A program made the translations under genes and the position numbers. Shown piece by piece: positions 1 to 64,000 of a stretch of DNA of 64,000 nucleotides (its first letter is position 1; each line of letters opens with the position of its first letter). The notes beneath the pieces were generated by a model. That model was not told the origin of the DNA and ran no database searches. It worked only from the letters and a program-made list of their open reading frames with translations. The stretch is from assembly GCA_913020445.1 (NCBI GenBank), contig CAJWAR010000009.1:23605-87604 (forward strand), written 5' to 3'. Origin of the DNA: an uncultured Rhodospirillaceae bacterium (GTDB lineage Bacteria > Pseudomonadota > Alphaproteobacteria > Rhodospirillales > UBA2165).

Positions 1-962
1 TCGGCTGTTACCGGGTTATGGTGCAAAATGAAAAAGAAGTGAACATTTATATGTCACCCGGCAAGCATGGCCGCATTCATCGCGACAAATTCGAAGAACG
101 TGGTGAGCGCATGCCGATTGTCGTCGTTGCCGGTGGCGATCCGATGATTTTCCTCTCGGCCTGTTCCGAGTTACCGCCAGGTGTCTGCGAATATGATGTC
201 GTTGGCGGCATGCGCGGCGAAGCATTGAAAGTCGTCAAAGGTAAACACACCGGTCTGCCTTTCCCGGCCAATGCTGAGATCGTCATTGAAGGTTATATCG
301 AACCCGGTAAAAAAGTTTTGGAAGGCCCGTTCGGTGAGTGGACCGGTTATTACGCCAGTGATATCCGCGAAGAACCCATTATGACCATCGAAGCAATTTA
401 TCACCGCAACGATCCGATTATTCTCGGCTGCCCGCCACAACGACCACCAGATGAGCTTGGTCGTTATCGCGCGGTTACACGATCAGCGTTGATGAAAGAA
501 AATATTCGTCGCGCCGGCGTGCCTGACGTCACTAATGTCTGGGCGCATGAAGTCGGTGGAGCCCGGATGCTGCTCGGAGTCTCTATCAAACAGCGCTATC
601 CCGGCCATGCCCGCCAAGTTGGCCATATTGCTTCGCAATGCCATGTCGGGGCTTATGCCGGTAAATATGTCGTTGTCGTCGATGATGATATCGACGTCTC
701 GAGCTTGGAAGATCTGACCTGGGCAATGTTAACGCGCTCGGAGCCATCAGAATCCATCGATATTATTCCAGAAACCTGGAGCACGCCGTTGGATCCGCGC
801 ATTTCACCGGAAGACAAGGCAAAAGGTAATTTCCGTAATTCTCGAGCCGTGATTGATGCGTGCCGCCCGTATCATTGGCGCGATGAGTTCCCGCTGGTGA
901 ATTCCATGAGTCCGGAACTGGATAAAGAGGCGCGCGAAATGTTCGGCTATTTGTTGGATTAA
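1..962 (+). CDS. UbiD-family (prFMN-dependent) decarboxylase, 5'-truncated by window edge
   Basis: EGPFGEW motif, PANAEIVIEG and VVVVDDDID; the frame stays open upstream of ATG 18 (..GCYRVM), so the gene starts before the window. Confidence 0.9.
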   Translation, partial: GCYRVMVQNEKEVNIYMSPGKHGRIHRDKFEERGERMPIVVVAGGDPMIFLSACSELPPGVCEYDVVGGMRGEALKVVKGKHTGLPFPANAEIVIEGYIEPGKKVLEGPFGEWTGYYASDIREEPIMTIEAIYHRNDPIILGCPPQRPPDELGRYRAVTRSALMKENIRRAGVPDVTNVWAHEVGGARMLLGVSIKQRYPGHARQVGHIASQCHVGAYAGKYVVVVDDDIDVSSLEDLTWAMLTRSEPSESIDIIPETWSTPLDPRISPEDKAKGNFRNSRAVIDACRPYHWRDEFPLVNSMSPELDKEAREMFGYLLD

Positions 963-1115
963 ATAATCGGGGAATACACATAAAAATAGAGGTAGTTATC
1001 CCAATCAACACGAAACACAGTGGAAGACTAAATTAATGACTAAGAAAATAGCGTTCAGAATCCTGATCTGTCGGCTGCGCTGACAGCCTGGCTTGCGCCA
1101 TCAGAGGCCGATCTT

Positions 1116-1523
1116 CTATTCCGCCTCTGGTGTTTTAAACATAATCGTAACCAGATCACCATCTTCAACATTGAGGGCATCTCTCAATCTTTCACCCGAC
1201 ATAATTTCGACTATATTTTCTTTGTGGATATTCACTTCCTCTGCCGGAACCACAACGGCGCCATCATGTCCGCCAATATAGATGGGTAATACCGTTGCGG
1301 CGCAGAACTGCGGATCCGTGGGCAGTAGTTCCACGCCTTTTTTATGTTTGAGTTCATGCATCAATTTTAAATCTTCGGCGATAACCTCGAGATTTAACGT
1401 TCCTGGAAAGGGCTCGAAACCAAGTTTCTCGGCGCATTGCTCCATCACCCAGTCCAATTGGGTGAAGAATGCCGCTTGCCGTGTACCGGGAACAACCTTG
1501 CCCGTTAGCTTCACAATACTCAT
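1116..1523 (-). CDS. Archaeal-type CTP-dependent riboflavin kinase (DUF120/RibK family)
   Basis: LTGKVVPG..AAFF..EKLGFEPFPGTLNL and VEIMSGERLRDALNVEDGD match the RibK pattern; start moved to MSIVKL (CAT 1521-1523) because the upstream extension is IS-derived. Confidence 0.8.
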   Translation of the reverse strand: MSIVKLTGKVVPGTRQAAFFTQLDWVMEQCAEKLGFEPFPGTLNLEVIAEDLKLMHELKHKKGVELLPTDPQFCAATVLPIYIGGHDGAVVVPAEEVNIHKENIVEIMSGERLRDALNVEDGDLVTIMFKTPEAE

Positions 1524-1586
1524 CCTATTTATTCCAAATTTAGGTGCACCCTGTTCAGCAAATATATTGCTAGCGAAGAAATACCC

Positions 1587-1678
1587 TGCTGTAAAACCTC
1601 GACGATATCTTTGAACCATATCTAAACACTCCATCTTGCCAATTAAGATAAAGTGTTGCATCGACCAGTTGAGGTCGC
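1587..1678 (-). mobile_element. IS30-family left-end remnant (terminal repeat, RBS and first ~11 transposase codons)
   Basis: Minus strand reads TCAACTGGTCGATGCAACAC...GATGGAG...ATG-VQRYRRGFTA, resembling IS30-family ends and transposase N-termini (recognised from memory); truncated after ~11 codons. Confidence 0.65.
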
Positions 1679-1764
1679 AGCCAAAAGCGAACATTAACGA
1701 GTTTTATCACCGTGTAAGATGTCGGAGCGATTTTTTCGTAGATCAGAATCAATTCAGCCATATT

Positions 1765-3156
1765 TTAGGCTGCACTGGGACGATATTTTGATTCTTCCAT
1801 CAAACGGTCTGCCGATGCCAAAATATCGCTGCGCAACTTATTATACTTTTTCCCGGAGTAAATTAGTTTGCCATCACGCTTACGAAATTCACCATCAATT
1901 ATGACATTCTCAACATTCGCCCCAGTGGCAAGATCGGTAATTGCGAATACCGGATCGTGAACCGGGAAAAGGTTCGTATCATTGGCACGGAGCATGACGA
2001 TATCAGCTTTCTTACCAGGCGTAAGAGAGCCGAGTTTATCTTCCATGCGAAGCGCCTTAGCGCCGCCGATGGTTGCCCATTCAAGCGCTTCCCGGGAATT
2101 TACCGACATTGTTTTTAACGGATAATTGCCATCAGATCGCGCCTGTTGGCTAATCTGGAAACGCAAGGCAAACAAGGCGCCTCGAATTTCACCGAACATA
2201 TCTTCAGCAACCAGCGTATTGGTATCAGTAGCGATTGAGGGCATCGCCCCCATATCCCGAACCACCCACATCAAGGGATACGCACCGTGGCCATGCATCT
2301 CACACATCACAGTTGACGTCACCGAACAGCCTTGATCAACGACATAGCGAATTTGATCCTCCGGCAGATAACAGCCATGAACAATATTATGGTTGGGGCC
2401 AAGCAGACCCATCTCACCGAGTTTGATATGGGCGTCTTTGACATGTTCGTTTTCGGGCAAATTCTTGTTATAGCCATGCCAGACATGAGCGGTCGATAGG
2501 AGATCGAGCTCTTGGGCGAGTTGCAGGTCCTGCACAGCAACGTCAAAGCTGCCAAAATCCGGCCCCAGGATCGCCATGGCGAGAGTGACCAATCCATCGT
2601 CGCTCGATAGCCTTGTGTTGCGCAGATGTTCCAAACGGTCACGCGGATGGGACACATGGGTGTAAGGTGTTTCACCTTCTGCGGTCGGCGGCTTGGCCGT
2701 GCCATGACCGAAAACTGCGCGAATACCGGCTTCTTCCAGACCATCCACAGCGCGTTCGGCCATTTCCGCGTCCCGCAGATTATGGCACCAATCCAGAATC
2801 GTCGTCGTACCATTATCAATCTGATTGAGCGCCCCCATGACGTTGCCGAGATAGGTATCTTCGGCGGTAAACCGCGTCGCCATATTTGAATGCATGTTTT
2901 TATGGTAGTCGGGACTTACCCACTCGGAACCGATGGATTTCGTGCCGGTTTGCCAGGTATGGAGATGCGCATTGATCAGACCCGGCATCACAATTAAATC
3001 CGAGGCATCTATGGTCTGGTCGGCCTCAACCTCAATATTGACACCGATTTCAACGATCTTATCGCCTTCGATAAGGATCTTTGCGTCCTTTAAATCACCA
3101 ATGGCCGGGTCGACCGAAACAATCCAACCGCAATCGATCAGTAGCCGTTTAACCAT
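1765..3156 (-). CDS. Metal-dependent amidohydrolase (Atz/Trz, deaminase-like)
   Basis: PGLINAHLH metal motif, VHG, IATD, ATIGGAKAL..GSLTPGKKAD. Confidence 0.85.
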   Translation of the reverse strand: MVKRLLIDCGWIVSVDPAIGDLKDAKILIEGDKIVEIGVNIEVEADQTIDASDLIVMPGLINAHLHTWQTGTKSIGSEWVSPDYHKNMHSNMATRFTAEDTYLGNVMGALNQIDNGTTTILDWCHNLRDAEMAERAVDGLEEAGIRAVFGHGTAKPPTAEGETPYTHVSHPRDRLEHLRNTRLSSDDGLVTLAMAILGPDFGSFDVAVQDLQLAQELDLLSTAHVWHGYNKNLPENEHVKDAHIKLGEMGLLGPNHNIVHGCYLPEDQIRYVVDQGCSVTSTVMCEMHGHGAYPLMWVVRDMGAMPSIATDTNTLVAEDMFGEIRGALFALRFQISQQARSDGNYPLKTMSVNSREALEWATIGGAKALRMEDKLGSLTPGKKADIVMLRANDTNLFPVHDPVFAITDLATGANVENVIIDGEFRKRDGKLIYSGKKYNKLRSDILASADRLMEESKYRPSAA

Positions 3157-3330
3157 TTGAAACCCCTTTGGTATTTATCACGCTCAATCCACTTTTGGCT
3201 CCGCTCAAATTGGCAATCTAGACCTTTGTAACATACAATAATTGGCTGGTATTATTGTCGAACAAAGTGATAATTGAATCTCACATCATAGGATGCCGAG
3301 CAAATTACGGAAAATAAAGAAAATTATTGG

Positions 3331-4611
3331 ATGCCGTTTACGGCCAATGCTGGTTTCCATGCCGATCCCCGAATGATCGAGCGCGCCGAAGGCATGTATT
3401 ACTACGCTGCCGATGGCCGCCAAATCCTCGATAGTTGCGCCGGCCTTTATACTCATGCGGCGGGCCATTGCCATCCGGACATTGTCGCCGCAGTCGAAGA
3501 GCAACTCCGCACCCTTGACTATGCGATGGCTTTTCAATTTGGCCATCCGGGTGCATTTGAACTTGCTGAGAAGGTTGCTGAGCTCACGCCGGATAATCTG
3601 AACAAAGTATTTTTCACCAATTCAGGGTCAGAAGCAGTTGAGACCTCGCTCAAAATAGCTCTTGCCTACCATGCGGCGCGCGGGGAGAACCAACGCACGC
3701 GATTTGTCGGCCGGGAAAAAGGCTACCATGGGGTCAATTTCGGTGGCTTGTCGGTTGGCGGTATTGCCCGCAACAAAAATGGCTTTGGCGCGGGTTTGCC
3801 ACATGTCCATCATATGCGTAACGCCTATTTGCCGGAAAGCCGCTTTTCCAAAGGCCAGCCGGAAGCTGGGATGGAATTCGCTGATGATCTCGAACAGATT
3901 GTGCAAACTTATGGCGGTGATACGATTGCCGCCTGCATCGTCGAGCCGATCGCCGGCTCGGCCGGAATTTTTGTGCCGCCGCAAGGGTATCTCCAGCGCC
4001 TGCGCGAAATTTGCGATGCACATGGTATTCTGCTGATTTTTGACGAAGTCATTTGCGGCTTTGGCCGCACCGGCAAAGCCTTTGGTGCGCACTCCTTTGG
4101 CGTCACACCGGATATCATCACCATGGCGAAAGCGCTAACCAATGGCACCATTCCAATGGGCGCCGTGGCCTGTGATATTGCCCTTTATGACGCCATTGCG
4201 GCCGGAAAAGATGACAGAACAATTGAGCTGTTTCACGGCTACACCTATTCAGGTCACCCGGTCGCCTGTGCCGCCGGCATCGCCGCACTCAAAGTTTATC
4301 AAGACGAAAAATTATTCGAGCGCGCCAACACTATGGCGGGCAAATTCTGTGAATTGGTCTTTGGTCTTAATGATCTCAATATTATCCGCGATATCCGCAG
4401 CTACGGCATGTTGGCGGGGATTGATCTGGAACCAGGGGACAAACCGGGTGATCGCGGTTACGAATTGATGCAGGCCTGTTTCGATGAAGGTCTGGTTCTA
4501 AGGACCAGTGGCGATACCTTTGTGCTGGCGCCGGCATTCATCGCCGAGGAAGACCAGCTTGAAGAAATGATCAGCATCATTCGTAAATCACTGTCAAAAT
4601 GGGCGGCATAA
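3331..4611 (+). CDS. Class III PLP aminotransferase (omega-amino acid/beta-alanine:pyruvate type)
   Basis: MPFTAN, FFTNSGSEAVE, GYHG, FDEVICGFGRTG, TMAKALT, HGYTYSGHP; the true start may be slightly upstream. Confidence 0.9.
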   Translation: MPFTANAGFHADPRMIERAEGMYYYAADGRQILDSCAGLYTHAAGHCHPDIVAAVEEQLRTLDYAMAFQFGHPGAFELAEKVAELTPDNLNKVFFTNSGSEAVETSLKIALAYHAARGENQRTRFVGREKGYHGVNFGGLSVGGIARNKNGFGAGLPHVHHMRNAYLPESRFSKGQPEAGMEFADDLEQIVQTYGGDTIAACIVEPIAGSAGIFVPPQGYLQRLREICDAHGILLIFDEVICGFGRTGKAFGAHSFGVTPDIITMAKALTNGTIPMGAVACDIALYDAIAAGKDDRTIELFHGYTYSGHPVACAAGIAALKVYQDEKLFERANTMAGKFCELVFGLNDLNIIRDIRSYGMLAGIDLEPGDKPGDRGYELMQACFDEGLVLRTSGDTFVLAPAFIAEEDQLEEMISIIRKSLSKWAA

Positions 4612-4653
4612 CAAAAGAAACTGAAACCTCAAATAGAATAAAATAGGACTAAG

Positions 4654-5733
4654 ATGCTTCATAACAAATTGGGACTGGTTTCCTATGACGCCGAAAGAGC
4701 CTTTTCCGGCTATACAATATTTTCTCCGATGGGCCGCCCGTCGACTTTTCTAATCGATATGAAAGGCGATGTCGTTCACGAATGGAAATTGCCGGCGATG
4801 GCCGGTAATTATGCCTATCTCTTACCCAACGGCAATTTACTTGCGGCTCAACGGACCAAAGATGGCCCGGCCGATCTCCCCGGCAAAGGCGGCAAGCTCA
4901 TTGAGATGGATTGGGACGGCAATATTCTGTGGGAATTTACCGACCATTTTCAAAATCACGATTTTCACCGCTGTGCCAACGGCAATACGGTTTATGCCGC
5001 CTGGGAAGTGATGCCGGAGGAGGCTGCCGCCCGGGTTCAGGGCGGGCGCGCCGGGACCGAGCATAAAAATGGTATTTATGGCGATGTCGTGCGTGAAATT
5101 GATCCCGAGGGCAAGCTGGTTTGGGAGTGGAGTATTTCGCGTGATGTTGAGATCGAAAAATACCCGCTTTGCGCCATCGAACACCGCAAGGAATTTGGCC
5201 ATATCAATTCAGTCCAGCCATTGGCAAACGGCGATTATCTAATCAGCTGCCGCAACAATCATCTGATTGCCATCATTGATCAGGAAACCAAAGATTTTTC
5301 CTGGTCAATGAGTGACATGGCGCTCGGCCACCAGCATGACGCGACGATGTTGGACAACGGCAATATCCTGGTCTTTGTCAACGGCGCCCATAGTGTCTAT
5401 GGCGGACCAAATTTCGGCTCCCGAATCCACGAAATCGATCCCAAAACCAAAGAGGTCGTCTGGGAATATCGTGGCTCGCCGCCGTATACTTTCCACAGCC
5501 CCTTTATCAGCGGTATGGAACGGCTCGCCAATGGCAATACCTTGATCTGCGAAGGCCAATGGTGGCGCTTATTCGAAGTCACGCCGGACAGCGAAATAGT
5601 CTGGGATTACGTCTCGCCTTATTTCAATGGTAAAGACGTGCCATATGCCGAAGGTAATTTTGCCTTTAGGTGCTATCGCTATGCAGCGGATTCGCCGGAA
5701 ATCGATGGCCGCCTGCCGGCCGACGCCGGTTAG
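4654..5733 (+). CDS. Arylsulfotransferase (ASST)-family beta-propeller protein, no signal peptide
   Basis: NHDF, HINSV, HQHDA, RLANGNTLICEG and repeated VVWEY motifs. Confidence 0.75.
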   Translation: MLHNKLGLVSYDAERAFSGYTIFSPMGRPSTFLIDMKGDVVHEWKLPAMAGNYAYLLPNGNLLAAQRTKDGPADLPGKGGKLIEMDWDGNILWEFTDHFQNHDFHRCANGNTVYAAWEVMPEEAAARVQGGRAGTEHKNGIYGDVVREIDPEGKLVWEWSISRDVEIEKYPLCAIEHRKEFGHINSVQPLANGDYLISCRNNHLIAIIDQETKDFSWSMSDMALGHQHDATMLDNGNILVFVNGAHSVYGGPNFGSRIHEIDPKTKEVVWEYRGSPPYTFHSPFISGMERLANGNTLICEGQWWRLFEVTPDSEIVWDYVSPYFNGKDVPYAEGNFAFRCYRYAADSPEIDGRLPADAG

Positions 5734-5744
5734 AGCACGCGACG

Positions 5745-6233
5745 ATGCTTTGGTTTTGGTCTTTCATCGGCGGTCTCGTCGGCACTGTTTTTATGGATTT
5801 TACGGTTGGCCTATTATCACGAGCCGGAATTTCCAGCGGGCTTGAAGGACTGCTGGGCCGTTGGGTGCTGGGGTTTCCGCACGGTCAATTTTTGATCAAT
5901 GGACACCAAGAACGCCTGACGCCGCCAACGGATATCGAAAAATTTGTTGGCAAATGGTTTCATTTTGTCATTGGCGGCGGTGTTGTGGCGCTCGGCTATC
6001 CCTTGTGGTTTGCCGTATTGGGTAAGGTGATACCGGGCGGCCATTTAGTCGGCGGCATCGTCTACGGTATCGCGACCTTGCCAATGGCCTGGTTTGTGCA
6101 ATATCCGCCCTTTGGCTTTGGCATGTGTGGCCGTAAGGCGCCGGCTACCGCCCAGCCAATTTTAGCAACCGTGCCGATGCATTTGGCTTATGGATTGGGT
6201 CTCGGTCTGGTTTTGCAATTTGCGCCTCAGTAG
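5745..6233 (+). CDS. DUF2938-like membrane protein
   Basis: GLVGTVFMD, GRWV, G.WFHF, MHLAYGLGL; about four hydrophobic segments; ATG 11 bp after the ASST stop. Confidence 0.65.
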   Translation: MLWFWSFIGGLVGTVFMDFTVGLLSRAGISSGLEGLLGRWVLGFPHGQFLINGHQERLTPPTDIEKFVGKWFHFVIGGGVVALGYPLWFAVLGKVIPGGHLVGGIVYGIATLPMAWFVQYPPFGFGMCGRKAPATAQPILATVPMHLAYGLGLGLVLQFAPQ

Positions 6234-6399
6234 AGAAGTTCTCAATGCCGAATGGTTCTCGACAATTAGACAGGCTCAGATCGTCATCAACACCTGGCTG
6301 AAACAGTACAATCACGTCCGACCACATCAGGCGTTAAACATGAGGCCGCCCGTACCTGAAACTCTACAACAAGGTGGTACATAACAAGGGGGCTATACA
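6232..6399 (+). mobile_element. IS3-family transposase 3' remnant with right terminal repeat
   Basis: REVLNAEWF..AQIVINTWLKQYNHVRPHQALNMRPP is an integrase-core C-terminus; ends in GGGGGCTATACA (CA terminus). Confidence 0.8.
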
Positions 6400-6437
6400 A
6401 CAGCTTTAAAGCTTCCACGTTCCAAAGGATTTTGTAA

Positions 6438-6513
6438 TGGTGCCCAGGGGCGGATTTGAACCACCGACACGAGGATTTTCAGTCCACTGCTCTACCAACT
6501 GAGCTACCTGGGC
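6438..6513 (-). tRNA. tRNA-Phe (GAA)
   Basis: GCCCAGGTAGCTCAGTTGGTAGAGCAGTGGACTGAAAATCCTCGTGTCGGTGGTTCAAATCCGCCCCTGGGCACCA: 76 nt cloverleaf, anticodon GAA, encoded CCA. Confidence 0.97.
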
Positions 6514-6615
6514 ATATTTGTCAGACAGATTGTATGAAAGTCACCTGTGTGAGACGCGCTTATAGGAAAAAAGCCGGGCTCTGTCCAGCCCTCAAAACCG
6601 AGAAACAAGCAGAGT

Positions 6616-7842
6616 CTACGATGTTTTTGGCGGAAAGTTATGGGCCACATAATCATCAATGATTTGTTTGAACTCGGCGGCAATATTTTCACCCCGCAGC
6701 GTCATTTTCTTTTCGCCATCGATGAAGACAGGGGCTGCCGGTTGTTCGCCAGTGCCCGGCAGGCTGATGCCGATATTGGCATGTTTACTCTCGCCGGGAC
6801 CATTGACGATGCAGCCCATCACGGCAACCTGCATATCTTCAACACCGCTATATTGCCTGCCCCATTCCGGCATTTTGTCGCGCACATAGCCTTGAATATC
6901 ATCAGCGAGTTCCTGGAATACTGTACTGGTCGTCCGGCCGCAGCCGGGACAGGCCGCAATTTGCGGCGTGAATGAGCGAATACCCAGTGACTGGAGAATT
7001 TCCTGGGCGACAATGACCTCGCGCGTCCGGTCGCCGCCCGGCTCCGGTGTCAGTGAAATACGAATGGTATCGCCAATCCCTTGTTGCAGCAGGACCGCGA
7101 GCGCGGCCGTTGAGGCAACAATTCCTTTTGATCCCATGCCGGCTTCGGTGAGCCCCAAATGGAGCGCATAATCACATTTGTCCGCCATCATTTGATAGAC
7201 CGCGATTAAATCCTGCACTGCACTTACTTTGCACGACAATATAATGTGGTCACGCGCCAAGCCGATCTCCTCGGCAAGGGCGGCACTTTCCAAGGCCGAC
7301 GCTACCAATGCATCATGCATGACCAGTTGAACATCTTTGGGATCGTCGAGCTTGGCATTATCGTCCATAAAGCGGGCCAGCAAATCCTGATCCAGGCTGC
7401 CCCAATTGACGCCGATGCGCACCGGTTTACCATGTTTGATCGCCTGCTCGATCATCACCGTGAACTGCTGATCTTTTTTGTCCTTGAAGCCGACATTGCC
7501 GGGATTGATGCGGTATTTGGCGAGAGCTTGGGCGCAATCTGGATAGTCGGTCAGCAACGTATGGCCATTGTAGTGAAAGTCACCGACCAGTGGCACATGG
7601 CAGCCCATATCATCCAATTGGGCGCGGATGTTCGCGACTTGCGCGGCCGCCTCTTCGGTATTGACGGTTATGCGGACAAGTTCAGAACCCGCCTCAGCAA
7701 GTGCGGCCACTTGGCCCACCGTGGCTGAGGCATCCGCCGTATCGGTGTTGGTCATGGATTGCACGACGATGGGCGCACCGCCGCCAACAACAATATCGCC
7801 GATTTTTACCGCCACACTTTTATGCCGCTCAATTTGAACCAT
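6616..7842 (-). CDS. ispG: HMBPP synthase (MEP pathway)
   Basis: [48 protein letters not shown]. Confidence 0.96.
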
Positions 7843-7905
7843 AAGAGACTGTTTATCTTAGCTGGATTGGACTTGCCAGCTTTCTTCTGCGATCATCCCG
7901 CCATT

Positions 7906-8760
7906 ATGATGGATGCAACCAACCCATCTGAGGAAATAAGTTCCGGCAAAGACATCGCTTACGAGAATTTTCCCGTCGGCTCTTGGCTGCTGCCGGCGCA
8001 TCTGCGTCCCCATATTGCGACGTTTTATCACTTTGCCCGTGCCGCCGATGATATTGCCGATTCTGCTGATTTGAGCGCCGAAGACAAGATCACCCGCCTC
8101 GATCAATATCAAAGAGCAATTAACAATGAGCTGACCGGCAACACGGCGCCGGAAAAAGCGGCCCGCATGGCAGATAGTTTAACTGAGACAAAGACAACGC
8201 CCCAGTATTGTGTCGATTTGCTGGCGGCGTTTAAGCAGGATGCGACTAAACACCGCTATCAAAATTGGCCGGAATTGATCAACTATTGCGAATTATCCGC
8301 CGCACCCGTTGGGCGTTATTTACTCGATTTGCACGGGGGATCAAAAGACGGATATGGTCCGTCCGATGCGTTGTGTGTAGCGCTCCAAATCCTCAATCAT
8401 CTGCAGGACTGCCAAGATGACTATCAGACTCTTGACCGAGTATATTTGCCGCTCGAAATATTGGTAAAGCATGGCACCGGGGTTGACGAATTAACCGCAT
8501 CAGCAGCAACAGCATCTTTGCGCCACGTATTCGATGACATCCTGGATCGCGTTGATGAATTGATGCGCGAAGCAGCGCGGCTGCCGGCCGGACTCAATAA
8601 TCGTCGATTGGCGATGGAATCTCAAATCATCATCAACGTAGCCAATCGCCTGAGTCAAAAATTGCGCCACAATGACCCACTTAAAAACCGTGTGGAACTT
8701 TCTAAGCCACAGTATTTATTGTGTTTTGTTTCAGGAGCACTCCAGGCACTGTTCCGATGA
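7906..8760 (+). CDS. hpnC: Hydroxysqualene synthase HpnC
   Basis: YENFPVGSWLLP, FARAADDIAD, YCELSAAPVGR, ALQILNHLQD; start placed at ATG 7906/7909. Confidence 0.92.
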   Translation: MMDATNPSEEISSGKDIAYENFPVGSWLLPAHLRPHIATFYHFARAADDIADSADLSAEDKITRLDQYQRAINNELTGNTAPEKAARMADSLTETKTTPQYCVDLLAAFKQDATKHRYQNWPELINYCELSAAPVGRYLLDLHGGSKDGYGPSDALCVALQILNHLQDCQDDYQTLDRVYLPLEILVKHGTGVDELTASAATASLRHVFDDILDRVDELMREAARLPAGLNNRRLAMESQIIINVANRLSQKLRHNDPLKNRVELSKPQYLLCFVSGALQALFR

Positions 8761-9905
8761 TACTTTTAGCATGTGCCGGGAGTTCACTTTTCATGTGGAT
8801 TGTTCTGGTGTTTTTTCGCGGTGGTTTTTGGCGCGCTGATCAGTGTCTCGCAGCGGTTCTGACACCACTTACCAATCCACCCAATGTCGTCGTCATCATT
8901 CCAGCGCGCAATGAAGAAATGACCATCGGGCGCACCATAAATTCTCTATTAGAGCAAGATTACGCCGGCAATTTTTCAATTATCGTCATTAATGACAATA
9001 GTGAAGACGACACCGTCAATGCAGCCAAAGTCGCCGCTCAAGGGACAGACAATCTCACAATCGTTGACGGAGCAGAATTACCGGTAGGCTGGACCGGCAA
9101 GATGTGGGCTGTCGCCCAAGGCGTAGAAACCGCTAACAATGATTTACCGGAAACCGACTATTATCTTTTGACCGATGCCGACATCTCTCATCATCCTGAG
9201 AACCTCGCTGAACTTATGACCAAAGCAATAGATGAAAAACTGGCGCTGATATCTCTGATGGTTCGATTACGCTCGGAGACTTGGTGGGAACATCTGTTAA
9301 TGCCCGCTTTTGTATTCTTTTTCCAAAAACTGTATCCGTTTCCGTGGGTGAACAACCCGAAGAAAAAAACAGCTGGTGGAGCCGGTGGCTGCATGCTGGT
9401 CAAACGATCAGCCCTCGAAAATGCTGGCGGCATTGAAGCGATCAAAGGCGAGATTATTGACGATTGCGCCTTGGCCGAGCTGCTGAAAAAGTCCGATCCT
9501 ATTTGGCTCGGCCTTACCCGCTCAACGACCAGTCTTCGCGGCTATGAGAAACTGTCAGATATTTGGCCGATGGTCTGCCGGACGGCTTTCGTTCAACTGA
9601 ACCATTCAAGCCTTAAACTGGTCGGCACGGTAATTGGCATGGCGCTTATTTATATCATGCCAATTATTGCGATTTTTATCGGAATTATAAGTCAAGAGAT
9701 TGAACTGCTTGCTCTAGGCTTAGTGGCTTGGGCGCTCATGGCTGTCGCCTATACGCCTACTCTCAGACTATATACGCGCCCAGCCTGGGAAGCCGGTTTA
9801 CTTCCGCTCGCCGCATTGCTTTATACTGCCATGACGCTAGACTCAGCCAGACAGTACTGGACCAATAAGGCGCCAGTTTGGAAAGGGCGCCGGAACGTAA
9901 AATAG
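8757..9905 (+). CDS. hpnB: Hopene-associated GT2 glycosyltransferase HpnB
   Basis: IIPARNEE, GWTGKMWA, LTDADI, FFFQKLYPF, IIDDCALA, WKGR; ATGA overlap with the hpnC stop. Confidence 0.88.
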   Translation: MILLACAGSSLFMWIVLVFFRGGFWRADQCLAAVLTPLTNPPNVVVIIPARNEEMTIGRTINSLLEQDYAGNFSIIVINDNSEDDTVNAAKVAAQGTDNLTIVDGAELPVGWTGKMWAVAQGVETANNDLPETDYYLLTDADISHHPENLAELMTKAIDEKLALISLMVRLRSETWWEHLLMPAFVFFFQKLYPFPWVNNPKKKTAGGAGGCMLVKRSALENAGGIEAIKGEIIDDCALAELLKKSDPIWLGLTRSTTSLRGYEKLSDIWPMVCRTAFVQLNHSSLKLVGTVIGMALIYIMPIIAIFIGIISQEIELLALGLVAWALMAVAYTPTLRLYTRPAWEAGLLPLAALLYTAMTLDSARQYWTNKAPVWKGRRNVK

Positions 9906-9908
9906 ACA

Positions 9909-10769
9909 ATGTCCCCAAAAGAAACACAACTCGGAGAATTCCCGGATATTATCTCGATTGTGCGAAAATCGGGATCGTCGTTCTATTGGGCGATGCGCCT
10001 GCTGCCGCACCAGAAGCGCGACGCCATGTTTGCGATTTACGCGTTTTGCCGGAACGTCGATGACATTGCCGATGGAGAAGATGACCCGGCCAGCAAGCAC
10101 GCGAAACTTCAGCAATGGCGCGACGAGATCGATCATCTCTATGACGGCAACCCCAACAATCTCATTACCAACGCTTTGGCTGGGCCGGTAGAAACCTATG
10201 GGCTGGCCAAGGCGGACTTCGCAGCCGTAATTGATGGCATGGAGATGGATGCAGTCGACGCCTTACGCCTTCAGGATATGGCTGAGCTGGTCCTATATTG
10301 TGACCGTGTCGCCTGTGCCGTTGGCCGGCTTTCTAATGCTGTCTTTGGCCTCAGCGGAGTTCAAAGCAACGATCTGGCCAAATCGCTTGGCGAAGCGCTT
10401 CAACTGACGAATATTCTGCGCGACATTTATGAAGATGCTGAACGGGATCACATATATTTACCGGCCGACCTCCTCGCCCGTCACGGCATTGTTGGCGCAT
10501 CCGTCAATGATATAATTGAACATCCAGGGATTGTCGAAGTCTGCATCGAACTGGATAGACGGGCAGAAGATAACTATCGAAAAGCTTCTTCGATAATTGA
10601 GCAATGTGATAAAAATCTTATTCGTCCTGCCATCATCATGATGAAAAGTTATCATCAGCTTTTGCACTTGTTAGAATGTCGTGGCTGGGAACGCCTTGAT
10701 GTTCCCGTAAAAGTATCAAAAATATGGAAATTGTTGTTGACTGCGCGTATTCTAATTTTCGGTAACTGA
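9909..10769 (+). CDS. hpnD: Presqualene diphosphate synthase HpnD
   Basis: SGSSFYWAMRLLP, YAFCRNVDDIAD, YCDRVA, ALQLTNILRD. Confidence 0.92.
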   Translation: MSPKETQLGEFPDIISIVRKSGSSFYWAMRLLPHQKRDAMFAIYAFCRNVDDIADGEDDPASKHAKLQQWRDEIDHLYDGNPNNLITNALAGPVETYGLAKADFAAVIDGMEMDAVDALRLQDMAELVLYCDRVACAVGRLSNAVFGLSGVQSNDLAKSLGEALQLTNILRDIYEDAERDHIYLPADLLARHGIVGASVNDIIEHPGIVEVCIELDRRAEDNYRKASSIIEQCDKNLIRPAIIMMKSYHQLLHLLECRGWERLDVPVKVSKIWKLLLTARILIFGN

Positions 10770-10771
10770 AA

Positions 10772-12742
10772 ATGCAGAAGCGCACCGAAAATTTAAGAGC
10801 CGGAGAAATTGCAGGCCAAAAGATATCTTTGGATGAGGTGGTCCAAAGAGCGCAATCCCGTCTGCTCAGCAGTCAGGCAGAAGACGGCCATTGGGCCTTT
10901 CCCTTGGAAGCTGACGTCACCATTACCGCAGAATACATTTTGCTCAATCATTACCTTGGTGAGATCAATGATGAAGTGGAAGCCAAACTCGCCAATTACA
11001 TTCGCCGCATTCAAGGCGAACATGGCGGCTGGCCGCTTTATCATGGCGGTGATCTAAATGTCAGCGCTTCAGTAAAAGCCTATTTCGCCTTAAAACTTTC
11101 CGGCGATGATCCGGAAGCGCCGCATATGATTAAGGCCAGGGATGCGATTTTAGCCCATGGCGGCGCCAAAGAAACAAATGTGTTCACACGAATTACCTTG
11201 GCGTTATTTGGCCTGGTTCCCTGGCGAGCAACGCCGGTTACGCGCATTGAGGTCTTATATGCGCCAAAGTGGTTTCCGCTCCATATCAATAAAGTTTCCT
11301 ATTGGACACGTACCGTTACGGTTCCGCTGTTGATATTAACGGCGCTGCGCCCCAAAGCCAAAAACCCGCGCAATATTATGATTGATGAGCTTTTTACTAA
11401 ATCGCGCTTCGAAGAAGATTATCGGATCAAGAATCCCACCGGGCATTGGCTCGGCAAATTGATGATCGTCCTTGATCTATTAGCGCGGCCATTTGAAAGT
11501 TTGATTCCAAGTTATATTGTCAATCGTAGCATCGACAAAGCAATGAATTTCATCACCGAACGATTAAACGGAGATGACGGGCTCGGCGGTATTTTTCCGG
11601 CCATGGCCAATGCTCTAATAGCCTTTGATGCCTTGGGCATTCCTAAAGATAATCCCCGCGTGGTAACCGCCCGCCGAGCCATTGAGAAATTACTGATATT
11701 TCAGGATGACGAAGCCTATTGCCAACCCTGCCTTTCACCAGTTTGGGACACCGGCCTCGCCGCCCATGCGATGCTGGAAGCAAGTCGGGCTGCGGGCCCG
11801 CACGCCATCGAAGATGATACCATCGCCAAATCCTGCAATTGGCTCGAAGCGCTTCAAATTAAGGATTGTATTGGTGACTGGGCGATGTGGCGGCCGGATG
11901 TCCGGCCCGGTGGTTGGGCCTTTCAATACCGCAACGACTATTACCCTGACGTTGATGATACGGCGGTTGTCGCCATGGCGCTGCACCGAACCGGTAATAA
12001 GAACTATGAACCCGCCATTCAACGCGCCGCCGAATGGGTTGTCGGTATGCAATCGAAAAGTGGCGGCTGGGCGGCTTTTGATGTGGATAATGAATATTAC
12101 CTGCTGGAAAATATGCCCTTTGCTGACCATGGTGCATTGCTCGACCCACCGAGCGCCGATGTTTCAGCCCGCTGCATTAGTTTTTTAGCGCAAATTGGCT
12201 ATGACAGCGCACACCCGGCGATACAGCGCGGGTTAACCTATCTAAAGCAAGAGCAGGAAGATGATGGATCGTGGTTTGGCCGTTGGGGCACCAACTACAT
12301 TTATGGTACCTGGTCGGTATTGTCGGCGCTGAATGCAGCCGGTGAAGATTTAGATGCCGATTATATCAGGCAGGCCGTTGACTGGCTTGTATCATTCCAA
12401 CACCAAGATGGTGGCTGGGGTGAAGATTGCGCCAGCTATTGGCCAGATCGCAATCAACATGATTTTCAATTTTCTCTACCTTCGCAAACAGCTTGGGCGG
12501 TTCTAGGACTCATGGCGGCGGGTGAAGGCAAAAGTGAGGCGGTAAAAAGAGGCATCCAATTTCTCCTTGAGACTTGCCAAGTCGATGGCGATTGGCAAGA
12601 AGAGCATTTCAATGCTGTTGGTTTTCCGCGGGTGTTTTTTTTGCGCTACCATGGCTACCGCCATTATTTTCCACTCCTCGCCTTAGCGCGTTACCGCAAT
12701 CTGGAAAGCACCCACACCGATCACCCGGTTTATGGCCTTTGA
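10772..12742 (+). CDS. shc: Squalene-hopene cyclase
   Basis: YPDVDDTA catalytic motif, QW repeats (QAEDGHW, QEDDGSW, QHQDGGW), SPVWDT, GRWGTNYIYGT. Confidence 0.98.
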   Translation: MQKRTENLRAGEIAGQKISLDEVVQRAQSRLLSSQAEDGHWAFPLEADVTITAEYILLNHYLGEINDEVEAKLANYIRRIQGEHGGWPLYHGGDLNVSASVKAYFALKLSGDDPEAPHMIKARDAILAHGGAKETNVFTRITLALFGLVPWRATPVTRIEVLYAPKWFPLHINKVSYWTRTVTVPLLILTALRPKAKNPRNIMIDELFTKSRFEEDYRIKNPTGHWLGKLMIVLDLLARPFESLIPSYIVNRSIDKAMNFITERLNGDDGLGGIFPAMANALIAFDALGIPKDNPRVVTARRAIEKLLIFQDDEAYCQPCLSPVWDTGLAAHAMLEASRAAGPHAIEDDTIAKSCNWLEALQIKDCIGDWAMWRPDVRPGGWAFQYRNDYYPDVDDTAVVAMALHRTGNKNYEPAIQRAAEWVVGMQSKSGGWAAFDVDNEYYLLENMPFADHGALLDPPSADVSARCISFLAQIGYDSAHPAIQRGLTYLKQEQEDDGSWFGRWGTNYIYGTWSVLSALNAAGEDLDADYIRQAVDWLVSFQHQDGGWGEDCASYWPDRNQHDFQFSLPSQTAWAVLGLMAAGEGKSEAVKRGIQFLLETCQVDGDWQEEHFNAVGFPRVFFLRYHGYRHYFPLLALARYRNLESTHTDHPVYGL

Positions 12743-13422
12743 GTGATACTGAAGCCGTGAAACGTATCGGATTTATTACCGGCATTCAGAAGGAAGCGGC
12801 GATCCTCCGAAAAAATTCTGGAATTCAAAAATCTGATGTTAAATGTGCTGGCGCGAATTCCGACCGCGCAAATGAATTGGCGAGTGATTTGGCCCAAGAC
12901 GGTTGTGATGCCTTGATCAGTTTTGGCGTAGCCGGCGCGCTTGATCCCACTCTACGTCCAGGAGACCTGATTATCCCCGATCAAGTAATCAGCACCAACG
13001 GCGACTCTTTTGAAACTTCAAAAGATCAACTGATTTCTCATCTCGGCAGTCGCTTCATATTTAAGCGCGGCTCGCTATTGGGCTCTGATAATTTGATCGC
13101 CAGCGTGACCGAAAAACAGGCGTTGCATAAATCAACGGGCTCGATCGCCGTCGACATGGAATCCATAGGCGTCGCCCAAGCAGCACGTGGTCACGGACTT
13201 CCCTTTCTTGTCATCCGCGCTATTTCTGACGCAGCCGATCAGGACTTACCTGCTGCCTCATACCAGGCAGTTGACGATCAAGGAAATATACGGATTGGTT
13301 CGATATTGTTGGAGCTGGTTAAAAACCCTAGCGGACTACCAGACCTTATAAAAATGTCGGGTGACAGCGGTAAAGCCTTCGATACCTTACGCCGCGTCGC
13401 TGCGCTCGTTATTGACTACTAA
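12739..13422 (+). CDS. hpnG: Hopanoid-associated nucleosidase/phosphorylase HpnG
   Basis: ISFGVAGALDP, AVDMES, VIRAISD (PNP_UDP family); TTG start overlaps the shc stop. Confidence 0.85.
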   Translation: MSDTEAVKRIGFITGIQKEAAILRKNSGIQKSDVKCAGANSDRANELASDLAQDGCDALISFGVAGALDPTLRPGDLIIPDQVISTNGDSFETSKDQLISHLGSRFIFKRGSLLGSDNLIASVTEKQALHKSTGSIAVDMESIGVAQAARGHGLPFLVIRAISDAADQDLPAASYQAVDDQGNIRIGSILLELVKNPSGLPDLIKMSGDSGKAFDTLRRVAALVIDY

Positions 13423-14466
13423 ACGCGGGCCAATATCCGGTACCATTGCGCTATCTGTATTCACGCCATTCAGCGCCACTTTCAGAGCTTTCAGCGGATG
13501 TGCAACGGTATCCAGCACAGCTGTCGGTTCATACCCGCAATGGACCATGCAATCAGCACATTTTTCATAATTACCCGTGCCGTAATTTGCCCATTCGGTT
13601 TCTTCCATCAATTCTGTAAATGTATTGGCATAACCTTCACTCAACAGATAGCACGGCCGCTGCCAGCCAAAAATATTGCGGGTGGGATTTCCCCAAGGCG
13701 TACACTGGTACGTTTGATTACCAGCCAGAAAATCCAAAAAAAGCGAAGATTGACTGAATTGCCAATTGCGCCCCTTGCCTTTCTTAAACACGTCACGAAA
13801 CAACTGCTTGGTTTTTCCCCGGTTGAGAAAGTGCTCTTGATCAGGTGCGCGCTCATAGGCATAGCCAGGGGAGATAGTGATCCCTTCAACGCCTAAATCA
13901 AGACAGGCGAAGTCAAAGAAGGCGGCAATCTCGTCAGCGTTCATTTGATCAAATAAAGTGCAATTGATATTGATGCGAAAGCCCTTTGATTTGGCCTTAC
14001 GGATTGCCGAGACAGCACGTTCAAACACACCTTCTTGATCAACGGCATGGTCATGATGGGTCTCCAATCCATCCAAATGCACAGAAAGTGTCAAATAGGG
14101 CGTTGGCTGATATTGATCTAATTTTTTCTCCAACAACAACGCATTGGTACAGAGATAGACAAATTTTTTGCGCTCGATTAGGGCCGCAACAATTTCCGGC
14201 ATATCATGGTGAAGTAGAGGCTCACCGCCCGGAATGGACACAATCGGCGCACCGCATTCCTCGGCAGCTGCAATACATTCCTCAACGCTCAAGCGCCGAT
14301 CTAGAACATCGTCTTCATAGTCAATTTTACCACAGCCCGGACAGGCCAGATTACATCGAAATAGAGGCTCCAGCATCAAAACCAACGGATAACGCTGGAT
14401 TCCTTTCAAACGATGTTTGAAAATATACCCACCAACACGCAATTGCTGAATAAGTGGAACCGCCAT
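13387..14466 (-). CDS. hpnH: Radical SAM adenosylhopane synthase HpnH
   Basis: LEPLFRCNLACPGCGKI, GGEPLLH, CTPWGNPT, CADCMVHCGYE. Confidence 0.95.
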   Translation of the reverse strand: MAVPLIQQLRVGGYIFKHRLKGIQRYPLVLMLEPLFRCNLACPGCGKIDYEDDVLDRRLSVEECIAAAEECGAPIVSIPGGEPLLHHDMPEIVAALIERKKFVYLCTNALLLEKKLDQYQPTPYLTLSVHLDGLETHHDHAVDQEGVFERAVSAIRKAKSKGFRININCTLFDQMNADEIAAFFDFACLDLGVEGITISPGYAYERAPDQEHFLNRGKTKQLFRDVFKKGKGRNWQFSQSSLFLDFLAGNQTYQCTPWGNPTRNIFGWQRPCYLLSEGYANTFTELMEETEWANYGTGNYEKCADCMVHCGYEPTAVLDTVAHPLKALKVALNGVNTDSAMVPDIGPRLVVNNERSDAA

Positions 14467-14469
14467 TGG

Positions 14470-15462
14470 CTATGCCTTAATTGTTGATCCATCAGAAGTG
14501 TTGCTCGCATCCGTCAATTCCGGCGGCAATTTAAACTGAATATTCTCTTCGACACCGGCGACCAATTCGAGATCGATTTCACCGCATTCCTTTAGCCGCT
14601 CCAGCAATTCTTCTACCAATTCCTCCGGTGCGGATGCCCCGGCCGTAATACCAATCGTCGTCACTCCCTCAAGCCAGTCAGTATCAAACCCCGCGGCATC
14701 GGCAATTAAATAGCTGGGAATATTGTGCTCGGTGCCAATTTCCCGCAAGCGGTTGGAATTTGAGCTGTTCTGAGCGCCAACTACCAAAAGCAATTCGATA
14801 TCATCGGTGACATGGCGAACGGCCTGCTGCCGGTTCTGAGTGGCAAAACAAATATCACGGACGTCTGGGCCGATAATTTTTGGAAACTTCTGTTTTAAAG
14901 CTTCAATAATATCGCGCGTATCATCAACGCTGAGTGTCGTTTGGGTGACATAGGCGACTTCATTTTCATCAGCCACTTTTAATGTCTCTACATCCGCCAA
15001 ATTCGTCACCAGATGTACCGCACCAGGAATTCGCCCCATGGTGCCTTCAACTTCCGGATGGCCAGCGTGACCGATCAACACGACATCACGTGCATTAGCG
15101 GAATGATTTTGACCTTCCTTGTGAACTTTGGAAACCAGCGGACACGTCGCATCAATGATTGGCAAATTCCGCAGCCGGGCTTCATTTTCGACCGCCTCGG
15201 ATATACCGTGGGCGCTAAATATCGTCACGCTGTCATCGGGAATTTCGTCAACTTCTTCAACAAAGATCGCGCCTTTTTGGCGCAAAGTATCAACGACGCG
15301 TTTATTGTGGACGATTTCATGACGCACATAGACCGGCGCGCCATATATTTCGAGCGCCTGCTCGACGATTTCGATGGCGCGTTCGACGCCAGCGCAAAAT
15401 CCGCGCGGCTGCGCCAGCAGGACTTTGTATTTTGATTTCGATCCGCTCACTGAACCACTCAC
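14470..15462 (-). CDS. ispH: HMBPP reductase (MEP pathway)
   Basis: [47 protein letters not shown]. Confidence 0.96.
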
Positions 15463-15562
15463 TACTAGAACTGTTCCAAGGATCAGAAAATGATCTTCAC
15501 ACCTCCTCCTGTCAAATCAATTAAAATGCCGTATAACAAATTACGTAAAAATAGAGGTTATA

Positions 15563-16555
15563 TTGAAAGTACTTCTGACAGGCGCCACTGGTTTTGTCGG
15601 CTCGGCGGTATTACGCCAATTAATTGATCGCGGTGATGACGTACGCGTGCTCGCTCGCAAAACCAGTGATCGCCGTAATTTGATAGGCCTGAATTGTGAA
15701 ATTGTGACCGGCGATCTTCTTGACCAACCGTCACTCACCGAGGCGTTACAAGGTTGCCAAGCTTTGTTTCATGTTGCCGCCGATTATCGAATATGGGTCC
15801 GCCATCCTGCGGAAATGACAAAGACCAATATCACCGGCACCATAAATATAATGGCGGCAGCGTTGTCAGCCGGCATAGAAAAAGTAATTTACACCAGCAG
15901 CGTGGCAGCTCTCGGGATCAATGCAGACGAAACGCCGGCTGATGAGTCGACGCCGTCTTCGTATGATTCGATGATCGGCGCTTATAAGCGATCTAAATTT
16001 CTGGCTGAACAGGAAGTACATAGACTTATCAACGAACAAGCCTTGCCCGCTATTATCGTCAATCCGTCTGCGCCTCTAGGTCCGCGTGACATTAAGCCAA
16101 CGCCAACGGGGCGCCTCATTGTCCAAGCCGCCAAAGGTGAGATGCCAGCCTATGTTGATACAGGTCTCAATTTTGTCCATGTTGACGATGTCGCCCGAGG
16201 TCATATTCTCGCGTTTGAAAAAGGTCTTGTTGGCGAGCGTTATATATTGGGCGGTGAAAACTTGAGCCTAAAATCTTTATTGGAATGTGTTGCAGAAATC
16301 ACCGGCAAACCTGCACCAAAAATCTGCATCCCGCACAACCTAGTCCTTCCAATCGCTCGTCTTGCGGAGGCCTGGACTATACTAACCAATGGATCAGAGC
16401 CTTTTGCGACCGTTGACGGCGTTAACATGGCGAAAAAGAAAATGTATTTTACCTCGGCTAAAGCTGAACGTGAACTTGGCTACACTCACCGCCCGGTAAC
16501 GGACGCCCTAGGTGATGCCATAAAATGGTTTGGCGATAACGGATATTTGGATTAA
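15563..16555 (+). CDS. hpnA: Hopanoid-associated NAD-dependent epimerase/dehydratase HpnA
   Basis: GATGFVG, FHVAADYR, YKRSK, GPRDIKPTPTG; TTG start with GAGG RBS. Confidence 0.9.
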   Translation: MKVLLTGATGFVGSAVLRQLIDRGDDVRVLARKTSDRRNLIGLNCEIVTGDLLDQPSLTEALQGCQALFHVAADYRIWVRHPAEMTKTNITGTINIMAAALSAGIEKVIYTSSVAALGINADETPADESTPSSYDSMIGAYKRSKFLAEQEVHRLINEQALPAIIVNPSAPLGPRDIKPTPTGRLIVQAAKGEMPAYVDTGLNFVHVDDVARGHILAFEKGLVGERYILGGENLSLKSLLECVAEITGKPAPKICIPHNLVLPIARLAEAWTILTNGSEPFATVDGVNMAKKKMYFTSAKAERELGYTHRPVTDALGDAIKWFGDNGYLD

Positions 16556-16567
16556 CAACAGAGCATT

Positions 16568-17320
16568 ATGCAAACCATCATGTTAGCCGCCGGAGTTGGC
16601 GCGCGTCTCTCCAATAGCGATGAAACTTATCTGCCAAAATGCCTGCTGCCATTTGACGGACAGAGCCTGCTGGCCCGCCACATCGATATTTTAAGAGCCA
16701 ACGGCATTACCAAACTCACGCTCGTCACCGGCTACCGGGAAGCGGAAGTTAAAGCCGAGCTTATTTCGCTTGGCGCCGGTGATTATGTTGAGACCGTCAC
16801 AAATCCTCAGTTTCGCGACGGCAGTATTGTGTCTCTAGGTTCGGCCAGCCAAACCATGCGTTCTGGAGACGACATTTTATTCATGGATGCGGATGTGCTT
16901 TGTCATCCCGATTTAATTCAAAAACTGATTACATCCGTTGCTGATAATGCCATTAATTATGATACGGATTTTGAACCAGGCGATGATCCCGTTAAACTGT
17001 GCCTCAAAGATGGCAGGATCGTCGACTTCAGTAAAAAAATTGACGCCGAGTTTGATACTATTGGCGAGTGGCCTGGCTTTGTTAAATGGTCACCCGCGGC
17101 CGCCCGACACATTGCCGATTTCATTGATCACAAAATAAACCAAGGCTCCATTGATCTGATTTACGAAGAAGCGTTTCGCGATTATATGCTGAGCCCAAAG
17201 GTCGCTCAAATAGACTGCCTGGATATTACCGGTCTGCCGTGGATTGAAATTGATTTCCCTGAGGATTTGGAACGCGCACACGACGAAATCCTGCCTGCGC
17301 TCAAGTCCTATACCCGATAG
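16568..17320 (+). CDS. Phosphocholine/phosphonate cytidylyltransferase-family NTP transferase
   Basis: MLAAGVGARL..LPKCLL, FMDADV, GEWPGF, WIEIDFPED (LicC/PntC-like); 12 bp after hpnA. Confidence 0.85.
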   Translation: MQTIMLAAGVGARLSNSDETYLPKCLLPFDGQSLLARHIDILRANGITKLTLVTGYREAEVKAELISLGAGDYVETVTNPQFRDGSIVSLGSASQTMRSGDDILFMDADVLCHPDLIQKLITSVADNAINYDTDFEPGDDPVKLCLKDGRIVDFSKKIDAEFDTIGEWPGFVKWSPAAARHIADFIDHKINQGSIDLIYEEAFRDYMLSPKVAQIDCLDITGLPWIEIDFPEDLERAHDEILPALKSYTR

Positions 17321-18072
17321 AAATATTCTTTATCCGCTTCACGCTCGATATCCGGAGGGTAACTTTTGCGCTTATCGGCGTAATAGGCAGCTAGATGATC
17401 GCCATCGGAGAGCCGATTATAGGTCGAGAAATAAAGCCGGCGCGCCGTATCGGACATATTCCTGGCCGAGCGATGCGGCGCATAGGAATCAAAATAAATC
17501 ACATCACCGGGCTGAACCGGATGGGGCATAAAATTCATTTTTGCTGTTTCGAGATCCGTTAGCGGCTCCCACACGCGGCCAATGAGCTCGGAATTAACGC
17601 GTGGCGCCACTTCCAAACAGCCGTTTTCCAACGTCGCTTCATCGATACAAACCATAACGTTAATAAAGTAATCCGCATAATCTTCCCAGCCGGCTTGCGA
17701 ATCCTGATGCGCCTCGAAGCCTTCGCCGCCTGACATTTTGAAATTAATTTTATCTTTGAAAAGAACCGCTTCTTCACCGAGCAATTGACCAACTGAGGGA
17801 ATCAAACACGCCGCCAGTTCAGCGAGTCCGTCGTGATATGGTGTCATATTTTCAATGCGGTTGATCAGTTCCTCCGTATCATCCAGCAGACTTTTCTCAT
17901 GATAAACCCAATGCTTGCCTGCTTCTACTGGACGCTCGGCAATCTCGGTTGCCCAGCCGCGAATACTTTCCGCTTCATCAGAACTGAAAGCCCCCACTAA
18001 AGGCAGGAATCCCTGTTCTTGGAAATGCGTTATTTGATCCGCGGATAATTTTAGCTGACTTAACATAAGCAT
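17308..18072 (-). CDS. PhyH-family Fe(II)/2-oxoglutarate dioxygenase, PhnY-like
   Basis: LFKDKINFK..GG.GF.AHQD, ATLENGCLE, PHRSARN..RR..FSTYN. Confidence 0.8.
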   Translation of the reverse strand: MLMLSQLKLSADQITHFQEQGFLPLVGAFSSDEAESIRGWATEIAERPVEAGKHWVYHEKSLLDDTEELINRIENMTPYHDGLAELAACLIPSVGQLLGEEAVLFKDKINFKMSGGEGFEAHQDSQAGWEDYADYFINVMVCIDEATLENGCLEVAPRVNSELIGRVWEPLTDLETAKMNFMPHPVQPGDVIYFDSYAPHRSARNMSDTARRLYFSTYNRLSDGDHLAAYYADKRKSYPPDIEREADKEYFYRV

Positions 18073-18171
18073 TAAGATAGGCGATCCCAGGTAGTTTGAA
18101 AATTGCCAATTGTGCCAATATCTTGAAACAGCTATGACATAACCATAATTTTGGTTACGTGACGGAAAAAT

Positions 18172-19833
18172 ATGAGCTCCTTACCGCCATCAGAACCCCT
18201 ATCTAAAGCGCCTGCTTTGACGAAATCGGCAAAGCTCACGGCACTACTACGCTCATCCGACACCGAATTTCTGATGGAAGCCCATGACGGTATATCGGCA
18301 AAAATTGTCGAAGAAGCCGGCTTTAAGGGCATTTGGGCGTCAGGTCTCGCTATGTCGGCAGCGCTGGGTGTGCGCGACAGCAACGAAGCTTCCTGGACAC
18401 AAGTTCTGGAAATGCTTGAGTTCATGTCGGATGCCACCCGCATCCCGATCCTCGTTGATGGCGATACTGGTTACGGTAATTTTAATAACCTCCGCCGCGC
18501 CGTGCGCAAATTAGGTCAGCGCGGCATTGCCGGCATCTGTATCGAGGACAAACTTTTCCCCAAAACCAACTCCTTTATTGGTGAAGGCCAACCTCTGGCC
18601 GGCATCGACGAATTTTGCGGCAAGATTAAGGCCGGTAAAGACAGCCAGCTGGATGATGATTTCTGCGTTATCGCGCGCATTGAGGCTTTAATATCAGGCT
18701 GGGGCATGGAAGAAGCGCTTAAACGGGCAACTGCCTATCATGACGCTGGCGCGGATGGTATTTTGATCCACTCAAAACAACACGACGGCGCGGAAATTCT
18801 CGAATTCCTAAAAGAATGGGCCAATCGCAGCCCGGTCGTAATCGTGCCGACGACCTATTACCAAACACCGACCGAGGACTTTACCGAGGCCGGCGCTTCA
18901 ATTGTCATCTGGGCCAACCATAATATTCGAGCTGCCACTTCCGCTATGCGCGAAATCTCCCGCCGCATTCAGCGCGACCAATCTTTAAACGGCATCGAAG
19001 GTAGCATCGCGAGCGTTAAAGATATTTTTGAGCTCGCTGAAAATGACGAACTGGCCGAAGCCGAAAAGCTATATTTGCCAGCCGGTCACGGTGAAACTAA
19101 AGCGATTATCTTGGCTGCGTCCCGAGGTAGCGAATTGGGCGAGCTGACCAACGACAAACCAAAATGCATGATCGATGTACGCGGCCAACCCCTGCTACGC
19201 CGCCTCGCCTCCACTTTCAACCAAGCGCAGGTACGAAATATTTCCGTCGTTCGCGGCTATAAAAAATCAGCCGTAAATCTGCCCGGTATCGATTTTCGCG
19301 ATAATGACGAGTTTGAAACCACAGGCGAGGTAATATCGCTGGCTCACGCGCAGGACCAACTCACCGGAGATTGTATTTTTTCCTACGGTGATATTTTGTT
19401 CCGCCATTATGTATTGGACCAGTTGTTAGAAACCAAGGGCGACATTGTCCTGGTTGCCGACGCATTGTGGCCTGAGCGTGATCCCAATCCGCAATCCCGG
19501 GTTCGAGATTTGGTCAAATGCGCCGAGCCCTTCACGACCAAGTATCTTGATGACGATGAGGTTGCGCTGACTGCTATCGGCCATGATTTCGCCGCGGAAG
19601 ACATTCAAGGCGAGTGGATTGGCTTAGCAAAATTCACCGAACAGGGATCAGAACGTGTCCGGGCTGAAATTGAGGCGATGAAAAGAGATGGCCTTGCCGA
19701 ACAGGCTTCCATGATCGATCTGTTTATGCGGCTGTTAAACGCTGGTGAAGATATCCGTGTCATTTATATCCCTGGTCATTGGCTCGATATCGATAATGCC
19801 GATGATCTCGCCGACGCCCATAAATTCCTGTGA
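18172..19833 (+). CDS. pepM: Phosphoenolpyruvate mutase fused to a C-terminal nucleotidyl(cytidylyl)transferase
   Basis: PepM signature [22 protein letters not shown]; C-terminal ILAASRG..KPKCM..SYGDILF..GEWIG..WLDID. Confidence 0.96.
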
Positions 19834-19840
19834 GCCTAAT

Positions 19841-20980
19841 ATGATATCCGCCGACGACTTCATTATCCCGGCCCATGAACGTGGTTATGATTTTTACACC
19901 GGTGTGCCGTGTTCGTTTTTAACGCCGTTTATCAATCGGGCAATTTTATCGGATAAAACAGATTATGTTGGTGCTGCCAGCGAAGGTGAGGCGGTCGCAA
20001 TCGCCGCCGGGGCTTGGCTGGCCGGACGCAAAACTATCGTCATGTGTCAAAATTCAGGGCTTGGCAATTGCGTTAATCCTATCACCTCGCTTAATTTTCC
20101 GTTTCGCATCCCAACCTTACTTATCACCACCTGGCGTGGTCAGCCGGGACTGAAAGATGAGCCGCAGCACGAACTAATGGGCCCGATCACCCAGTCTTTG
20201 ATGGAGCTCATGCGGGTTCAATGTAAGACTTTTCCAAGCGAGAAGGCGCAAATATCCGGTACTTTGGATGCGGCGGAGAAAGTGATAGCGGAATCCAATT
20301 TGCCATTTGGTTTTATCATGGAAAAAGGCGCTGTCGGACCGGAAGAACTGGATCAAGCGCCGACAGAACCAAAGCCGCCGGGTTCTAACCAAGATTTACG
20401 TTCCGGCACGATTGACGCCAACCGCTATCAAACTTTGGAGAAAACACTTGAGATTGTCTCCGATGAAACGGCTCTGATTGCTACCACCGGAAAATGCGGG
20501 CGGGAATTGTTCACCATAGCCGACCGGCCCCAGCATTTCTATCAAGTGGGCTCGATGGGTGGTGCGTCCGGCATGGGCCTCGGCGTCGCGCTCAACACGG
20601 ACAAACCGGTGGTCGTCTTGGATGGTGATGGGGCGGCGCTGATGAAAATGGGCAGTCTCGCCACCATCGGCGCTTACGCACCTGATAACCTTACCCACGT
20701 GGTGCTCGATAACGGTGTCCACGATTCAACCGGCGGTCAGGCCACCGTCAGCCCGCATGTTGATTTTGCTCAAGTGGCTTTGGCTTGCGGCTTCCGCCAT
20801 GCCGCAACGACTGATAATTTGTCGGGTTTTGGCGAAGCGCTTTCTATGGCAAGCGAAAATGACGGCCCATCGCTCATTCATGCCAAGATCACGACGGGCT
20901 CGATTGACAATTTAGGCCGGCCTACAGTCAAACCGCAAGACGTCGCCCACCGCTTTCGGAAGTTCATAACCGGCACTTAG
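19841..20980 (+). CDS. ppd: Phosphonopyruvate decarboxylase
   Basis: GVPCS, EGEAVA, QNSGLGN, DEPQH, VGSMG, TPP motif DGDGAALM..NGVHDSTGGQ; 7 bp after pepM. Confidence 0.95.
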   Translation: MISADDFIIPAHERGYDFYTGVPCSFLTPFINRAILSDKTDYVGAASEGEAVAIAAGAWLAGRKTIVMCQNSGLGNCVNPITSLNFPFRIPTLLITTWRGQPGLKDEPQHELMGPITQSLMELMRVQCKTFPSEKAQISGTLDAAEKVIAESNLPFGFIMEKGAVGPEELDQAPTEPKPPGSNQDLRSGTIDANRYQTLEKTLEIVSDETALIATTGKCGRELFTIADRPQHFYQVGSMGGASGMGLGVALNTDKPVVVLDGDGAALMKMGSLATIGAYAPDNLTHVVLDNGVHDSTGGQATVSPHVDFAQVALACGFRHAATTDNLSGFGEALSMASENDGPSLIHAKITTGSIDNLGRPTVKPQDVAHRFRKFITGT

Positions 20981-20981
20981 A

Positions 20982-22091
20982 TTAATTAACGCCCATTTCT
21001 TCGATAACCTCGCCAACAGCCTTAACCGCGTTTTCGATATCTGATTTGGTTATATGGCCGATGCAGCCGACGCGGAAACTATCAACTTTGGTCAGTTTGC
21101 CCGGATATATGGCGAAGCCACGTCCCTGCAGCCTGGTATAAAACTCATCAAAGTCAAAGTTTTCATCACTCGGCATATGAAAGGTTACAATAATTGGTGC
21201 CTGCAGATTATCAGATAGATAGGTTTTAAACCCAAGGGCCCGCATGCCACTCACCAGCGCCTGGCAGTTTTCCTGATAGCGCCGTCCCCGACCTTCAACG
21301 CCTCCCTCCTGCTCATGTTCGGCCAACGCCTGATCAAGGGCGGCAAGTACATGGGTCGGCGGGGTAAAGCGCCATTGGCCGGTCTTTACCAAATTTTGCC
21401 ATTGGTCATAGAGATCAAGACTCAACGATGTCGCATTTCCCTCTGATGCCGCCAGCTCGCTTTGCTTGATGATTGCAAAACCGGCACCAGGCACGCCCTC
21501 CAGACATTTATTAGCGGATGCCACAACAGCAGCGCATTCGATGTCACCAACGTTCAACGGCAGCGCGCCAAACGTGCTCATGGCATCTATAATGAGCTGC
21601 CGATTTTCGCGGGCAACCACCGCAGCTATTTCTTCAATCGGATTTAGTATCCCCGACGTTGTTTCACAGTGAACGGCGGCGACATGGGTGATAGCCGGAT
21701 CATCTTTCAAACATGCGCCTATCTGATCCGCTTGCGGCGGTGTGTCTTCAGCGGTTTCAAGCGTCACAAAGCTGCGGCCATTAACCTCACAGATTTTTGC
21801 CATACGTTGGCCATAAGCGCCGTTGATGAGTACCAGGACCTTGCCGTCTCGCGGCACCAGGGTATCAATCGTGGCTTCGACGGCGAAGGTGCCGCTGCCT
21901 TGGACCGGCACGCAAACATGTGAAGGAGAAACTGGATTAACTCCGGCAATCGCCGCCAGCTTTTGACATACCCGCGCAGTCAGCTCAATGAATTGAGCAT
22001 CCCGAGACCCCCAGTCACGGAGCATGGCCTCTTTGGTTTTTTTCGACGTCGTCAAAGGCCCCGGGGTCAAAAGCAGCGGTTCATCCGACAT
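20982..22091 (-). CDS. phnW: 2-aminoethylphosphonate:pyruvate transaminase (AepZ/PhnW family)
   Basis: LLTPGPLTTS, DWGSRD, GSGTFAVE, HCETTSG, DAMS, SANKCLEGVPG, QWRFTPP, IYPGKL. Confidence 0.93.
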   Translation of the reverse strand: MSDEPLLLTPGPLTTSKKTKEAMLRDWGSRDAQFIELTARVCQKLAAIAGVNPVSPSHVCVPVQGSGTFAVEATIDTLVPRDGKVLVLINGAYGQRMAKICEVNGRSFVTLETAEDTPPQADQIGACLKDDPAITHVAAVHCETTSGILNPIEEIAAVVARENRQLIIDAMSTFGALPLNVGDIECAAVVASANKCLEGVPGAGFAIIKQSELAASEGNATSLSLDLYDQWQNLVKTGQWRFTPPTHVLAALDQALAEHEQEGGVEGRGRRYQENCQALVSGMRALGFKTYLSDNLQAPIIVTFHMPSDENFDFDEFYTRLQGRGFAIYPGKLTKVDSFRVGCIGHITKSDIENAVKAVGEVIEEMGVN

Positions 22092-22147
22092 TTACACATC
22101 CGTTCATTTGTGTTGATTTATTTATACCATTTTGGGGAGATTGCACC

Positions 22148-22744
22148 ATTAGCCACAATACTTGGATACATCGATTTGTCACCATTGGCGTTCGGCCATT
22201 CGTCAATACCGCCATAACGCCCAATCAGATTACGACAGTTCGGCTCGCCACCGGTATCGGTGCTGCGGCGTGTTTCGCCGTGGGCGAGGAAATGTGGTCG
22301 ATGATCGGCAGTGGTGTATTTGTTGTGTCTATGCTGCTTGATCGAGCCGATGGTATTTTGGCGCGGCTTTCGGGCAAAACCTCACCCGGCGGCCATAAAT
22401 TCGATCTGGTAGCGGATTCGTTTTCCAACTCGCTGGCATTTGTCGGCATTGGTATTGGCCTACGCAGCAGCCCTCTTGGCGAATTGGCAATTCCACTTGG
22501 CATCCTCGCCGGCCTCGCCATTACGGCTGTCCTGTGGTTGGTCATGCGCGCCGAAGAACAGGAAGGCAGCCGGGCTGCCGAGCTGGGGGGCACCGCAGGC
22601 TTTGATCCTGATGACGCGATGCTCGCCGTTCCGGTCGCCGTGTTGCTTGGTTGGGGCACGGAGCTGATTGTCGCGGCGGCTTTCGGCGCGTCACTTTTCG
22701 CTGTCTTTTTCTATTTTAAGTTCCGCCGATTTTTAGGGCGCTAA
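22148..22744 (+). CDS. CDP-alcohol phosphotransferase 1
   Basis: DRADGILAR..G..FDLVAD full motif; the frame extends upstream of the track's GTG to ATT 22148 (SHNTWIHR..TPNQIT), preceded by GGGGAG. Confidence 0.85.
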   Translation: MSHNTWIHRFVTIGVRPFVNTAITPNQITTVRLATGIGAAACFAVGEEMWSMIGSGVFVVSMLLDRADGILARLSGKTSPGGHKFDLVADSFSNSLAFVGIGIGLRSSPLGELAIPLGILAGLAITAVLWLVMRAEEQEGSRAAELGGTAGFDPDDAMLAVPVAVLLGWGTELIVAAAFGASLFAVFFYFKFRRFLGR

Positions 22745-23353
22745 TCGAAAATAGGTCCAAATTGTCCATAGACAATAAATTGTTGCGCCAATACCGGCAG
22801 CGACAAAAAAAGGTGTTAGAAATCCGAACCACGTCACCGGTGCAAGCAAATAGATACCATCCTCAAGCTCAAACCCCGCGAAACCGGGATAGCCGACCGC
22901 TTCACCATCGCCCAATTCTTCTGAGCGTTGATCGATACCAAGATTTGAGAAAAGCGAAACTAACGCCGATGCCGCCCCGGCAGCTCCCAGCACTAAGGCC
23001 CAAATTCCAAGCTCCCCTTGCCAATGACCAATCCCGAGCCCGATAAAAAGCGCGGCATAGCCAATACCACCAGCAGCATAATCGAAGTAGTAGCCAAAGC
23101 TTGAAGTGGACCCCTGAAGGCGCGCCAGTTCACCATCAAAATGATCGAAGAATCGCGCCAGCACAAAAAGACCCGCCGCCCAATTGACGTTGATCTCGCC
23201 ACCAATCGCAAATAGCACGCCCGCCCCAAGGGTCATTATAAGTGTAAGTCCGGTAATGTGATTGGGGCGAATAGGTGACGGGCCAAGCAGTCGCACCATA
23301 ATTCGAGCAAGACGCTGATCGTAGGGGATTTTGGTCTTTTGATCTTGTGCCAT
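22733..23353 (-). CDS. CDP-alcohol phosphotransferase 2 (last motif Asp replaced by Gly)
   Basis: RPNHIT, DHFDGELAR..GYYFDYAAG. Confidence 0.85.
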   Translation of the reverse strand: MAQDQKTKIPYDQRLARIMVRLLGPSPIRPNHITGLTLIMTLGAGVLFAIGGEINVNWAAGLFVLARFFDHFDGELARLQGSTSSFGYYFDYAAGGIGYAALFIGLGIGHWQGELGIWALVLGAAGAASALVSLFSNLGIDQRSEELGDGEAVGYPGFAGFELEDGIYLLAPVTWFGFLTPFFVAAGIGATIYCLWTIWTYFRLAP

Positions 23354-23430
23354 AGGCCAAAGTGTTAAAGTAGTTCCGTTGTGTCAAGTTTGCGATAAAC
23401 TTAAGGCACACCAATAACAGGCAGACAATT

Positions 23431-26049
23431 TTGAGTACAAATGCCACATCCCAGTTTGCGAACGCCATTGGCCGAAGGATTGGCCTATGGGTTGGACTGG
23501 TGTGTCGTAACGCATTCTGGGCGATCTTGCTTTCGTTTATTGCGACAATCGCACTTTTTTATGTCTCAGTTACTGAGATCGATATTAGTACCGACACCTC
23601 CGATATGTTATCGCCTGATTTGCCTTTTCGGCAAAACTCAATCGCTCTTAGCGAGGCTTTCCCCCAATTCTCAGACAATATAGTTGTGGTGATCGATGGC
23701 GGGAACGCAGATTTGGTAAACGAAGCCGCCGATCAAGTTACCGCTCAGCTGCGCCTTGAACCCAATTTATTCGGTGGGGTGTTTGATCCAGCTGACCTGA
23801 CTTATTTTCAACGCAACGGCTTGCTCTATCTTGAAATGGATGAATTGGAAGAGCTGTCCGACCGCCTCATCACAGCGCAGCCCTTTATAGGTACTCTTTG
23901 GAAAAACCCGACCCTTCTCGGTTTGTTCGATTTGTTGAGCTTGTTTTTAAAAGAAGGAAATAATAATTCCGAACTCCTCGGTGAGGCGCGACCGATGATC
24001 AGCAGCATCACCGATATTGTATTGGCGCAAGTTGCTGGAAAATCGGATCGGCTATCCTGGCGCAGCATTATCTCAGGCAGTAATTCTGAGCACCCAACAC
24101 GGGTGATTGTCGTGCAACCAAAAACGGATTTTGGTTCCTTACAGCCGGGTGCTGAGGCGATAAAGCGCCTGCGCGAAATTAGCTTGGAATTAAAATTGAA
24201 ACAAAGATTCGATGCGCGGCTGCGCCTCACGGGCTCGGTTCCGTTGGCTGAAGAAGAGTTGGAAAGTGTCGTGGATGGTTTAGGGTTGGCGGGTATTCTA
24301 TCTCTGACACTTGTCCTTATCTTACTTTTCTGGGGACTGAAGTCTGTGCGCCTGGTCTTAGCGACGCTGATCACTTTGATTTTCGGTCTGGTGTGGACGG
24401 CGGGTTTCGCCGCGCTGGCCGTTGGTACGCTCAACCTAATATCGGTGGCCTTTGCTGTTTTATTTATCGGGCTGAGCGTCGATTTCGGTATTCACTTTGC
24501 GTTACGCTACCGCGAGATATCAAGTAGCCCTGCGGACGCTCTTGCCAGCGCCGCCCAGCGAGTTGGTGGTGCTTTAAGCCTATCAGCAGTGGCCGCGGCA
24601 ATAGGTTTTTTCTCGTTTCTGCCAACCGATTATATTGGCCTCGCAGAATTGGGCCTGATAGCCGGTGGTGGTATGTTCATAGCCCTTTTTGCCAATCTCA
24701 CGCTTCTACCCGCATTAATATATTTAATGCCGCCCAAGCAGCTCGAAACGGTGTCACCGGCTACCAAATTATTTCACACCAAAACTCATCGGCCTATCAT
24801 CGGCGCGGCTATCCTCCTCGCCATTCTATCTTTGTTTATCGCCCCCAAAGTTCTCTTCGATTTTGATCCGCTGAATTTAAAGGATACCCGCACGGAATCC
24901 GTTTCGACATTCTTTGATCTTATGAGAGAAGGAAATGGCAGTCCTTACGGTATTACGATCCTCGCCAAAGACTTAAAAACCGCTGATCAGTTGACCATAC
25001 GGGCAAAAAAGCTAGCAGAAGTGGACAGTGTCGTAACGCTATCCAGCTTGATACCAAAAGAGCAAGATGACAAGCTCACCATAATTGATAATCTCGCACT
25101 TATTCTGGGGCCCGCCCTAACGGGTTCGCCCAATTCGACCTCATCAACGGAATCCGAACGATTGAAGGTAACTGTAAACCTGCAAAATGAAATTCGAGCT
25201 TTTGGACAGACAGCGGTCAAATCCGAATTGTCCATTGCGGTGACCAGCTTTGGTACGGCTCTCGACAGACTTTTAACATCGACAAACCCTGACCACGCCT
25301 TGGTAGAATTGGAGCAACGTCTGCTGGCCAGCCTGCCCGGTCAGTTGTCGCGTCTAAAAGCATCCCTCAATGCAGAGCCAGTTACCTTGAAGGACCTTCC
25401 GAAAGTCCTGCGCTCCCGCCAAATGTCAGCCGATGGCAGCGTCAAAGTCGAGATTAACCCGAAAGGCAATATGCGCGACCGTCAGGAATTGGCAACTTTT
25501 GTTGCGGCAGTTCGTAAAATTGCCCCGGCGGCAACAGGAACGCCTGTTGTCATATTGGATGCCGGCAATACAGTCATCCAGGCATTTGTCGAAGCGGCGG
25601 CCATTACCTTCGTCCTGATAGTTATTATGGTCATTGCCCTAACACGCAGCATCCGAGAAATTGTACTTATTATCGCGCCCCTCCTTTTGGCGGCCATTTT
25701 CACATTGGCAGCTTCTGTAGTGCTAAATCTGCCGTTCAATTTTGCCAATGTCATCGTGTTACCGCTGTTGTTTGGGCTCGGAATTGCCGGTTCAATCCAT
25801 CTTGTCCTTAGAGATCGGGATCAGAGCGACAGTGACAATCAAAACGTCATGGCAACGTCCACGCCACGCGCCGTGGTCTTTAGTGCCTTAACCACCATCG
25901 GCTCTTTTGGCAGTATTGCGCTTTCCAGCCATCCCGGCACATCGAGCATGGGCGTACTGCTCACCATTGCCATTACGTTATCCCTGATCTGCACCTTGAT
26001 AGTTCTGCCGGCTCTGCTGACGGCTTGGCCGAAAGCAGGTGCCAAATGA
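23431..26049 (+). CDS. hpnN: Hopanoid RND/MMPL transporter HpnN
   Basis: DMLSPDLPFR, GLSVDFGIH, FNFANVIVLPLLFGLG, SSHPGTSSMG; two MMPL halves. Confidence 0.9.
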   Translation: MSTNATSQFANAIGRRIGLWVGLVCRNAFWAILLSFIATIALFYVSVTEIDISTDTSDMLSPDLPFRQNSIALSEAFPQFSDNIVVVIDGGNADLVNEAADQVTAQLRLEPNLFGGVFDPADLTYFQRNGLLYLEMDELEELSDRLITAQPFIGTLWKNPTLLGLFDLLSLFLKEGNNNSELLGEARPMISSITDIVLAQVAGKSDRLSWRSIISGSNSEHPTRVIVVQPKTDFGSLQPGAEAIKRLREISLELKLKQRFDARLRLTGSVPLAEEELESVVDGLGLAGILSLTLVLILLFWGLKSVRLVLATLITLIFGLVWTAGFAALAVGTLNLISVAFAVLFIGLSVDFGIHFALRYREISSSPADALASAAQRVGGALSLSAVAAAIGFFSFLPTDYIGLAELGLIAGGGMFIALFANLTLLPALIYLMPPKQLETVSPATKLFHTKTHRPIIGAAILLAILSLFIAPKVLFDFDPLNLKDTRTESVSTFFDLMREGNGSPYGITILAKDLKTADQLTIRAKKLAEVDSVVTLSSLIPKEQDDKLTIIDNLALILGPALTGSPNSTSSTESERLKVTVNLQNEIRAFGQTAVKSELSIAVTSFGTALDRLLTSTNPDHALVELEQRLLASLPGQLSRLKASLNAEPVTLKDLPKVLRSRQMSADGSVKVEINPKGNMRDRQELATFVAAVRKIAPAATGTPVVILDAGNTVIQAFVEAAAITFVLIVIMVIALTRSIREIVLIIAPLLLAAIFTLAASVVLNLPFNFANVIVLPLLFGLGIAGSIHLVLRDRDQSDSDNQNVMATSTPRAVVFSALTTIGSFGSIALSSHPGTSSMGVLLTIAITLSLICTLIVLPALLTAWPKAGAK

Positions 26050-26681
26050 ATCCCTTTTTTCCACTGATTAGGCGTTTCTCAAACCCGGTCAGCAGAGTGC
26101 TGATTAGGTTACCAATCACACCAAATCAAATATCCATCGCATCTTTAATTTTTGGCTTAGCCGGGTGTTTTTATATTAGTCGTAATAATTTTGATGACCA
26201 GCTCCTCGGTAGCTTTCTATTTATTGTTGGATATATATTCGACAACTGTGACGGGGAAGTTGCGCGGCATAAAAATCTGGCCACTGATTTGGGCAGAAAA
26301 TTGGATTCCTTTGTCGATTGGATAGTTCATGCTGTTTTTTTTATTGCTCTCGGCTATGGCATTGCCCGAGAAGCCCAGGATAATATTTGGCTCTGGCTTG
26401 GCCTCATGGGAGGTCTCGGCAGCACGATAAATTACAGTTTGGGTATTTTTCTGGACGACCCAAACGCCTCGCAGGATTTAGTGGCCGCCTCACAACCGGA
26501 AACGATAAAGGATTATATAATATTTGTTTTCCGCGAGCTATTCCGCGCGGATTTTTGCTTTATTGTCCTATTGCTAACTCTATTTGATAATTTGTGGGTA
26601 CTCTTGCCTGCCGCTGCCATTGGTGCACAGGTCTATTGGATTTTATATTTAACGTCCCGCGATAAAAACTATCATGTATAG
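26046..26681 (+). CDS. CDP-alcohol phosphotransferase 3
   Basis: TPNQIS, DNCDGEVAR..GRKLDSFVD full motif; ATGA overlap with the hpnN stop. Confidence 0.87.
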   Translation: MNPFFPLIRRFSNPVSRVLIRLPITPNQISIASLIFGLAGCFYISRNNFDDQLLGSFLFIVGYIFDNCDGEVARHKNLATDLGRKLDSFVDWIVHAVFFIALGYGIAREAQDNIWLWLGLMGGLGSTINYSLGIFLDDPNASQDLVAASQPETIKDYIIFVFRELFRADFCFIVLLLTLFDNLWVLLPAAAIGAQVYWILYLTSRDKNYHV

Positions 26682-26717
26682 AGCCGATTACAGATTGCGA
26701 AAAACTGGGCAAGCCAG

Positions 26718-27710
26718 ATGAAGATTTTTAAAATAATTTTTTTTGTTGTCGGCTTGGCGCTCTTGGGGTGGGTTATTCAGCAGACCGATATCGCCGAGAC
26801 ATTAGAACTCGTCAGCCAGATCGGTTTTGGCTTTCTGCTTGTGCTATTTTTTTATTTTCTGGCCTTCCTGTTTGATTCACTAACCTGGCAGATGACCGTT
26901 ATTTCAGCGCCGCTGACGCCTAAATGGCTCTATCGTTTTTTTCATATGCGGCTAGCTGGTGAAGCATTTAACAACACCTTGCCTGCCGCCAGCATGGGCG
27001 GTGAACCGGTAAAAGCCGTGCTGCTCAAAAACCACTATGGGTTCAATTATCGAGAAGGCGTGGCTTCGATTATTCTCGCTCGCACAATTAATTCCATTGC
27101 TCTCATTCTGTTCCTAGTTGCCGGTATATTCTTGATGCTTGATAGCGCGATACTTGATGAGAAATATATTTCGATCGCCGGCACCGGTTTGGTGGTGCTC
27201 ACCATACTTATATTTCTGTTTTTTGCCGTTCAGCGTTTCAAGCTCGCCAGCTTAACCAGCGCTGCCCTTAGCAAAAACACCTGGTTCCGGAGGCTAGATG
27301 GCGTCCTCCACCACATTCAAGATGTCGATGAAAAACTGGTCGAGTTTTATACCGCCCATCACGCACGCGCCGGCTTTGCATTTGTATTGGCTTTTATAAA
27401 TTGGGTGTTGGGGGTCGTGGAGATATACGTCACCATGTTTTTTCTCGGCCACCCGGTTTCAATGACCGAGGCTTGGATTATCGAGGCGGTTGCCCAATTG
27501 GTGCGCGCCGCGACATTTGTTATCCCGGCAAGCATCGGCGCTCAAGAAGGTGCTTTTATGATCATTGGCGCTGCGGTCACCGGTTCGCCGACAGTCGGTT
27601 TTGCAGTAGCACTTGTCAGACGCGCGCGCGAGATCATTTGGATTGGTTGGGGTATGGCGGCTTTCTACGTTGCCAAACCCGATATCACTCAAATTGAAAA
27701 AGAAACTTAA
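26718..27710 (+). CDS. Lysylphosphatidylglycerol-synthase-TM / HpnL-like flippase-type membrane protein
   Basis: AGEAFNNTLPAASMGGEPVK, FVIPASIGAQEG, LVRRAREI; multi-pass membrane protein. Confidence 0.8.
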   Translation: MKIFKIIFFVVGLALLGWVIQQTDIAETLELVSQIGFGFLLVLFFYFLAFLFDSLTWQMTVISAPLTPKWLYRFFHMRLAGEAFNNTLPAASMGGEPVKAVLLKNHYGFNYREGVASIILARTINSIALILFLVAGIFLMLDSAILDEKYISIAGTGLVVLTILIFLFFAVQRFKLASLTSAALSKNTWFRRLDGVLHHIQDVDEKLVEFYTAHHARAGFAFVLAFINWVLGVVEIYVTMFFLGHPVSMTEAWIIEAVAQLVRAATFVIPASIGAQEGAFMIIGAAVTGSPTVGFAVALVRRAREIIWIGWGMAAFYVAKPDITQIEKET

Positions 27711-27712
27711 AG

Positions 27713-28336
27713 TCAGTTGGCGATTAACTGATCGGCCTTTTTATTGAGGGCCGAGGCCAAAGCACCTGCCCCTTTGGTTTTTAAAGTTGAACGGTATTCG
27801 GAATGCTTTACCGCCAATTCGCTGATCCCACCATCCAGAAGGACATCAACAATCTTCCACATCCCCTTAATATTCTTAGTCACGTAAGTAAGTTTGACTA
27901 CCTTCTCCCGTTTCGCCTTTTTCTTCGGCGGACTGACGATCTGAGTGTGGACAAGTTTTGTCTGACGCGGCCCCTCTCTTGCCTTGAGCGTTTCAAAGCG
28001 TTGGCCGGAATAGTCGTTAAACCGAAAAGCGTAAGTAGCAATGCTTATGCGCCGAAAGGCTTTTAATAGCAGACTTTTATGCTCGACACTCGCTTTACGC
28101 CAAGCCGTACCGGAAGCTACCTTGATCATAAAACCAAGATCGAACGCCGTGATAATGGCCGGTTCAAGTTTAGCGTAGCGCTCTTTCGCAGTTAATTTTT
28201 CCGCTTCCTTCATCACCTCTAAAAGAACCGCATGAAAACTCTCAATAACTTTGGTTGGTGGAATATTCTCGGCAGCACTTGCGGTCGCATTTATGGCTAA
28301 AGCAAGGATCAAAATCAGCACCCTAGCTTGCTTCAT
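27713..28336 (-). CDS. hpnM: MlaC/Ttg2D-family periplasmic lipid carrier HpnM
   Basis: Signal peptide, FHAVLLEVMK, AFDL..M, WKIVDVLLDGGISELAVKHSEY. Confidence 0.8.
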   Translation of the reverse strand: MKQARVLILILALAINATASAAENIPPTKVIESFHAVLLEVMKEAEKLTAKERYAKLEPAIITAFDLGFMIKVASGTAWRKASVEHKSLLLKAFRRISIATYAFRFNDYSGQRFETLKAREGPRQTKLVHTQIVSPPKKKAKREKVVKLTYVTKNIKGMWKIVDVLLDGGISELAVKHSEYRSTLKTKGAGALASALNKKADQLIAN

Positions 28337-28348
28337 TTGGGCGGCGCC

Positions 28349-29155
28349 TCAAGAACCGGATTTTTTAAATGGAATAACCGGTGAATAACTATCTAGCATG
28401 TCATCATGGGCCTGCAGGATCCTCTCGATCTCTGCGGAGATGCGATTACAGCCATCGATCAACCGGCTCGTAATCGATTCATCTATTTCTTTATCCGTCC
28501 CTAAAACGACATGGGTGAGGCTGCCAATTACGGTTTTTTCATCAGCAAATATCGCCGTTCCTACACCTATGGCACCCGGATCTACTTCACCCCTGGAAAT
28601 GCAATAACCCAACTGACGCATCTCTGCCAAATGCCTTTTGAAATCTTCCCATTCTTCTCCAAGGCCCGCCTTGGCAATCTCAATGCGGTGATTGAGAAAT
28701 AGTTTCACCAGCCGGCGCTCCGGCAGATTAGCGAGAATTATTTTGGCGGTTGCGCCATAGAACAATGGCATCGGGCGGCCCCGCGTATAGCTCACGATAA
28801 AATCGGAAATCAATGGCTCCTGATGAATACAGAGAACTTTGTCACCATAAAGACTGCTTAACAGCAGCACGCCGTCACCAAATTCGTCAAGTAAATCCGG
28901 CATGATATTTTGCGCCGCTATCAGCAGCGGGTCGGTATTCCTGATCAGGCGGTCAAACTCAATAAAACGAGGGCCCAATACATGCGCGCCTTTACCGATG
29001 GAGATTAACAGACCTGAATCGCAGAGTTCTTTGACATAACGGTAGGCGGTTGAGCGTGCATAGCCAGTCTCGCGCGTGATTTCCTCAAGCGTCCAAATCG
29101 GCTCCGCTTCGGAGTAGAGATCAAGAATACTTAGCAGACGTTCTAGACTGGACAT
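28349..29155 (-). CDS. IclR-family transcriptional regulator
   Basis: N-terminal HTH (RSTAYRYV), GATAKIILA, GYCISRGEV. Confidence 0.88.
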   Translation of the reverse strand: MSSLERLLSILDLYSEAEPIWTLEEITRETGYARSTAYRYVKELCDSGLLISIGKGAHVLGPRFIEFDRLIRNTDPLLIAAQNIMPDLLDEFGDGVLLLSSLYGDKVLCIHQEPLISDFIVSYTRGRPMPLFYGATAKIILANLPERRLVKLFLNHRIEIAKAGLGEEWEDFKRHLAEMRQLGYCISRGEVDPGAIGVGTAIFADEKTVIGSLTHVVLGTDKEIDESITSRLIDGCNRISAEIERILQAHDDMLDSYSPVIPFKKSGS

Positions 29156-29326
29156 TGGATTCCTCGATTATTGTCTGGCTCTACCCTAGCAGAATATTTA
29201 ACTCTCTGCACGTATTGCTAACTATCGGGCCGCGTTGACCGTTCGGGAACGCAATAGTGTAATTTGACATTCAACTTCAATGAATTACCTTTCAAGCTAG
29301 AGGGAACTTTTAAGGATATCATCCAA

Positions 29327-29785
29327 ATGGAAAAAGCAACTTTTGGCGCCGGCTGTTTTTGGGGAATTGAACACGCATTTCGCAAGGTTGAGGGGGTTGT
29401 CGAAGCACCGGTCGGCTATGCGGGCGGCACGACAGCGGAGCCGACCTACGAGCAAGTGTGTAGCGGCACGACGGGCCATGCGGAGGTCGTCCAGGTCGAA
29501 TTTAATCCGGATAAAGTCAGCTATGAAGAACTCCTTGAGGTTTTTTGGACCATCCATGATCCCACCACCCTAAACCGGCAAGGTCCCGATATCGGCACGC
29601 AGTATCGCTCGGCGATTTATTATCACTCGCTCGAACAAGAGCAAGCAGCTAAGGATTCCATCGCCGCTCTGGAAAATGGCAACCGGTTTCGCAATCCAGT
29701 TGTCACCGAGCTTGCCCCCATCGATACGTTTTATATGGGTGAGGATTATCATCAGCGCTATTTCGAAAAGCAGGGCCAGCATTAA
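29327..29785 (+). CDS. msrA: Peptide methionine sulfoxide reductase A
   Basis: [37 protein letters not shown]; ATG 29327 with AAGGA RBS. Confidence 0.95.
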
Positions 29786-29798
29786 CACGGATCACTCA

Positions 29799-30629
29799 AT
29801 GGCTGACCCAGAAATCAAAATTATCCCGCTTGATAGCGCCACCCAATTGGATAATACGGCGGCAGGCAATGTCTTTGTCATCGGCTCACAAGCGACGGCA
29901 GGCCCGGCGCTTTGGGTTGCCAAAGCCGGAGTCCGAGCAGTGATTTTTCACGATACCGGTGTTGGCAAGGATGAAGCGGGACTGTCCGCCCTGCCCTATT
30001 TGCAAAAACTGGGTATGCCTGCCGCTTGCATCGATTCCCAAACCGCGCGGATCAGTGACGGCGAAGATATGCTCACCCGCGGTGTAATCAGCCACTTCAA
30101 TGCGCTAGCCGATGAGTTGGGCGTCAAGGTTGGGCAGTCCTGCCAAAATGCAGCCTCGCTTTTACGTACAGCAAAGCAATTTACCGGCAAGCCCGACGAA
30201 TCCGATGAGCCGCTCCGCCATAAGCTGGGGGCGATCAACAGCATCAGTATCATCGGTCTCGACACCATGCCGCTCATTCAAGCAGACGATACCGGGAAGA
30301 TCGTCATAACCGGCTCTCATGGCGGCTTGGTCGGCGGTAGTAATCCCCCAGAAAATCCATTGGCCGCCACCCGCGGCATCGCGGTTAAAGCTGCGATTTT
30401 TCATGACGCCGGCATGTGCCCCGATAACTCCAGCACCAGCCGTCTTCCAGCCCTTGATCTGAAAGCCATTCCCGCCGCCACGGTAAGTGCCATGTCGGCC
30501 CGCATATCAGATGCGGTCTCAATGTATGAAACCGGTGCGCTCTCAATAGTCAACAACACTGCTCAAGATTTAGGCGTGAAAGTCGGCATGAGTGCGAAGC
30601 AATTTTGCAAATTAATTGCAAATAGTTAG
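29799..30629 (+). CDS. Hypothetical protein with an internally duplicated domain (GSHGG type)
   Basis: Both halves carry GSxxx..A.IFHD.G..AR(I)SD..G.(I/L)S..N..A..LGVKVG. Confidence 0.7.
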   Translation: MADPEIKIIPLDSATQLDNTAAGNVFVIGSQATAGPALWVAKAGVRAVIFHDTGVGKDEAGLSALPYLQKLGMPAACIDSQTARISDGEDMLTRGVISHFNALADELGVKVGQSCQNAASLLRTAKQFTGKPDESDEPLRHKLGAINSISIIGLDTMPLIQADDTGKIVITGSHGGLVGGSNPPENPLAATRGIAVKAAIFHDAGMCPDNSSTSRLPALDLKAIPAATVSAMSARISDAVSMYETGALSIVNNTAQDLGVKVGMSAKQFCKLIANS

Positions 30630-30692
30630 GTGCTGGCTTAATCCCTTCACACCTGATAGGCCTTTCAGATTAGTAATATCGAGGACTTTCAA

Positions 30693-31919
30693 GTGGCCAG
30701 CCGATCTATCAACAAACCCCTATTGGTGCTGATCCTAGGGACCATCATTCTATGTGTTTCCTTTGGCGTGCGATCCAGTCTCGGTGTTTACATGAAGCCG
30801 ATAAGTTTCGATCTAGGCTGGGGCCGCGAAATATTCGCTTTCGCCATCGCCTTGCAAAGCCTGATCTGGGGAATATCGACACCGCTGATGGGGTATCTGG
30901 CGGACCGTTTTGGCCCGGCAAAAGTGGTTGCTATCGGCGCCATTCTTTACGCCAGTGGCCTTTATGTAATGTCCCAAGCAACCGCGCCAATCGATGCCAC
31001 CATCGGCATCGGCGTGCTGACCGGTTTTGCTCTTAGCATGACCGGATTTCCCATTATTCTGTCGGTTATCGGCCGCCGTTTTCCACCCGGAAAACGCACG
31101 CTGGTTCTGGGCATTGGCAGCGCCGGCGGCTCGTCAGGCCAATTGATTTTGGTGCCGTTCGGCCAATGGCTGATCAATGAACAAGGCTGGATTATGTCGA
31201 TGGTTCTTCTGGCGATTATGGTAGCAGTTATCGTGCCGCTGGCGGCGTCGCTGGCGGGCGGCAATGAACGGGCCGACGACGATCACTCCCAGCAGAATTT
31301 CCTCGACGCCATGCGTGAAGCAGGCGGTCATGGCGGCTACCGGTTGTTAATTTTCGGCTATTTCGTCTGCGGCTTTCAGACCATGTTCATCGGTGCCCAT
31401 TTGCCGGCCTATTTGAGCGATCTCGGCCAGTCGGATTGGATTGGCGCTACCGCCTTGTCTCTGATTGGCGGCTTTAACATTATCGGCTGCATCCTTTGGG
31501 GATTGGCCGGCGACCGCACTTCAAAGAAGATGTTGCTGGCGTCGCTGTACAGCCTCCGCGCCGTGGTCATGCTGGGCTTTATCCTGTTGCCGATGTCGAC
31601 CTTTACGGTGGTTATCTTATCTGCTGCTATGGGTATGCTGTGGCTGGGTACCGTACCCCTGACCACCGGCCTGGTGGTGCAAATATTCGGCACCCAATAT
31701 ATGGCAACCTTGGTCGGCTTTACTTTTCTTGGCCACCAGATCGGCAGCTTTTTGGGCATCTGGTTGGGCGGTTGGGTGTTCGATGCCACCGGCAGCTATG
31801 ATCCGATATTCTGGGGCGGCATTATCTTAGGCCTGCTGGCCACCCTTGCGCATTTCCCGATCAACGACAAACCGGTTGCCCGCCTCGCCGAAGAAGCACT
31901 GCAGGCCGCCCGCGGTTAA
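30693..31919 (+). CDS. MFS transporter
   Basis: GYLADRFG motif A, ~12 TM segments, HQIGSFLG. Confidence 0.9.
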   Translation: MASRSINKPLLVLILGTIILCVSFGVRSSLGVYMKPISFDLGWGREIFAFAIALQSLIWGISTPLMGYLADRFGPAKVVAIGAILYASGLYVMSQATAPIDATIGIGVLTGFALSMTGFPIILSVIGRRFPPGKRTLVLGIGSAGGSSGQLILVPFGQWLINEQGWIMSMVLLAIMVAVIVPLAASLAGGNERADDDHSQQNFLDAMREAGGHGGYRLLIFGYFVCGFQTMFIGAHLPAYLSDLGQSDWIGATALSLIGGFNIIGCILWGLAGDRTSKKMLLASLYSLRAVVMLGFILLPMSTFTVVILSAAMGMLWLGTVPLTTGLVVQIFGTQYMATLVGFTFLGHQIGSFLGIWLGGWVFDATGSYDPIFWGGIILGLLATLAHFPINDKPVARLAEEALQAARG

Positions 31920-31981
31920 TAATTAGGTGACTGTCATCTAATTTGCCGGTTAAATAACGTGCAAAATAGGCGAGGTGCAAA

Positions 31982-33172
31982 TTGGCAATAAGTGAAAACC
32001 CAACACTGATCGTTGGCGGCGGCTTTGGCGGCCTCACTGCAGCACTCGCCTTGGGCCAGCGCGGCATCCCGGTACAGGTCTTTGAAGGCGCGCCGGAATT
32101 TGGCGCCATTGGCTACGGTATTCAGTTCGGCCCCAACATTTTCCATGTTTTTGATCGCCTCGGCATCAGCGACGAAGTGATGAGCGTTGGTGACGAACCG
32201 AACTCTCTGCTGATGCTTGATGCCCTCAACGGCGACCAAGTCATTCACATTCCAACGGGCGATAGTTTTCGCGCCCGCTTCAAGCAGCCCTATTTGATCG
32301 TTCACCGTATCGATCTGCATACTGTTTTGCTCGATGCCTGCAAAAAGATCGACGCCGTTCAGCTTGAACCGGATGCCATGGTGACAGGCTATTCTACCGC
32401 AGGCGATCAGGTTTCGGTGACAACTGAAGACGGCCGCAGCTTTACCGGCCGCGCACTGATCGGCGCCGATGGCATTAGATCAGCCACCCGGGCTCAGCTG
32501 ATTGATGACGGAGAGCCGGTGCCGAACGGCTATGTTGCCCACCGAACCATCGTGCCCATGGAGTCAATGAAGGTAGACGTGCCCCGCGACGTCGTGATTT
32601 TGTGGGGTGGTCCCGGGTTCCACATCGTTCACTATCCCCTCCGCCATGGCACCGAATTTAATATCGTCGCGGTGTTGCGCTCCGAAAACACAGCCGAACG
32701 CGGCAATGTAGATGCCTACCGGGCAGAACTGGAAGAGGCGACTAAAAATGCAACGCCTGAGATCAAGGCGCTAATCGCGATGATGGATCTCGAACAGCGA
32801 TTTATGATCGGCGACCGTGATCCCATCCGCCACTGGCACAAAGGCCGCGTGGGTTTGCTCGGCGATGCCGCCCACCCGACCCTGCAATCGCTCGCCCAGG
32901 GCGCCTGTATGGCGATCGAAGACGGTCTCCATCTTGCCGACCTAATCCACGCCAAAAACCACGATTACGACGCAGCCTTCACTCAGTTCACCTCGGACCG
33001 CTACCTCCGCACTGCCAGGGTGACGCTTGAATCGCGCTATATTTGGCAATTTTATCACGGCGACGGTATTGAACGCGAAGTCCAGTATCAAATCTACAAA
33101 GACCGCAACGAAGCCGACGCCTTTGAATGCGTATCCTGGCTCTATGACGGCTTCCAATTTGACGGCGGGTAG
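31982..33172 (+). CDS. FAD-dependent aromatic monooxygenase (3-hydroxybenzoate 6-hydroxylase/salicylate hydroxylase-like)
   Basis: GGGFGG, IGADGIRS, HIVHYPLR, LLGDAAHPTLQSLAQGACMAIED. Confidence 0.85.
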   Translation: MAISENPTLIVGGGFGGLTAALALGQRGIPVQVFEGAPEFGAIGYGIQFGPNIFHVFDRLGISDEVMSVGDEPNSLLMLDALNGDQVIHIPTGDSFRARFKQPYLIVHRIDLHTVLLDACKKIDAVQLEPDAMVTGYSTAGDQVSVTTEDGRSFTGRALIGADGIRSATRAQLIDDGEPVPNGYVAHRTIVPMESMKVDVPRDVVILWGGPGFHIVHYPLRHGTEFNIVAVLRSENTAERGNVDAYRAELEEATKNATPEIKALIAMMDLEQRFMIGDRDPIRHWHKGRVGLLGDAAHPTLQSLAQGACMAIEDGLHLADLIHAKNHDYDAAFTQFTSDRYLRTARVTLESRYIWQFYHGDGIEREVQYQIYKDRNEADAFECVSWLYDGFQFDGG

Positions 33173-33267
33173 CGCCAGTATTAGGCCCAAAAGCTGACAT
33201 ATCATCATATTCAGTGTATAATAGCGGAACGAGCAAACTGAGGAACAATTTGTATTAGAGGTGAATT

Positions 33268-33468
33268 ATGAGCGCCACTATTGTATTGCCGATCCTGCTC
33301 CTCATAACAGTCATTGGTATCGGGGTTGTCCTAGTCGTCGGAATCACCAGCACGGTAAACGCTGATCCTATTTTTCGAAATCAAATGATGAGATTAAGGG
33401 TCGCCCTGCAAGGCGTCGCCGTGGTTATCATTGTCCTGATTATTATTCTTGAGGGCATGAGCAGCTAA
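33268..33468 (+). CDS. HIG1-like twin-transmembrane small protein
   Basis: Two TM helices and N.MM.LRV.LQ motif; GAGG RBS. Confidence 0.65.
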   Translation: MSATIVLPILLLITVIGIGVVLVVGITSTVNADPIFRNQMMRLRVALQGVAVVIIVLIIILEGMSS

Positions 33469-33505
33469 GCCAACAATCGAGAAAAACCGGCAACTTTCCG
33501 TCCCC

Positions 33506-34348
33506 CTACCCCATCTTCACCGCGCCGACATAAGTGCTTTCACCGAGCGTGACCTCGATGTATTTTGACGGGTGATCGGGGTGGGAGACCTCAATCTCGT
33601 AACTGCCGCTGTCAGGTTCGAGGTCGTCGATCTTGAAATCACCAAAAGCATCGCTCCAAGTCTCGGCGATTTTGTGGCCGTCCTTGCTCAAGAGCACGAT
33701 GGCTTTCTCGATACATTCTTCGACGCCATCAATATCGGCAATCACACTGCCGCCAACAAAGCACTTAGAATAAAGATTAAGATTTTTATAGTAGACCCGG
33801 GGCTTGGTGCCGTGTTCGGGATGCAGCACTTGGAGTAGTTCATCCGCCACCATTTTCTGCATATCGCTGTCTTCGACCTGCACAGATTTCAACGCCCCGG
33901 TCGGGCAAGCCTGCACGCAGCGGGGTTCCTTCCAGCCGCGATCCAGCAGATGGGCATCAAAAATCCAGGCCTGCGGTACTTCTTTTTCCTCGTTCCACCA
34001 AATCGCACCATAAGGACAGGCATCGACGATCTGTTTTTGGCCTTGGGCTTTCTCAGGATCAATAATAACGATACCATCCGGCCGTTTGGTGATGGCGTTG
34101 TTTTCCGCCGCCGCCATGCAGGGTGCGTCATCACAGTGATTGCAGGTTGTCGGCACATAGGTGACATCAACCATCGGCGCCTGACCACGCTCATTACGCA
34201 GGATGTTGATCCAATGATGACCATGCGGCGGCATCGCTGTCGAATAACCCGGATGCTCGTTACCCATATACTCATCGGCGACCGACAAAAAACAGTTGTT
34301 GGAATTGTGGCATCTAGCGACATCGACAATCAGGTTCCATTTTTTCAT
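33506..34348 (-). CDS. Fe-S beta subunit of pyrogallol-transhydroxylase-like enzyme (BthL-like)
   Basis: CNHCDDAPC, ACPYGAI, CVQACPTGA, KPRVYYKNL, C-terminal beta-sandwich (SDAFGDFKID). Confidence 0.85.
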   Translation of the reverse strand: MKKWNLIVDVARCHNSNNCFLSVADEYMGNEHPGYSTAMPPHGHHWINILRNERGQAPMVDVTYVPTTCNHCDDAPCMAAAENNAITKRPDGIVIIDPEKAQGQKQIVDACPYGAIWWNEEKEVPQAWIFDAHLLDRGWKEPRCVQACPTGALKSVQVEDSDMQKMVADELLQVLHPEHGTKPRVYYKNLNLYSKCFVGGSVIADIDGVEECIEKAIVLLSKDGHKIAETWSDAFGDFKIDDLEPDSGSYEIEVSHPDHPSKYIEVTLGESTYVGAVKMG

Positions 34349-34365
34349 AATTTTTCTCCTGTCGC

Positions 34366-37300
34366 CTATTCTGCCGGAACCATTGGTTCTGGCTGGGGCT
34401 CGGCTGCCGATACCGAATTACTATTGATGGCGTCAGTGCCATCCCATTTCTCGATCTCGATCAGACAGGAATTGTACGCCGCCGAATGGACTTTTTCCGT
34501 TTGCATGCGTTTTGGTGTCAGCAAATTGACGCAGCCACCACGATCGGCCGAATAGCCCGGCTTACCAAGTGGGTCATAAACTGCCGAGGCTTGCCGGCAA
34601 TGAATAATGCCCGGCATTAGGCGTTCGGTAATCCGGGCGGCGCAAATAACCGCCCCCCGGTCGTTATAGAGCTTCACCAGATCATTTTCTTCAATGCCGC
34701 GCGCCTTGGCGTCGGTGGCGCTGATCCGAACCAGCCAATAGAAATAGCCATCGATATTAACCCGGTGATCTTTAATGTCATTGACCGCACTGTCTTTGCC
34801 GTCGCCCTTGGTGTGGAAACTGTAGCGGGAATGAGGCGAGATCAGCTGCAGTGGAAATTTTTCAAACAGCTCGCTGGTGTGAATACCTTCCCAGGACGGA
34901 ATATATTTATTGAGCGGCGGGCGTTCCGGATCGTCGCCAAAGCGTTTAAGACTTTCACTTTCAAATTCGATCTTGCCGGATTGAGTTTGCAGCCCATCAA
35001 GGAAATCCTCACTGTACGAGCCCGGCAAGGGATGCGGTTCCGGCACGTTTTTCTTTTCACCATCGGCAAACCACTTGTAAGATAATGGTGGCCGCAGTTT
35101 TTCTTTTTCCGCCGGCACAACGAAATAACCCTTGGTGCGGAACTTCTCCCAGCTGATATGCTTAGGCAGATCCGAGGCATCGAACATGCGCTTGACCCAA
35201 TCGATTTCGCGATTGCCTTCGGTGAAATAAGCGGCATGACCGAGCTTGGCGCATATATCATGGAATATCTGATAATCGGATTTCGACTCGCCCAATGGCT
35301 CGATGCATTTATGCTGGATGCTGATGACCCGGTGGTTAAGCTGGCCGATCCAATCATAGCCATAACCGCCCGGATTGGCCCACTCGCCAATATCCCAGCG
35401 CTCGAAATTGGTGCAGGCGGGCAGAATCACATCAGCAAACTTAACTTCACCTTCGTTCCAAATGGTTTGGCTGACAACGAATTCGAGATCGTCGTTCTGA
35501 TACATTTTAACATAGCGGTTACTGTCCGGCTGGGTGCTGATATAGGATGAGCCGTATTTGTACATCATCTTGACCGGCGAATGACCGGGCGACGGGTAAT
35601 GCACCGGGAAAAACTGCCCTTCGATGGAGCGGATATCGATCGGATAGCCTTCGGCCTTACCCTCCATCAGCGCTTCCGGCATTTTAAGCCGCGGTATCGA
35701 CTGCATGGTCGGGTTCATACTAATAAGGTGGGGCATGCGCTGATAAAGCGAAACGCCGGAGGCCGAGTTCATACTGTCACCGGAAAAGCCGCCTTCGGCA
35801 TAGCCCGGGAAATAGAAATTATAATCAATTGGGGAGCCGAATTGCAGGCCACCAAAATTGATGCCGGGCTTGCCCAAGCCCTGCATCGCCATCAAACAAA
35901 TCATTGAGCGCGCCCATTGCGCGCCTGTTGCCGAACGGCAGGCACCACCCAACGTCGTTCCCATTGAGCCGGCTGACAGATAGGTTTTTTTGCTGCCCCA
36001 TTGGCGGGCCAGAGCCCGGATATCACGCGCCGGCACGCCGGTTTCAGCCTCCGCCCATTCTGGCGTCTTGGCAACGCCATCTTCGTCTTCGCCCATAATG
36101 TAGGCGCGCCATTTATCAAAACCAGTGGTGCGTTGCTCGACGTATTCCTTGTCGTAGAGATCTTCCTTGATCCAGACATAGGTAATGGCATGCGCCAAGG
36201 CGGGGCTGGTCGTCGGCCTCGGAGCCAGCCATTTGCCGCCCATGAAAGCCGCAGTTTCGTTCAAAAACGGATCAATGTGCACCATCTCGATGCCGAGCTC
36301 TTTGGCCCATTGACGGCGGACGGTGCCTTCGAAAGAGCCATAGACACCGCTGGTAACTTCAGGATCACTCGACCAGTAGACGATCATCTCAGCCTCCTGC
36401 AGGCAATCCTCGACCTGGCCATATATTTCTGCTGCCCCATTACGCATTGAGTTGCCGTAATGATGCATTCCCCCCCAATACCAGCCTTCCCAGCTATCCG
36501 GGTTCAGCATCGTCATCGTCGCACCAATAATATTGATAAACTTTTGGTAGGCGCTGATGTAATAACCGACATTGCCCCAGGTATGGTGCGAGCTTCGAGC
36601 CGCCAAGATCGCGCCCGGCCCATAGGTACGTTTGACCCGCTTAATTTCGCCGGCAACTATATTCAACGCCTCATCCCAGGAGATGCGCTCATAGCCCGAG
36701 ATACCCCGGTTCTGAATATTACGCTCACCGTTGGGATCAAAGTCGACCCGCTTCATCGGATAAAGGTTGCGCTCCTTGGAATAAACCAGCGATTTTGACG
36801 CCAAACCGTGCGGCGACAGCGTTGTTTTACGCGGCGGCGAAAACTCTTTGCCGCGCGCTTTGACAGTCCAGGTTTCGCCATCATCTGCTTGAAATTCGAT
36901 TGGCGTTATGCGGACGATCTTGCCGTCTTTGACATAGACATAGACGGGGCCGCCATTGGTTTGATTGACGTATCGGGTCTCGCCATTCTCAACCTTGGTG
37001 CCGAACTTCCAACCGACGGTCTGGCTCATCATGACGGTTTCGGAAAACCACGTGGTGAGCTCGTCCGGGCCAATGGCCATGAGGTTAAAGTTTTTAATCG
37101 CGTCGATTTGCTTTTGGTAATCAATCGGCATCATTAACAGGTCAGCTGCGATGGCTTCCGATTTAAAACTTATGGTTACGTCAGGGCTCGGATGGATGCC
37201 GCTGGCAGACGAAATTCTGCCATCTTTAAAGGTGTAAGAACGACCGAGGGAATCATCGGCGATTTTAAACTGAACCGTTAGATTTTTCTCCTTAAGACGG

Positions 37301-37377
37301 TCGCGAAATTCTTTGTGAGCCCACGCTTTAAATCGCAGCCACCACGGTAGCACATATAAAATAAGTAAAAGTTTCAT
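34366..37377 (-). CDS. Mo-bisPGD oxidoreductase, pyrogallol hydroxytransferase large-subunit (AthL)-like, with ~125 aa N-terminal extension
   Basis: [47 protein letters not shown]. Confidence 0.85.
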
Positions 37378-37443
37378 CAGCCCGTCCCTATTTCCTGTCC
37401 TGCTCCAGCTGTTTTATTTTTAATTTTAAAGCAGTTGATTATC

Positions 37444-37462
37444 TGTACCGTATAGTGATACA
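37444..37462. promoter_or_regulatory. Candidate IclR operator (imperfect palindrome)
   Basis: TGTACCGTATAGTGATACA between the divergent athL-like gene and the IclR gene. Confidence 0.45.
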
Positions 37463-37503
37463 TTCTGTCCACTAGATGATTAATCGTATCGATCCATGGA
37501 AAT

Positions 37504-38280
37504 ATGTCAATGTCAGAATCGCCCAAAGACACGTCTTCCGGTATTCGCGTAATTTCACGCGCGGCGGAAATACTGCGCACGCTCAACAATGAATCCCGCG
37601 GCCTTAGTCTCGGCCAAATTGCATCTTTGGTCAATCTGCCGCGCTCAACGGTTCAACGCATTGTCGGCGCCCTAAAAGTAGAAGGCTTTGTCATTGATGG
37701 CCCTGGCGAATCACAAATCCGCATCGGCCCAGCTTTTTTCAGCATTGCCGCCGCGTCGCTGTCAGATTTTAAAGACCCGATCCGCCCCTATCTGGAAGAA
37801 CTATGCACTGAACTCGACGAAACTGTAGATCTTTCGATCCTCATCGACAGCTCGGTGGTTTTCCTTGATCAATGTTCCTCCCGGCGCAAAGGCCTTGTCG
37901 CCGTTTCCGAAGTGGGTGCTCGTTTTCCAGCTCATTCCTGTGCGCCCGGGAAATGTTTGCTGGCCGAGGTGGATGAAAAATCTCTCGCTCATGTATTGCC
38001 GCGGAAATTGGACCAACTTACTGCCGCTACGATTACCGATTTCAAAGCTTTGCAGGCGGAGTTAAAAAAAGTACGTGCGGAAGGAATCGCCACTGACCGC
38101 CAGGAACATACGGATGGCATCTCGGCTGTCGCCACAACTATAACAAATTTGCCGCGTGGCACAGCGGCCATTTCAATACCGATGCCCACTCAACGCTTCA
38201 AAGGCAATGAAAAGCGCTATGCCGAAGCATTATTGGCCTGCCGTGAAAAAATCAATCTTGCGTTGGGATTGAACAAGTAA
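37504..38280 (+). CDS. IclR-family transcriptional regulator
   Basis: LPRSTVQRIV HTH, ETVDLS, HSCAPGK, DRQEHTDGI. Confidence 0.9.
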   Translation: MSMSESPKDTSSGIRVISRAAEILRTLNNESRGLSLGQIASLVNLPRSTVQRIVGALKVEGFVIDGPGESQIRIGPAFFSIAAASLSDFKDPIRPYLEELCTELDETVDLSILIDSSVVFLDQCSSRRKGLVAVSEVGARFPAHSCAPGKCLLAEVDEKSLAHVLPRKLDQLTAATITDFKALQAELKKVRAEGIATDRQEHTDGISAVATTITNLPRGTAAISIPMPTQRFKGNEKRYAEALLACREKINLALGLNK

Positions 38281-38533
38281 ATTACATCGCCCACAAATGC
38301 AGCTACCTTTTAGTCACAGGGAAAAAATCCGGCAAATAGGGCCGAGGGACTTTCAAATAGTTTCGGTTTTCCACAATAGGACTGTCGGATTGTGGTTGGG
38401 GAAAGACATTCCCAAAATAAATTATAATATTTTATCTTAATTCGAGTAAATACCCGGAAAAGCAAAGCAAAAAAATAGTGCGACAAAGGGACCAGAGGGA
38501 AAATGTGCAGTTCATTGATCTGGATAAGTAATT

Positions 38534-39436
38534 TTGGCGAACGCAAAAACACTGAATTACTCAGATTTATCCGTTGCCGTTGGTGGTGTCAGCCGTCATG
38601 ACGGTGCTGAAATTCGTAAACAATTGTCGATCCTCGGCATGCAGAATATCCAAATTGATCATGAAATAGAGAGCGCCCGGCATAGCGTTGAAAAGAAAGA
38701 GCCGGATTTATTTCTATGCAGTATGTCCAAATTTGGAAATGAAGCACGAACACTATTCCAGAGTATTCGAAATCAGGAAGTAGGCCACAATCCGTTCGTT
38801 GTCATGATTTCCATGGCGGGACGGATGAGCGAGTCTGACGTTGCCTTAAATATCAACTCGGGTACTGATGATCTTTTGGTTGGATCTTTTGTGCGAGATA
38901 GATTTGTGAACCGCCTAAATGAGCTTGCTTGGAACCGGCGAAAATTTGTTGCCCTTACAAACTACGTTGGACCGACCCGTCGAAATTCGGCACGCGATGG
39001 CCGCGCCTTCGCACCTGAATTTGAGGTACCTAATCCAGTTCGCTCTATCGGAACCGGTATAGCCAGAAAATTTCTACGAGAAGAAATAGCCGAGGCAGTT
39101 AAAACTTTAAATATCCACAAATTCGGCAGCGACATCGCGTTAATCAGAGAGCTCGTTGAAGAGATAGTTCCCGATTACAAAACCGGCTATATCAATGATG
39201 ATTTCAAACGTCGAATTGGTATGTTGCATGATGTCGTTGAGGATTTGCGCCTTGGCGCAACGCGGATTGATAACGGAGATCTCATAAGTTTGTGTGAATT
39301 AACCGGCAGTATCGTCGCGGAAATCAAAGCCCGCCCAATTCCGCCAAATCTGCGTCATATTCAAGTTATGCCAAAATTAGTGGTCGGTTTTGAAACGGCT
39401 TTAGCCTCTGCCAGGGAGAAAACCGGCTCGGCATAA
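38534..39436 (+). CDS. Receiver-like domain protein (probable pseudo-receiver with helical C-terminus)
   Basis: PDLFLCS, NPFVVMI, G.DDLL, R.FV..NYVGP.RR; lacks the canonical acidic pocket. Confidence 0.55.
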   Translation: MANAKTLNYSDLSVAVGGVSRHDGAEIRKQLSILGMQNIQIDHEIESARHSVEKKEPDLFLCSMSKFGNEARTLFQSIRNQEVGHNPFVVMISMAGRMSESDVALNINSGTDDLLVGSFVRDRFVNRLNELAWNRRKFVALTNYVGPTRRNSARDGRAFAPEFEVPNPVRSIGTGIARKFLREEIAEAVKTLNIHKFGSDIALIRELVEEIVPDYKTGYINDDFKRRIGMLHDVVEDLRLGATRIDNGDLISLCELTGSIVAEIKARPIPPNLRHIQVMPKLVVGFETALASAREKTGSA

Positions 39437-39582
39437 AATTGCATCCCACAAATTTAGTCACTTATGCGTGAGACCCAGCGATACTGATAAACCACAATGT
39501 ATTTGCAGTTTACCTCCTGGGCTCGCTTTTCTATGGTAATCATCTGCAAGATTTTTTTGATTAATTTATCAGGAGAATTCCA

Positions 39583-40443
39583 ATGAATATCGTGAAAACC
39601 CTAGCGGCAGCTGCTGTTATCGCAGGCCTGTCTGCGCCGGCTTTTGCAGAAACCTTTACCTTCACCGCCATTCCCGATCAGGATGACAGTGCGTTGAAGG
39701 CGCGCTTTGGCAAAATCGCCAATTACCTCTCCAAAGAACTGGGCGTCGATGTCAAATATATCCCGGTAAAATCATATTCAGCCGCGGTTACCGCGTTTCG
39801 CAACAATCAGGTGCAACTGGCTTGGTTCGGCGGGCTTTCCGGCGTGCGTGCACGCAATCTCGTCAGCGGCTCGCAAGCGATCGCGCAAGGTGCGGAAGAT
39901 AAGGCGTTTAAAACCTATTTTATTGCTCATAGCAGCACCGGCTTAAAAAGGTCCGATGACTTACCAAAAGCCGTTCAAGGCAAAACTTTTACATTTGGCT
40001 CCAAGGGCTCTACTTCAGGCCGCCTGATGCCGGAATTTCATATCCGCCAAATATTTAAAAGCGCACCGAATAAAGTCTTCAAACGGGTGGGCTTTAGCGG
40101 TGATCACTCCCGGACCATTGCGCTGGTTCAATCCGGCGCCTTTCAAGTAGGTGCAGTCAACTTTGCCGTTTGGAATAAGGAGATGAAGGCCGGTAAAATT
40201 GATACGTCTAAAGTCGCCATTATTTGGACCACTCCTGATTACCCGGATTACAATTGGAGCATTCGAGGTGATGCCAATAAAAGATATGGTGCCGGATTTA
40301 TCGGCAAGGTGCAACGAGCTCTCCTTGGCTTGAAGGACCCGGATTTGCTCAAACAATTCCCCCGCAGTGCTTTCATTCCGGCCAGCAATAAAGACTACGC
40401 GCCAATTGTCTCAGTCGGCAAAAAAATTGGCCTGTTGGAATAG
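39583..40443 (+). CDS. PhnD-family ABC substrate-binding protein (putative selenate/selenium-oxyanion subfamily)
   Basis: Signal peptide, FTAIPDQD, LAWFGGLSG, GSTSGRLMP, FSGDHS, YPDYNW. Confidence 0.8.
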   Translation: MNIVKTLAAAAVIAGLSAPAFAETFTFTAIPDQDDSALKARFGKIANYLSKELGVDVKYIPVKSYSAAVTAFRNNQVQLAWFGGLSGVRARNLVSGSQAIAQGAEDKAFKTYFIAHSSTGLKRSDDLPKAVQGKTFTFGSKGSTSGRLMPEFHIRQIFKSAPNKVFKRVGFSGDHSRTIALVQSGAFQVGAVNFAVWNKEMKAGKIDTSKVAIIWTTPDYPDYNWSIRGDANKRYGAGFIGKVQRALLGLKDPDLLKQFPRSAFIPASNKDYAPIVSVGKKIGLLE

Positions 40444-40458
40444 CGGCCACACCTCGAC

Positions 40459-41130
40459 ATGCTAACCCGGTCTGATCCTTTGCTGGAACTTGAAAATGCC
40501 ACTGTCAGCTATAACGGCGAGGCGGTTCTCAAAAACCTATCGCTAGAAATCGTGCCGGGTGAGAAGATCGCCTTGGTCGGTCAAAGTGGCGCCGGTAAAT
40601 CAACCTTGCTTAATTTGCTTTATCAGCAATGTGACGAAGATGCCGCCTTGGTGCCGCAGGACCTTGGGCTCGTTCGATCTCTTTCGGTCTTTCACAATGT
40701 CTTCATGGGACGGCTTAATACGCACCCGACTTGGTACAACATCGCCAATCTGGTCAAGCCGTTAAAAAAGGAAGTTGATCAGATTTCACCAATACTTGGC
40801 CAGCTTGGCCTTGAGGAAAAAATATTCGAGCCGATCCGGGAATTGTCCGGCGGCCAACAGCAGCGCACCGCCGTCGCTCGGGCTATTTTTAAAGACAGCT
40901 CGATCTTTTTCGGCGATGAACCGGTTTCAGCCGTTGACGAACACCAGTCTCACACTGTTTTACAAGCGATCACCGTCAGCCATCAGACAGTTGTTCTATC
41001 AATGCACGATGTCGATCTTGCACTGCGTTATACGGATCGCGTCATTGGTTTGAGGCTCGGCGAATTGGTATTGGATCAACCGACAACGAATATCAGGGCA
41101 GCGGACCTTGACGACCTCTATAAGCAGTAG
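40459..41130 (+). CDS. ABC ATPase, PhnC-like
   Basis: GQSGAGKS, LSGGQQQR, DEPVS, HD. Confidence 0.9.
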   Translation: MLTRSDPLLELENATVSYNGEAVLKNLSLEIVPGEKIALVGQSGAGKSTLLNLLYQQCDEDAALVPQDLGLVRSLSVFHNVFMGRLNTHPTWYNIANLVKPLKKEVDQISPILGQLGLEEKIFEPIRELSGGQQQRTAVARAIFKDSSIFFGDEPVSAVDEHQSHTVLQAITVSHQTVVLSMHDVDLALRYTDRVIGLRLGELVLDQPTTNIRAADLDDLYKQ

Positions 41131-42631
41131 CAATTTTGCCAGCGGCACGAAGCCCCGCCCGCTGCTCCGCGCCAGCCTCGGTTTTGTTGCCGTTGCGGTC
41201 GTTCTGGGACTATTTGGCGATTTTGAAATTACCACGCTTGATCCCTGGATCGAGATCAAACGCATGGCCATCGGGGCCACCACACCCGACTTTTCGGCGA
41301 CGGAAGATTTGTGGCAAGCTGTCGTCAATACGGTCGCCTTTGCCATATTGGGTGTGGCGCTCGGCAATGCGTTGGGATTCCCGCTGGCTCTCGTCTTCAA
41401 GTTTCGCGCTGTCCGAGCCGGCTGCGCTTTTATCCGCGCCATTCATGAACTTTTCTGGGCGCTTATTTTCCTTCAGGTCTTTGGCCTAACGCCACTCACC
41501 GGTATGCTGGCCATCGCCATTCCTTACGCCGGTATCTTCGCCAAGGTTTATTCCGAAATATTGGAAGAATCCGACCCCGCACCCCTGTTGGCGCTACCCA
41601 AAGGCACCAGCTCGATCACGACTTTTATGTTTGTCCGCATGCCCGATGCCTGGGTGCATTTTAAAACCTATGCCCTCTATCGTTTGGAATGCGGGTTGCG
41701 CTCAAGTGCGGTCTTGGGATTTGTTGGCTTACCGACTATCGGTTTTCATTTGGAGTCAGCATTTTCGCAAGGCAAATATTCTGAAGTCGCCGCCCTGCTG
41801 ATCATTTTTTATGTCATCATCGCGACCATTCGAAAATGGGTGCATTCACGCCTGATCCCGGTTTACATACTATTAGCGCTGTTGGTTATTCCCTGGGGGG
41901 GCGAATTTTCCTCCAGCAATATTCTCCGCTTCATAACCCACGATATATTGCCGCATCCATTACACGTTGCTGATACTATTGATATGACGACCTTAGCGGC
42001 GCTAGGCTCTTGGCTCAGCACGATGTGGAATGAGCAAGCCGTGCCGGGCATTATTGCGACGGTGATCCTAACCCAAGTTGCTTTGGTCGGTTCCGGGGCG
42101 CTAACGCTGCTCTTTTTCCCGCTGATCTCGCCTAAGTTTTTTAACACCTTCGGGCGCACTACCGGTCATATTTTTTTGGTGATTTTGCGTTCAACACCGG
42201 AATATGTGCTGGCGCTGATTTGTTTGTTGATGTGGGGACCATCGATGCTGCCGGCGGCGGTCGCCCTAGCGCTCCATAACGGCGCCATTATCGGCCATCT
42301 GATTGGGCGCTATACGGAAGATATGACCCTCAGACCGGATCAACCCAGGGGTCTTAATCTCTATGCCTATGATGTGCTGCCCCGGCTCTATCCTCAGTTT
42401 CTGGCGTTTCTATTCTATCGTTGGGAAGTGATTATGCGGGAAACCGCCATTCTAGGCATTCTCGGCATCGCCACTCTGGGTTTTTATATCGACAGCGCCT
42501 TCGCCGATCTGCGTTTTGATCGAGCGCTGTTTCTAATTATTATCACGGCGGTCCTCAACATCTGCATCGACAGCCTGTCACGTTTCATAAGAGGGCGGCT
42601 GAGGCTCAAAACAACGGCTGATGTCGTGTAA
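41108..42631 (+). CDS. ABC permease with two PhnE-like domains
   Basis: RAIHELFWA, YRLECGLRSSAVLG, RSTPEY, YRWEVIMRETAILG. Confidence 0.85.
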   Translation: MTTSISSSNFASGTKPRPLLRASLGFVAVAVVLGLFGDFEITTLDPWIEIKRMAIGATTPDFSATEDLWQAVVNTVAFAILGVALGNALGFPLALVFKFRAVRAGCAFIRAIHELFWALIFLQVFGLTPLTGMLAIAIPYAGIFAKVYSEILEESDPAPLLALPKGTSSITTFMFVRMPDAWVHFKTYALYRLECGLRSSAVLGFVGLPTIGFHLESAFSQGKYSEVAALLIIFYVIIATIRKWVHSRLIPVYILLALLVIPWGGEFSSSNILRFITHDILPHPLHVADTIDMTTLAALGSWLSTMWNEQAVPGIIATVILTQVALVGSGALTLLFFPLISPKFFNTFGRTTGHIFLVILRSTPEYVLALICLLMWGPSMLPAAVALALHNGAIIGHLIGRYTEDMTLRPDQPRGLNLYAYDVLPRLYPQFLAFLFYRWEVIMRETAILGILGIATLGFYIDSAFADLRFDRALFLIIITAVLNICIDSLSRFIRGRLRLKTTADVV

Positions 42632-43585
42632 TTATCCCAATTCCGCCAGCAGCTTTTTCCAGCGGCGTTTTTCTTCCGCTGGCTTGAAAAGTTTGGCGCG
42701 GGCTTGGCAGCGTTTAGTCAGATCAGCCAAGAACGCTTTATCATTCTCACATTTAAGTAACACCTTCTGCAGTGCCTTTTCGTCGCCGACTGGATAATAG
42801 CCGGGATAGTCTTTACCCAGCATGCCAATATTGCCGTTGATTTTAGAGGCAATCACCGGCACGCCAGCGACCAGCGCTTCCGAAACCACATTGGCACCAC
42901 CCTCGGACAAAGACGTGATGATCATTAAATTTGTCTTGGTCAGCTCGCGGCGGACCTGCCAACCCGCTTTCTCCCCTTGCCAAAGATAGCGTGGATTGCG
43001 CTTCATTTCAGCCAGGCCCTTTTTCTCCCACGCCTTGTTGTGAGCTTTACCAAAATGGATGAGCCGAAGCTTTGAGCTTTCCGGCACGCCCCGGAGCGCG
43101 AGGGCACCCCGGAGCGGGTCTTTGACATCCCGCATATGGCCAATCAGGCAAATATCAAAATGGCTGCGGGCGGGCTGGCGCTTTTTAGGTAATGGCGGCG
43201 CTGACTGATAAATCACATGAAGTTTCTGGCGGAACTTTTTGGGTGTAACGTCAACGGCCAGATCGTGAAGACAAACCAACGCATCGGCCGTCACCATTGA
43301 GGCCAATGTAGGTTTCGGATCTGTTCGGATAAACTCGTTAATGTCAGTGCCGGTCAAAGCCAGCACCAGCGGGCGATCGGGATACCTCTTGCGAAACAAC
43401 TTAATCGAGCCGGCACTGCGCCAGGCATGTAAGGCAACCATCAAATCGGTATTCCGGCCCTCATACTCAACAGCAATCTCGACGCGATGGCCCAAATCAC
43501 GCAATATACGGGCCCAACGGAGCGCCGTCGTGCGATTTCCGTTTTTTGAACGTTTTTTTGCCGGCGTGATTAGGCTAATCTTCAT
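42632..43585 (-). CDS. senB: Selenosugar synthase SenB (GT4-like)
   Basis: MKISLITPA..NGNRTTALRW, ALHAWRS, LTGTD, GHMRDVKDP, EGGANV; start at MKISL. Confidence 0.85.
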   Translation of the reverse strand: MKISLITPAKKRSKNGNRTTALRWARILRDLGHRVEIAVEYEGRNTDLMVALHAWRSAGSIKLFRKRYPDRPLVLALTGTDINEFIRTDPKPTLASMVTADALVCLHDLAVDVTPKKFRQKLHVIYQSAPPLPKKRQPARSHFDICLIGHMRDVKDPLRGALALRGVPESSKLRLIHFGKAHNKAWEKKGLAEMKRNPRYLWQGEKAGWQVRRELTKTNLMIITSLSEGGANVVSEALVAGVPVIASKINGNIGMLGKDYPGYYPVGDEKALQKVLLKCENDKAFLADLTKRCQARAKLFKPAEEKRRWKKLLAELG

Positions 43586-43622
43586 ATGGTTTCCGCAGCG
43601 TATTTCCCGATGGATAAATATT

Positions 43623-44972
43623 ATGACTGAAATTGTTAGCACACAAACATTAGTAGATTTACTCGAAGATGCGAATTCACGCACTCTTGAATTGGTCGCT
43701 GGTCTCGACAGTGAACAGATCATTGGACCCCAGCTGCCGATCGTAAACCCGCTGCTGTGGGAAATCGGCCACGTCGGCTGGTTTTATGAGCAATTTATTC
43801 TGCGCCTGCTTTACGGTGGTGAACAAGCTCTTGATAATGGTGATGATATGTATGATTCAATCGCCATTGAGCATGGCGTACGCTGGGATTTACCGTTATT
43901 GCCGCTTCCCGACTCACTTAAATATATCGATGATGTTAGAAACCGCCTGATCGACCGGCTGGGTGACATTTCGACTGAAAATATGGCGAGCGAGCAAGAT
44001 AGCTTTATTTACCCGTTCGCCACTTTCCATGAAGATATGCACACCGAAGCCTATACCTACACCCGCAACACGCTTGAATATCCGTTGCCGGATTTTGGCG
44101 CTGCTAAGACGCTCGATAAAACTGCTCTTGAAACCGGACCCCTCTCTGGAGATGTTGAGATATCCGGCGGCACGTTTATGTTGGGCTCAACGCCGGATGA
44201 GCCTTTTTTATTTGATAACGAAAAATGGGGCCATGATGTAACAGTTTATCCGTTCCAGATGGCCCGCGCTCCGGTCACCAATCAAGACTTTGCTGGCTTT
44301 GTCGCCGATGACGGCTATCAACGCCGCGATCTCTGGCATGATATTGGTTGGGGCTGGCGGCAGCGGGCAAAAGCCGAGCACCCGGTTTATTGGCTTCCAG
44401 ATGGCGAGAACAGTTGGCAGATGCGCCACTATGACCAAACCATCGACCTGCCCTTACACCAGCCGCTCATTCATGTGAACTGGTATGAAGCGAGCGCCTA
44501 TTGCAAATGGGCCAACCGCCGCCTGCCGACCGAGATCGAGTGGGAAGTGGCAGCAACCACGGAACCGGTCAATGGCGGCAATGAATTCTCCAAAACCAAA
44601 CGCCGCTATCCGTGGGGAGATTCCGGAGGCGATGACGCCGCCACTCTCTCCCGCGCTAATCTCGATGGCCGCGGGCTTGGCTGTGTTGATGTTGCCGCCT
44701 TTGCCGACGGTGATAGTGCCTGGGGAATTCGTCAAATGCTGGGCAATGTCTGGGAATGGACCGACAGCAACTTCGAGCCCTACCCCGGCTTTAAAGCTGA
44801 TTCATACAAAGAATATTCCGAGCCGGTCTTCGGCACCCGCAAAGTTTTGCGGGGCGGTGCGTGGGCAACCAGGAGCCGAATGGTCAATAGTAAGTATCGT
44901 AATTTTTTCACCCCGGAACGCCGTGACGTCTTTGGCGGATTTCGGACTTGTGCGCCGCATAATTGGCCTTAA
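43623..44972 (+). CDS. senA: Selenoneine synthase SenA (EgtB homolog; DinB + FGE-sulfatase domains)
   Basis: VNPLLWEIGHVGWF, FHEDMHTEA, RRLPTE.EWE, GNVWEW, YRNFFTP; adjacent to senB. Confidence 0.85.
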   Translation: MTEIVSTQTLVDLLEDANSRTLELVAGLDSEQIIGPQLPIVNPLLWEIGHVGWFYEQFILRLLYGGEQALDNGDDMYDSIAIEHGVRWDLPLLPLPDSLKYIDDVRNRLIDRLGDISTENMASEQDSFIYPFATFHEDMHTEAYTYTRNTLEYPLPDFGAAKTLDKTALETGPLSGDVEISGGTFMLGSTPDEPFLFDNEKWGHDVTVYPFQMARAPVTNQDFAGFVADDGYQRRDLWHDIGWGWRQRAKAEHPVYWLPDGENSWQMRHYDQTIDLPLHQPLIHVNWYEASAYCKWANRRLPTEIEWEVAATTEPVNGGNEFSKTKRRYPWGDSGGDDAATLSRANLDGRGLGCVDVAAFADGDSAWGIRQMLGNVWEWTDSNFEPYPGFKADSYKEYSEPVFGTRKVLRGGAWATRSRMVNSKYRNFFTPERRDVFGGFRTCAPHNWP

Positions 44973-45065
44973 AATCAGGCTTCGGTCCAAGGGATTATTG
45001 TAATTTTGAATAAAGGTGCGGAGATGCCTAAATTCGTTTGTTTAAGTAAGGAGGCTATTTAGCCG

Positions 45066-46607
45066 ATGACTACCATGACCTCAGCATTGCTGCGGACCAA
45101 CCGACTATTCGGTGACCGGCCAGCTGTTATTGATGCTGAAATAAATCTCACCTGGAGTGAGCATATTGAACGCATCCAGAAGCTGGCAACCGCGCTTGCC
45201 GGCTTGGGGATCAAGAAAGGCGACCGCTTCGGCATTATTGGACCAAATTCCTTCCGCTATACGGAACTAATGTATGCCGGCTTTTGGGCCGGCGCTATTG
45301 CCGTGCCGATCAACCATCGCCTCGCACCACCGGAAATTCTCCACATTCTCGAAGATGCTGAGTGCAAATTCTTAGCACTCGGTGATGACTATCTAAACCT
45401 CACCGATGATGATCAGCTTGCTCCTTGGCGGGACAAAAGAATTGCTATTGGTGCTACCTCGCCAGACAAAGACGTGCCGGCGATGGACGAGTTACTCAAC
45501 GCGGCCGACCCGGCTGAGCCACAGGACCCGAACGAAGATGATCTCGCTCTTTTGCTTTATACCGGCGGCACGACCGGACGCAGCAAGGGCGTCCAGCTCA
45601 CTCACCGCAATGTTTATTCCAATGGCTGGCAGGTCATCAATGCCATGGAGATTATCAAAGAAGATGTTTATCTCCATGTCGCGCCGATGTTTCACGCCGC
45701 CGATTTGCTAGGTACCGGTTACACCATCAACGGCTGCGCCCATTCATATTTGCCGGTTTTCACACCAACCGGTGTGCTCCAAGCTATTCAGGATTATAAA
45801 GTCACTCAATGTATGATGGCGCCGACCATGATTATCATGATTTTGGAAGAGCCGACTTTTGACGATTACGATATTTCGACCTATCGTAATTTGTTTTATG
45901 GCTCCTCGCCGATGGCCGCTGAATGGGTTGAAAAATCGATCCAACGCTTCACCAACGCAGAAGTCCAGCAAGGTTACGGGCTAACCGAAACCTCCCCAAT
46001 ACTAACCACTTTGGATGCCGACGATCACCGCGACGCAGTTGCCAGTGGTGACATCGGTATTTTACGTGCTGCTGGTCGGCCGGTAATCGGCATTGATCTT
46101 AAAATCCTCGATGATGACGGTAATGAAGTACCGACCGGAGAGGCTGGCGAAGTCTGCGTTCGCGGACCGAATGTCACTCCCGGCTATCTCAACCGGCCCG
46201 AGGAAAATGAAAAAGCTTTCAAAAATGGCTGGTTCCACACCGGCGATGTCGGCCGGGTCGATGAAAACGGCGTGATGTTTTTGATGGACCGCAAGAAAGA
46301 CATGATCGTCAGTGGCGGCGAGAACATCTACACCTCTGAAGTTGAAGCAGCCCTCTACAAGCATCCGGATGTGTTCGAATGTGCGGTCATTGGTGTACCG
46401 GACGACAAATACGGTGAATCTCTTTTCGCTGTCATTGTAACCGCACCCGGTGAAACTTTGACCGAAGACATTATTATCGATCACTGCCGCGAGCTTATTG
46501 CCGGCTACAAAATTCCGCGCCAAATGGATTTTGTCGAAGAATTGCCAAAAAGCGCGATGTCTAAAATCCTTAAAAACGAACTTAGGGATATTTACGGTAA
46601 AAAATAG
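45066..46607 (+). CDS. Acyl-CoA synthetase (long-chain/aryl-CoA ligase family)
   Basis: YTGGTTGRSKG, QGYGLTE, WFHTGD, DRKKDMIVSGGEN. Confidence 0.92.
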   Translation: MTTMTSALLRTNRLFGDRPAVIDAEINLTWSEHIERIQKLATALAGLGIKKGDRFGIIGPNSFRYTELMYAGFWAGAIAVPINHRLAPPEILHILEDAECKFLALGDDYLNLTDDDQLAPWRDKRIAIGATSPDKDVPAMDELLNAADPAEPQDPNEDDLALLLYTGGTTGRSKGVQLTHRNVYSNGWQVINAMEIIKEDVYLHVAPMFHAADLLGTGYTINGCAHSYLPVFTPTGVLQAIQDYKVTQCMMAPTMIIMILEEPTFDDYDISTYRNLFYGSSPMAAEWVEKSIQRFTNAEVQQGYGLTETSPILTTLDADDHRDAVASGDIGILRAAGRPVIGIDLKILDDDGNEVPTGEAGEVCVRGPNVTPGYLNRPEENEKAFKNGWFHTGDVGRVDENGVMFLMDRKKDMIVSGGENIYTSEVEAALYKHPDVFECAVIGVPDDKYGESLFAVIVTAPGETLTEDIIIDHCRELIAGYKIPRQMDFVEELPKSAMSKILKNELRDIYGKK

Positions 46608-46651
46608 CGCCCAAGAACAGTGGCGCTTTAAACGGGGAGAAAATATAGTCC

Positions 46652-48985
46652 ATGGGACAATTTGCATTTGGGCAATCTGTTGCCAGAACTGAAGACCCGC
46701 GCCTGCTGACCGGGCGCGGTAACTACGTCAATGATGTGAATTTGCATCGCCAAGCCCACGGCTTTGTGCTGCGCTCGCCCCATCCGCACGCCAAGATATT
46801 GTCAATAGATACAGCCGAAGCCGAAGCAGCGCCCGGCGTGCTCGCGGTTTTAACCGGCACTGATATTCAGGCTGACGGCTTGGGGGTAACTAAAGTAACT
46901 TTCCCGTACAAGCGTGCCGACGGCTCGCCGCTTTTCAGCGTACCCCATCCGGGTCTGGTGACAGACCGTGTGCGTTTTGTCGGTGATTATGTCGCCTTCA
47001 TTGTTGCCGAAACTGTGGCTCAGGCGAAAGACGCTGCCGAGCTAATTGAAATCGATTACGAGCCACTAGATGCAATTACCGATACCGCTTTGGCTCCGGA
47101 AGAAGGTGCGGCCACGGTTTGGGAGGATTGCCCGGATAATGTCTCCAACTATATTTACCAAGGCGATAAAGACGCCACTGATGCAGCGTTTGAGACCGCC
47201 GACAAGATCATCAAACAGCGTTTTGTGATCAACCGGATTTCCGCCAATCCGATGGAAATGCGGGGCTGTGTTGGTGACTACGATCAACGGGAAGGCCGCT
47301 ACATCGTCTATAACGATATTCAGGCACCGCACGCCTTACGTCAGGTTTTGTCCGAAGATATTTTCAAAGTGCCTCAAAAAGACGTGCAGGTGATTGCCGA
47401 CAATGTTGGCGGCGCGTTTGGTATGAAAGGACCGGTCTATCCCGAGATCAGGCTCTGTGCCTGGGCATCAAAGCGGCTTGGCCGACCGGTTAAATGGAGC
47501 TGTGAACGCAGTGAGGCCTTTCAATCTGATGAGCATTGCCGCGATAATGTCTCCGAAGTGGAACTGGCACTTACCAATGACGGTAAATTCCTCGGCTTGC
47601 GCGTTAATACCATCGTGAGTATCGGAGCTTACCTGTCTCAAGACCGAAATATACTGTCATCGGTTATGAATTTGGGGTGCCTCGCTGGCGTCTATACGAC
47701 ACCAGCCATTCACGTCACGGTTCGCAATGTTTTCACCAACACCAACTCAACCTCTCCCTATCGTGGCGCCGGACGTCCGGAAGCTGCCTACATTATCGAA
47801 AGCATGGCCGATTTGGCGGCAAAAGAGCTTGGTCTCGATAGAACTGAAATTCGCCGCCGCAATATCATCCCGGTTGATGCGATGCCGTTTAAGACCGGCC
47901 TCACCTACACCTATGATTGCGGCGAGTTTGAAAAAAACATGGACCGGGTCATGGAGATGATCGATTACGCCGGCTTTGAAGCGAGGCGCGAAGAAGCAAA
48001 AACGCGCGGTAAGCTCCGCGGTATTGCGATTTCAAATTCGGTTGAGCGCGCCGGTGCGCCCTTCCCGGAAACTGTCGAAATTCGCTTTGACCCGACGGGT
48101 ACGGTGACGATATTGGCGGGCACGAAAGATCAAGGGCAAGGTCACGATACGATGTATAAGCAGCTCCTGTCGGACAAACTTGGTATTGATACAGATGATG
48201 TCCGCTTGGTTGACGGTGATACTGATAAAGTGAGCCATGGTCTCGGCACCTTCGGTTCCCGCTCGGCCATCATCGGCGGTTCCGCACTGCATATGGCGGC
48301 CGATAAAATCATCGAAAAAGGCACCAAAATTGCGGCGCAGGTTCTGGAGGCCGCTGAAGCGGACATCGCTTTCGAGGAGGGCCAGTTTAAAATCGCCGGT
48401 ACGGATCGCTCGATTGATGTCCAGGAAGTTGCCAAAATCGCCTACAATCCGAAGCGAATGCCCAAAGGGATTGAACCCGGGCTCGACGAAACTGCCACTT
48501 TTGATCTTCTGCAGACAACTTTTCCCAATGGCTGCCATGGCGTTGAAGTCGAGATCGACGAAGAAACGGGAAAAACCAAGCTTATCAGCTACTACGTGGT
48601 TGATGATGTCGGCAATGTTATCAATCCGTTGATGCTCAAAGGCCAAATATATGGTGGCGTTGTCCAGGGTGTCGGCCAAGCCCTGATGGAAGACATTGCT
48701 TTTGATGCCGATTCCGGTCAGCTGTTATCCGGCTCCTTTATGGATTACGCCATGCCGCGCGCTGATGATCTTTGTTACATGAAAGTTGAAAGCAATCCTG
48801 TGCCGACTGCAGCTAATCCACTGGGCGTCAAAGGCGCTGGTGAAGCGGGCTGCGTCGGCGCCTTGCCGGCAGTGTTGAGTGCCGTCACCGATGCACTATC
48901 GGTCTATGGCATCGACTATATTGAGATGCCGGCGACTGCTGAACGGGTTTGGCAGGCCATTCAAGAAGCAAAAACTGCCACCTAA
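46652..48985 (+). CDS. Xanthine dehydrogenase/CoxL-like molybdopterin-binding subunit
   Basis: EDPRLLTG, VGGAFGMK, PYRGAGRPEA, QGQGH, GTFGSRS, KGAGEAG. Confidence 0.9.
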   Translation: MGQFAFGQSVARTEDPRLLTGRGNYVNDVNLHRQAHGFVLRSPHPHAKILSIDTAEAEAAPGVLAVLTGTDIQADGLGVTKVTFPYKRADGSPLFSVPHPGLVTDRVRFVGDYVAFIVAETVAQAKDAAELIEIDYEPLDAITDTALAPEEGAATVWEDCPDNVSNYIYQGDKDATDAAFETADKIIKQRFVINRISANPMEMRGCVGDYDQREGRYIVYNDIQAPHALRQVLSEDIFKVPQKDVQVIADNVGGAFGMKGPVYPEIRLCAWASKRLGRPVKWSCERSEAFQSDEHCRDNVSEVELALTNDGKFLGLRVNTIVSIGAYLSQDRNILSSVMNLGCLAGVYTTPAIHVTVRNVFTNTNSTSPYRGAGRPEAAYIIESMADLAAKELGLDRTEIRRRNIIPVDAMPFKTGLTYTYDCGEFEKNMDRVMEMIDYAGFEARREEAKTRGKLRGIAISNSVERAGAPFPETVEIRFDPTGTVTILAGTKDQGQGHDTMYKQLLSDKLGIDTDDVRLVDGDTDKVSHGLGTFGSRSAIIGGSALHMAADKIIEKGTKIAAQVLEAAEADIAFEEGQFKIAGTDRSIDVQEVAKIAYNPKRMPKGIEPGLDETATFDLLQTTFPNGCHGVEVEIDEETGKTKLISYYVVDDVGNVINPLMLKGQIYGGVVQGVGQALMEDIAFDADSGQLLSGSFMDYAMPRADDLCYMKVESNPVPTAANPLGVKGAGEAGCVGALPAVLSAVTDALSVYGIDYIEMPATAERVWQAIQEAKTAT

Positions 48986-49003
48986 AAATATTTTAATGGG
49001 GAG

Positions 49004-50605
49004 ATGATTGTGTCTGATATTGATACAGAAAAGTTCCGGCTCAGACGGTTTGTCGAAAAACTCGATCAACTGGGAGAAGTCACGACGATAGAAGATCCCG
49101 TCGATCTGACCAATCTGGCCGCCGAAATTGAAGCCAACGAAAAAGCTGTTCTATTTAAATCAGTTGGCCCGGAGAAATTTGAACTGGTCGCCAATGTCAA
49201 TGGCAGCCGCAGCCGCTTGGCCGCTGCCTTGGATGTCGAAGAAAATGGCGGGATAGCCGAATTTCAACGCCGTCTCGACACGCCGCAGCCAATCGTCGAT
49301 GTCGCCCAAGGGGATGCACCGGTCCAGGCCGTTGTTCTCGAAGGCGATGATGCCGATCTCACCAAGTTGCCCTTTTATATCCAGCACGAGTTTGATGGCA
49401 GTGCATATCTGTCTTCCGGCATTGATTATTCGATCGATCCTGAAACCGGCACGACCAATGTCGGCTGCCGCCGGCTCAGCCTGCGCGACGCCAAGACAGC
49501 CGGCACCAATGTTACGGCACCCTCTGATCTAAAACGCATCTATCAAGGCTGCGTCGCTCGGGGTGAAAAGCTGCCCATCAGTTTTGCTGTCGGCTCACAC
49601 CCAATCGATTATATGGCAGCGGGCATGCGTATCCCGGCGGATGAAATCTCGCTCGTCAGCACGCTTCGCGGTGAGCCTCTACCGCTGGTTAAAAGTCTCA
49701 CCAATGATATTCGTGTTCCCGCCGATGCTGAAATGGTGATCGAAGGCTATTTCGATGAGCACGGCTATGTCGAACCGGATGGGCCTTACGGCGAATATGT
49801 CGGTTTTTATGGGCCGATGCATATGGACCCGGTCTTTCATGTTACCGCCATCACCATGCGCGAAGACATGCTGCATCAAAGCCTGCTGCATGGCTCGGGT
49901 CACCATATCCACCGGGCAGAGTCAGTGCAGTTACTGACCATCCGGCAGGAAGCTCATATCTACAAAACCCTCCGCATGATGGGGGTTGCGGTTGTTGACG
50001 TCTATGTGCCGCCGGGCTCTGCCGAAGGTCAAAACGTGCGCATCTCGATCAATCAAATGCGTCCGGGTCAGGCACGGAATTGCATCGCCGCGGTGTTTGG
50101 CGCGGTGTTTGGTGCCAAGCATGTTTTTATCACCGATGAGGACGTCAACATCAGAGACGAGCATAGCTTCGAATGGGCATTCGTTTCCCGCTTTCAAGCC
50201 GACCGCGACATGGTGATCTTCGAAGGCATGATGGGCATGCCAATGGACCCCTCTTTGGACGGCAAGGGTATCATCGGTGCTAAAGCCGGTTTTGATCTCA
50301 CCCTGCCCCTGCAAAGCCGTGGCAAGCTTTCCATGCGCGTCGCTTCTGCTCCTAAACTTGCGGGCACGGCGCGATATCAAACGGTGACGCAAGCCTTGGA
50401 AGAAAACAGCCCGATGTTTTTTTCCGAGATCGTCGATGCGCTCGGCAGCCGGGATGGCCGCGAAATCGCCGTTCAACTCGATGAATTGCGCGCCGAAGGA
50501 AAATTGATGCGGAATGCCGACGGTCAGTATCTGTTGGGCCAAGCCGAAAAAGGTACGACCGGCCTGCACGGTCCTCAACACGATGACCCGAACGCGCATA
50601 CCTAA
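49004..50605 (+). CDS. UbiD-family decarboxylase with C-terminal extension
   Basis: NVGCRR, PADAEMVIEG, DGPYGEY, RFQADRD, PMDPS; extra ~70 aa helical/wHTH-like tail. Confidence 0.88.
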   Translation: MIVSDIDTEKFRLRRFVEKLDQLGEVTTIEDPVDLTNLAAEIEANEKAVLFKSVGPEKFELVANVNGSRSRLAAALDVEENGGIAEFQRRLDTPQPIVDVAQGDAPVQAVVLEGDDADLTKLPFYIQHEFDGSAYLSSGIDYSIDPETGTTNVGCRRLSLRDAKTAGTNVTAPSDLKRIYQGCVARGEKLPISFAVGSHPIDYMAAGMRIPADEISLVSTLRGEPLPLVKSLTNDIRVPADAEMVIEGYFDEHGYVEPDGPYGEYVGFYGPMHMDPVFHVTAITMREDMLHQSLLHGSGHHIHRAESVQLLTIRQEAHIYKTLRMMGVAVVDVYVPPGSAEGQNVRISINQMRPGQARNCIAAVFGAVFGAKHVFITDEDVNIRDEHSFEWAFVSRFQADRDMVIFEGMMGMPMDPSLDGKGIIGAKAGFDLTLPLQSRGKLSMRVASAPKLAGTARYQTVTQALEENSPMFFSEIVDALGSRDGREIAVQLDELRAEGKLMRNADGQYLLGQAEKGTTGLHGPQHDDPNAHT

Positions 50606-50617
50606 GGGGGACTTACG

Positions 50618-51625
50618 GTGAAATTCGGCTTGTTTGGCGGTGCGGTTGCCCGGCGCGGTGAAGAAACCGCCGACAGTCAGGGCTATGGCGGGTTCATTGA
50701 TACAGTGGTCGAGGCGGAGCAGCTCGGCTTCGAAAGTATTTTCATTGTCGAGCATCATTTCTCCGGCGGCGGACAACTCTCATCATCGCTGAATTTACTT
50801 TCTTATCTCGCCGCCAAGACATCAACAATTAGGCTCGGCACCGCGGTCACTGTATTGCCCTGGCATAACCCGGTATTGATCGCCGAACAGGCTGCGACGG
50901 TGGACTTGCTGTCAGGTGGCCGGTTAGATTTTGGCGTCGGCAAAGGCTACCGCGACATCGAATTCCACGGCTTTGATATCCCCAAAGAAGAATCTCTCGC
51001 CCGCTATGAAGAATCCATCGACGTTATTGTCAAATCCTGGACGTCGGATGAACGCTTTGATCACGCCGGCAAATATTGGTCCTTCAATGATATTATCGTC
51101 GAGCCGCCGACCATTCAAAAACCTCATCCGCCGCTCTGGACCGCTGCCGGCACAGACGAGTCAATTGCGCGGGTGGCTGAATCTGGGATGAGCGTGATGT
51201 TCGACCATTTTGCCTCGTTTGAAAGGACCGAAGAACGGCTCAATGCGTGGCGGGATGCGTGCACGCGAATCGACCGCGTCTTTGATCCGCTGGAGGTTGC
51301 CTTAGCCCGCGGTGTGACCATTACCCTCACCGAAAAAGAATTTGAAGAAGCTACGGCGATCCGCGAAGAACGCGTCTCCAAAATATTTGATAAATTCGGC
51401 GCCTTACCGGGATTAGAGAAAAAACTGCCGGACCAGCCCGACAGCTACGCCAATCCGGATTTAGCCATTGATGATGCGGCCCTCTTGGGCACGCCGGACA
51501 TGATAATCGAACGCCTGCAAACCCTCAAAGATATGGGCTTTGAGCATATTCTGTTTCTATTACCGGATAGCATCGAAACGCTGCGCATTATCTCGAAAGA
51601 AATCATGCCGGCGTTTAAAAGTTAA
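50618..51625 (+). CDS. LLM-class flavin-dependent oxidoreductase
   Basis: VEHHF, IRLGTAV, AEQAATVDLLSGGRLDFGVGKG, QKPHPPLW. Confidence 0.9.
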   Translation: MKFGLFGGAVARRGEETADSQGYGGFIDTVVEAEQLGFESIFIVEHHFSGGGQLSSSLNLLSYLAAKTSTIRLGTAVTVLPWHNPVLIAEQAATVDLLSGGRLDFGVGKGYRDIEFHGFDIPKEESLARYEESIDVIVKSWTSDERFDHAGKYWSFNDIIVEPPTIQKPHPPLWTAAGTDESIARVAESGMSVMFDHFASFERTEERLNAWRDACTRIDRVFDPLEVALARGVTITLTEKEFEEATAIREERVSKIFDKFGALPGLEKKLPDQPDSYANPDLAIDDAALLGTPDMIIERLQTLKDMGFEHILFLLPDSIETLRIISKEIMPAFKS

Positions 51626-51628
51626 CAT

Positions 51629-51660
51629 TGTAATAAGTCGACCCGGGTCGCTTTATTACA
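51629..51660. terminator. Inverted repeat between convergent genes, probable bidirectional terminator
   Basis: TGTAATAA-GT-CGACCCGGGTCG-CT-TTATTACA. Confidence 0.55.
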
Positions 51661-51668
51661 TTACATAA

Positions 51669-52049
51669 CTATTCGAGTTCGTAAGCGCCGGCGGCAAAGC
51701 GGACCTTTAGATCGAACCCGCCTTCATTGATCTTCCACGGCCTGAGCGTATAAGTGCGAAAGCCGGACTGGTAGTATGGATCGGCATCGGCAATGGCGCG
51801 CGCTTCATCCACAGAGTCCGCTCTTATGGCGATCATTGAATTGCCGGTGGTTTCACCTTCAAGTGAGTGTAACGGACCGGCGGCAAAAATTTTGCCATCC
51901 TCTTCAAGTTTGGCGAGATAGGCAAAATGGGCGGCCCTTGCCTTGGTCTTGTCACCTTCCTGGTCGGTAAATTCAGTAAATATCACATATAGCCTCAGGC
52001 CAAGCGCGGGGTGGTTATCGTTATTGAGAATATCTTTTGAACTCACCAT
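51669..52049 (-). CDS. YciI-family protein
   Basis: AAHFAYL..GKIFAAGP, ADADPY, WKINEG; start at MVSSK with GGAG RBS. Confidence 0.8.
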   Translation of the reverse strand: MVSSKDILNNDNHPALGLRLYVIFTEFTDQEGDKTKARAAHFAYLAKLEEDGKIFAAGPLHSLEGETTGNSMIAIRADSVDEARAIADADPYYQSGFRTYTLRPWKINEGGFDLKVRFAAGAYELE

Positions 52050-52060
52050 TGGTATTACTC

Positions 52061-54052
52061 CTAACCAAACAACAGGGACGGATAAAAGAACAGATGCATT
52101 ATCTGATCGTAGAAGCCGTAAATAAAGGCCCAAGAAACTGCCGCATAACTGAGGCAAATCTTCCAGTTGTAATGACCCCAGCGCCACAAATAGATCGCGA
52201 CAAAGGCTGGTAGGGCGATGAACTGGCCGATCACAATGCTGGCCGCCAATATACCAATTAAATACGCGATAAAGCTGGTCGAGCGGCCGAAGTCGGCTTT
52301 CTCGAACGACGCCGAAACGGCAGCGCCAAGTCCTGAGGCCTCCCGCACGCTTTGGAGAACTTCTTTGAAGTCGGTGAAGATGATGAGAACAAGCAAGATC
52401 ATGGCCGTATAACTCACCACCAAGGGAAATTGTTGAGCTTCCGGCTCCCACCCTTGAGCTCCAATAGGGGCCGCAACGAAAATGCCCAAGAACAGCAGCG
52501 CTAATGGTAAGGATAGAATGGGGTTTTTGCCGGACCCCTCGCCCGCCACAACGGCATCTTCTTCTTTCGGCGTATTGTTCGATTTAATGACGCCCTTCAC
52601 GGCTAAGATCAGCGTTAACACAACCAAGGCAATAATCACCAGCACGATGGGCCGCCCGGTAATCCAGCTATAGCCTTCATATATCTGGGTAGAGAGCTGC
52701 AGGTTATCTTCCATCAATTTGCCCAGCACGATCGCCAGGATCAGCGGCGGTCGCGGCCAGCCGCCTTGCTTCATCCAATAACCGAGAAAACCAAAGGCGA
52801 TGCAGGAAATCCAGTCGCCCAATGCCGCGCTGGTGAGCCACGCCCCCATCAGGACAAAAACCGCGACACCCGGCACCAGCAGATGACCCGGCAGGAAGGA
52901 AACTTTGGCGACCTGCTTACTCCAGATCATTAACAGGCCGGCGGCGACCAGATTGGCGATCACAATATCCCAGACCATGGAGAACGTAAGCTCGATATGA
53001 TCGATCAGCATTTCAGGTCCCGGCCTTAGCCCCTTGATCACCAGCGCACCAAGTAATATCGCCGTTCCCAAACTGCCCGGGATACCAAAAGCAATCATCG
53101 GGATAAGCGCGCCTGCTTTGGTCGCATTATTGGCAGCTTCCGGTGCAATGACGCCCCGGATATCACCTTGGCCAAACAAAGTTTTGTCCTTGGCGCTTTG
53201 CACCGCATGGCCGTAAGCGATCCAGTCAACAATCGAGACACCGAGGCCCGGCAGCATGCCGATATAGGTGCCGAGCAGTGCACAACGAACGGTCAGCCAC
53301 CAATGCTTAAGCACATCGCGCACGCCGGCCATCAGTGTCGCGTCCTTTGCATCGCTCGCTTCAATGCGGGCAATCGACGTATTCCTGACCGCCATTTCCA
53401 ACAGTTCCGGCAAGGCGAACAGGCCCAGCACCACCGGGATGATCGGCAGGCTTTCGAGCAAATAATCATTTTCGAACGTATAGCGCGGAATGCCCGTTGA
53501 TGCGGCATAACCAATCGTTGTCAGCAGCAACCCCAAGGCAGCAACCGTCAGCCCTTTCAATATAGAGCCCCCGGCAAGGGCGCCAACCATGGTGAGGCCG
53601 AGCACGGCTAAAAAGAAAAACTCCGGTACGCCGAAAGCTAAAATCATCGGCAACAAGATCGGCAATGACGCTGCCATAATCAGCGCGCCTACAACGCCGC
53701 CAAATGCCGACACCGTAAAAGCTGCGCCAAATGCACGAGCGGCCTGACCTTTTTTGGCTAAGGGATAGCCATCAAGCACCGTCGCCTGAGAGGCCGATGT
53801 CCCAGGAATCCCCAACATGACGGAGGCAATTGTGTCGCTGGTCGACGTCACGGCATACATGCCCAGCAACAGCGCAAACGCCGGCACGGCATCCATTTCG
53901 AAGGTAAAGGGAAGCAATAGAACGAGACCGATAATACCGCCCAAACCGGGCACAGCGCCCATCCACATGCCAATCAAAATGCCCAACATCAGATAGCCTA
54001 TCGCCGGCCATTGAAAGACCAGCAACAGTCCGTTTAGCATCGATTCAAGCAT
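52061..54052 (-). CDS. Tripartite tricarboxylate transporter TctA fused to a C-terminal TctB-like domain
   Basis: GAVPGLG, IPGT, DGYP, PEAANNA, GIPGS, plus an extra ~150 aa 4-TM C-terminus. Confidence 0.88.
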   Translation of the reverse strand: MLESMLNGLLLVFQWPAIGYLMLGILIGMWMGAVPGLGGIIGLVLLLPFTFEMDAVPAFALLLGMYAVTSTSDTIASVMLGIPGTSASQATVLDGYPLAKKGQAARAFGAAFTVSAFGGVVGALIMAASLPILLPMILAFGVPEFFFLAVLGLTMVGALAGGSILKGLTVAALGLLLTTIGYAASTGIPRYTFENDYLLESLPIIPVVLGLFALPELLEMAVRNTSIARIEASDAKDATLMAGVRDVLKHWWLTVRCALLGTYIGMLPGLGVSIVDWIAYGHAVQSAKDKTLFGQGDIRGVIAPEAANNATKAGALIPMIAFGIPGSLGTAILLGALVIKGLRPGPEMLIDHIELTFSMVWDIVIANLVAAGLLMIWSKQVAKVSFLPGHLLVPGVAVFVLMGAWLTSAALGDWISCIAFGFLGYWMKQGGWPRPPLILAIVLGKLMEDNLQLSTQIYEGYSWITGRPIVLVIIALVVLTLILAVKGVIKSNNTPKEEDAVVAGEGSGKNPILSLPLALLFLGIFVAAPIGAQGWEPEAQQFPLVVSYTAMILLVLIIFTDFKEVLQSVREASGLGAAVSASFEKADFGRSTSFIAYLIGILAASIVIGQFIALPAFVAIYLWRWGHYNWKICLSYAAVSWAFIYGFYDQIMHLFFYPSLLFG

Positions 54053-54104
54053 GGGATTCCCGCAAAGAAATAGTGTTTTTTTATACTTATATTCTAAATA
54101 CCAA

Positions 54105-54138
54105 ACTGGCCGGCCCCGTCAACCGGGTACCGGCCAGT
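54105..54138 (-). terminator. GC-rich hairpin downstream of tctC (terminator or mRNA-stabilising stem)
   Basis: ACTGGCCGG...CCGGCCAGT inverted repeat between tctC and tctA. Confidence 0.55.
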
Positions 54139-54156
54139 CTAGTGTTCAATTATAGT

Positions 54157-55254
54157 TTATTTCTTCTTCTTTTTCTTTTTAATTCTATGTTTGGCGCCTT
54201 CAGCCAACCAAGCTGTCAGATAGTCACGATGAGCTTGTGAGGCATTCATCATGTTACCAACAATTTTGGCGCCCAGAGCTGGATTAACATAAGGCAGATT
54301 GTAACCGAACATTTTTTTCTGTTCTGCCAGATATTTCGGATCCTTCACCACTTTGGCATAAGCAGCACGAAGAATGTCGCGCTGTGCACTAGGAGTCTTC
54401 GGTGGCAAGAAAGCAGAATAGCTCATGGCATTCAAAGTAGACGTAGCCCACTGGAACACTTCCCATTGCTTACCGGAAGGCGCTTTACCATGCACTTTTT
54501 TGTAATAGTCTTCAAAGCTTGGCAGACCGCCAAAGAAGCTGCCGGCAAGACCGGTGTGACCTGGGAACGGCATGTAATAGAGCGGAACCGCTTTACCCGT
54601 TTTTACCAGAGGTTTCTCGGCGGAAAGGCGATAGAGGTTCAAACCGATGGTCTGAATATCAACTTCTCGGCGACGCATGGCATTGAGCACTTTCTTGGCG
54701 CCACCAAAGCCGGTGAGATATTTAAAATCAGCGCCCAGAATTTCCATGGTAAACCGGCCCAATAAGTCGAAACGGCCGGTTGGACCCTGGCCACCATATT
54801 TGGCGCCTTTAATACCTTTAAGATTGTAGGGATCTTTAATCTGATCTGTCGTGATGTAGATCAGTGCGGCGTTATAGAGCGAGCCAACAAACGGCATTTT
54901 GCTGTAGTCAGCTTTAAAGCCTTTACGTTTGGTCAACTGAGACACCGGATCATACGGCGTAAAAGTAATGGTCAATCCATCCGGTTTCGCTTTTTGATAA
55001 ATAAAGTTATAGGTCGGCGTACCTTTCATATTCCGGACAACAATTTTCGGATTGCCGGGAATATATTTTGTCCAATAGCGGGCAAATGCACGTGCTGTAG
55101 AATCGGCACCACTGCCTGGACCACGACCGACGATAACGCTTAAAGTTTTGCCCTTATAATAATCGGCAGCTTCAACGCTGGTTGGAATTGAATAACTGGT
55201 CGCCGCAGCAGCAATTGCAGCAGCTCCCAAAACGAAGTTTGTCTTAAATCCCAT
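54157..55254 (-). CDS. TctC/Bug-family substrate-binding protein
   Basis: Signal peptide, YYKGKT, PG.G.D..AR, IPGNP, KPDGLT; GGAGG RBS. Confidence 0.82.
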   Translation of the reverse strand: MGFKTNFVLGAAAIAAAATSYSIPTSVEAADYYKGKTLSVIVGRGPGSGADSTARAFARYWTKYIPGNPKIVVRNMKGTPTYNFIYQKAKPDGLTITFTPYDPVSQLTKRKGFKADYSKMPFVGSLYNAALIYITTDQIKDPYNLKGIKGAKYGGQGPTGRFDLLGRFTMEILGADFKYLTGFGGAKKVLNAMRRREVDIQTIGLNLYRLSAEKPLVKTGKAVPLYYMPFPGHTGLAGSFFGGLPSFEDYYKKVHGKAPSGKQWEVFQWATSTLNAMSYSAFLPPKTPSAQRDILRAAYAKVVKDPKYLAEQKKMFGYNLPYVNPALGAKIVGNMMNASQAHRDYLTAWLAEGAKHRIKKKKKKK

Positions 55255-55480
55255 ATTTAACTCCTCCCTAATAAATAATGGGTACAGGATGTTCAGAGAT
55301 TATCCCTGACTTTCCCGATCGTTTCTTTTTACGCTCAGCTTATTTACGTAGCTCAACGAAGTATTCTTATTTGAGGGTGAAATCATAAAATGAAAATCAT
55401 CCTTCTGTCTCGCACTAATTAGCAAAAAACTAAAGTTGGTTCAACAATTAAAATTAATATTTTAATTATTAAAACTGATT

Positions 55481-56257
55481 TTAGGTGAATGTTGGCGGCG
55501 GCGTAATATCCAGATTGGCACTGATCGCCTTTCCCGTCTTCACGACAAGCTTTGCACCATTTGATATCACATCATCAGTGACACGCGTTTCCGGGCCTCT
55601 CACAGCCACCGCGCCTAACGCAAATCCAGCTTTATCAAGAATGGGTGCCGCGATTGCATAGGTGCCTTTGGTTACTTCGCCGGTGCCGTGGGCATATCCA
55701 AGTTTACGCACTTTATCCAGCCGTTTGAGAAAATCCCCAGTGTCAGAAAAGCTTTGATCCGTGATTGGCTCAAATCCCACTTTGTCGAGAATGCGCTCAG
55801 TATCTTCAACCGGCCTGAAAGCAAGTAATACGGCGCCCGATGCGCCACCATAAATCGGCACCAGCTTACCGACGGGCGCAACCACACGGAGTTCGCGATC
55901 CGGATGAACGGCATCAATGCATATGCGTTGCGCTTCGCCTCGCGGTAAGATCAGGCAGGCGGTTTCTTGCGTTTCCTGGCACAGCTTTTCAAGATACGGG
56001 CGACTGATTTGACAAATTTCATTGGGCCATAAACTGAATATACCGGGGCCACGAACATAGTGCCGGCTTTCCGAATCCTGTTGGATAAAATTGGCGTTCC
56101 GTAAACTGGATAGCAATCTCAATGCTGTTGCTTTATCGAGTTCCATTTCGCGGGCAATTTCTGTTAGTCCAAGCGGCACATCGCTCTGACACACCATGGT
56201 CAAAAGCGCGATTGCACGTTCAACGGACCGATTGGTTTTTACGTATTGATTGGTCAA
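55481..56257 (-). CDS. IclR-family transcriptional regulator
   Basis: SVERA, LDKATALRLL, ETACL, GASG. Confidence 0.9.
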   Translation of the reverse strand: MTNQYVKTNRSVERAIALLTMVCQSDVPLGLTEIAREMELDKATALRLLSSLRNANFIQQDSESRHYVRGPGIFSLWPNEICQISRPYLEKLCQETQETACLILPRGEAQRICIDAVHPDRELRVVAPVGKLVPIYGGASGAVLLAFRPVEDTERILDKVGFEPITDQSFSDTGDFLKRLDKVRKLGYAHGTGEVTKGTYAIAAPILDKAGFALGAVAVRGPETRVTDDVISNGAKLVVKTGKAISANLDITPPPTFT

Positions 56258-56334
56258 ATAGCTTCACCTTGCAAAGTATCAAGATATAACCATAACCCGA
56301 TTGTTTTAATTATTAAAACTATTTTTGCAAGTTT

Positions 56335-57312
56335 TCACGTTCGTTCACCAAGCACGGCCTCTTCATCCTCGATGAACCAGGCCGGCGTCCGATAACCAGC
56401 TTTTTTGCGCTTTTGCATCAATGTCTTAAATATTTTAATGCGCTCTGGATCTCGGTTTTCTTTGTGCTGGTACGGGCAAACATCGACGCAAATATGGCAA
56501 TATTCATCGCGAAATCTTGAGGCTACAAAGCAAGCGGGAACATCGACTTGCCAGCGTTTAACACCTTCCGTGACAATGTAGTCATCGGCAGCTCGTATTG
56601 CGCCGGGGGGACAATTCTGTTCACATATGCGGCAATTTTCGCAGGTTTTCTGAACCCCAAAAATATAAGGTTTGTTCACAACCAGAGGGGCGTCGGTTAT
56701 GACAAATCCAGGCCGAAATCCAGCACCGAACTGAGGATGAATTAAGCTGCCATGTTTGCCCAATTCTCCCATACCTCCAGCTTGGAGGGCTGGAATGGCC
56801 TGGACATCACCGGTCCCGTTATGATCAGCGATGGCAGAAAAACCTAATTCCCGGATATAAGCAGCAAGCTGAGTAGAAATTCTGGCGCATTCAACATAGA
56901 CTTCAAACGCCTCCTTTTCGATCGCAAGAGCCCCTTCCAGCACTTTCGCATAGTCCTCCGCGACAATAACAGAAATTATATAGCGCTGATCAAACTCGAA
57001 ACCGATGTTGATCATTATTGGGGTTAATTCAGCAATGCCGACATCGCTGGCACCGAGTTCCAAGCCTTTTTGCTTGATGAGTGACGTTAGATGCTTTGGA
57101 TCATTGCCTTCTGCTTGTTCAATATTAACCTGGCCATCACGATCCGACGCATAAGCGATCCAGCGCTGCATACACTCATGCAGGTCAAATTTTTCATTTT
57201 GCGGACGATCTTTGCGGAAAAGTGGGACCTCCGAAAAGCCTTTTTGCCTGGCTATTTCCTGGACCAGCGGATCATCCGGCCCGCCACGTCGATATTGAGA
57301 AATTCCCTTCAT
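56335..57312 (-). CDS. Reductive dehalogenase/QueG-like 2x[4Fe-4S] protein
   Basis: LGASDVGI, GMGELGKHG..GFR..VITDAPL, CENCRICEQNCP, C..CHICVDVCP. Confidence 0.7.
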   Translation of the reverse strand: MKGISQYRRGGPDDPLVQEIARQKGFSEVPLFRKDRPQNEKFDLHECMQRWIAYASDRDGQVNIEQAEGNDPKHLTSLIKQKGLELGASDVGIAELTPIMINIGFEFDQRYIISVIVAEDYAKVLEGALAIEKEAFEVYVECARISTQLAAYIRELGFSAIADHNGTGDVQAIPALQAGGMGELGKHGSLIHPQFGAGFRPGFVITDAPLVVNKPYIFGVQKTCENCRICEQNCPPGAIRAADDYIVTEGVKRWQVDVPACFVASRFRDEYCHICVDVCPYQHKENRDPERIKIFKTLMQKRKKAGYRTPAWFIEDEEAVLGERT

Positions 57313-57321
57313 GCTTCATCC

Positions 57322-59397
57322 CTATCTTGTCAGCAGTGGCAAACGAATTTTAAACGCTGCCCCTTGCGTTTGTGACGGCTCACACCATATCTCTCCGCCA
57401 AATTCATTGATGATCGAACGGCAAATCGGCAAACCTAAACCCAGTCCGGATTTTTTGGATGAAATATAGGGCTCGAATAGTTGCTCCTTAAGTTCCGGGT
57501 CGATGCCCGAACCATTATCGAGAATTTCGATTAATAAAGTATTTTCTTCCAATGCCGTTTTTACAGTTAGCTCACCTGCACCAGGTTCCGAAGAATTCAT
57601 CGCATCAACACTATTTCGAGCCAGGTTTAAAATAACCTGTTGGATCAATATCGGATCACCATGGATAATTGGATGGTTCGAAGCTAAATCAAATTTCAAG
57701 GCCACCTGTTTCAGATCAAAATCCGATTTCAGCAATTTCATTGCCGTGTGAATGGAATCGTTGATATCGATGTCTTCCAATTTACTATCTTCGCGGCGCA
57801 CAAAATCGCGCAATCGCCGAATAACATTACCAGCGCGGATAGCCTGTTCAGAGGCTTTCTCCAGGGCATCAATAATGGCTTTCGATGCATGTTCATCTGA
57901 TATTAGACGACGTAAACTACCATCTATATACGCCGTGATGGCCGCTAGGGGCTGATTAAGCTCATGCGCAATGCCGGTTGCCATCTCACCCATCGTTGCG
58001 ACCCGGGATACATGCGCCAGTTGCTCTTGATGCAGACGCGATTGCTCTTCGGTCAATACTCGAGTTGTGATGTCCTTAGCGGAGCCGGTCGTTCCAAGAA
58101 CACCGCCTTGATCATCGCGCTCGACAACAGCATTGAAGCTTAGATAAACCGGTGAGCCATCTTTTCTAAGATGAACGGACTCAAGATCAAAATAATCTGT
58201 GCCTTTCTTAATTTCAGCAAAAATGGCCATATCTTTCTCAGCCTGTTCAGCTGTCATAAAATGGGTAAAAGGTTTTCCAATCATCTCGTCAGGTTCGTAG
58301 CCATGCGTAATTCTGGAAGCTTCATTGACGAAGGTAAAATTTCCGTTGGTATCAACCGACCAAATTAGATCATGGGATGTTTCGACTAACTTTCGATATT
58401 TCTCTTCACTATCCTTAAGTTTAAGCTCAACGTCTTTGCGCGCTGATATGTCCTGTATCTGGGCGATAAAATATAGCGGGTTGCCATTGGTATCCCTGAC
58501 AATGGCTCGTGACATTAACCCCCAAACAATATGACCATCTTTATGAATATATCGCTTCTCAACCACTGAAACGCGCGTATCGCCGCCAACGAGATTCTGG
58601 CGAGCTTCCGCAGTACTAGGGATGTCCTCAGGATGAGTTACATCGGCGACAGTTTTAGTGAGAATTTCTTCTTCACCATACCCCATCATTTTGCACCAGG
58701 CCGGATTAACCGACCGAAATCTGCCGTCCAGCTCGGTAACAGTCATGCCGATTGAGGCGCTTTCAAAAGATTTCCGAAATCTCTCTTCACTTTCTAGTAA
58801 AGATGCATAAACACGTTGACGCTCCGAAATATCTCGGACTACAGCCAGAATATTTATTTCGTCGCCAAAATTTAGTATGCTTACGCGCGCTTCAACCGGG
58901 AAGATGGTGCCATCTTTTCGGCGATGCCTGCCTTCAAGTGTCATCGGCCTTCCGAGGACTAACTCATCCCAATATTTCGCTAGCCGCTCAGGGTCGTAAT
59001 TCGATTCGATATCATTTACATGCAAAGCTAACAACTCTTCGCGCGTATAGCCGAGCGATTGACACGCTGCATCGTTCACGTCGACTATTTTACCGCTGCG
59101 GTCATGAATGAAAAAAGCATCGCCAGCGCTTTCGATAACTGTTTCAAGTTCTTTTTCAATACGGCCCAATTTTACGACGAGCGTTATAAGAAAATAAATT
59201 GTTGGCGGTGCGAGAAAGGCCGGAATAAAAAACGAAAGATAGAGAGCTGGAAACAGACTGTGATCAAAAACTAAGGTGTCTAAATAGGCGATCGCAACGG
59301 AAACCGATATGATCGGGATGGTGACAACCAACGTCACCAATATCTTGCCATATTTATTGATAACTCGGAGCGACCAATTGACCACTAGTATTCCCAC
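57322..59397 (-). CDS. Membrane-anchored triple-PAS sensor histidine kinase (FixL/NtrB-like kinase core)
   Basis: Two N-terminal TMs, three PAS-PAC repeats, IAHELNQPL, NLARNS, DNGSG, GLGLGL. Confidence 0.92.
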   Translation of the reverse strand: MGILVVNWSLRVINKYGKILVTLVVTIPIISVSVAIAYLDTLVFDHSLFPALYLSFFIPAFLAPPTIYFLITLVVKLGRIEKELETVIESAGDAFFIHDRSGKIVDVNDAACQSLGYTREELLALHVNDIESNYDPERLAKYWDELVLGRPMTLEGRHRRKDGTIFPVEARVSILNFGDEINILAVVRDISERQRVYASLLESEERFRKSFESASIGMTVTELDGRFRSVNPAWCKMMGYGEEEILTKTVADVTHPEDIPSTAEARQNLVGGDTRVSVVEKRYIHKDGHIVWGLMSRAIVRDTNGNPLYFIAQIQDISARKDVELKLKDSEEKYRKLVETSHDLIWSVDTNGNFTFVNEASRITHGYEPDEMIGKPFTHFMTAEQAEKDMAIFAEIKKGTDYFDLESVHLRKDGSPVYLSFNAVVERDDQGGVLGTTGSAKDITTRVLTEEQSRLHQEQLAHVSRVATMGEMATGIAHELNQPLAAITAYIDGSLRRLISDEHASKAIIDALEKASEQAIRAGNVIRRLRDFVRREDSKLEDIDINDSIHTAMKLLKSDFDLKQVALKFDLASNHPIIHGDPILIQQVILNLARNSVDAMNSSEPGAGELTVKTALEENTLLIEILDNGSGIDPELKEQLFEPYISSKKSGLGLGLPICRSIINEFGGEIWCEPSQTQGAAFKIRLPLLTR

Positions 59398-59575
59398 TTC
59401 AAAATATTAGTTCCCTCTAACTTAGATGAAATCTATAGCCTTACGAAAGCAGAATAAATATCAGACTGCCATAATCAGAACATTCCCCTACTGAATATCG
59501 ACTCGTCGTCGATCTATTAAAGCCAATTCAAAAAACTTCGCTAAAAGGAATTCGAAAATTATTTCGCGTTTTCTC

Positions 59576-59605
59576 TTGACTTTTAGGGTAAATCGGTATT
59601 AGAGT
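59576..59605 (+). promoter_or_regulatory. Candidate sigma70 promoter for the hemerythrin-GNAT operon
   Basis: TTGACT-18 bp-TAGAGT, ending 27 bp before the ATG with GGAG RBS. Confidence 0.35.
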
Positions 59606-59632
59606 ACCTAATTACTGATTTTGGAGTAAGTT

Positions 59633-60124
59633 ATGGACTTTAATACCCGCATCGCCAGGCAACTACACGACGAACATGTTGCTGTAATTGATTTGATGGA
59701 TAAGCTTGAAGAGTTTGTTGGCAGGGATCAACCCGATACCACAGACCCTCAAGTAGCCAATTTTCTTGGCGATTTAAAAGTAGTGATCGAAGGCGAAGTG
59801 ACCAACCATTTCAAATTTGAGGAAGACGGTTTGTTCCCAATCCTTAATAATGAAGGTGATGGCGATATGTCTGACTTATTGTCGGAAGAGCATGATGTTA
59901 TACTCCCATTGGGACTCGAATTGGTGGAAGCTATCAAAGTTGTACGCGGCGAAGGCTTTAAAGCTGGTAGCTGGCAGTCCTTTAAGCAATATGGCGCAGA
60001 GTTTTCTGACCGCTTGCGAGATCACGCTACCAAAGAGGAAATGGGTTTGGTGCCCATGATAGATGATATGCTTGAGGCGGGTGTAGATGCCGACCTCGCG
60101 GCTGAATACATAGATAAACGGTAA
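59633..60124 (+). CDS. Hemerythrin-like (HHE) domain protein
   Basis: LHDEH, HFKFEE..LFP, EEH, HATKEE. Confidence 0.8.
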   Translation: MDFNTRIARQLHDEHVAVIDLMDKLEEFVGRDQPDTTDPQVANFLGDLKVVIEGEVTNHFKFEEDGLFPILNNEGDGDMSDLLSEEHDVILPLGLELVEAIKVVRGEGFKAGSWQSFKQYGAEFSDRLRDHATKEEMGLVPMIDDMLEAGVDADLAAEYIDKR

Positions 60125-60174
60125 TAACAAACAGATGGAATCCATCGATAAATAAAATAGCAGGAGAAGTAATC

Positions 60175-60636
60175 ATGGATATTACAGAAAATATGACAAC
60201 CCGGCCATTAAAGACGACGGATTTGGATCAAGTTGTCGATATCGACAAGCGGATCGTCGGTTGGTCCCGGCGCGGTTTTTTTGAAAAGCGCGTAGAAGCG
60301 GCCGTTGATCGCCCCGACAACTACGTCGTTGTTGGTGTCGTCGACGGCACCACGCTCGTCGGCTATGCAATTGCTCGAATTCATGGCGGTGACTTTGGCA
60401 CCACAGAACGGACGGCAGCCTTGGATGCCATCGGTGTCGACCCCAGAGCTCAAGCCAAAGGCGTCGGCAAAATTCTCATGGATGGCCTCGATGATGTGCT
60501 ACGCAAAAAAGATGTCCATGAAATTCGCACACAAACCGACTGGCGCTTTCACGGCTTGTTAAAATATTTTGACGCCATGGGTTTTGAAGTTGCCCCGGCA
60601 CATGTTTTAGAACGTCAAGCCGACGCAAATTTCTAA
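60175..60636 (+). CDS. GNAT acetyltransferase
   Basis: RPL...DL..V..ID, IGVDP.AQAKGVG, YF.AMGF. Confidence 0.85.
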   Translation: MDITENMTTRPLKTTDLDQVVDIDKRIVGWSRRGFFEKRVEAAVDRPDNYVVVGVVDGTTLVGYAIARIHGGDFGTTERTAALDAIGVDPRAQAKGVGKILMDGLDDVLRKKDVHEIRTQTDWRFHGLLKYFDAMGFEVAPAHVLERQADANF

Positions 60637-60650
60637 CGGGAGGAAAAACA

Positions 60651-61163
60651 ATGGCAAAAACAAACATGGACATTGAATTCGTTGAAACCGACGATTTTGA
60701 ACAACCCGCTCGTGATCACGTGCCGGTACGGTCTCTGGTCGCGGATGATCTCGATGCGATTGTCAAAATTGATCGCTTGAGCACCGGCGAAGACCGTAAG
60801 GAGTATTATGAACGGCGCCTCCATGAAGCGCTCGAACAGTCAGGTGTCCGGGTTTCCTTGGTCGCTGAAGTTGATGATTTTGTCGCTGGTTTTATTATGG
60901 CGCGTGTTGATTTTGGTGAATTTGGCCGCGCCGAACCGGTTGCCGTCATCGATACTTTAGGTGTTGATCCGCGCTATCGCGGTAAAGGCGTCGGTGCCGC
61001 ATTGATGTCGCAATTGCTAACCAATTTGGACGGCTTACAAGTTGAGGCAACACGCACCGTCGTTGAATGGGATGACATTGATGTCCTCGCTTATATGCAA
61101 TCTTGTGGCTTCAAACCAAGTCAACGATTGGTCTTTGTCAGGAAAGTACCGCCGGCAACATAA
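60651..61163 (+). CDS. GNAT acetyltransferase (paralog of the upstream gene)
   Basis: RSL..DDL..I..ID, GEFG, LGVDP.YRGKGVG, GF.PSQRL. Confidence 0.85.
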   Translation: MAKTNMDIEFVETDDFEQPARDHVPVRSLVADDLDAIVKIDRLSTGEDRKEYYERRLHEALEQSGVRVSLVAEVDDFVAGFIMARVDFGEFGRAEPVAVIDTLGVDPRYRGKGVGAALMSQLLTNLDGLQVEATRTVVEWDDIDVLAYMQSCGFKPSQRLVFVRKVPPAT

Positions 61164-61187
61164 ATTTTCTACTTATTCTTCTCCCTG

Positions 61188-61229
61188 CCCTTCCTAACCC
61201 CCGTATCCCCCCGATACGATTGAGAAGGG
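61188..61229. terminator. Imperfect hairpin between convergent genes
   Basis: Inner CGTATC/GATACG stem with outer CCCTTC/GAAGGG pairing. Confidence 0.3.
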
Positions 61230-61277
61230 AAACTCCCCCCAAACTATCGCTGGCTAATAGCCAGCGATTTTTTTGTC

Positions 61278-62021
61278 TTATTTTACGACATAACCAAAAT
61301 ATTTGAGGGACAATTCGTCTCTGAAGCCACTTTTTATGACCTTTTTCAATGCCAGACGAAGATCTTCGGACACCTGCTTAGCCATACCTTTGCCGCCAGC
61401 CAACCAAATATTTTCTATGTTAAGAACTTGCCCAAATTTAAGGCGTAGTGACGTATCCTGGGCATTTTTGTTCCAGCGCGTAATTATTTCGTTTACATCG
61501 CCATACCAAGCCGCCACGCGTCCCATCTCAATCATCTTGATTGATTGCTTCACGTTATTGAAGGAAAGAATATTGTTGAAACCCTTTTCTTTCAGCTCCT
61601 GTTCGTGAGACGTACCACGCCAGGCGCCTACCGAAGGTAATTTTTTACCCTCATCAAAAGTATTGATGGGTTTTGCCAGTGACACAAATGCGCTTTTGGC
61701 CCCTATAATTGGTTCGATCCAGGTATAATTGTGTTCACGATCCGGTAAGCGCGATAATCCGGGAATAATGGCTTTGGAAAATCTACTTGCCTGTTTCATT
61801 GCCCGTGGCCACGGAACCAAACGATAATTGATCTGGTAGCCGGAAACTTCACTCACTTTCTGAACCAATTCGATCAAAATACCCGGCCTGGTGATTGAAT
61901 CCATCATATAGCCCGGTATTTCGGCGCCATACATGGTCAGAACTGGTTTGGTTTTTTGGGCGTATGACGAGCCACTAACGATTAGCAACGCAGCTAGGGC
62001 ACTAAAAAATCGCATCCACAT
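61278..62021 (-). CDS. Periplasmic substrate-binding protein (family 3-like), orphan
   Basis: Signal peptide, G...ELV, VPWPRA, R.PDRE..Y.W, GRV.AW. Confidence 0.75.
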   Translation of the reverse strand: MWMRFFSALAALLIVSGSSYAQKTKPVLTMYGAEIPGYMMDSITRPGILIELVQKVSEVSGYQINYRLVPWPRAMKQASRFSKAIIPGLSRLPDREHNYTWIEPIIGAKSAFVSLAKPINTFDEGKKLPSVGAWRGTSHEQELKEKGFNNILSFNNVKQSIKMIEMGRVAAWYGDVNEIITRWNKNAQDTSLRLKFGQVLNIENIWLAGGKGMAKQVSEDLRLALKKVIKSGFRDELSLKYFGYVVK

Positions 62022-62253
62022 TTTCGGGCCACTCCCATATTTATTTGCCTAAATAAAAGTAAGAATGAATGCATAAAAAAGCAACTACGACAGTATGCAC
62101 TAACAATTTAAAGAGAACCGTAAAAAACGATGGTTCAAAGATCAAAATTTGGACAATTTTTTTATGGATAATTTGCTTTCGCCACAAAGCGTACTTACTT
62201 AATCTTAATCAACTACAAATCTAAATTGTGATACCGAAAGTGAATACAGTTAA

Positions 62254-62697
62254 ATGCCTGTGCAAGGAATAGTCGACAACGAAATCGGGTTAATTGCTTA
62301 CCTTTTCACCGGAACGGTACTTATCGAAGAAATAATATCAGCCCATAAAGAAGTTTCAAAATCCGTTCATCAAGGTAAAACCTATTTAGAAATTAATCTT
62401 TTTGATCGGGACTCCAGATACCACGAATTAGAGCTTGAAGGTATGTCGCGCCTTAGCCAATTCAATGTTGATAATTTTGATCGTCAAAACTTAATTAGAG
62501 AAAAAATTGTATCGATCGAACTTTCCACTGAAATTGAAATCATAAATCGACTTTGGCTGGCATTGGTCGACAGTGAAGATGATTTTAAATCCTCCTACGC
62601 GTCGTTTAAATCGCTAGAAGAGAGTTGTGAGTGGCTCGGTATCAATCTGTTAGCGGCAAAACAGCTGCTGCAAAAAATCGGTTACGAACTTGGATAA
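62254..62697 (+). CDS. Hypothetical protein
   Basis: 147 aa AT-rich ORF filling the gap; F.SLEE..EWL C-terminal pattern. Confidence 0.55.
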   Translation: MPVQGIVDNEIGLIAYLFTGTVLIEEIISAHKEVSKSVHQGKTYLEINLFDRDSRYHELELEGMSRLSQFNVDNFDRQNLIREKIVSIELSTEIEIINRLWLALVDSEDDFKSSYASFKSLEESCEWLGINLLAAKQLLQKIGYELG

Positions 62698-62703
62698 CAC
62701 TCG

Positions 62704-63552
62704 TTAAGCAGCTTTCGCCAGCGCGCCAAAGGCTGTCACATGCACTCCGGCGGTGTCTCTCCGGTCAATCACATAGCTGGCAAATTTTTCCGCCAAACCA
62801 GGTGGCTGCCAATCAACCAAAGCCTGTTGATAGCTTGGCCGGGCTTTGACACGCTCAAACCATTGGCAAAGATTTTCATAGCGCTCAAGTGGCCAATCCA
62901 TCAGCATCATGCGATGCACGTTTGGCATCCAGGCAATATCCGCGAGCGTCATTTCGGATCCTATCAACCAATTTTGCTTTGCCACCGCCTTATCCAATTT
63001 AAAAAAGTCCTCATCTGTACGAGTGACCGCTGCATCCAGTTTTTCTTTAGGAAAAATATCGCCGCCCTGCCATTCTTTGACAAAATCTACCAGACCTCGA
63101 TTATTGTGTCTGGCGGCAAACTCCTCGACCTCCAACTCGTTCATTGGCTTTCGTGGCCGGAACAGAAATTCGTGAGAGAGCAGTTTCAGATCGGCCTGAG
63201 CCTTATCAGCGGCGGATAACAACTCTAACATGGTGGTTTCGCTTGCTGCGTTTGCTGGCCGCAATGGCGGCTCCGGATATTTCTGATCGAGATAGTCAAT
63301 GATGTCGCAGGATTCGATCAACAACGTGCCATTATCAACAAAAGCCGGCACCAATCCTTTGGGGTTGATCGCTTGATATTCCGGCGTTGCGTGCTCATTG
63401 TCAGGAATACTGATTTCATAGCTTTCCCAAGCCAGGCCCTTTTCCGCCAGTGTAATACGCACCCGCTGTGAACAGCTTGAGAGCCCACTGTGCCAGAGAT
63501 GCAGGCCTTTTAAATCTTTGAGAGATGTATCTTTTGGTTCAATAATTGGCAT
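62704..63552 (-). CDS. Glutathione S-transferase family protein
   Basis: SSCSQRVR..LAEKG, INPKGLVP, IESCDIIDYLD, TLADIAW. Confidence 0.9.
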   Translation of the reverse strand: MPIIEPKDTSLKDLKGLHLWHSGLSSCSQRVRITLAEKGLAWESYEISIPDNEHATPEYQAINPKGLVPAFVDNGTLLIESCDIIDYLDQKYPEPPLRPANAASETTMLELLSAADKAQADLKLLSHEFLFRPRKPMNELEVEEFAARHNNRGLVDFVKEWQGGDIFPKEKLDAAVTRTDEDFFKLDKAVAKQNWLIGSEMTLADIAWMPNVHRMMLMDWPLERYENLCQWFERVKARPSYQQALVDWQPPGLAEKFASYVIDRRDTAGVHVTAFGALAKAA

Positions 63553-63642
63553 CTATTTTTCCTCACCGATTCTTTAGTCGACACCTTAATATATCCGCCT
63601 TAGCATACGCAAAAATAATTATTAAGCAGGGGAGATTCTACT

Positions 63643-64000
63643 ATGCCGCTTATCGATACTACAAATGAAGAAGTTAAGTCATTCACTGGTCTTCATCTCT
63701 ATCACTTTTGGCTATCGTCCTGTTCCCAACGAGTGCGCATTGTAATGGCCGAGAAAGGCTTGGAATGGGTAAGCCACGAAATCGATCTCGAAAAACAAGA
63801 ACATGCAACACCGGAATATCAATCGATTCATCCCGATGGTGTGGTCCCGGCTCTGGTCCATGACGGCCAGGTCATTATCGAATCTATTGATATCATCGAC
63901 TACCTGGATACGACTTTTCCCGAGCCGCCGCTTCGCCCAGCATCAGATGAAGCCATCGCGGAAATGCATCAATGGATGCAGAATGCCGATGGCGCCCAGC
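63643..64000 (+). CDS. Glutathione S-transferase family protein, 3'-truncated by window edge (absent from ORF track)
   Basis: Own translation: MPLIDTTNEEVKSFTGLHLYHFWLSSCSQRVRIVMAEKG..HATPEYQSIHPDGVVP..IESIDIIDYLD; GGGGAG RBS. Confidence 0.9.
   Translation, partial: MPLIDTTNEEVKSFTGLHLYHFWLSSCSQRVRIVMAEKGLEWVSHEIDLEKQEHATPEYQSIHPDGVVPALVHDGQVIIESIDIIDYLDTTFPEPPLRPASDEAIAEMHQWMQNADGAQ

Follow-up and report, generated by a model that had tools for sequence, protein, structure and literature searches.

The window, a 64,000-nucleotide stretch of DNA from an uncultured marine alphaproteobacterium (MAG ~95% complete), contains a region (6616-28336) in which genes for phosphonate head-group synthesis and transfer are interleaved with a hopanoid gene cluster (Table 1). 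Gene families were scored against NCBIfam curated cut-offs, with Pfam domains used for the remaining members, and profile searches of the window recovered every gene named in an earlier sequence-only reading, each where that reading had placed it.

Table 1. Genes of the hopanoid-phosphonate region of the window (AEP, 2-aminoethylphosphonate; profile scores in bits)
Feature	Position	Strand	Evidence
ispG (HMBPP synthase)	6616..7842	-	NF001540 478 bits, cut-off 345
hpnC, hpnB, hpnD (squalene synthesis genes and hopene-associated GT2 glycosyltransferase)	7759..10769	+	
hpnC ORF	7759-8760		TIGR03464 276 bits, cut-off 250
hpnB ORF	8721-9905		TIGR03469 514 bits, cut-off 379
hpnD ORF	9909-10769		TIGR03465 336 bits, cut-off 279
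shc (squalene-hopene cyclase)	10772..12742	+	TIGR01507 782 bits, cut-off 431
hpnG (hopanoid-associated phosphorylase/nucleosidase)	12574..13422	+	TIGR03468 198 bits, cut-off 187
ispH-hpnH operon (HMBPP reductase; adenosylhopane synthase)	13387..15462	-	ispH NF002188 482 bits, cut-off 420; HpnH TIGR03470 556 bits, cut-off 225
hpnA (hopanoid-associated SDR/epimerase-like)	15563..16555	+	TIGR03466 497 bits, cut-off 368
NT2 (stand-alone PntC-like cytidylyltransferase)	16568..17320	+	PF12804
PhyH-family Fe/2-oxoglutarate dioxygenase (PhnY*-like; candidate AEP 1-hydroxylase)	17308..18072	-	PF05721 positions 1-212 of 213
PepM-NTase fusion (PEP mutase and PntC-type cytidylyltransferase)	18172..19833	+	TIGR02320 396.5 bits, cut-off 319.55
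ppd (phosphonopyruvate decarboxylase)	19745..20980	+	TIGR03297 420 bits, cut-off 312.5
AEP transaminase (AepZ/PhnW type; aepT)	20982..22091	-	NF010006 552 bits, cut-off 296; TIGR03301 499 bits, cut-off 361
CPTx (core CDP-alcohol phosphotransferase, 198 aa)	22148..22744	+	probable ATT start
CPT1 (divergent CDP-alcohol phosphotransferase-like)	22733..23353	-	PF01066; fourth conserved Asp missing
hpnN (RND hopanoid transporter family)	23431..26049	+	TIGR03480 951 bits, cut-off 752
CPT2 (CDP-alcohol phosphotransferase translationally coupled to hpnN)	26046..26681	+	full four-Asp motif
HpnL-like LPG_synthase_TM (flippase-like) membrane protein, cassette type	26718..27710	+	PF03706 113 bits
hpnM (MlaC-like periplasmic lipid carrier)	27713..28336	-	TIGR03481 185 bits, cut-off 160
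IclR-family regulator, same strand as hpnM and upstream of it	28349..29155	-	TIGR02431 73 bits, below cut-off

The HpnG model match begins at residue 64, so the true hpnG start probably lies further downstream, and the Ppd match begins at residue 47, which places the real ppd start probably near the pepM stop. A single hpnN copy and a single gene of the HpnL-like kind were found in the window's genome; the product of the latter scores 182 bits on TIGR03476, just below the cut-off of 195.65, so that the earlier label 'hpnL-like' was the correct one. The position of ispG is unchanged in relatives. The IclR-family neighbour also occurs in G003, G013 and L224 at 70-82% identity. In our PepM alignment (A1), the Ppm motif residues E125, D126, K127, N133 and S134 are invariant, and the C-terminal NTase domain of the fusion (PF12804) spans residues 311-426. 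The closest solved relative of NT2 is the AEP-specific NTase/class V aminotransferase 6pd1, aligned over residues 2-244, and NT2 aligns end to end with the PepM-fused NTase domain at 23% identity. The dioxygenase has as its top NCBIfam match NF052437 (PhnY-type methylphosphonate hydroxylase), where its 160 bits fall short of the cut-off of 500; the dioxygenase gene is absent in some relatives.

The three CDP-alcohol phosphotransferases proposed earlier are all present (PF01066), with one ORF mis-sized and one protein devoid of the fourth motif Asp. The 154-aa ORF first listed (22280-22744) is a truncated call of CPTx: the frame continues without a stop upstream of the GTG taken as start in that listing, the ATT at 22148 is preceded by GGGGAG, orthologs carry Ile (6), Met (2) or Val (1) at this start position, and with the ATT start the protein matches PF01066 from profile position 2. 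CPTx has the complete motif DRADGILAR...GHKFDLVAD with all four Asp. In CPT1 the motif reads DHFDGELAR...GYYFDYAAG, Gly replacing the fourth Asp (D4), a substitution shared by the window protein and each of the other 15 orthologs of at least 55% identity. Solved relatives of the window CPTs have CDP-inositol, CDP-diacylglycerol or CDP-archaeol as substrates, their acceptors being small and polar, and we know of no precedent for a triterpenoid acceptor in CDP-alcohol phosphotransferases; both points count against a hopanoid acceptor. Both operon junctions described earlier are as reported, with 12 nt between the hpnA stop and the NT2 ATG and an ATGA at 26046-26049 linking the hpnN stop to the CPT2 ATG; CPT2 immediately follows hpnN in every locus with both genes (8/8 and 12/12).

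A lack of conserved shc-pepM linkage in relatives was one of the outcomes that the sequence-only reading had named as refuting its hopanoid-phosphonate proposal, and the result instead favours that proposal. Both genes are present in 28 of 41 relatives, and in 17 of these 28 they lie at most ~9 kb apart on one contig. The order ispG / hpnCBD-shc-hpnG / hpnH-ispH / hpnA-NT2 / PhyH / pepM-ppd / aepT / CPTx / CPT1 / hpnN-CPT2-hpnL / hpnM is conserved in 10/10 fetched relatives, which range in relatedness from genus to order (41-87% protein identity), single genes being undetected in some. Conservation of this kind among relatives puts the arrangement far beyond chance. In G034, a relative without pepM, hpnA...hpnN-hpnM is kept and NT2, PhyH, aepT and all CPTs are missing from that cluster; the phosphonate cassette thus acts as a single module within the hpn cluster.

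Elsewhere among the alpha-, beta- and gammaproteobacteria, the genes are rearranged but the interleaving persists. NT2 remains with hpnA and shc in G031, where pepM-ppd-CPTx-CPT1-hpnN-CPT2-hpnL-hpnM occupies a separate site, and in G026 and G054 pepM-ppd lies on a different contig with NT2, PhyH and the CPTs still within the hpn cluster. Three loci (L037-L039) hold hpnN-NT2-CPT-hpnA together on the same strand. All five genomes whose pepM-ppd stands alone have an NT2 / CPT-hpnA module that retains the full motif, and in three this module neighbours shc or hpnCD. Two members of the order Burkholderiales (G224, G355) carry CPTx-PhyH-NT2-pepM-ppd-aepT-hpnL-hpnM-hpnN / hpnA-hpnG-shc, and the gammaproteobacterial loci L109 and L094 read hpnA-NT2-pepM-ppd-aepT-dxs-hpnH-hpnB-hpnM, with no CPT in the 10 kb around them. 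The two sets also meet within single proteins. P0002 (1057 aa; six members on five contigs) and P0003 (1071 aa) are natural fusions of a CPTx ortholog to HpnN. Their CPTx portion shows 61-67% identity and keeps the full motif, and the TIGR03480 scores of the HpnN portion are 960 and 992 bits. The L177 fusion forms a single open frame within a syntenic cluster, and G683 has a 1104-aa open frame at CPTx (69% identical).

Across genomes, most of them MAGs, the phosphonate genes are nested within Shc carriers. In the class sample, an even draw of 301 genomes from many families, Shc was found in 27/27 genomes with fused PepM-NTase (19 families) versus 65/274 others (Fisher p = 6e-16), and in the Burkholderiales-order sample (the order of G116; 301 genomes) in 11/12 PepM-NTase genomes versus 22/289 (p = 6e-11), Fisher values that overstate significance because the genomes are related. 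Shc likewise accompanies all 32 CPTx-type genomes of the class sample (60/269 others), and among the 80 nearest PepM loci the genome bears Shc for 16/16 with a CPTx/CPT1/CPT2-type ORF versus 37/64 others. Of the fused-PepM genomes in the class sample, 25/27 have a CPTx-type gene. The seven CPTx genomes of this sample without fused PepM include none that attains the PEP-mutase cut-off, and all seven have Shc; one of them, G587 (98% complete), has hpnN-NT2-PhyH-hpnL / CPTx within the hpn cluster. CPT is thus bound more tightly to hopanoid genes than to pepM. Counting against the hopanoid reading, neither Shc nor HpnH was detected in the cassette carrier G270, whose contig ends at pepM.

These data bear on the view that a mobile phosphonate module was inserted by chance into an ancestral hpn cluster and passively inherited. 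In its favour, both sets were gained and lost jointly within family f1, as expected from physical linkage alone, and physically linked loci are dispersed over the PepM tree (9 changes versus a shuffle mean of 11.6), which also counts against the hopanoid reading. However, at least five distinct interleaved architectures in alpha-, beta- and gammaproteobacteria, nestedness across at least 19 families, the coupled operons (hpnA-NT2; hpnN-CPT2-hpnL) and the gene fusion make it fit the results poorly, and we regard it as highly improbable.

The cassette itself resembles the 'Burkholderiales_CDP-OH' or Group 1 phosphonolipid gene clusters of Li & Horsman 2022 (PMC8942020). The whole seven-gene core given in excerpts of that paper (Ppm-PntC, Ppd, AEP transaminase, 2-oxoglutarate oxygenase, second PntC, CDP-alcohol phosphotransferase and LPG_synthase_TM) occurs in the window, and in the Burkholderiales-order sample the Group 1 cassette is found in 12/12 PepM-NTase genomes, its core CPT being nearest CPTx. 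In contrast to Group 1, the cassette of the window is broken up by intervening hpn genes, has members in common operons with hpnA and with hpnN, and adds two CPT paralogs (CPT2 and the D4-less CPT1). The product predicted for Group 1 is the basis of a second alternative, an ordinary glycero-phosphonolipid in which AEP passes from CMP-AEP to diacylglycerol and the cassette is simply co-regulated and co-exported with hopanoids, shared outer-membrane leaflet remodelling explaining the co-regulation. CDP-alcohol phosphotransferases are classically glycerolipid enzymes, and some cassettes stand apart from hopanoid genes, with a complete one ~2 Mb from the hpn cluster in G436 and no hopanoid neighbours within 10 kb of the Cupriavidus, Nostoc and Nitrococcus loci, observations that favour a glycerolipid and count against the hopanoid reading. 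Yet a glycerolipid product predicts neither the strict shc dependence in both samples, nor the CPTx-HpnN fusion, nor the retention of NT2 and CPT beside hpnA or hpnN after pepM relocates. The Group 1 'phosphonolipid' is itself a prediction, and, in the excerpted text, these abundant clusters have no characterised phosphonolipid despite detected ppm expression (PMC8942020). We therefore consider this alternative weakened, possible but doubtful.

A third explanation, which we judge unlikely, retains the dependence on hopanoid producers and changes the substrate: the acceptor may be another molecule specific to them, such as an HpnB-made glycolipid, lipid A or hopanoid-lipid A conjugates, or a periplasmic glycan, or the donor may in part of the family be a phosphoester (CDP-ethanolamine/CDP-choline). 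HpnB (GT2) and HpnA (a nucleotide-sugar-type SDR), described as lacking known function in excerpts of PMC12583986, share the cluster, the L109 and L094 loci hold NT2-pepM-ppd-aepT amid hpn genes with no nearby CPT, and the seven PepM-less CPTx carriers would suit another donor. Against it stand the near-constant pairing of fused PepM with a CPTx-type gene, the AEP specificity of the nearest solved relative of NT2, and the fusion, which indicates a cargo of the hopanoid transporter family.

Comparative genomics thus speaks for a genuine functional connection of the hopanoid and phosphonate sets, given conserved order, survival of rearrangement, nesting within Shc carriers, the fusions, and NT2 and CPT staying with hpnA or hpnN. 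The phosphonate-hopanoid proposal of the sequence-only reading is partly supported by these points, and its glycerolipid competitor is weakened only. We place a probability of roughly 0.55 on transfer from CMP-AEP to a bacteriohopanepolyol hydroxyl, an acceptor that we infer, the product then being flipped and exported by the HpnL-like protein, HpnN and HpnM. The genes would form one lipid-tailoring pathway that places an AEP or 1-hydroxy-AEP head group onto an extended hopanoid. AEP would be made by PepM, Ppd and the transaminase, whose enzymology is established and whose family membership was tested here. Judging by family, the PepM-fused NTase and/or NT2 would convert AEP to CMP-AEP, a PntC chemistry reportedly demonstrated for relatives by Rice et al. 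in 2019, and the PhyH-type dioxygenase may optionally hydroxylate C1. At the crux, CPTx would move the aminoethylphosphonyl group from CMP-AEP to the polyol, most likely to its C-35 OH, the acceptor presumably being built by Shc, HpnH, HpnG and possibly HpnA as ribosylhopane reductase. The HpnL-like protein would flip the product, and HpnN and HpnM would carry it toward the outer membrane, an export role suggested by family, operon structure and the natural CPTx-HpnN fusion; excerpts of PMC12583986 describe a transport role of HpnN for hopanoids. Two of the phosphotransferases are lineage-specific additions: CPT2 may perform a second transfer step, and the Asp-less CPT1 may act as a non-catalytic partner. 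The PepM-less carriers of NT2 and CPTx count against the pathway as drawn, since they show that AEP produced by the cell itself is not in every case the required donor. HpnI and HpnJ, known BHP head-group enzymes, gave no match above cut-offs in the window's genome, so no rival decoration pathway was found there.

HpnI, HpnK and HpnJ decorate bacteriohopanetetrol to give BHT glucosamine and BHT cyclitol ether. The proposed pathway resembles theirs in that hpn-cluster enzymes place an activated head group on the side-chain end and HpnN then exports the product, and differs in using a CMP-phosphonate and a CDP-alcohol phosphotransferase instead of a nucleotide sugar and a glycosyltransferase. 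In eukaryotes, AEP is transferred from CMP-AEP to diacylglycerol. Bacteriovorax stolpii has an AEP / 1-hydroxy-AEP sphingolipid, according to excerpts of PMC8942020. Both share with our proposal the esterification of AEP or 1-hydroxy-AEP to a lipid alcohol, whereas their acceptor is ceramide or diacylglycerol and the gene neighbourhoods (GCF 761) differ, without hopanoid genes.

Hybrid shc-pepM clusters are already in print for Nitrosococcus (GCF 731; PMC8942020, PMC7285500), Roseomonas (PMC8776678) and reportedly Pandoraea (PMC5987411), with PEP mutase/AEP genes adjoining squalene synthase and cyclase genes as in the window, and 'phosphonoterpene' or 'terpene-phosphonate' products have been speculated upon (PMC8942020, PMC7285500, PMC8776678). 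In excerpts of these papers, the record consists of one-sentence antiSMASH/BiG-SCAPE remarks that give no transferase or acceptor, report no compound and include no survey. The window comes from a different lineage, the Nitrosococcus and Roseomonas loci being compared by published description, and its cluster is a new member of this previously flagged type. The sequence-only reading had been unaware of these published remarks. Counting against the proposed compound, no phosphate- or phosphonate-bearing hopanoid was found in the literature searched, and 'phosphon' is absent from the main text, as excerpted, of a 2025 survey of 63 BHP structures in 52 alphaproteobacterial strains (PMC12583986). 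If the proposal is true, the widely recurring shc-pepM pairing may yield a phosphonate-bearing hopanoid lipid not yet described.

The genes that the sequence-only reading had named in the hybrid hopanoid-phosphonate cluster were all recovered by an ORF list combined with Pfam and NCBIfam scans. The products of ispG, hpnC, hpnB, hpnD, shc, hpnG, hpnH, ispH, hpnA, hpnN and hpnM all exceed NCBIfam curated cut-offs, and HpnE is encoded outside the window, elsewhere in the same genome (391 bits, cut-off 283). HpnN and the HpnL-like protein each occur in one copy in the window's genome, both in this cluster, and profile searches of that genome returned no HpnI or HpnJ over their cut-offs. The earlier wording "HpnL-like" proved apt, the protein reaching 182 bits, below the TIGR03476 cut-off of 195.65, and it is not counted as a member of HpnL. 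The PEP mutase (PepM) scores 396.5 bits on TIGR02320 (cut-off 319.55), carries a fused PF12804 nucleotidyltransferase (NTase) and keeps residues E125, D126, K127, N133 and S134 invariant in an eight-sequence alignment (A1), matching the Ppm-specific motif given as EDKxxxxxNS in PMC6697681. Phosphonopyruvate decarboxylase (ppd) scores 420 bits on TIGR03297 (cut-off 312.5), and the 2-aminoethylphosphonate (AEP) transaminase (aepT) 499 bits on TIGR03301 (361) and 552 on NF010006 (296). We took as PntC-type an NTase of the LicC/MobA-like fold, fused or adjacent to Ppm, with AEP-specific CMP transfer, the chemistry being as described in PMC6697681; the PF12804 domain is found both in the PepM fusion and in the stand-alone cytidylyltransferase NT2, whose closest PDB relative across its full length (E = 5e-6) is the NTase/aminotransferase 6pd1. 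As for the proposed PhnY-like oxygenase, its assignment to the PhyH family stands and its top NCBIfam match is the PhnY-type methylphosphonate hydroxylase, but the score lies under that model's cut-off. The Group 1 "CDP-OH" phosphonolipid cassette of Li & Horsman is defined by a seven-gene core (PMC8942020), and all seven functions are present within part of the cluster (see table). The DNA shows both the 12-nt spacing between hpnA and NT2 and the ATGA in which hpnN and a phosphotransferase gene overlap, and by their coordinates we judge hpnA-NT2 and hpnN-CPT2-hpnL to be two mixed operons.

CDP-alcohol phosphotransferases share the motif D1xxD2GxxAR...GxxxD3xxxD4, with four Asp residues, the fourth of which is held to be catalytic. 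The complete signature is present in CPTx and CPT2, both of which match PF01066 over its cut-off, but in CPT1 D4 is replaced by Gly, both in the window's protein and in each of the 15 other orthologs of at least 55% identity. Lacking the fourth Asp, CPT1 is family-like and is not to be classed as an active member; CPT1 and CPTx are convergent genes that overlap by 12 nt, and the former may be a partner of the latter without catalytic activity. In the loci L037-L039, L043 and L100, a sister group of CPT1 carries Ala or Val at D4. CPTx was initially listed as a 154-aa ORF, shortened by the ORF-calling rule; the reading frame is open further upstream and, between 21992 and 22280, contains no ATG, GTG or TTG. 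The 44 codons upstream of the called start are conserved among relatives, in which the homologous start position is Ile in six orthologs, Met (ATG) in two and Val (GTG) in one, the window having ATT. Since the frame is open, the upstream codons are conserved, GGGGAG stands 5' of the ATT at 22148 and, with this start, the PF01066 match begins at profile position 2, we place CPTx as a 198-aa protein whose start codon, judged from these features, seems to be ATT. Gene callers evidently truncate CPTx, because the conserved N-terminus is also missing from the public fusion proteins P0002 and P0003, which start downstream of it.

Coordinates of the cluster, its phosphotransferase genes and neighbouring or related features
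Feature	Sequence	Coordinates	Remarks
AptA-like gene	window	3331-4611	
Arylsulfotransferase-like protein (PF14269/PF05935) and DUF2938 membrane protein	window	4654-6233	upstream of ispG
Hybrid cluster	window	6616-28336	
NT2	window	16568-17320	
Seven functions of the Group 1 cassette	window	16568-27710	
CPTx	window	22148-22744	
CPT1	window	22733-23353	
CPT2	window	26046-26681	
IclR-family regulator gene	window	28349-29155	directly upstream of hpnM, same strand
2-kb bin with unusually strong AT skew (+0.21)	window	52001-54000	overlaps the ORF below
663-aa ORF	window	52061-54052	minus strand
Phosphonate-hopanoid locus	L109	5011-19964	gammaproteobacterial
CPTx-HpnN fusion	L177	9074-12469	one open frame
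1104-aa frame at CPTx	G683, contig C21	near 20536	

The window lies on contig 9 of a 4.2-Mb genome (117 contigs, 95% complete) whose nearest database records are MAGs of marine Rhodospirillales or Alphaproteobacteria, and seawater metagenome assemblies contain at least half of the sampled words of the window. Among 41 related genomes, the window's own included, full-length PepM-NTase (at least 57% identity) occurs in 29 and Shc in 32, both together in 28 and neither in eight. The single genome with pepM and no shc is G005 (82% complete); shc stands alone in four, one of which has a PepM-like gene of 37% identity. Conservation of the shc-pepM linkage, which the sequence-only reading had set as one test of its idea, was borne out: in 17 of the 28 two-gene genomes the genes lie within about 9 kb on one contig, and their order is kept in relatives. 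The other 11 have pepM and shc on separate contigs, with pepM at a contig end in three. All ten relatives fetched, from three families and at 41-87% protein identity, match the window's gene order, individual genes going undetected in some of them. In G034, which has shc and no pepM, hpnA...hpnN-hpnM is retained; NT2, PhyH, aepT and the three phosphotransferase genes are missing from the cluster, and an HpnL-like gene of another type (27% identity) stands there instead. This second type, 26-30% identical to the window's, is found beside hpnA in G026, G028 and G034 (loci L135, L142 and L131) and at loci of the G468 type, from which we distinguish two subtypes, the window's only copy being the cassette-type paralog. 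The IclR-family neighbour of hpnM recurs in G003, G013 and L224 at 70-82% identity and, being shared in this way, may regulate the cluster.

Where the cluster is divided, the transfer genes stand with hopanoid genes. In G031, NT2 is found with hpnA and shc, and pepM-ppd-CPTx-CPT1-hpnN-CPT2-hpnL-hpnM elsewhere; in G026 and G054, NT2, PhyH and the phosphotransferase genes lie within the hpn cluster and pepM-ppd on another contig. Seven metagenome contigs (L191, L194, L201, L213, L229, L242 and L243) show the same pepM-less layout. All five genomes with a lone pepM-ppd have an NT2 / CPT-hpnA module with the four-Asp motif, which adjoins shc or hpnC/D in three of them. Other layouts are hpnN-NT2-CPT-hpnA in L037-L039 and cassette-hpnL-hpnM-hpnN / hpnA-hpnG-shc in G224 and G355, of the Burkholderiales order. 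The gammaproteobacterial loci L109 and L094 read hpnA-NT2-pepM-ppd-aepT-dxs-hpnH-hpnB-hpnM, with no CDP-alcohol phosphotransferase within 10 kb; they also contain a polyprenyl synthase, hpnG and an MlaA lipoprotein gene, with dxs on the reverse strand. Two ORFs in the aepT-hpnH gap of L109, listed as unknown and without a Pfam match, were discarded: they run antisense to a 651-aa gene that is also conserved in L094 and that, read by eye from its sequence, we take to be dxs. In a first set of loci (the ten relatives, 18 named loci and the window), hpnA is followed by NT2 in 12 of the 16 loci holding both and hpnN by CPT2 in 8/8; the counts are 18/20 and 12/12 in a metagenome set, which is biased by its query, a CPTx-HpnN fusion.

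Wider surveys went beyond these relatives. Within the window's class, evenly sampled at 301 genomes, the fused PepM-NTase occurs in 27, from 19 families (the match in G573 being contig-truncated, at 404 bits), and Shc accompanies it in 27/27 against 65 of the 274 others. CPTx-type genes (E <= 1e-20) occur in 32 of the same 301 genomes, again always with Shc (32/32 against 60/269); with the unpublished G660 removed, these become 31/31 CPTx genomes with Shc, six of them PepM-less, and Shc in 64 of 273 genomes without the fusion. The genes shc and pepM lie within 20 kb on one contig in 13 of the 27, 0.9-2 Mb apart in G436 and G468 and on separate contigs in the other 12. In a second sample of 301 genomes, from the order of a Cupriavidus locus (Burkholderiales), the fusion is present in 12, all with cassette genes around pepM, and Shc in 11 of these against 22/289 others; CPTx-type genes occur in 11 genomes, all PepM-positive. 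One fusion genome of this sample, G270, returned neither Shc nor HpnH and is a candidate counter-example, its completeness not being known. Of the 80 nearest PepM loci, 53 are in genomes with Shc over cut-off: all 16 loci with a CPTx-, CPT1- or CPT2-type ORF as against 37 of the 64 others, with the unpublished G117, in which HpnH is present, tallied as Shc below cut-off. Fisher values for these comparisons are inflated by kinship among genomes. Most of the genomes are MAGs, and a gene counted as absent is one that the query used did not find.

A PepM tree falls into three groups: an alphaproteobacterial clade of 37 rows, of which nine show linkage to hopanoid genes; a beta/gamma/Nostoc clade with 21 rows, four of them linked; and a clade of 35 rows belonging to other phyla, in which neither linkage nor the cassette is seen. 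The linked state requires nine changes on this tree; shuffling the labels gives a mean of 11.6, with 21-23 of 500 shuffles equally low. Linkage is thus not confined to one clade, having been gained or lost repeatedly. Several hopanoid producers, too, have a free-standing cassette.

In the class sample, fused PepM is lacking from seven of the 32 CPTx genomes, none of which seven reaches the PEP-mutase cut-off, G596 coming close with 289 bits. G587, which is 98% complete, has hpnN-NT2-PhyH-hpnL / CPTx within its hpn cluster, and G448 has hpnN-CPT-hpnA-hpnL-CPT-NT2-ispH-hpnH on a single strand. NT2, PhyH and CPTx likewise lie in or near hpn clusters in G587 (L262), G448 (L267), G563 (L268) and G712 (L263), with no PEP mutase over cut-off. 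The PepM-less carriers thus indicate that the transfer module has a stronger tie to the hopanoid genes than to the synthesis of phosphonates, and they suggest salvage of external AEP or use of another head group.

Proteins related to CPTx but longer were sought, and two of them, P0002 (1057 aa; six member sequences on five contigs) and P0003 (1071 aa), consist of an N-terminal CPTx ortholog (61-67% identical, with the full motif) followed by HpnN (TIGR03480, 960 and 992 bits; 50% identical to the window's HpnN). The metagenome contig L177 encodes the same fusion in a context of ispH / hpnA / NT2 / PhyH / pepM-ppd / aepT syntenic with the window, and the open frame at CPTx in G683 is 69% identical. 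Checked against ORF lists and frames, only the CPTx-HpnN type (P0002, P0003 and L177) is upheld; apparent HpnN-CPT2 and HpnL-CPT fusions in L135, L063 and L038 proved to be frames that overlap in GC-rich DNA, or else pairs of genes with a single stop between them. In P0004 (689 aa, on one 6.3-kb contig) a class III aminotransferase is fused to a CPTx-like domain of 48% identity that has the full motif; the aminotransferase part is only 32% identical to the product of the window's AptA-like gene, and we claim no link between them.

Family membership shows that this genome has AEP synthesis, PntC-like NTases, two motif-complete phosphotransferases, and hopanoid synthesis and transport. In the proposed pathway, CMP-AEP would serve as donor and a bacteriohopanepolyol hydroxyl as acceptor, the HpnL-like protein would flip the product, and HpnN and HpnM would export it. 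HpnA may reduce ribosylhopane to the terminal alcohol, a step for which we know of no enzyme; such a role would fit the repeated coupling of CPT with hpnA and of hpnA with NT2. Nestedness, gene fusion and operon structure lend the bacteriohopanepolyol acceptor indirect support. Another candidate, in which CDP-diacylglycerol would be transferred to 1-hydroxy-AEP as acceptor, was rejected, PhyH not being detected in G013, L037-L039, L083, L084, L106 and L109, all of which have NT2 and most a CPT. For the bacteriohopanepolyol reading as a whole, drawn from gene content and arrangement, we set the probability at about one half: CPTx and NT2 would form a phosphotransferase system dedicated to hopanoid head groups, and the product would be bacteriohopanetetrol (BHT), or a relative, esterified at the side-chain end with 2-aminoethylphosphonate or 1-hydroxy-AEP, a new lipid class and the first triterpenoid to contain a C-P bond. 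Its producers would be many marine Alphaproteobacteria, together with Burkholderiales-order and other hopanoid producers carrying the cassette, and PepM-less carriers would load salvaged AEP or a phosphoester instead. The calculated [M+H]+ values are 654.4857 for BHT-AEP and 670.4806 for BHT-hydroxy-AEP. A phosphonate-hopanoid would have escaped notice, as the standard work-up of hopanoids involves derivatising the side chain or cleaving it.

A Pandoraea paper is said to mention a shc-pepM hybrid cluster in passing. Nitrosococcus GCF 731 is remarked on as a "possible phosphonoterpene" (PMC8942020), an antiSMASH-predicted "phosphonate-terpene" cluster is noted in N. oceani (PMC7285500), and an "undiscovered terpene-phosphonate" in Roseomonas (PMC8776678). 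The hybrid cluster is thus already in print, in passing, and ours is not a first report; the literature searched with hopanoid and phosphonate terms yielded no described hopanoid-phosphonate compound. The products of the most abundant predicted "phosphonolipid" clusters are given as uncharacterised in PMC8942020, and the functions of HpnL, HpnA and HpnB are stated as unknown in passages of PMC12583986 and a preprint (10.1101/2025.07.29.667474). If true, the bacteriohopanepolyol reading would tell what those clusters make, give a role to hpnL and perhaps to hpnA, and explain the origin of part of the unassigned composite hopanoid pool. A marine phosphonate-hopanoid would, moreover, link the phosphonate cycle of the sea with membrane triterpenoids and provide a new biomarker.
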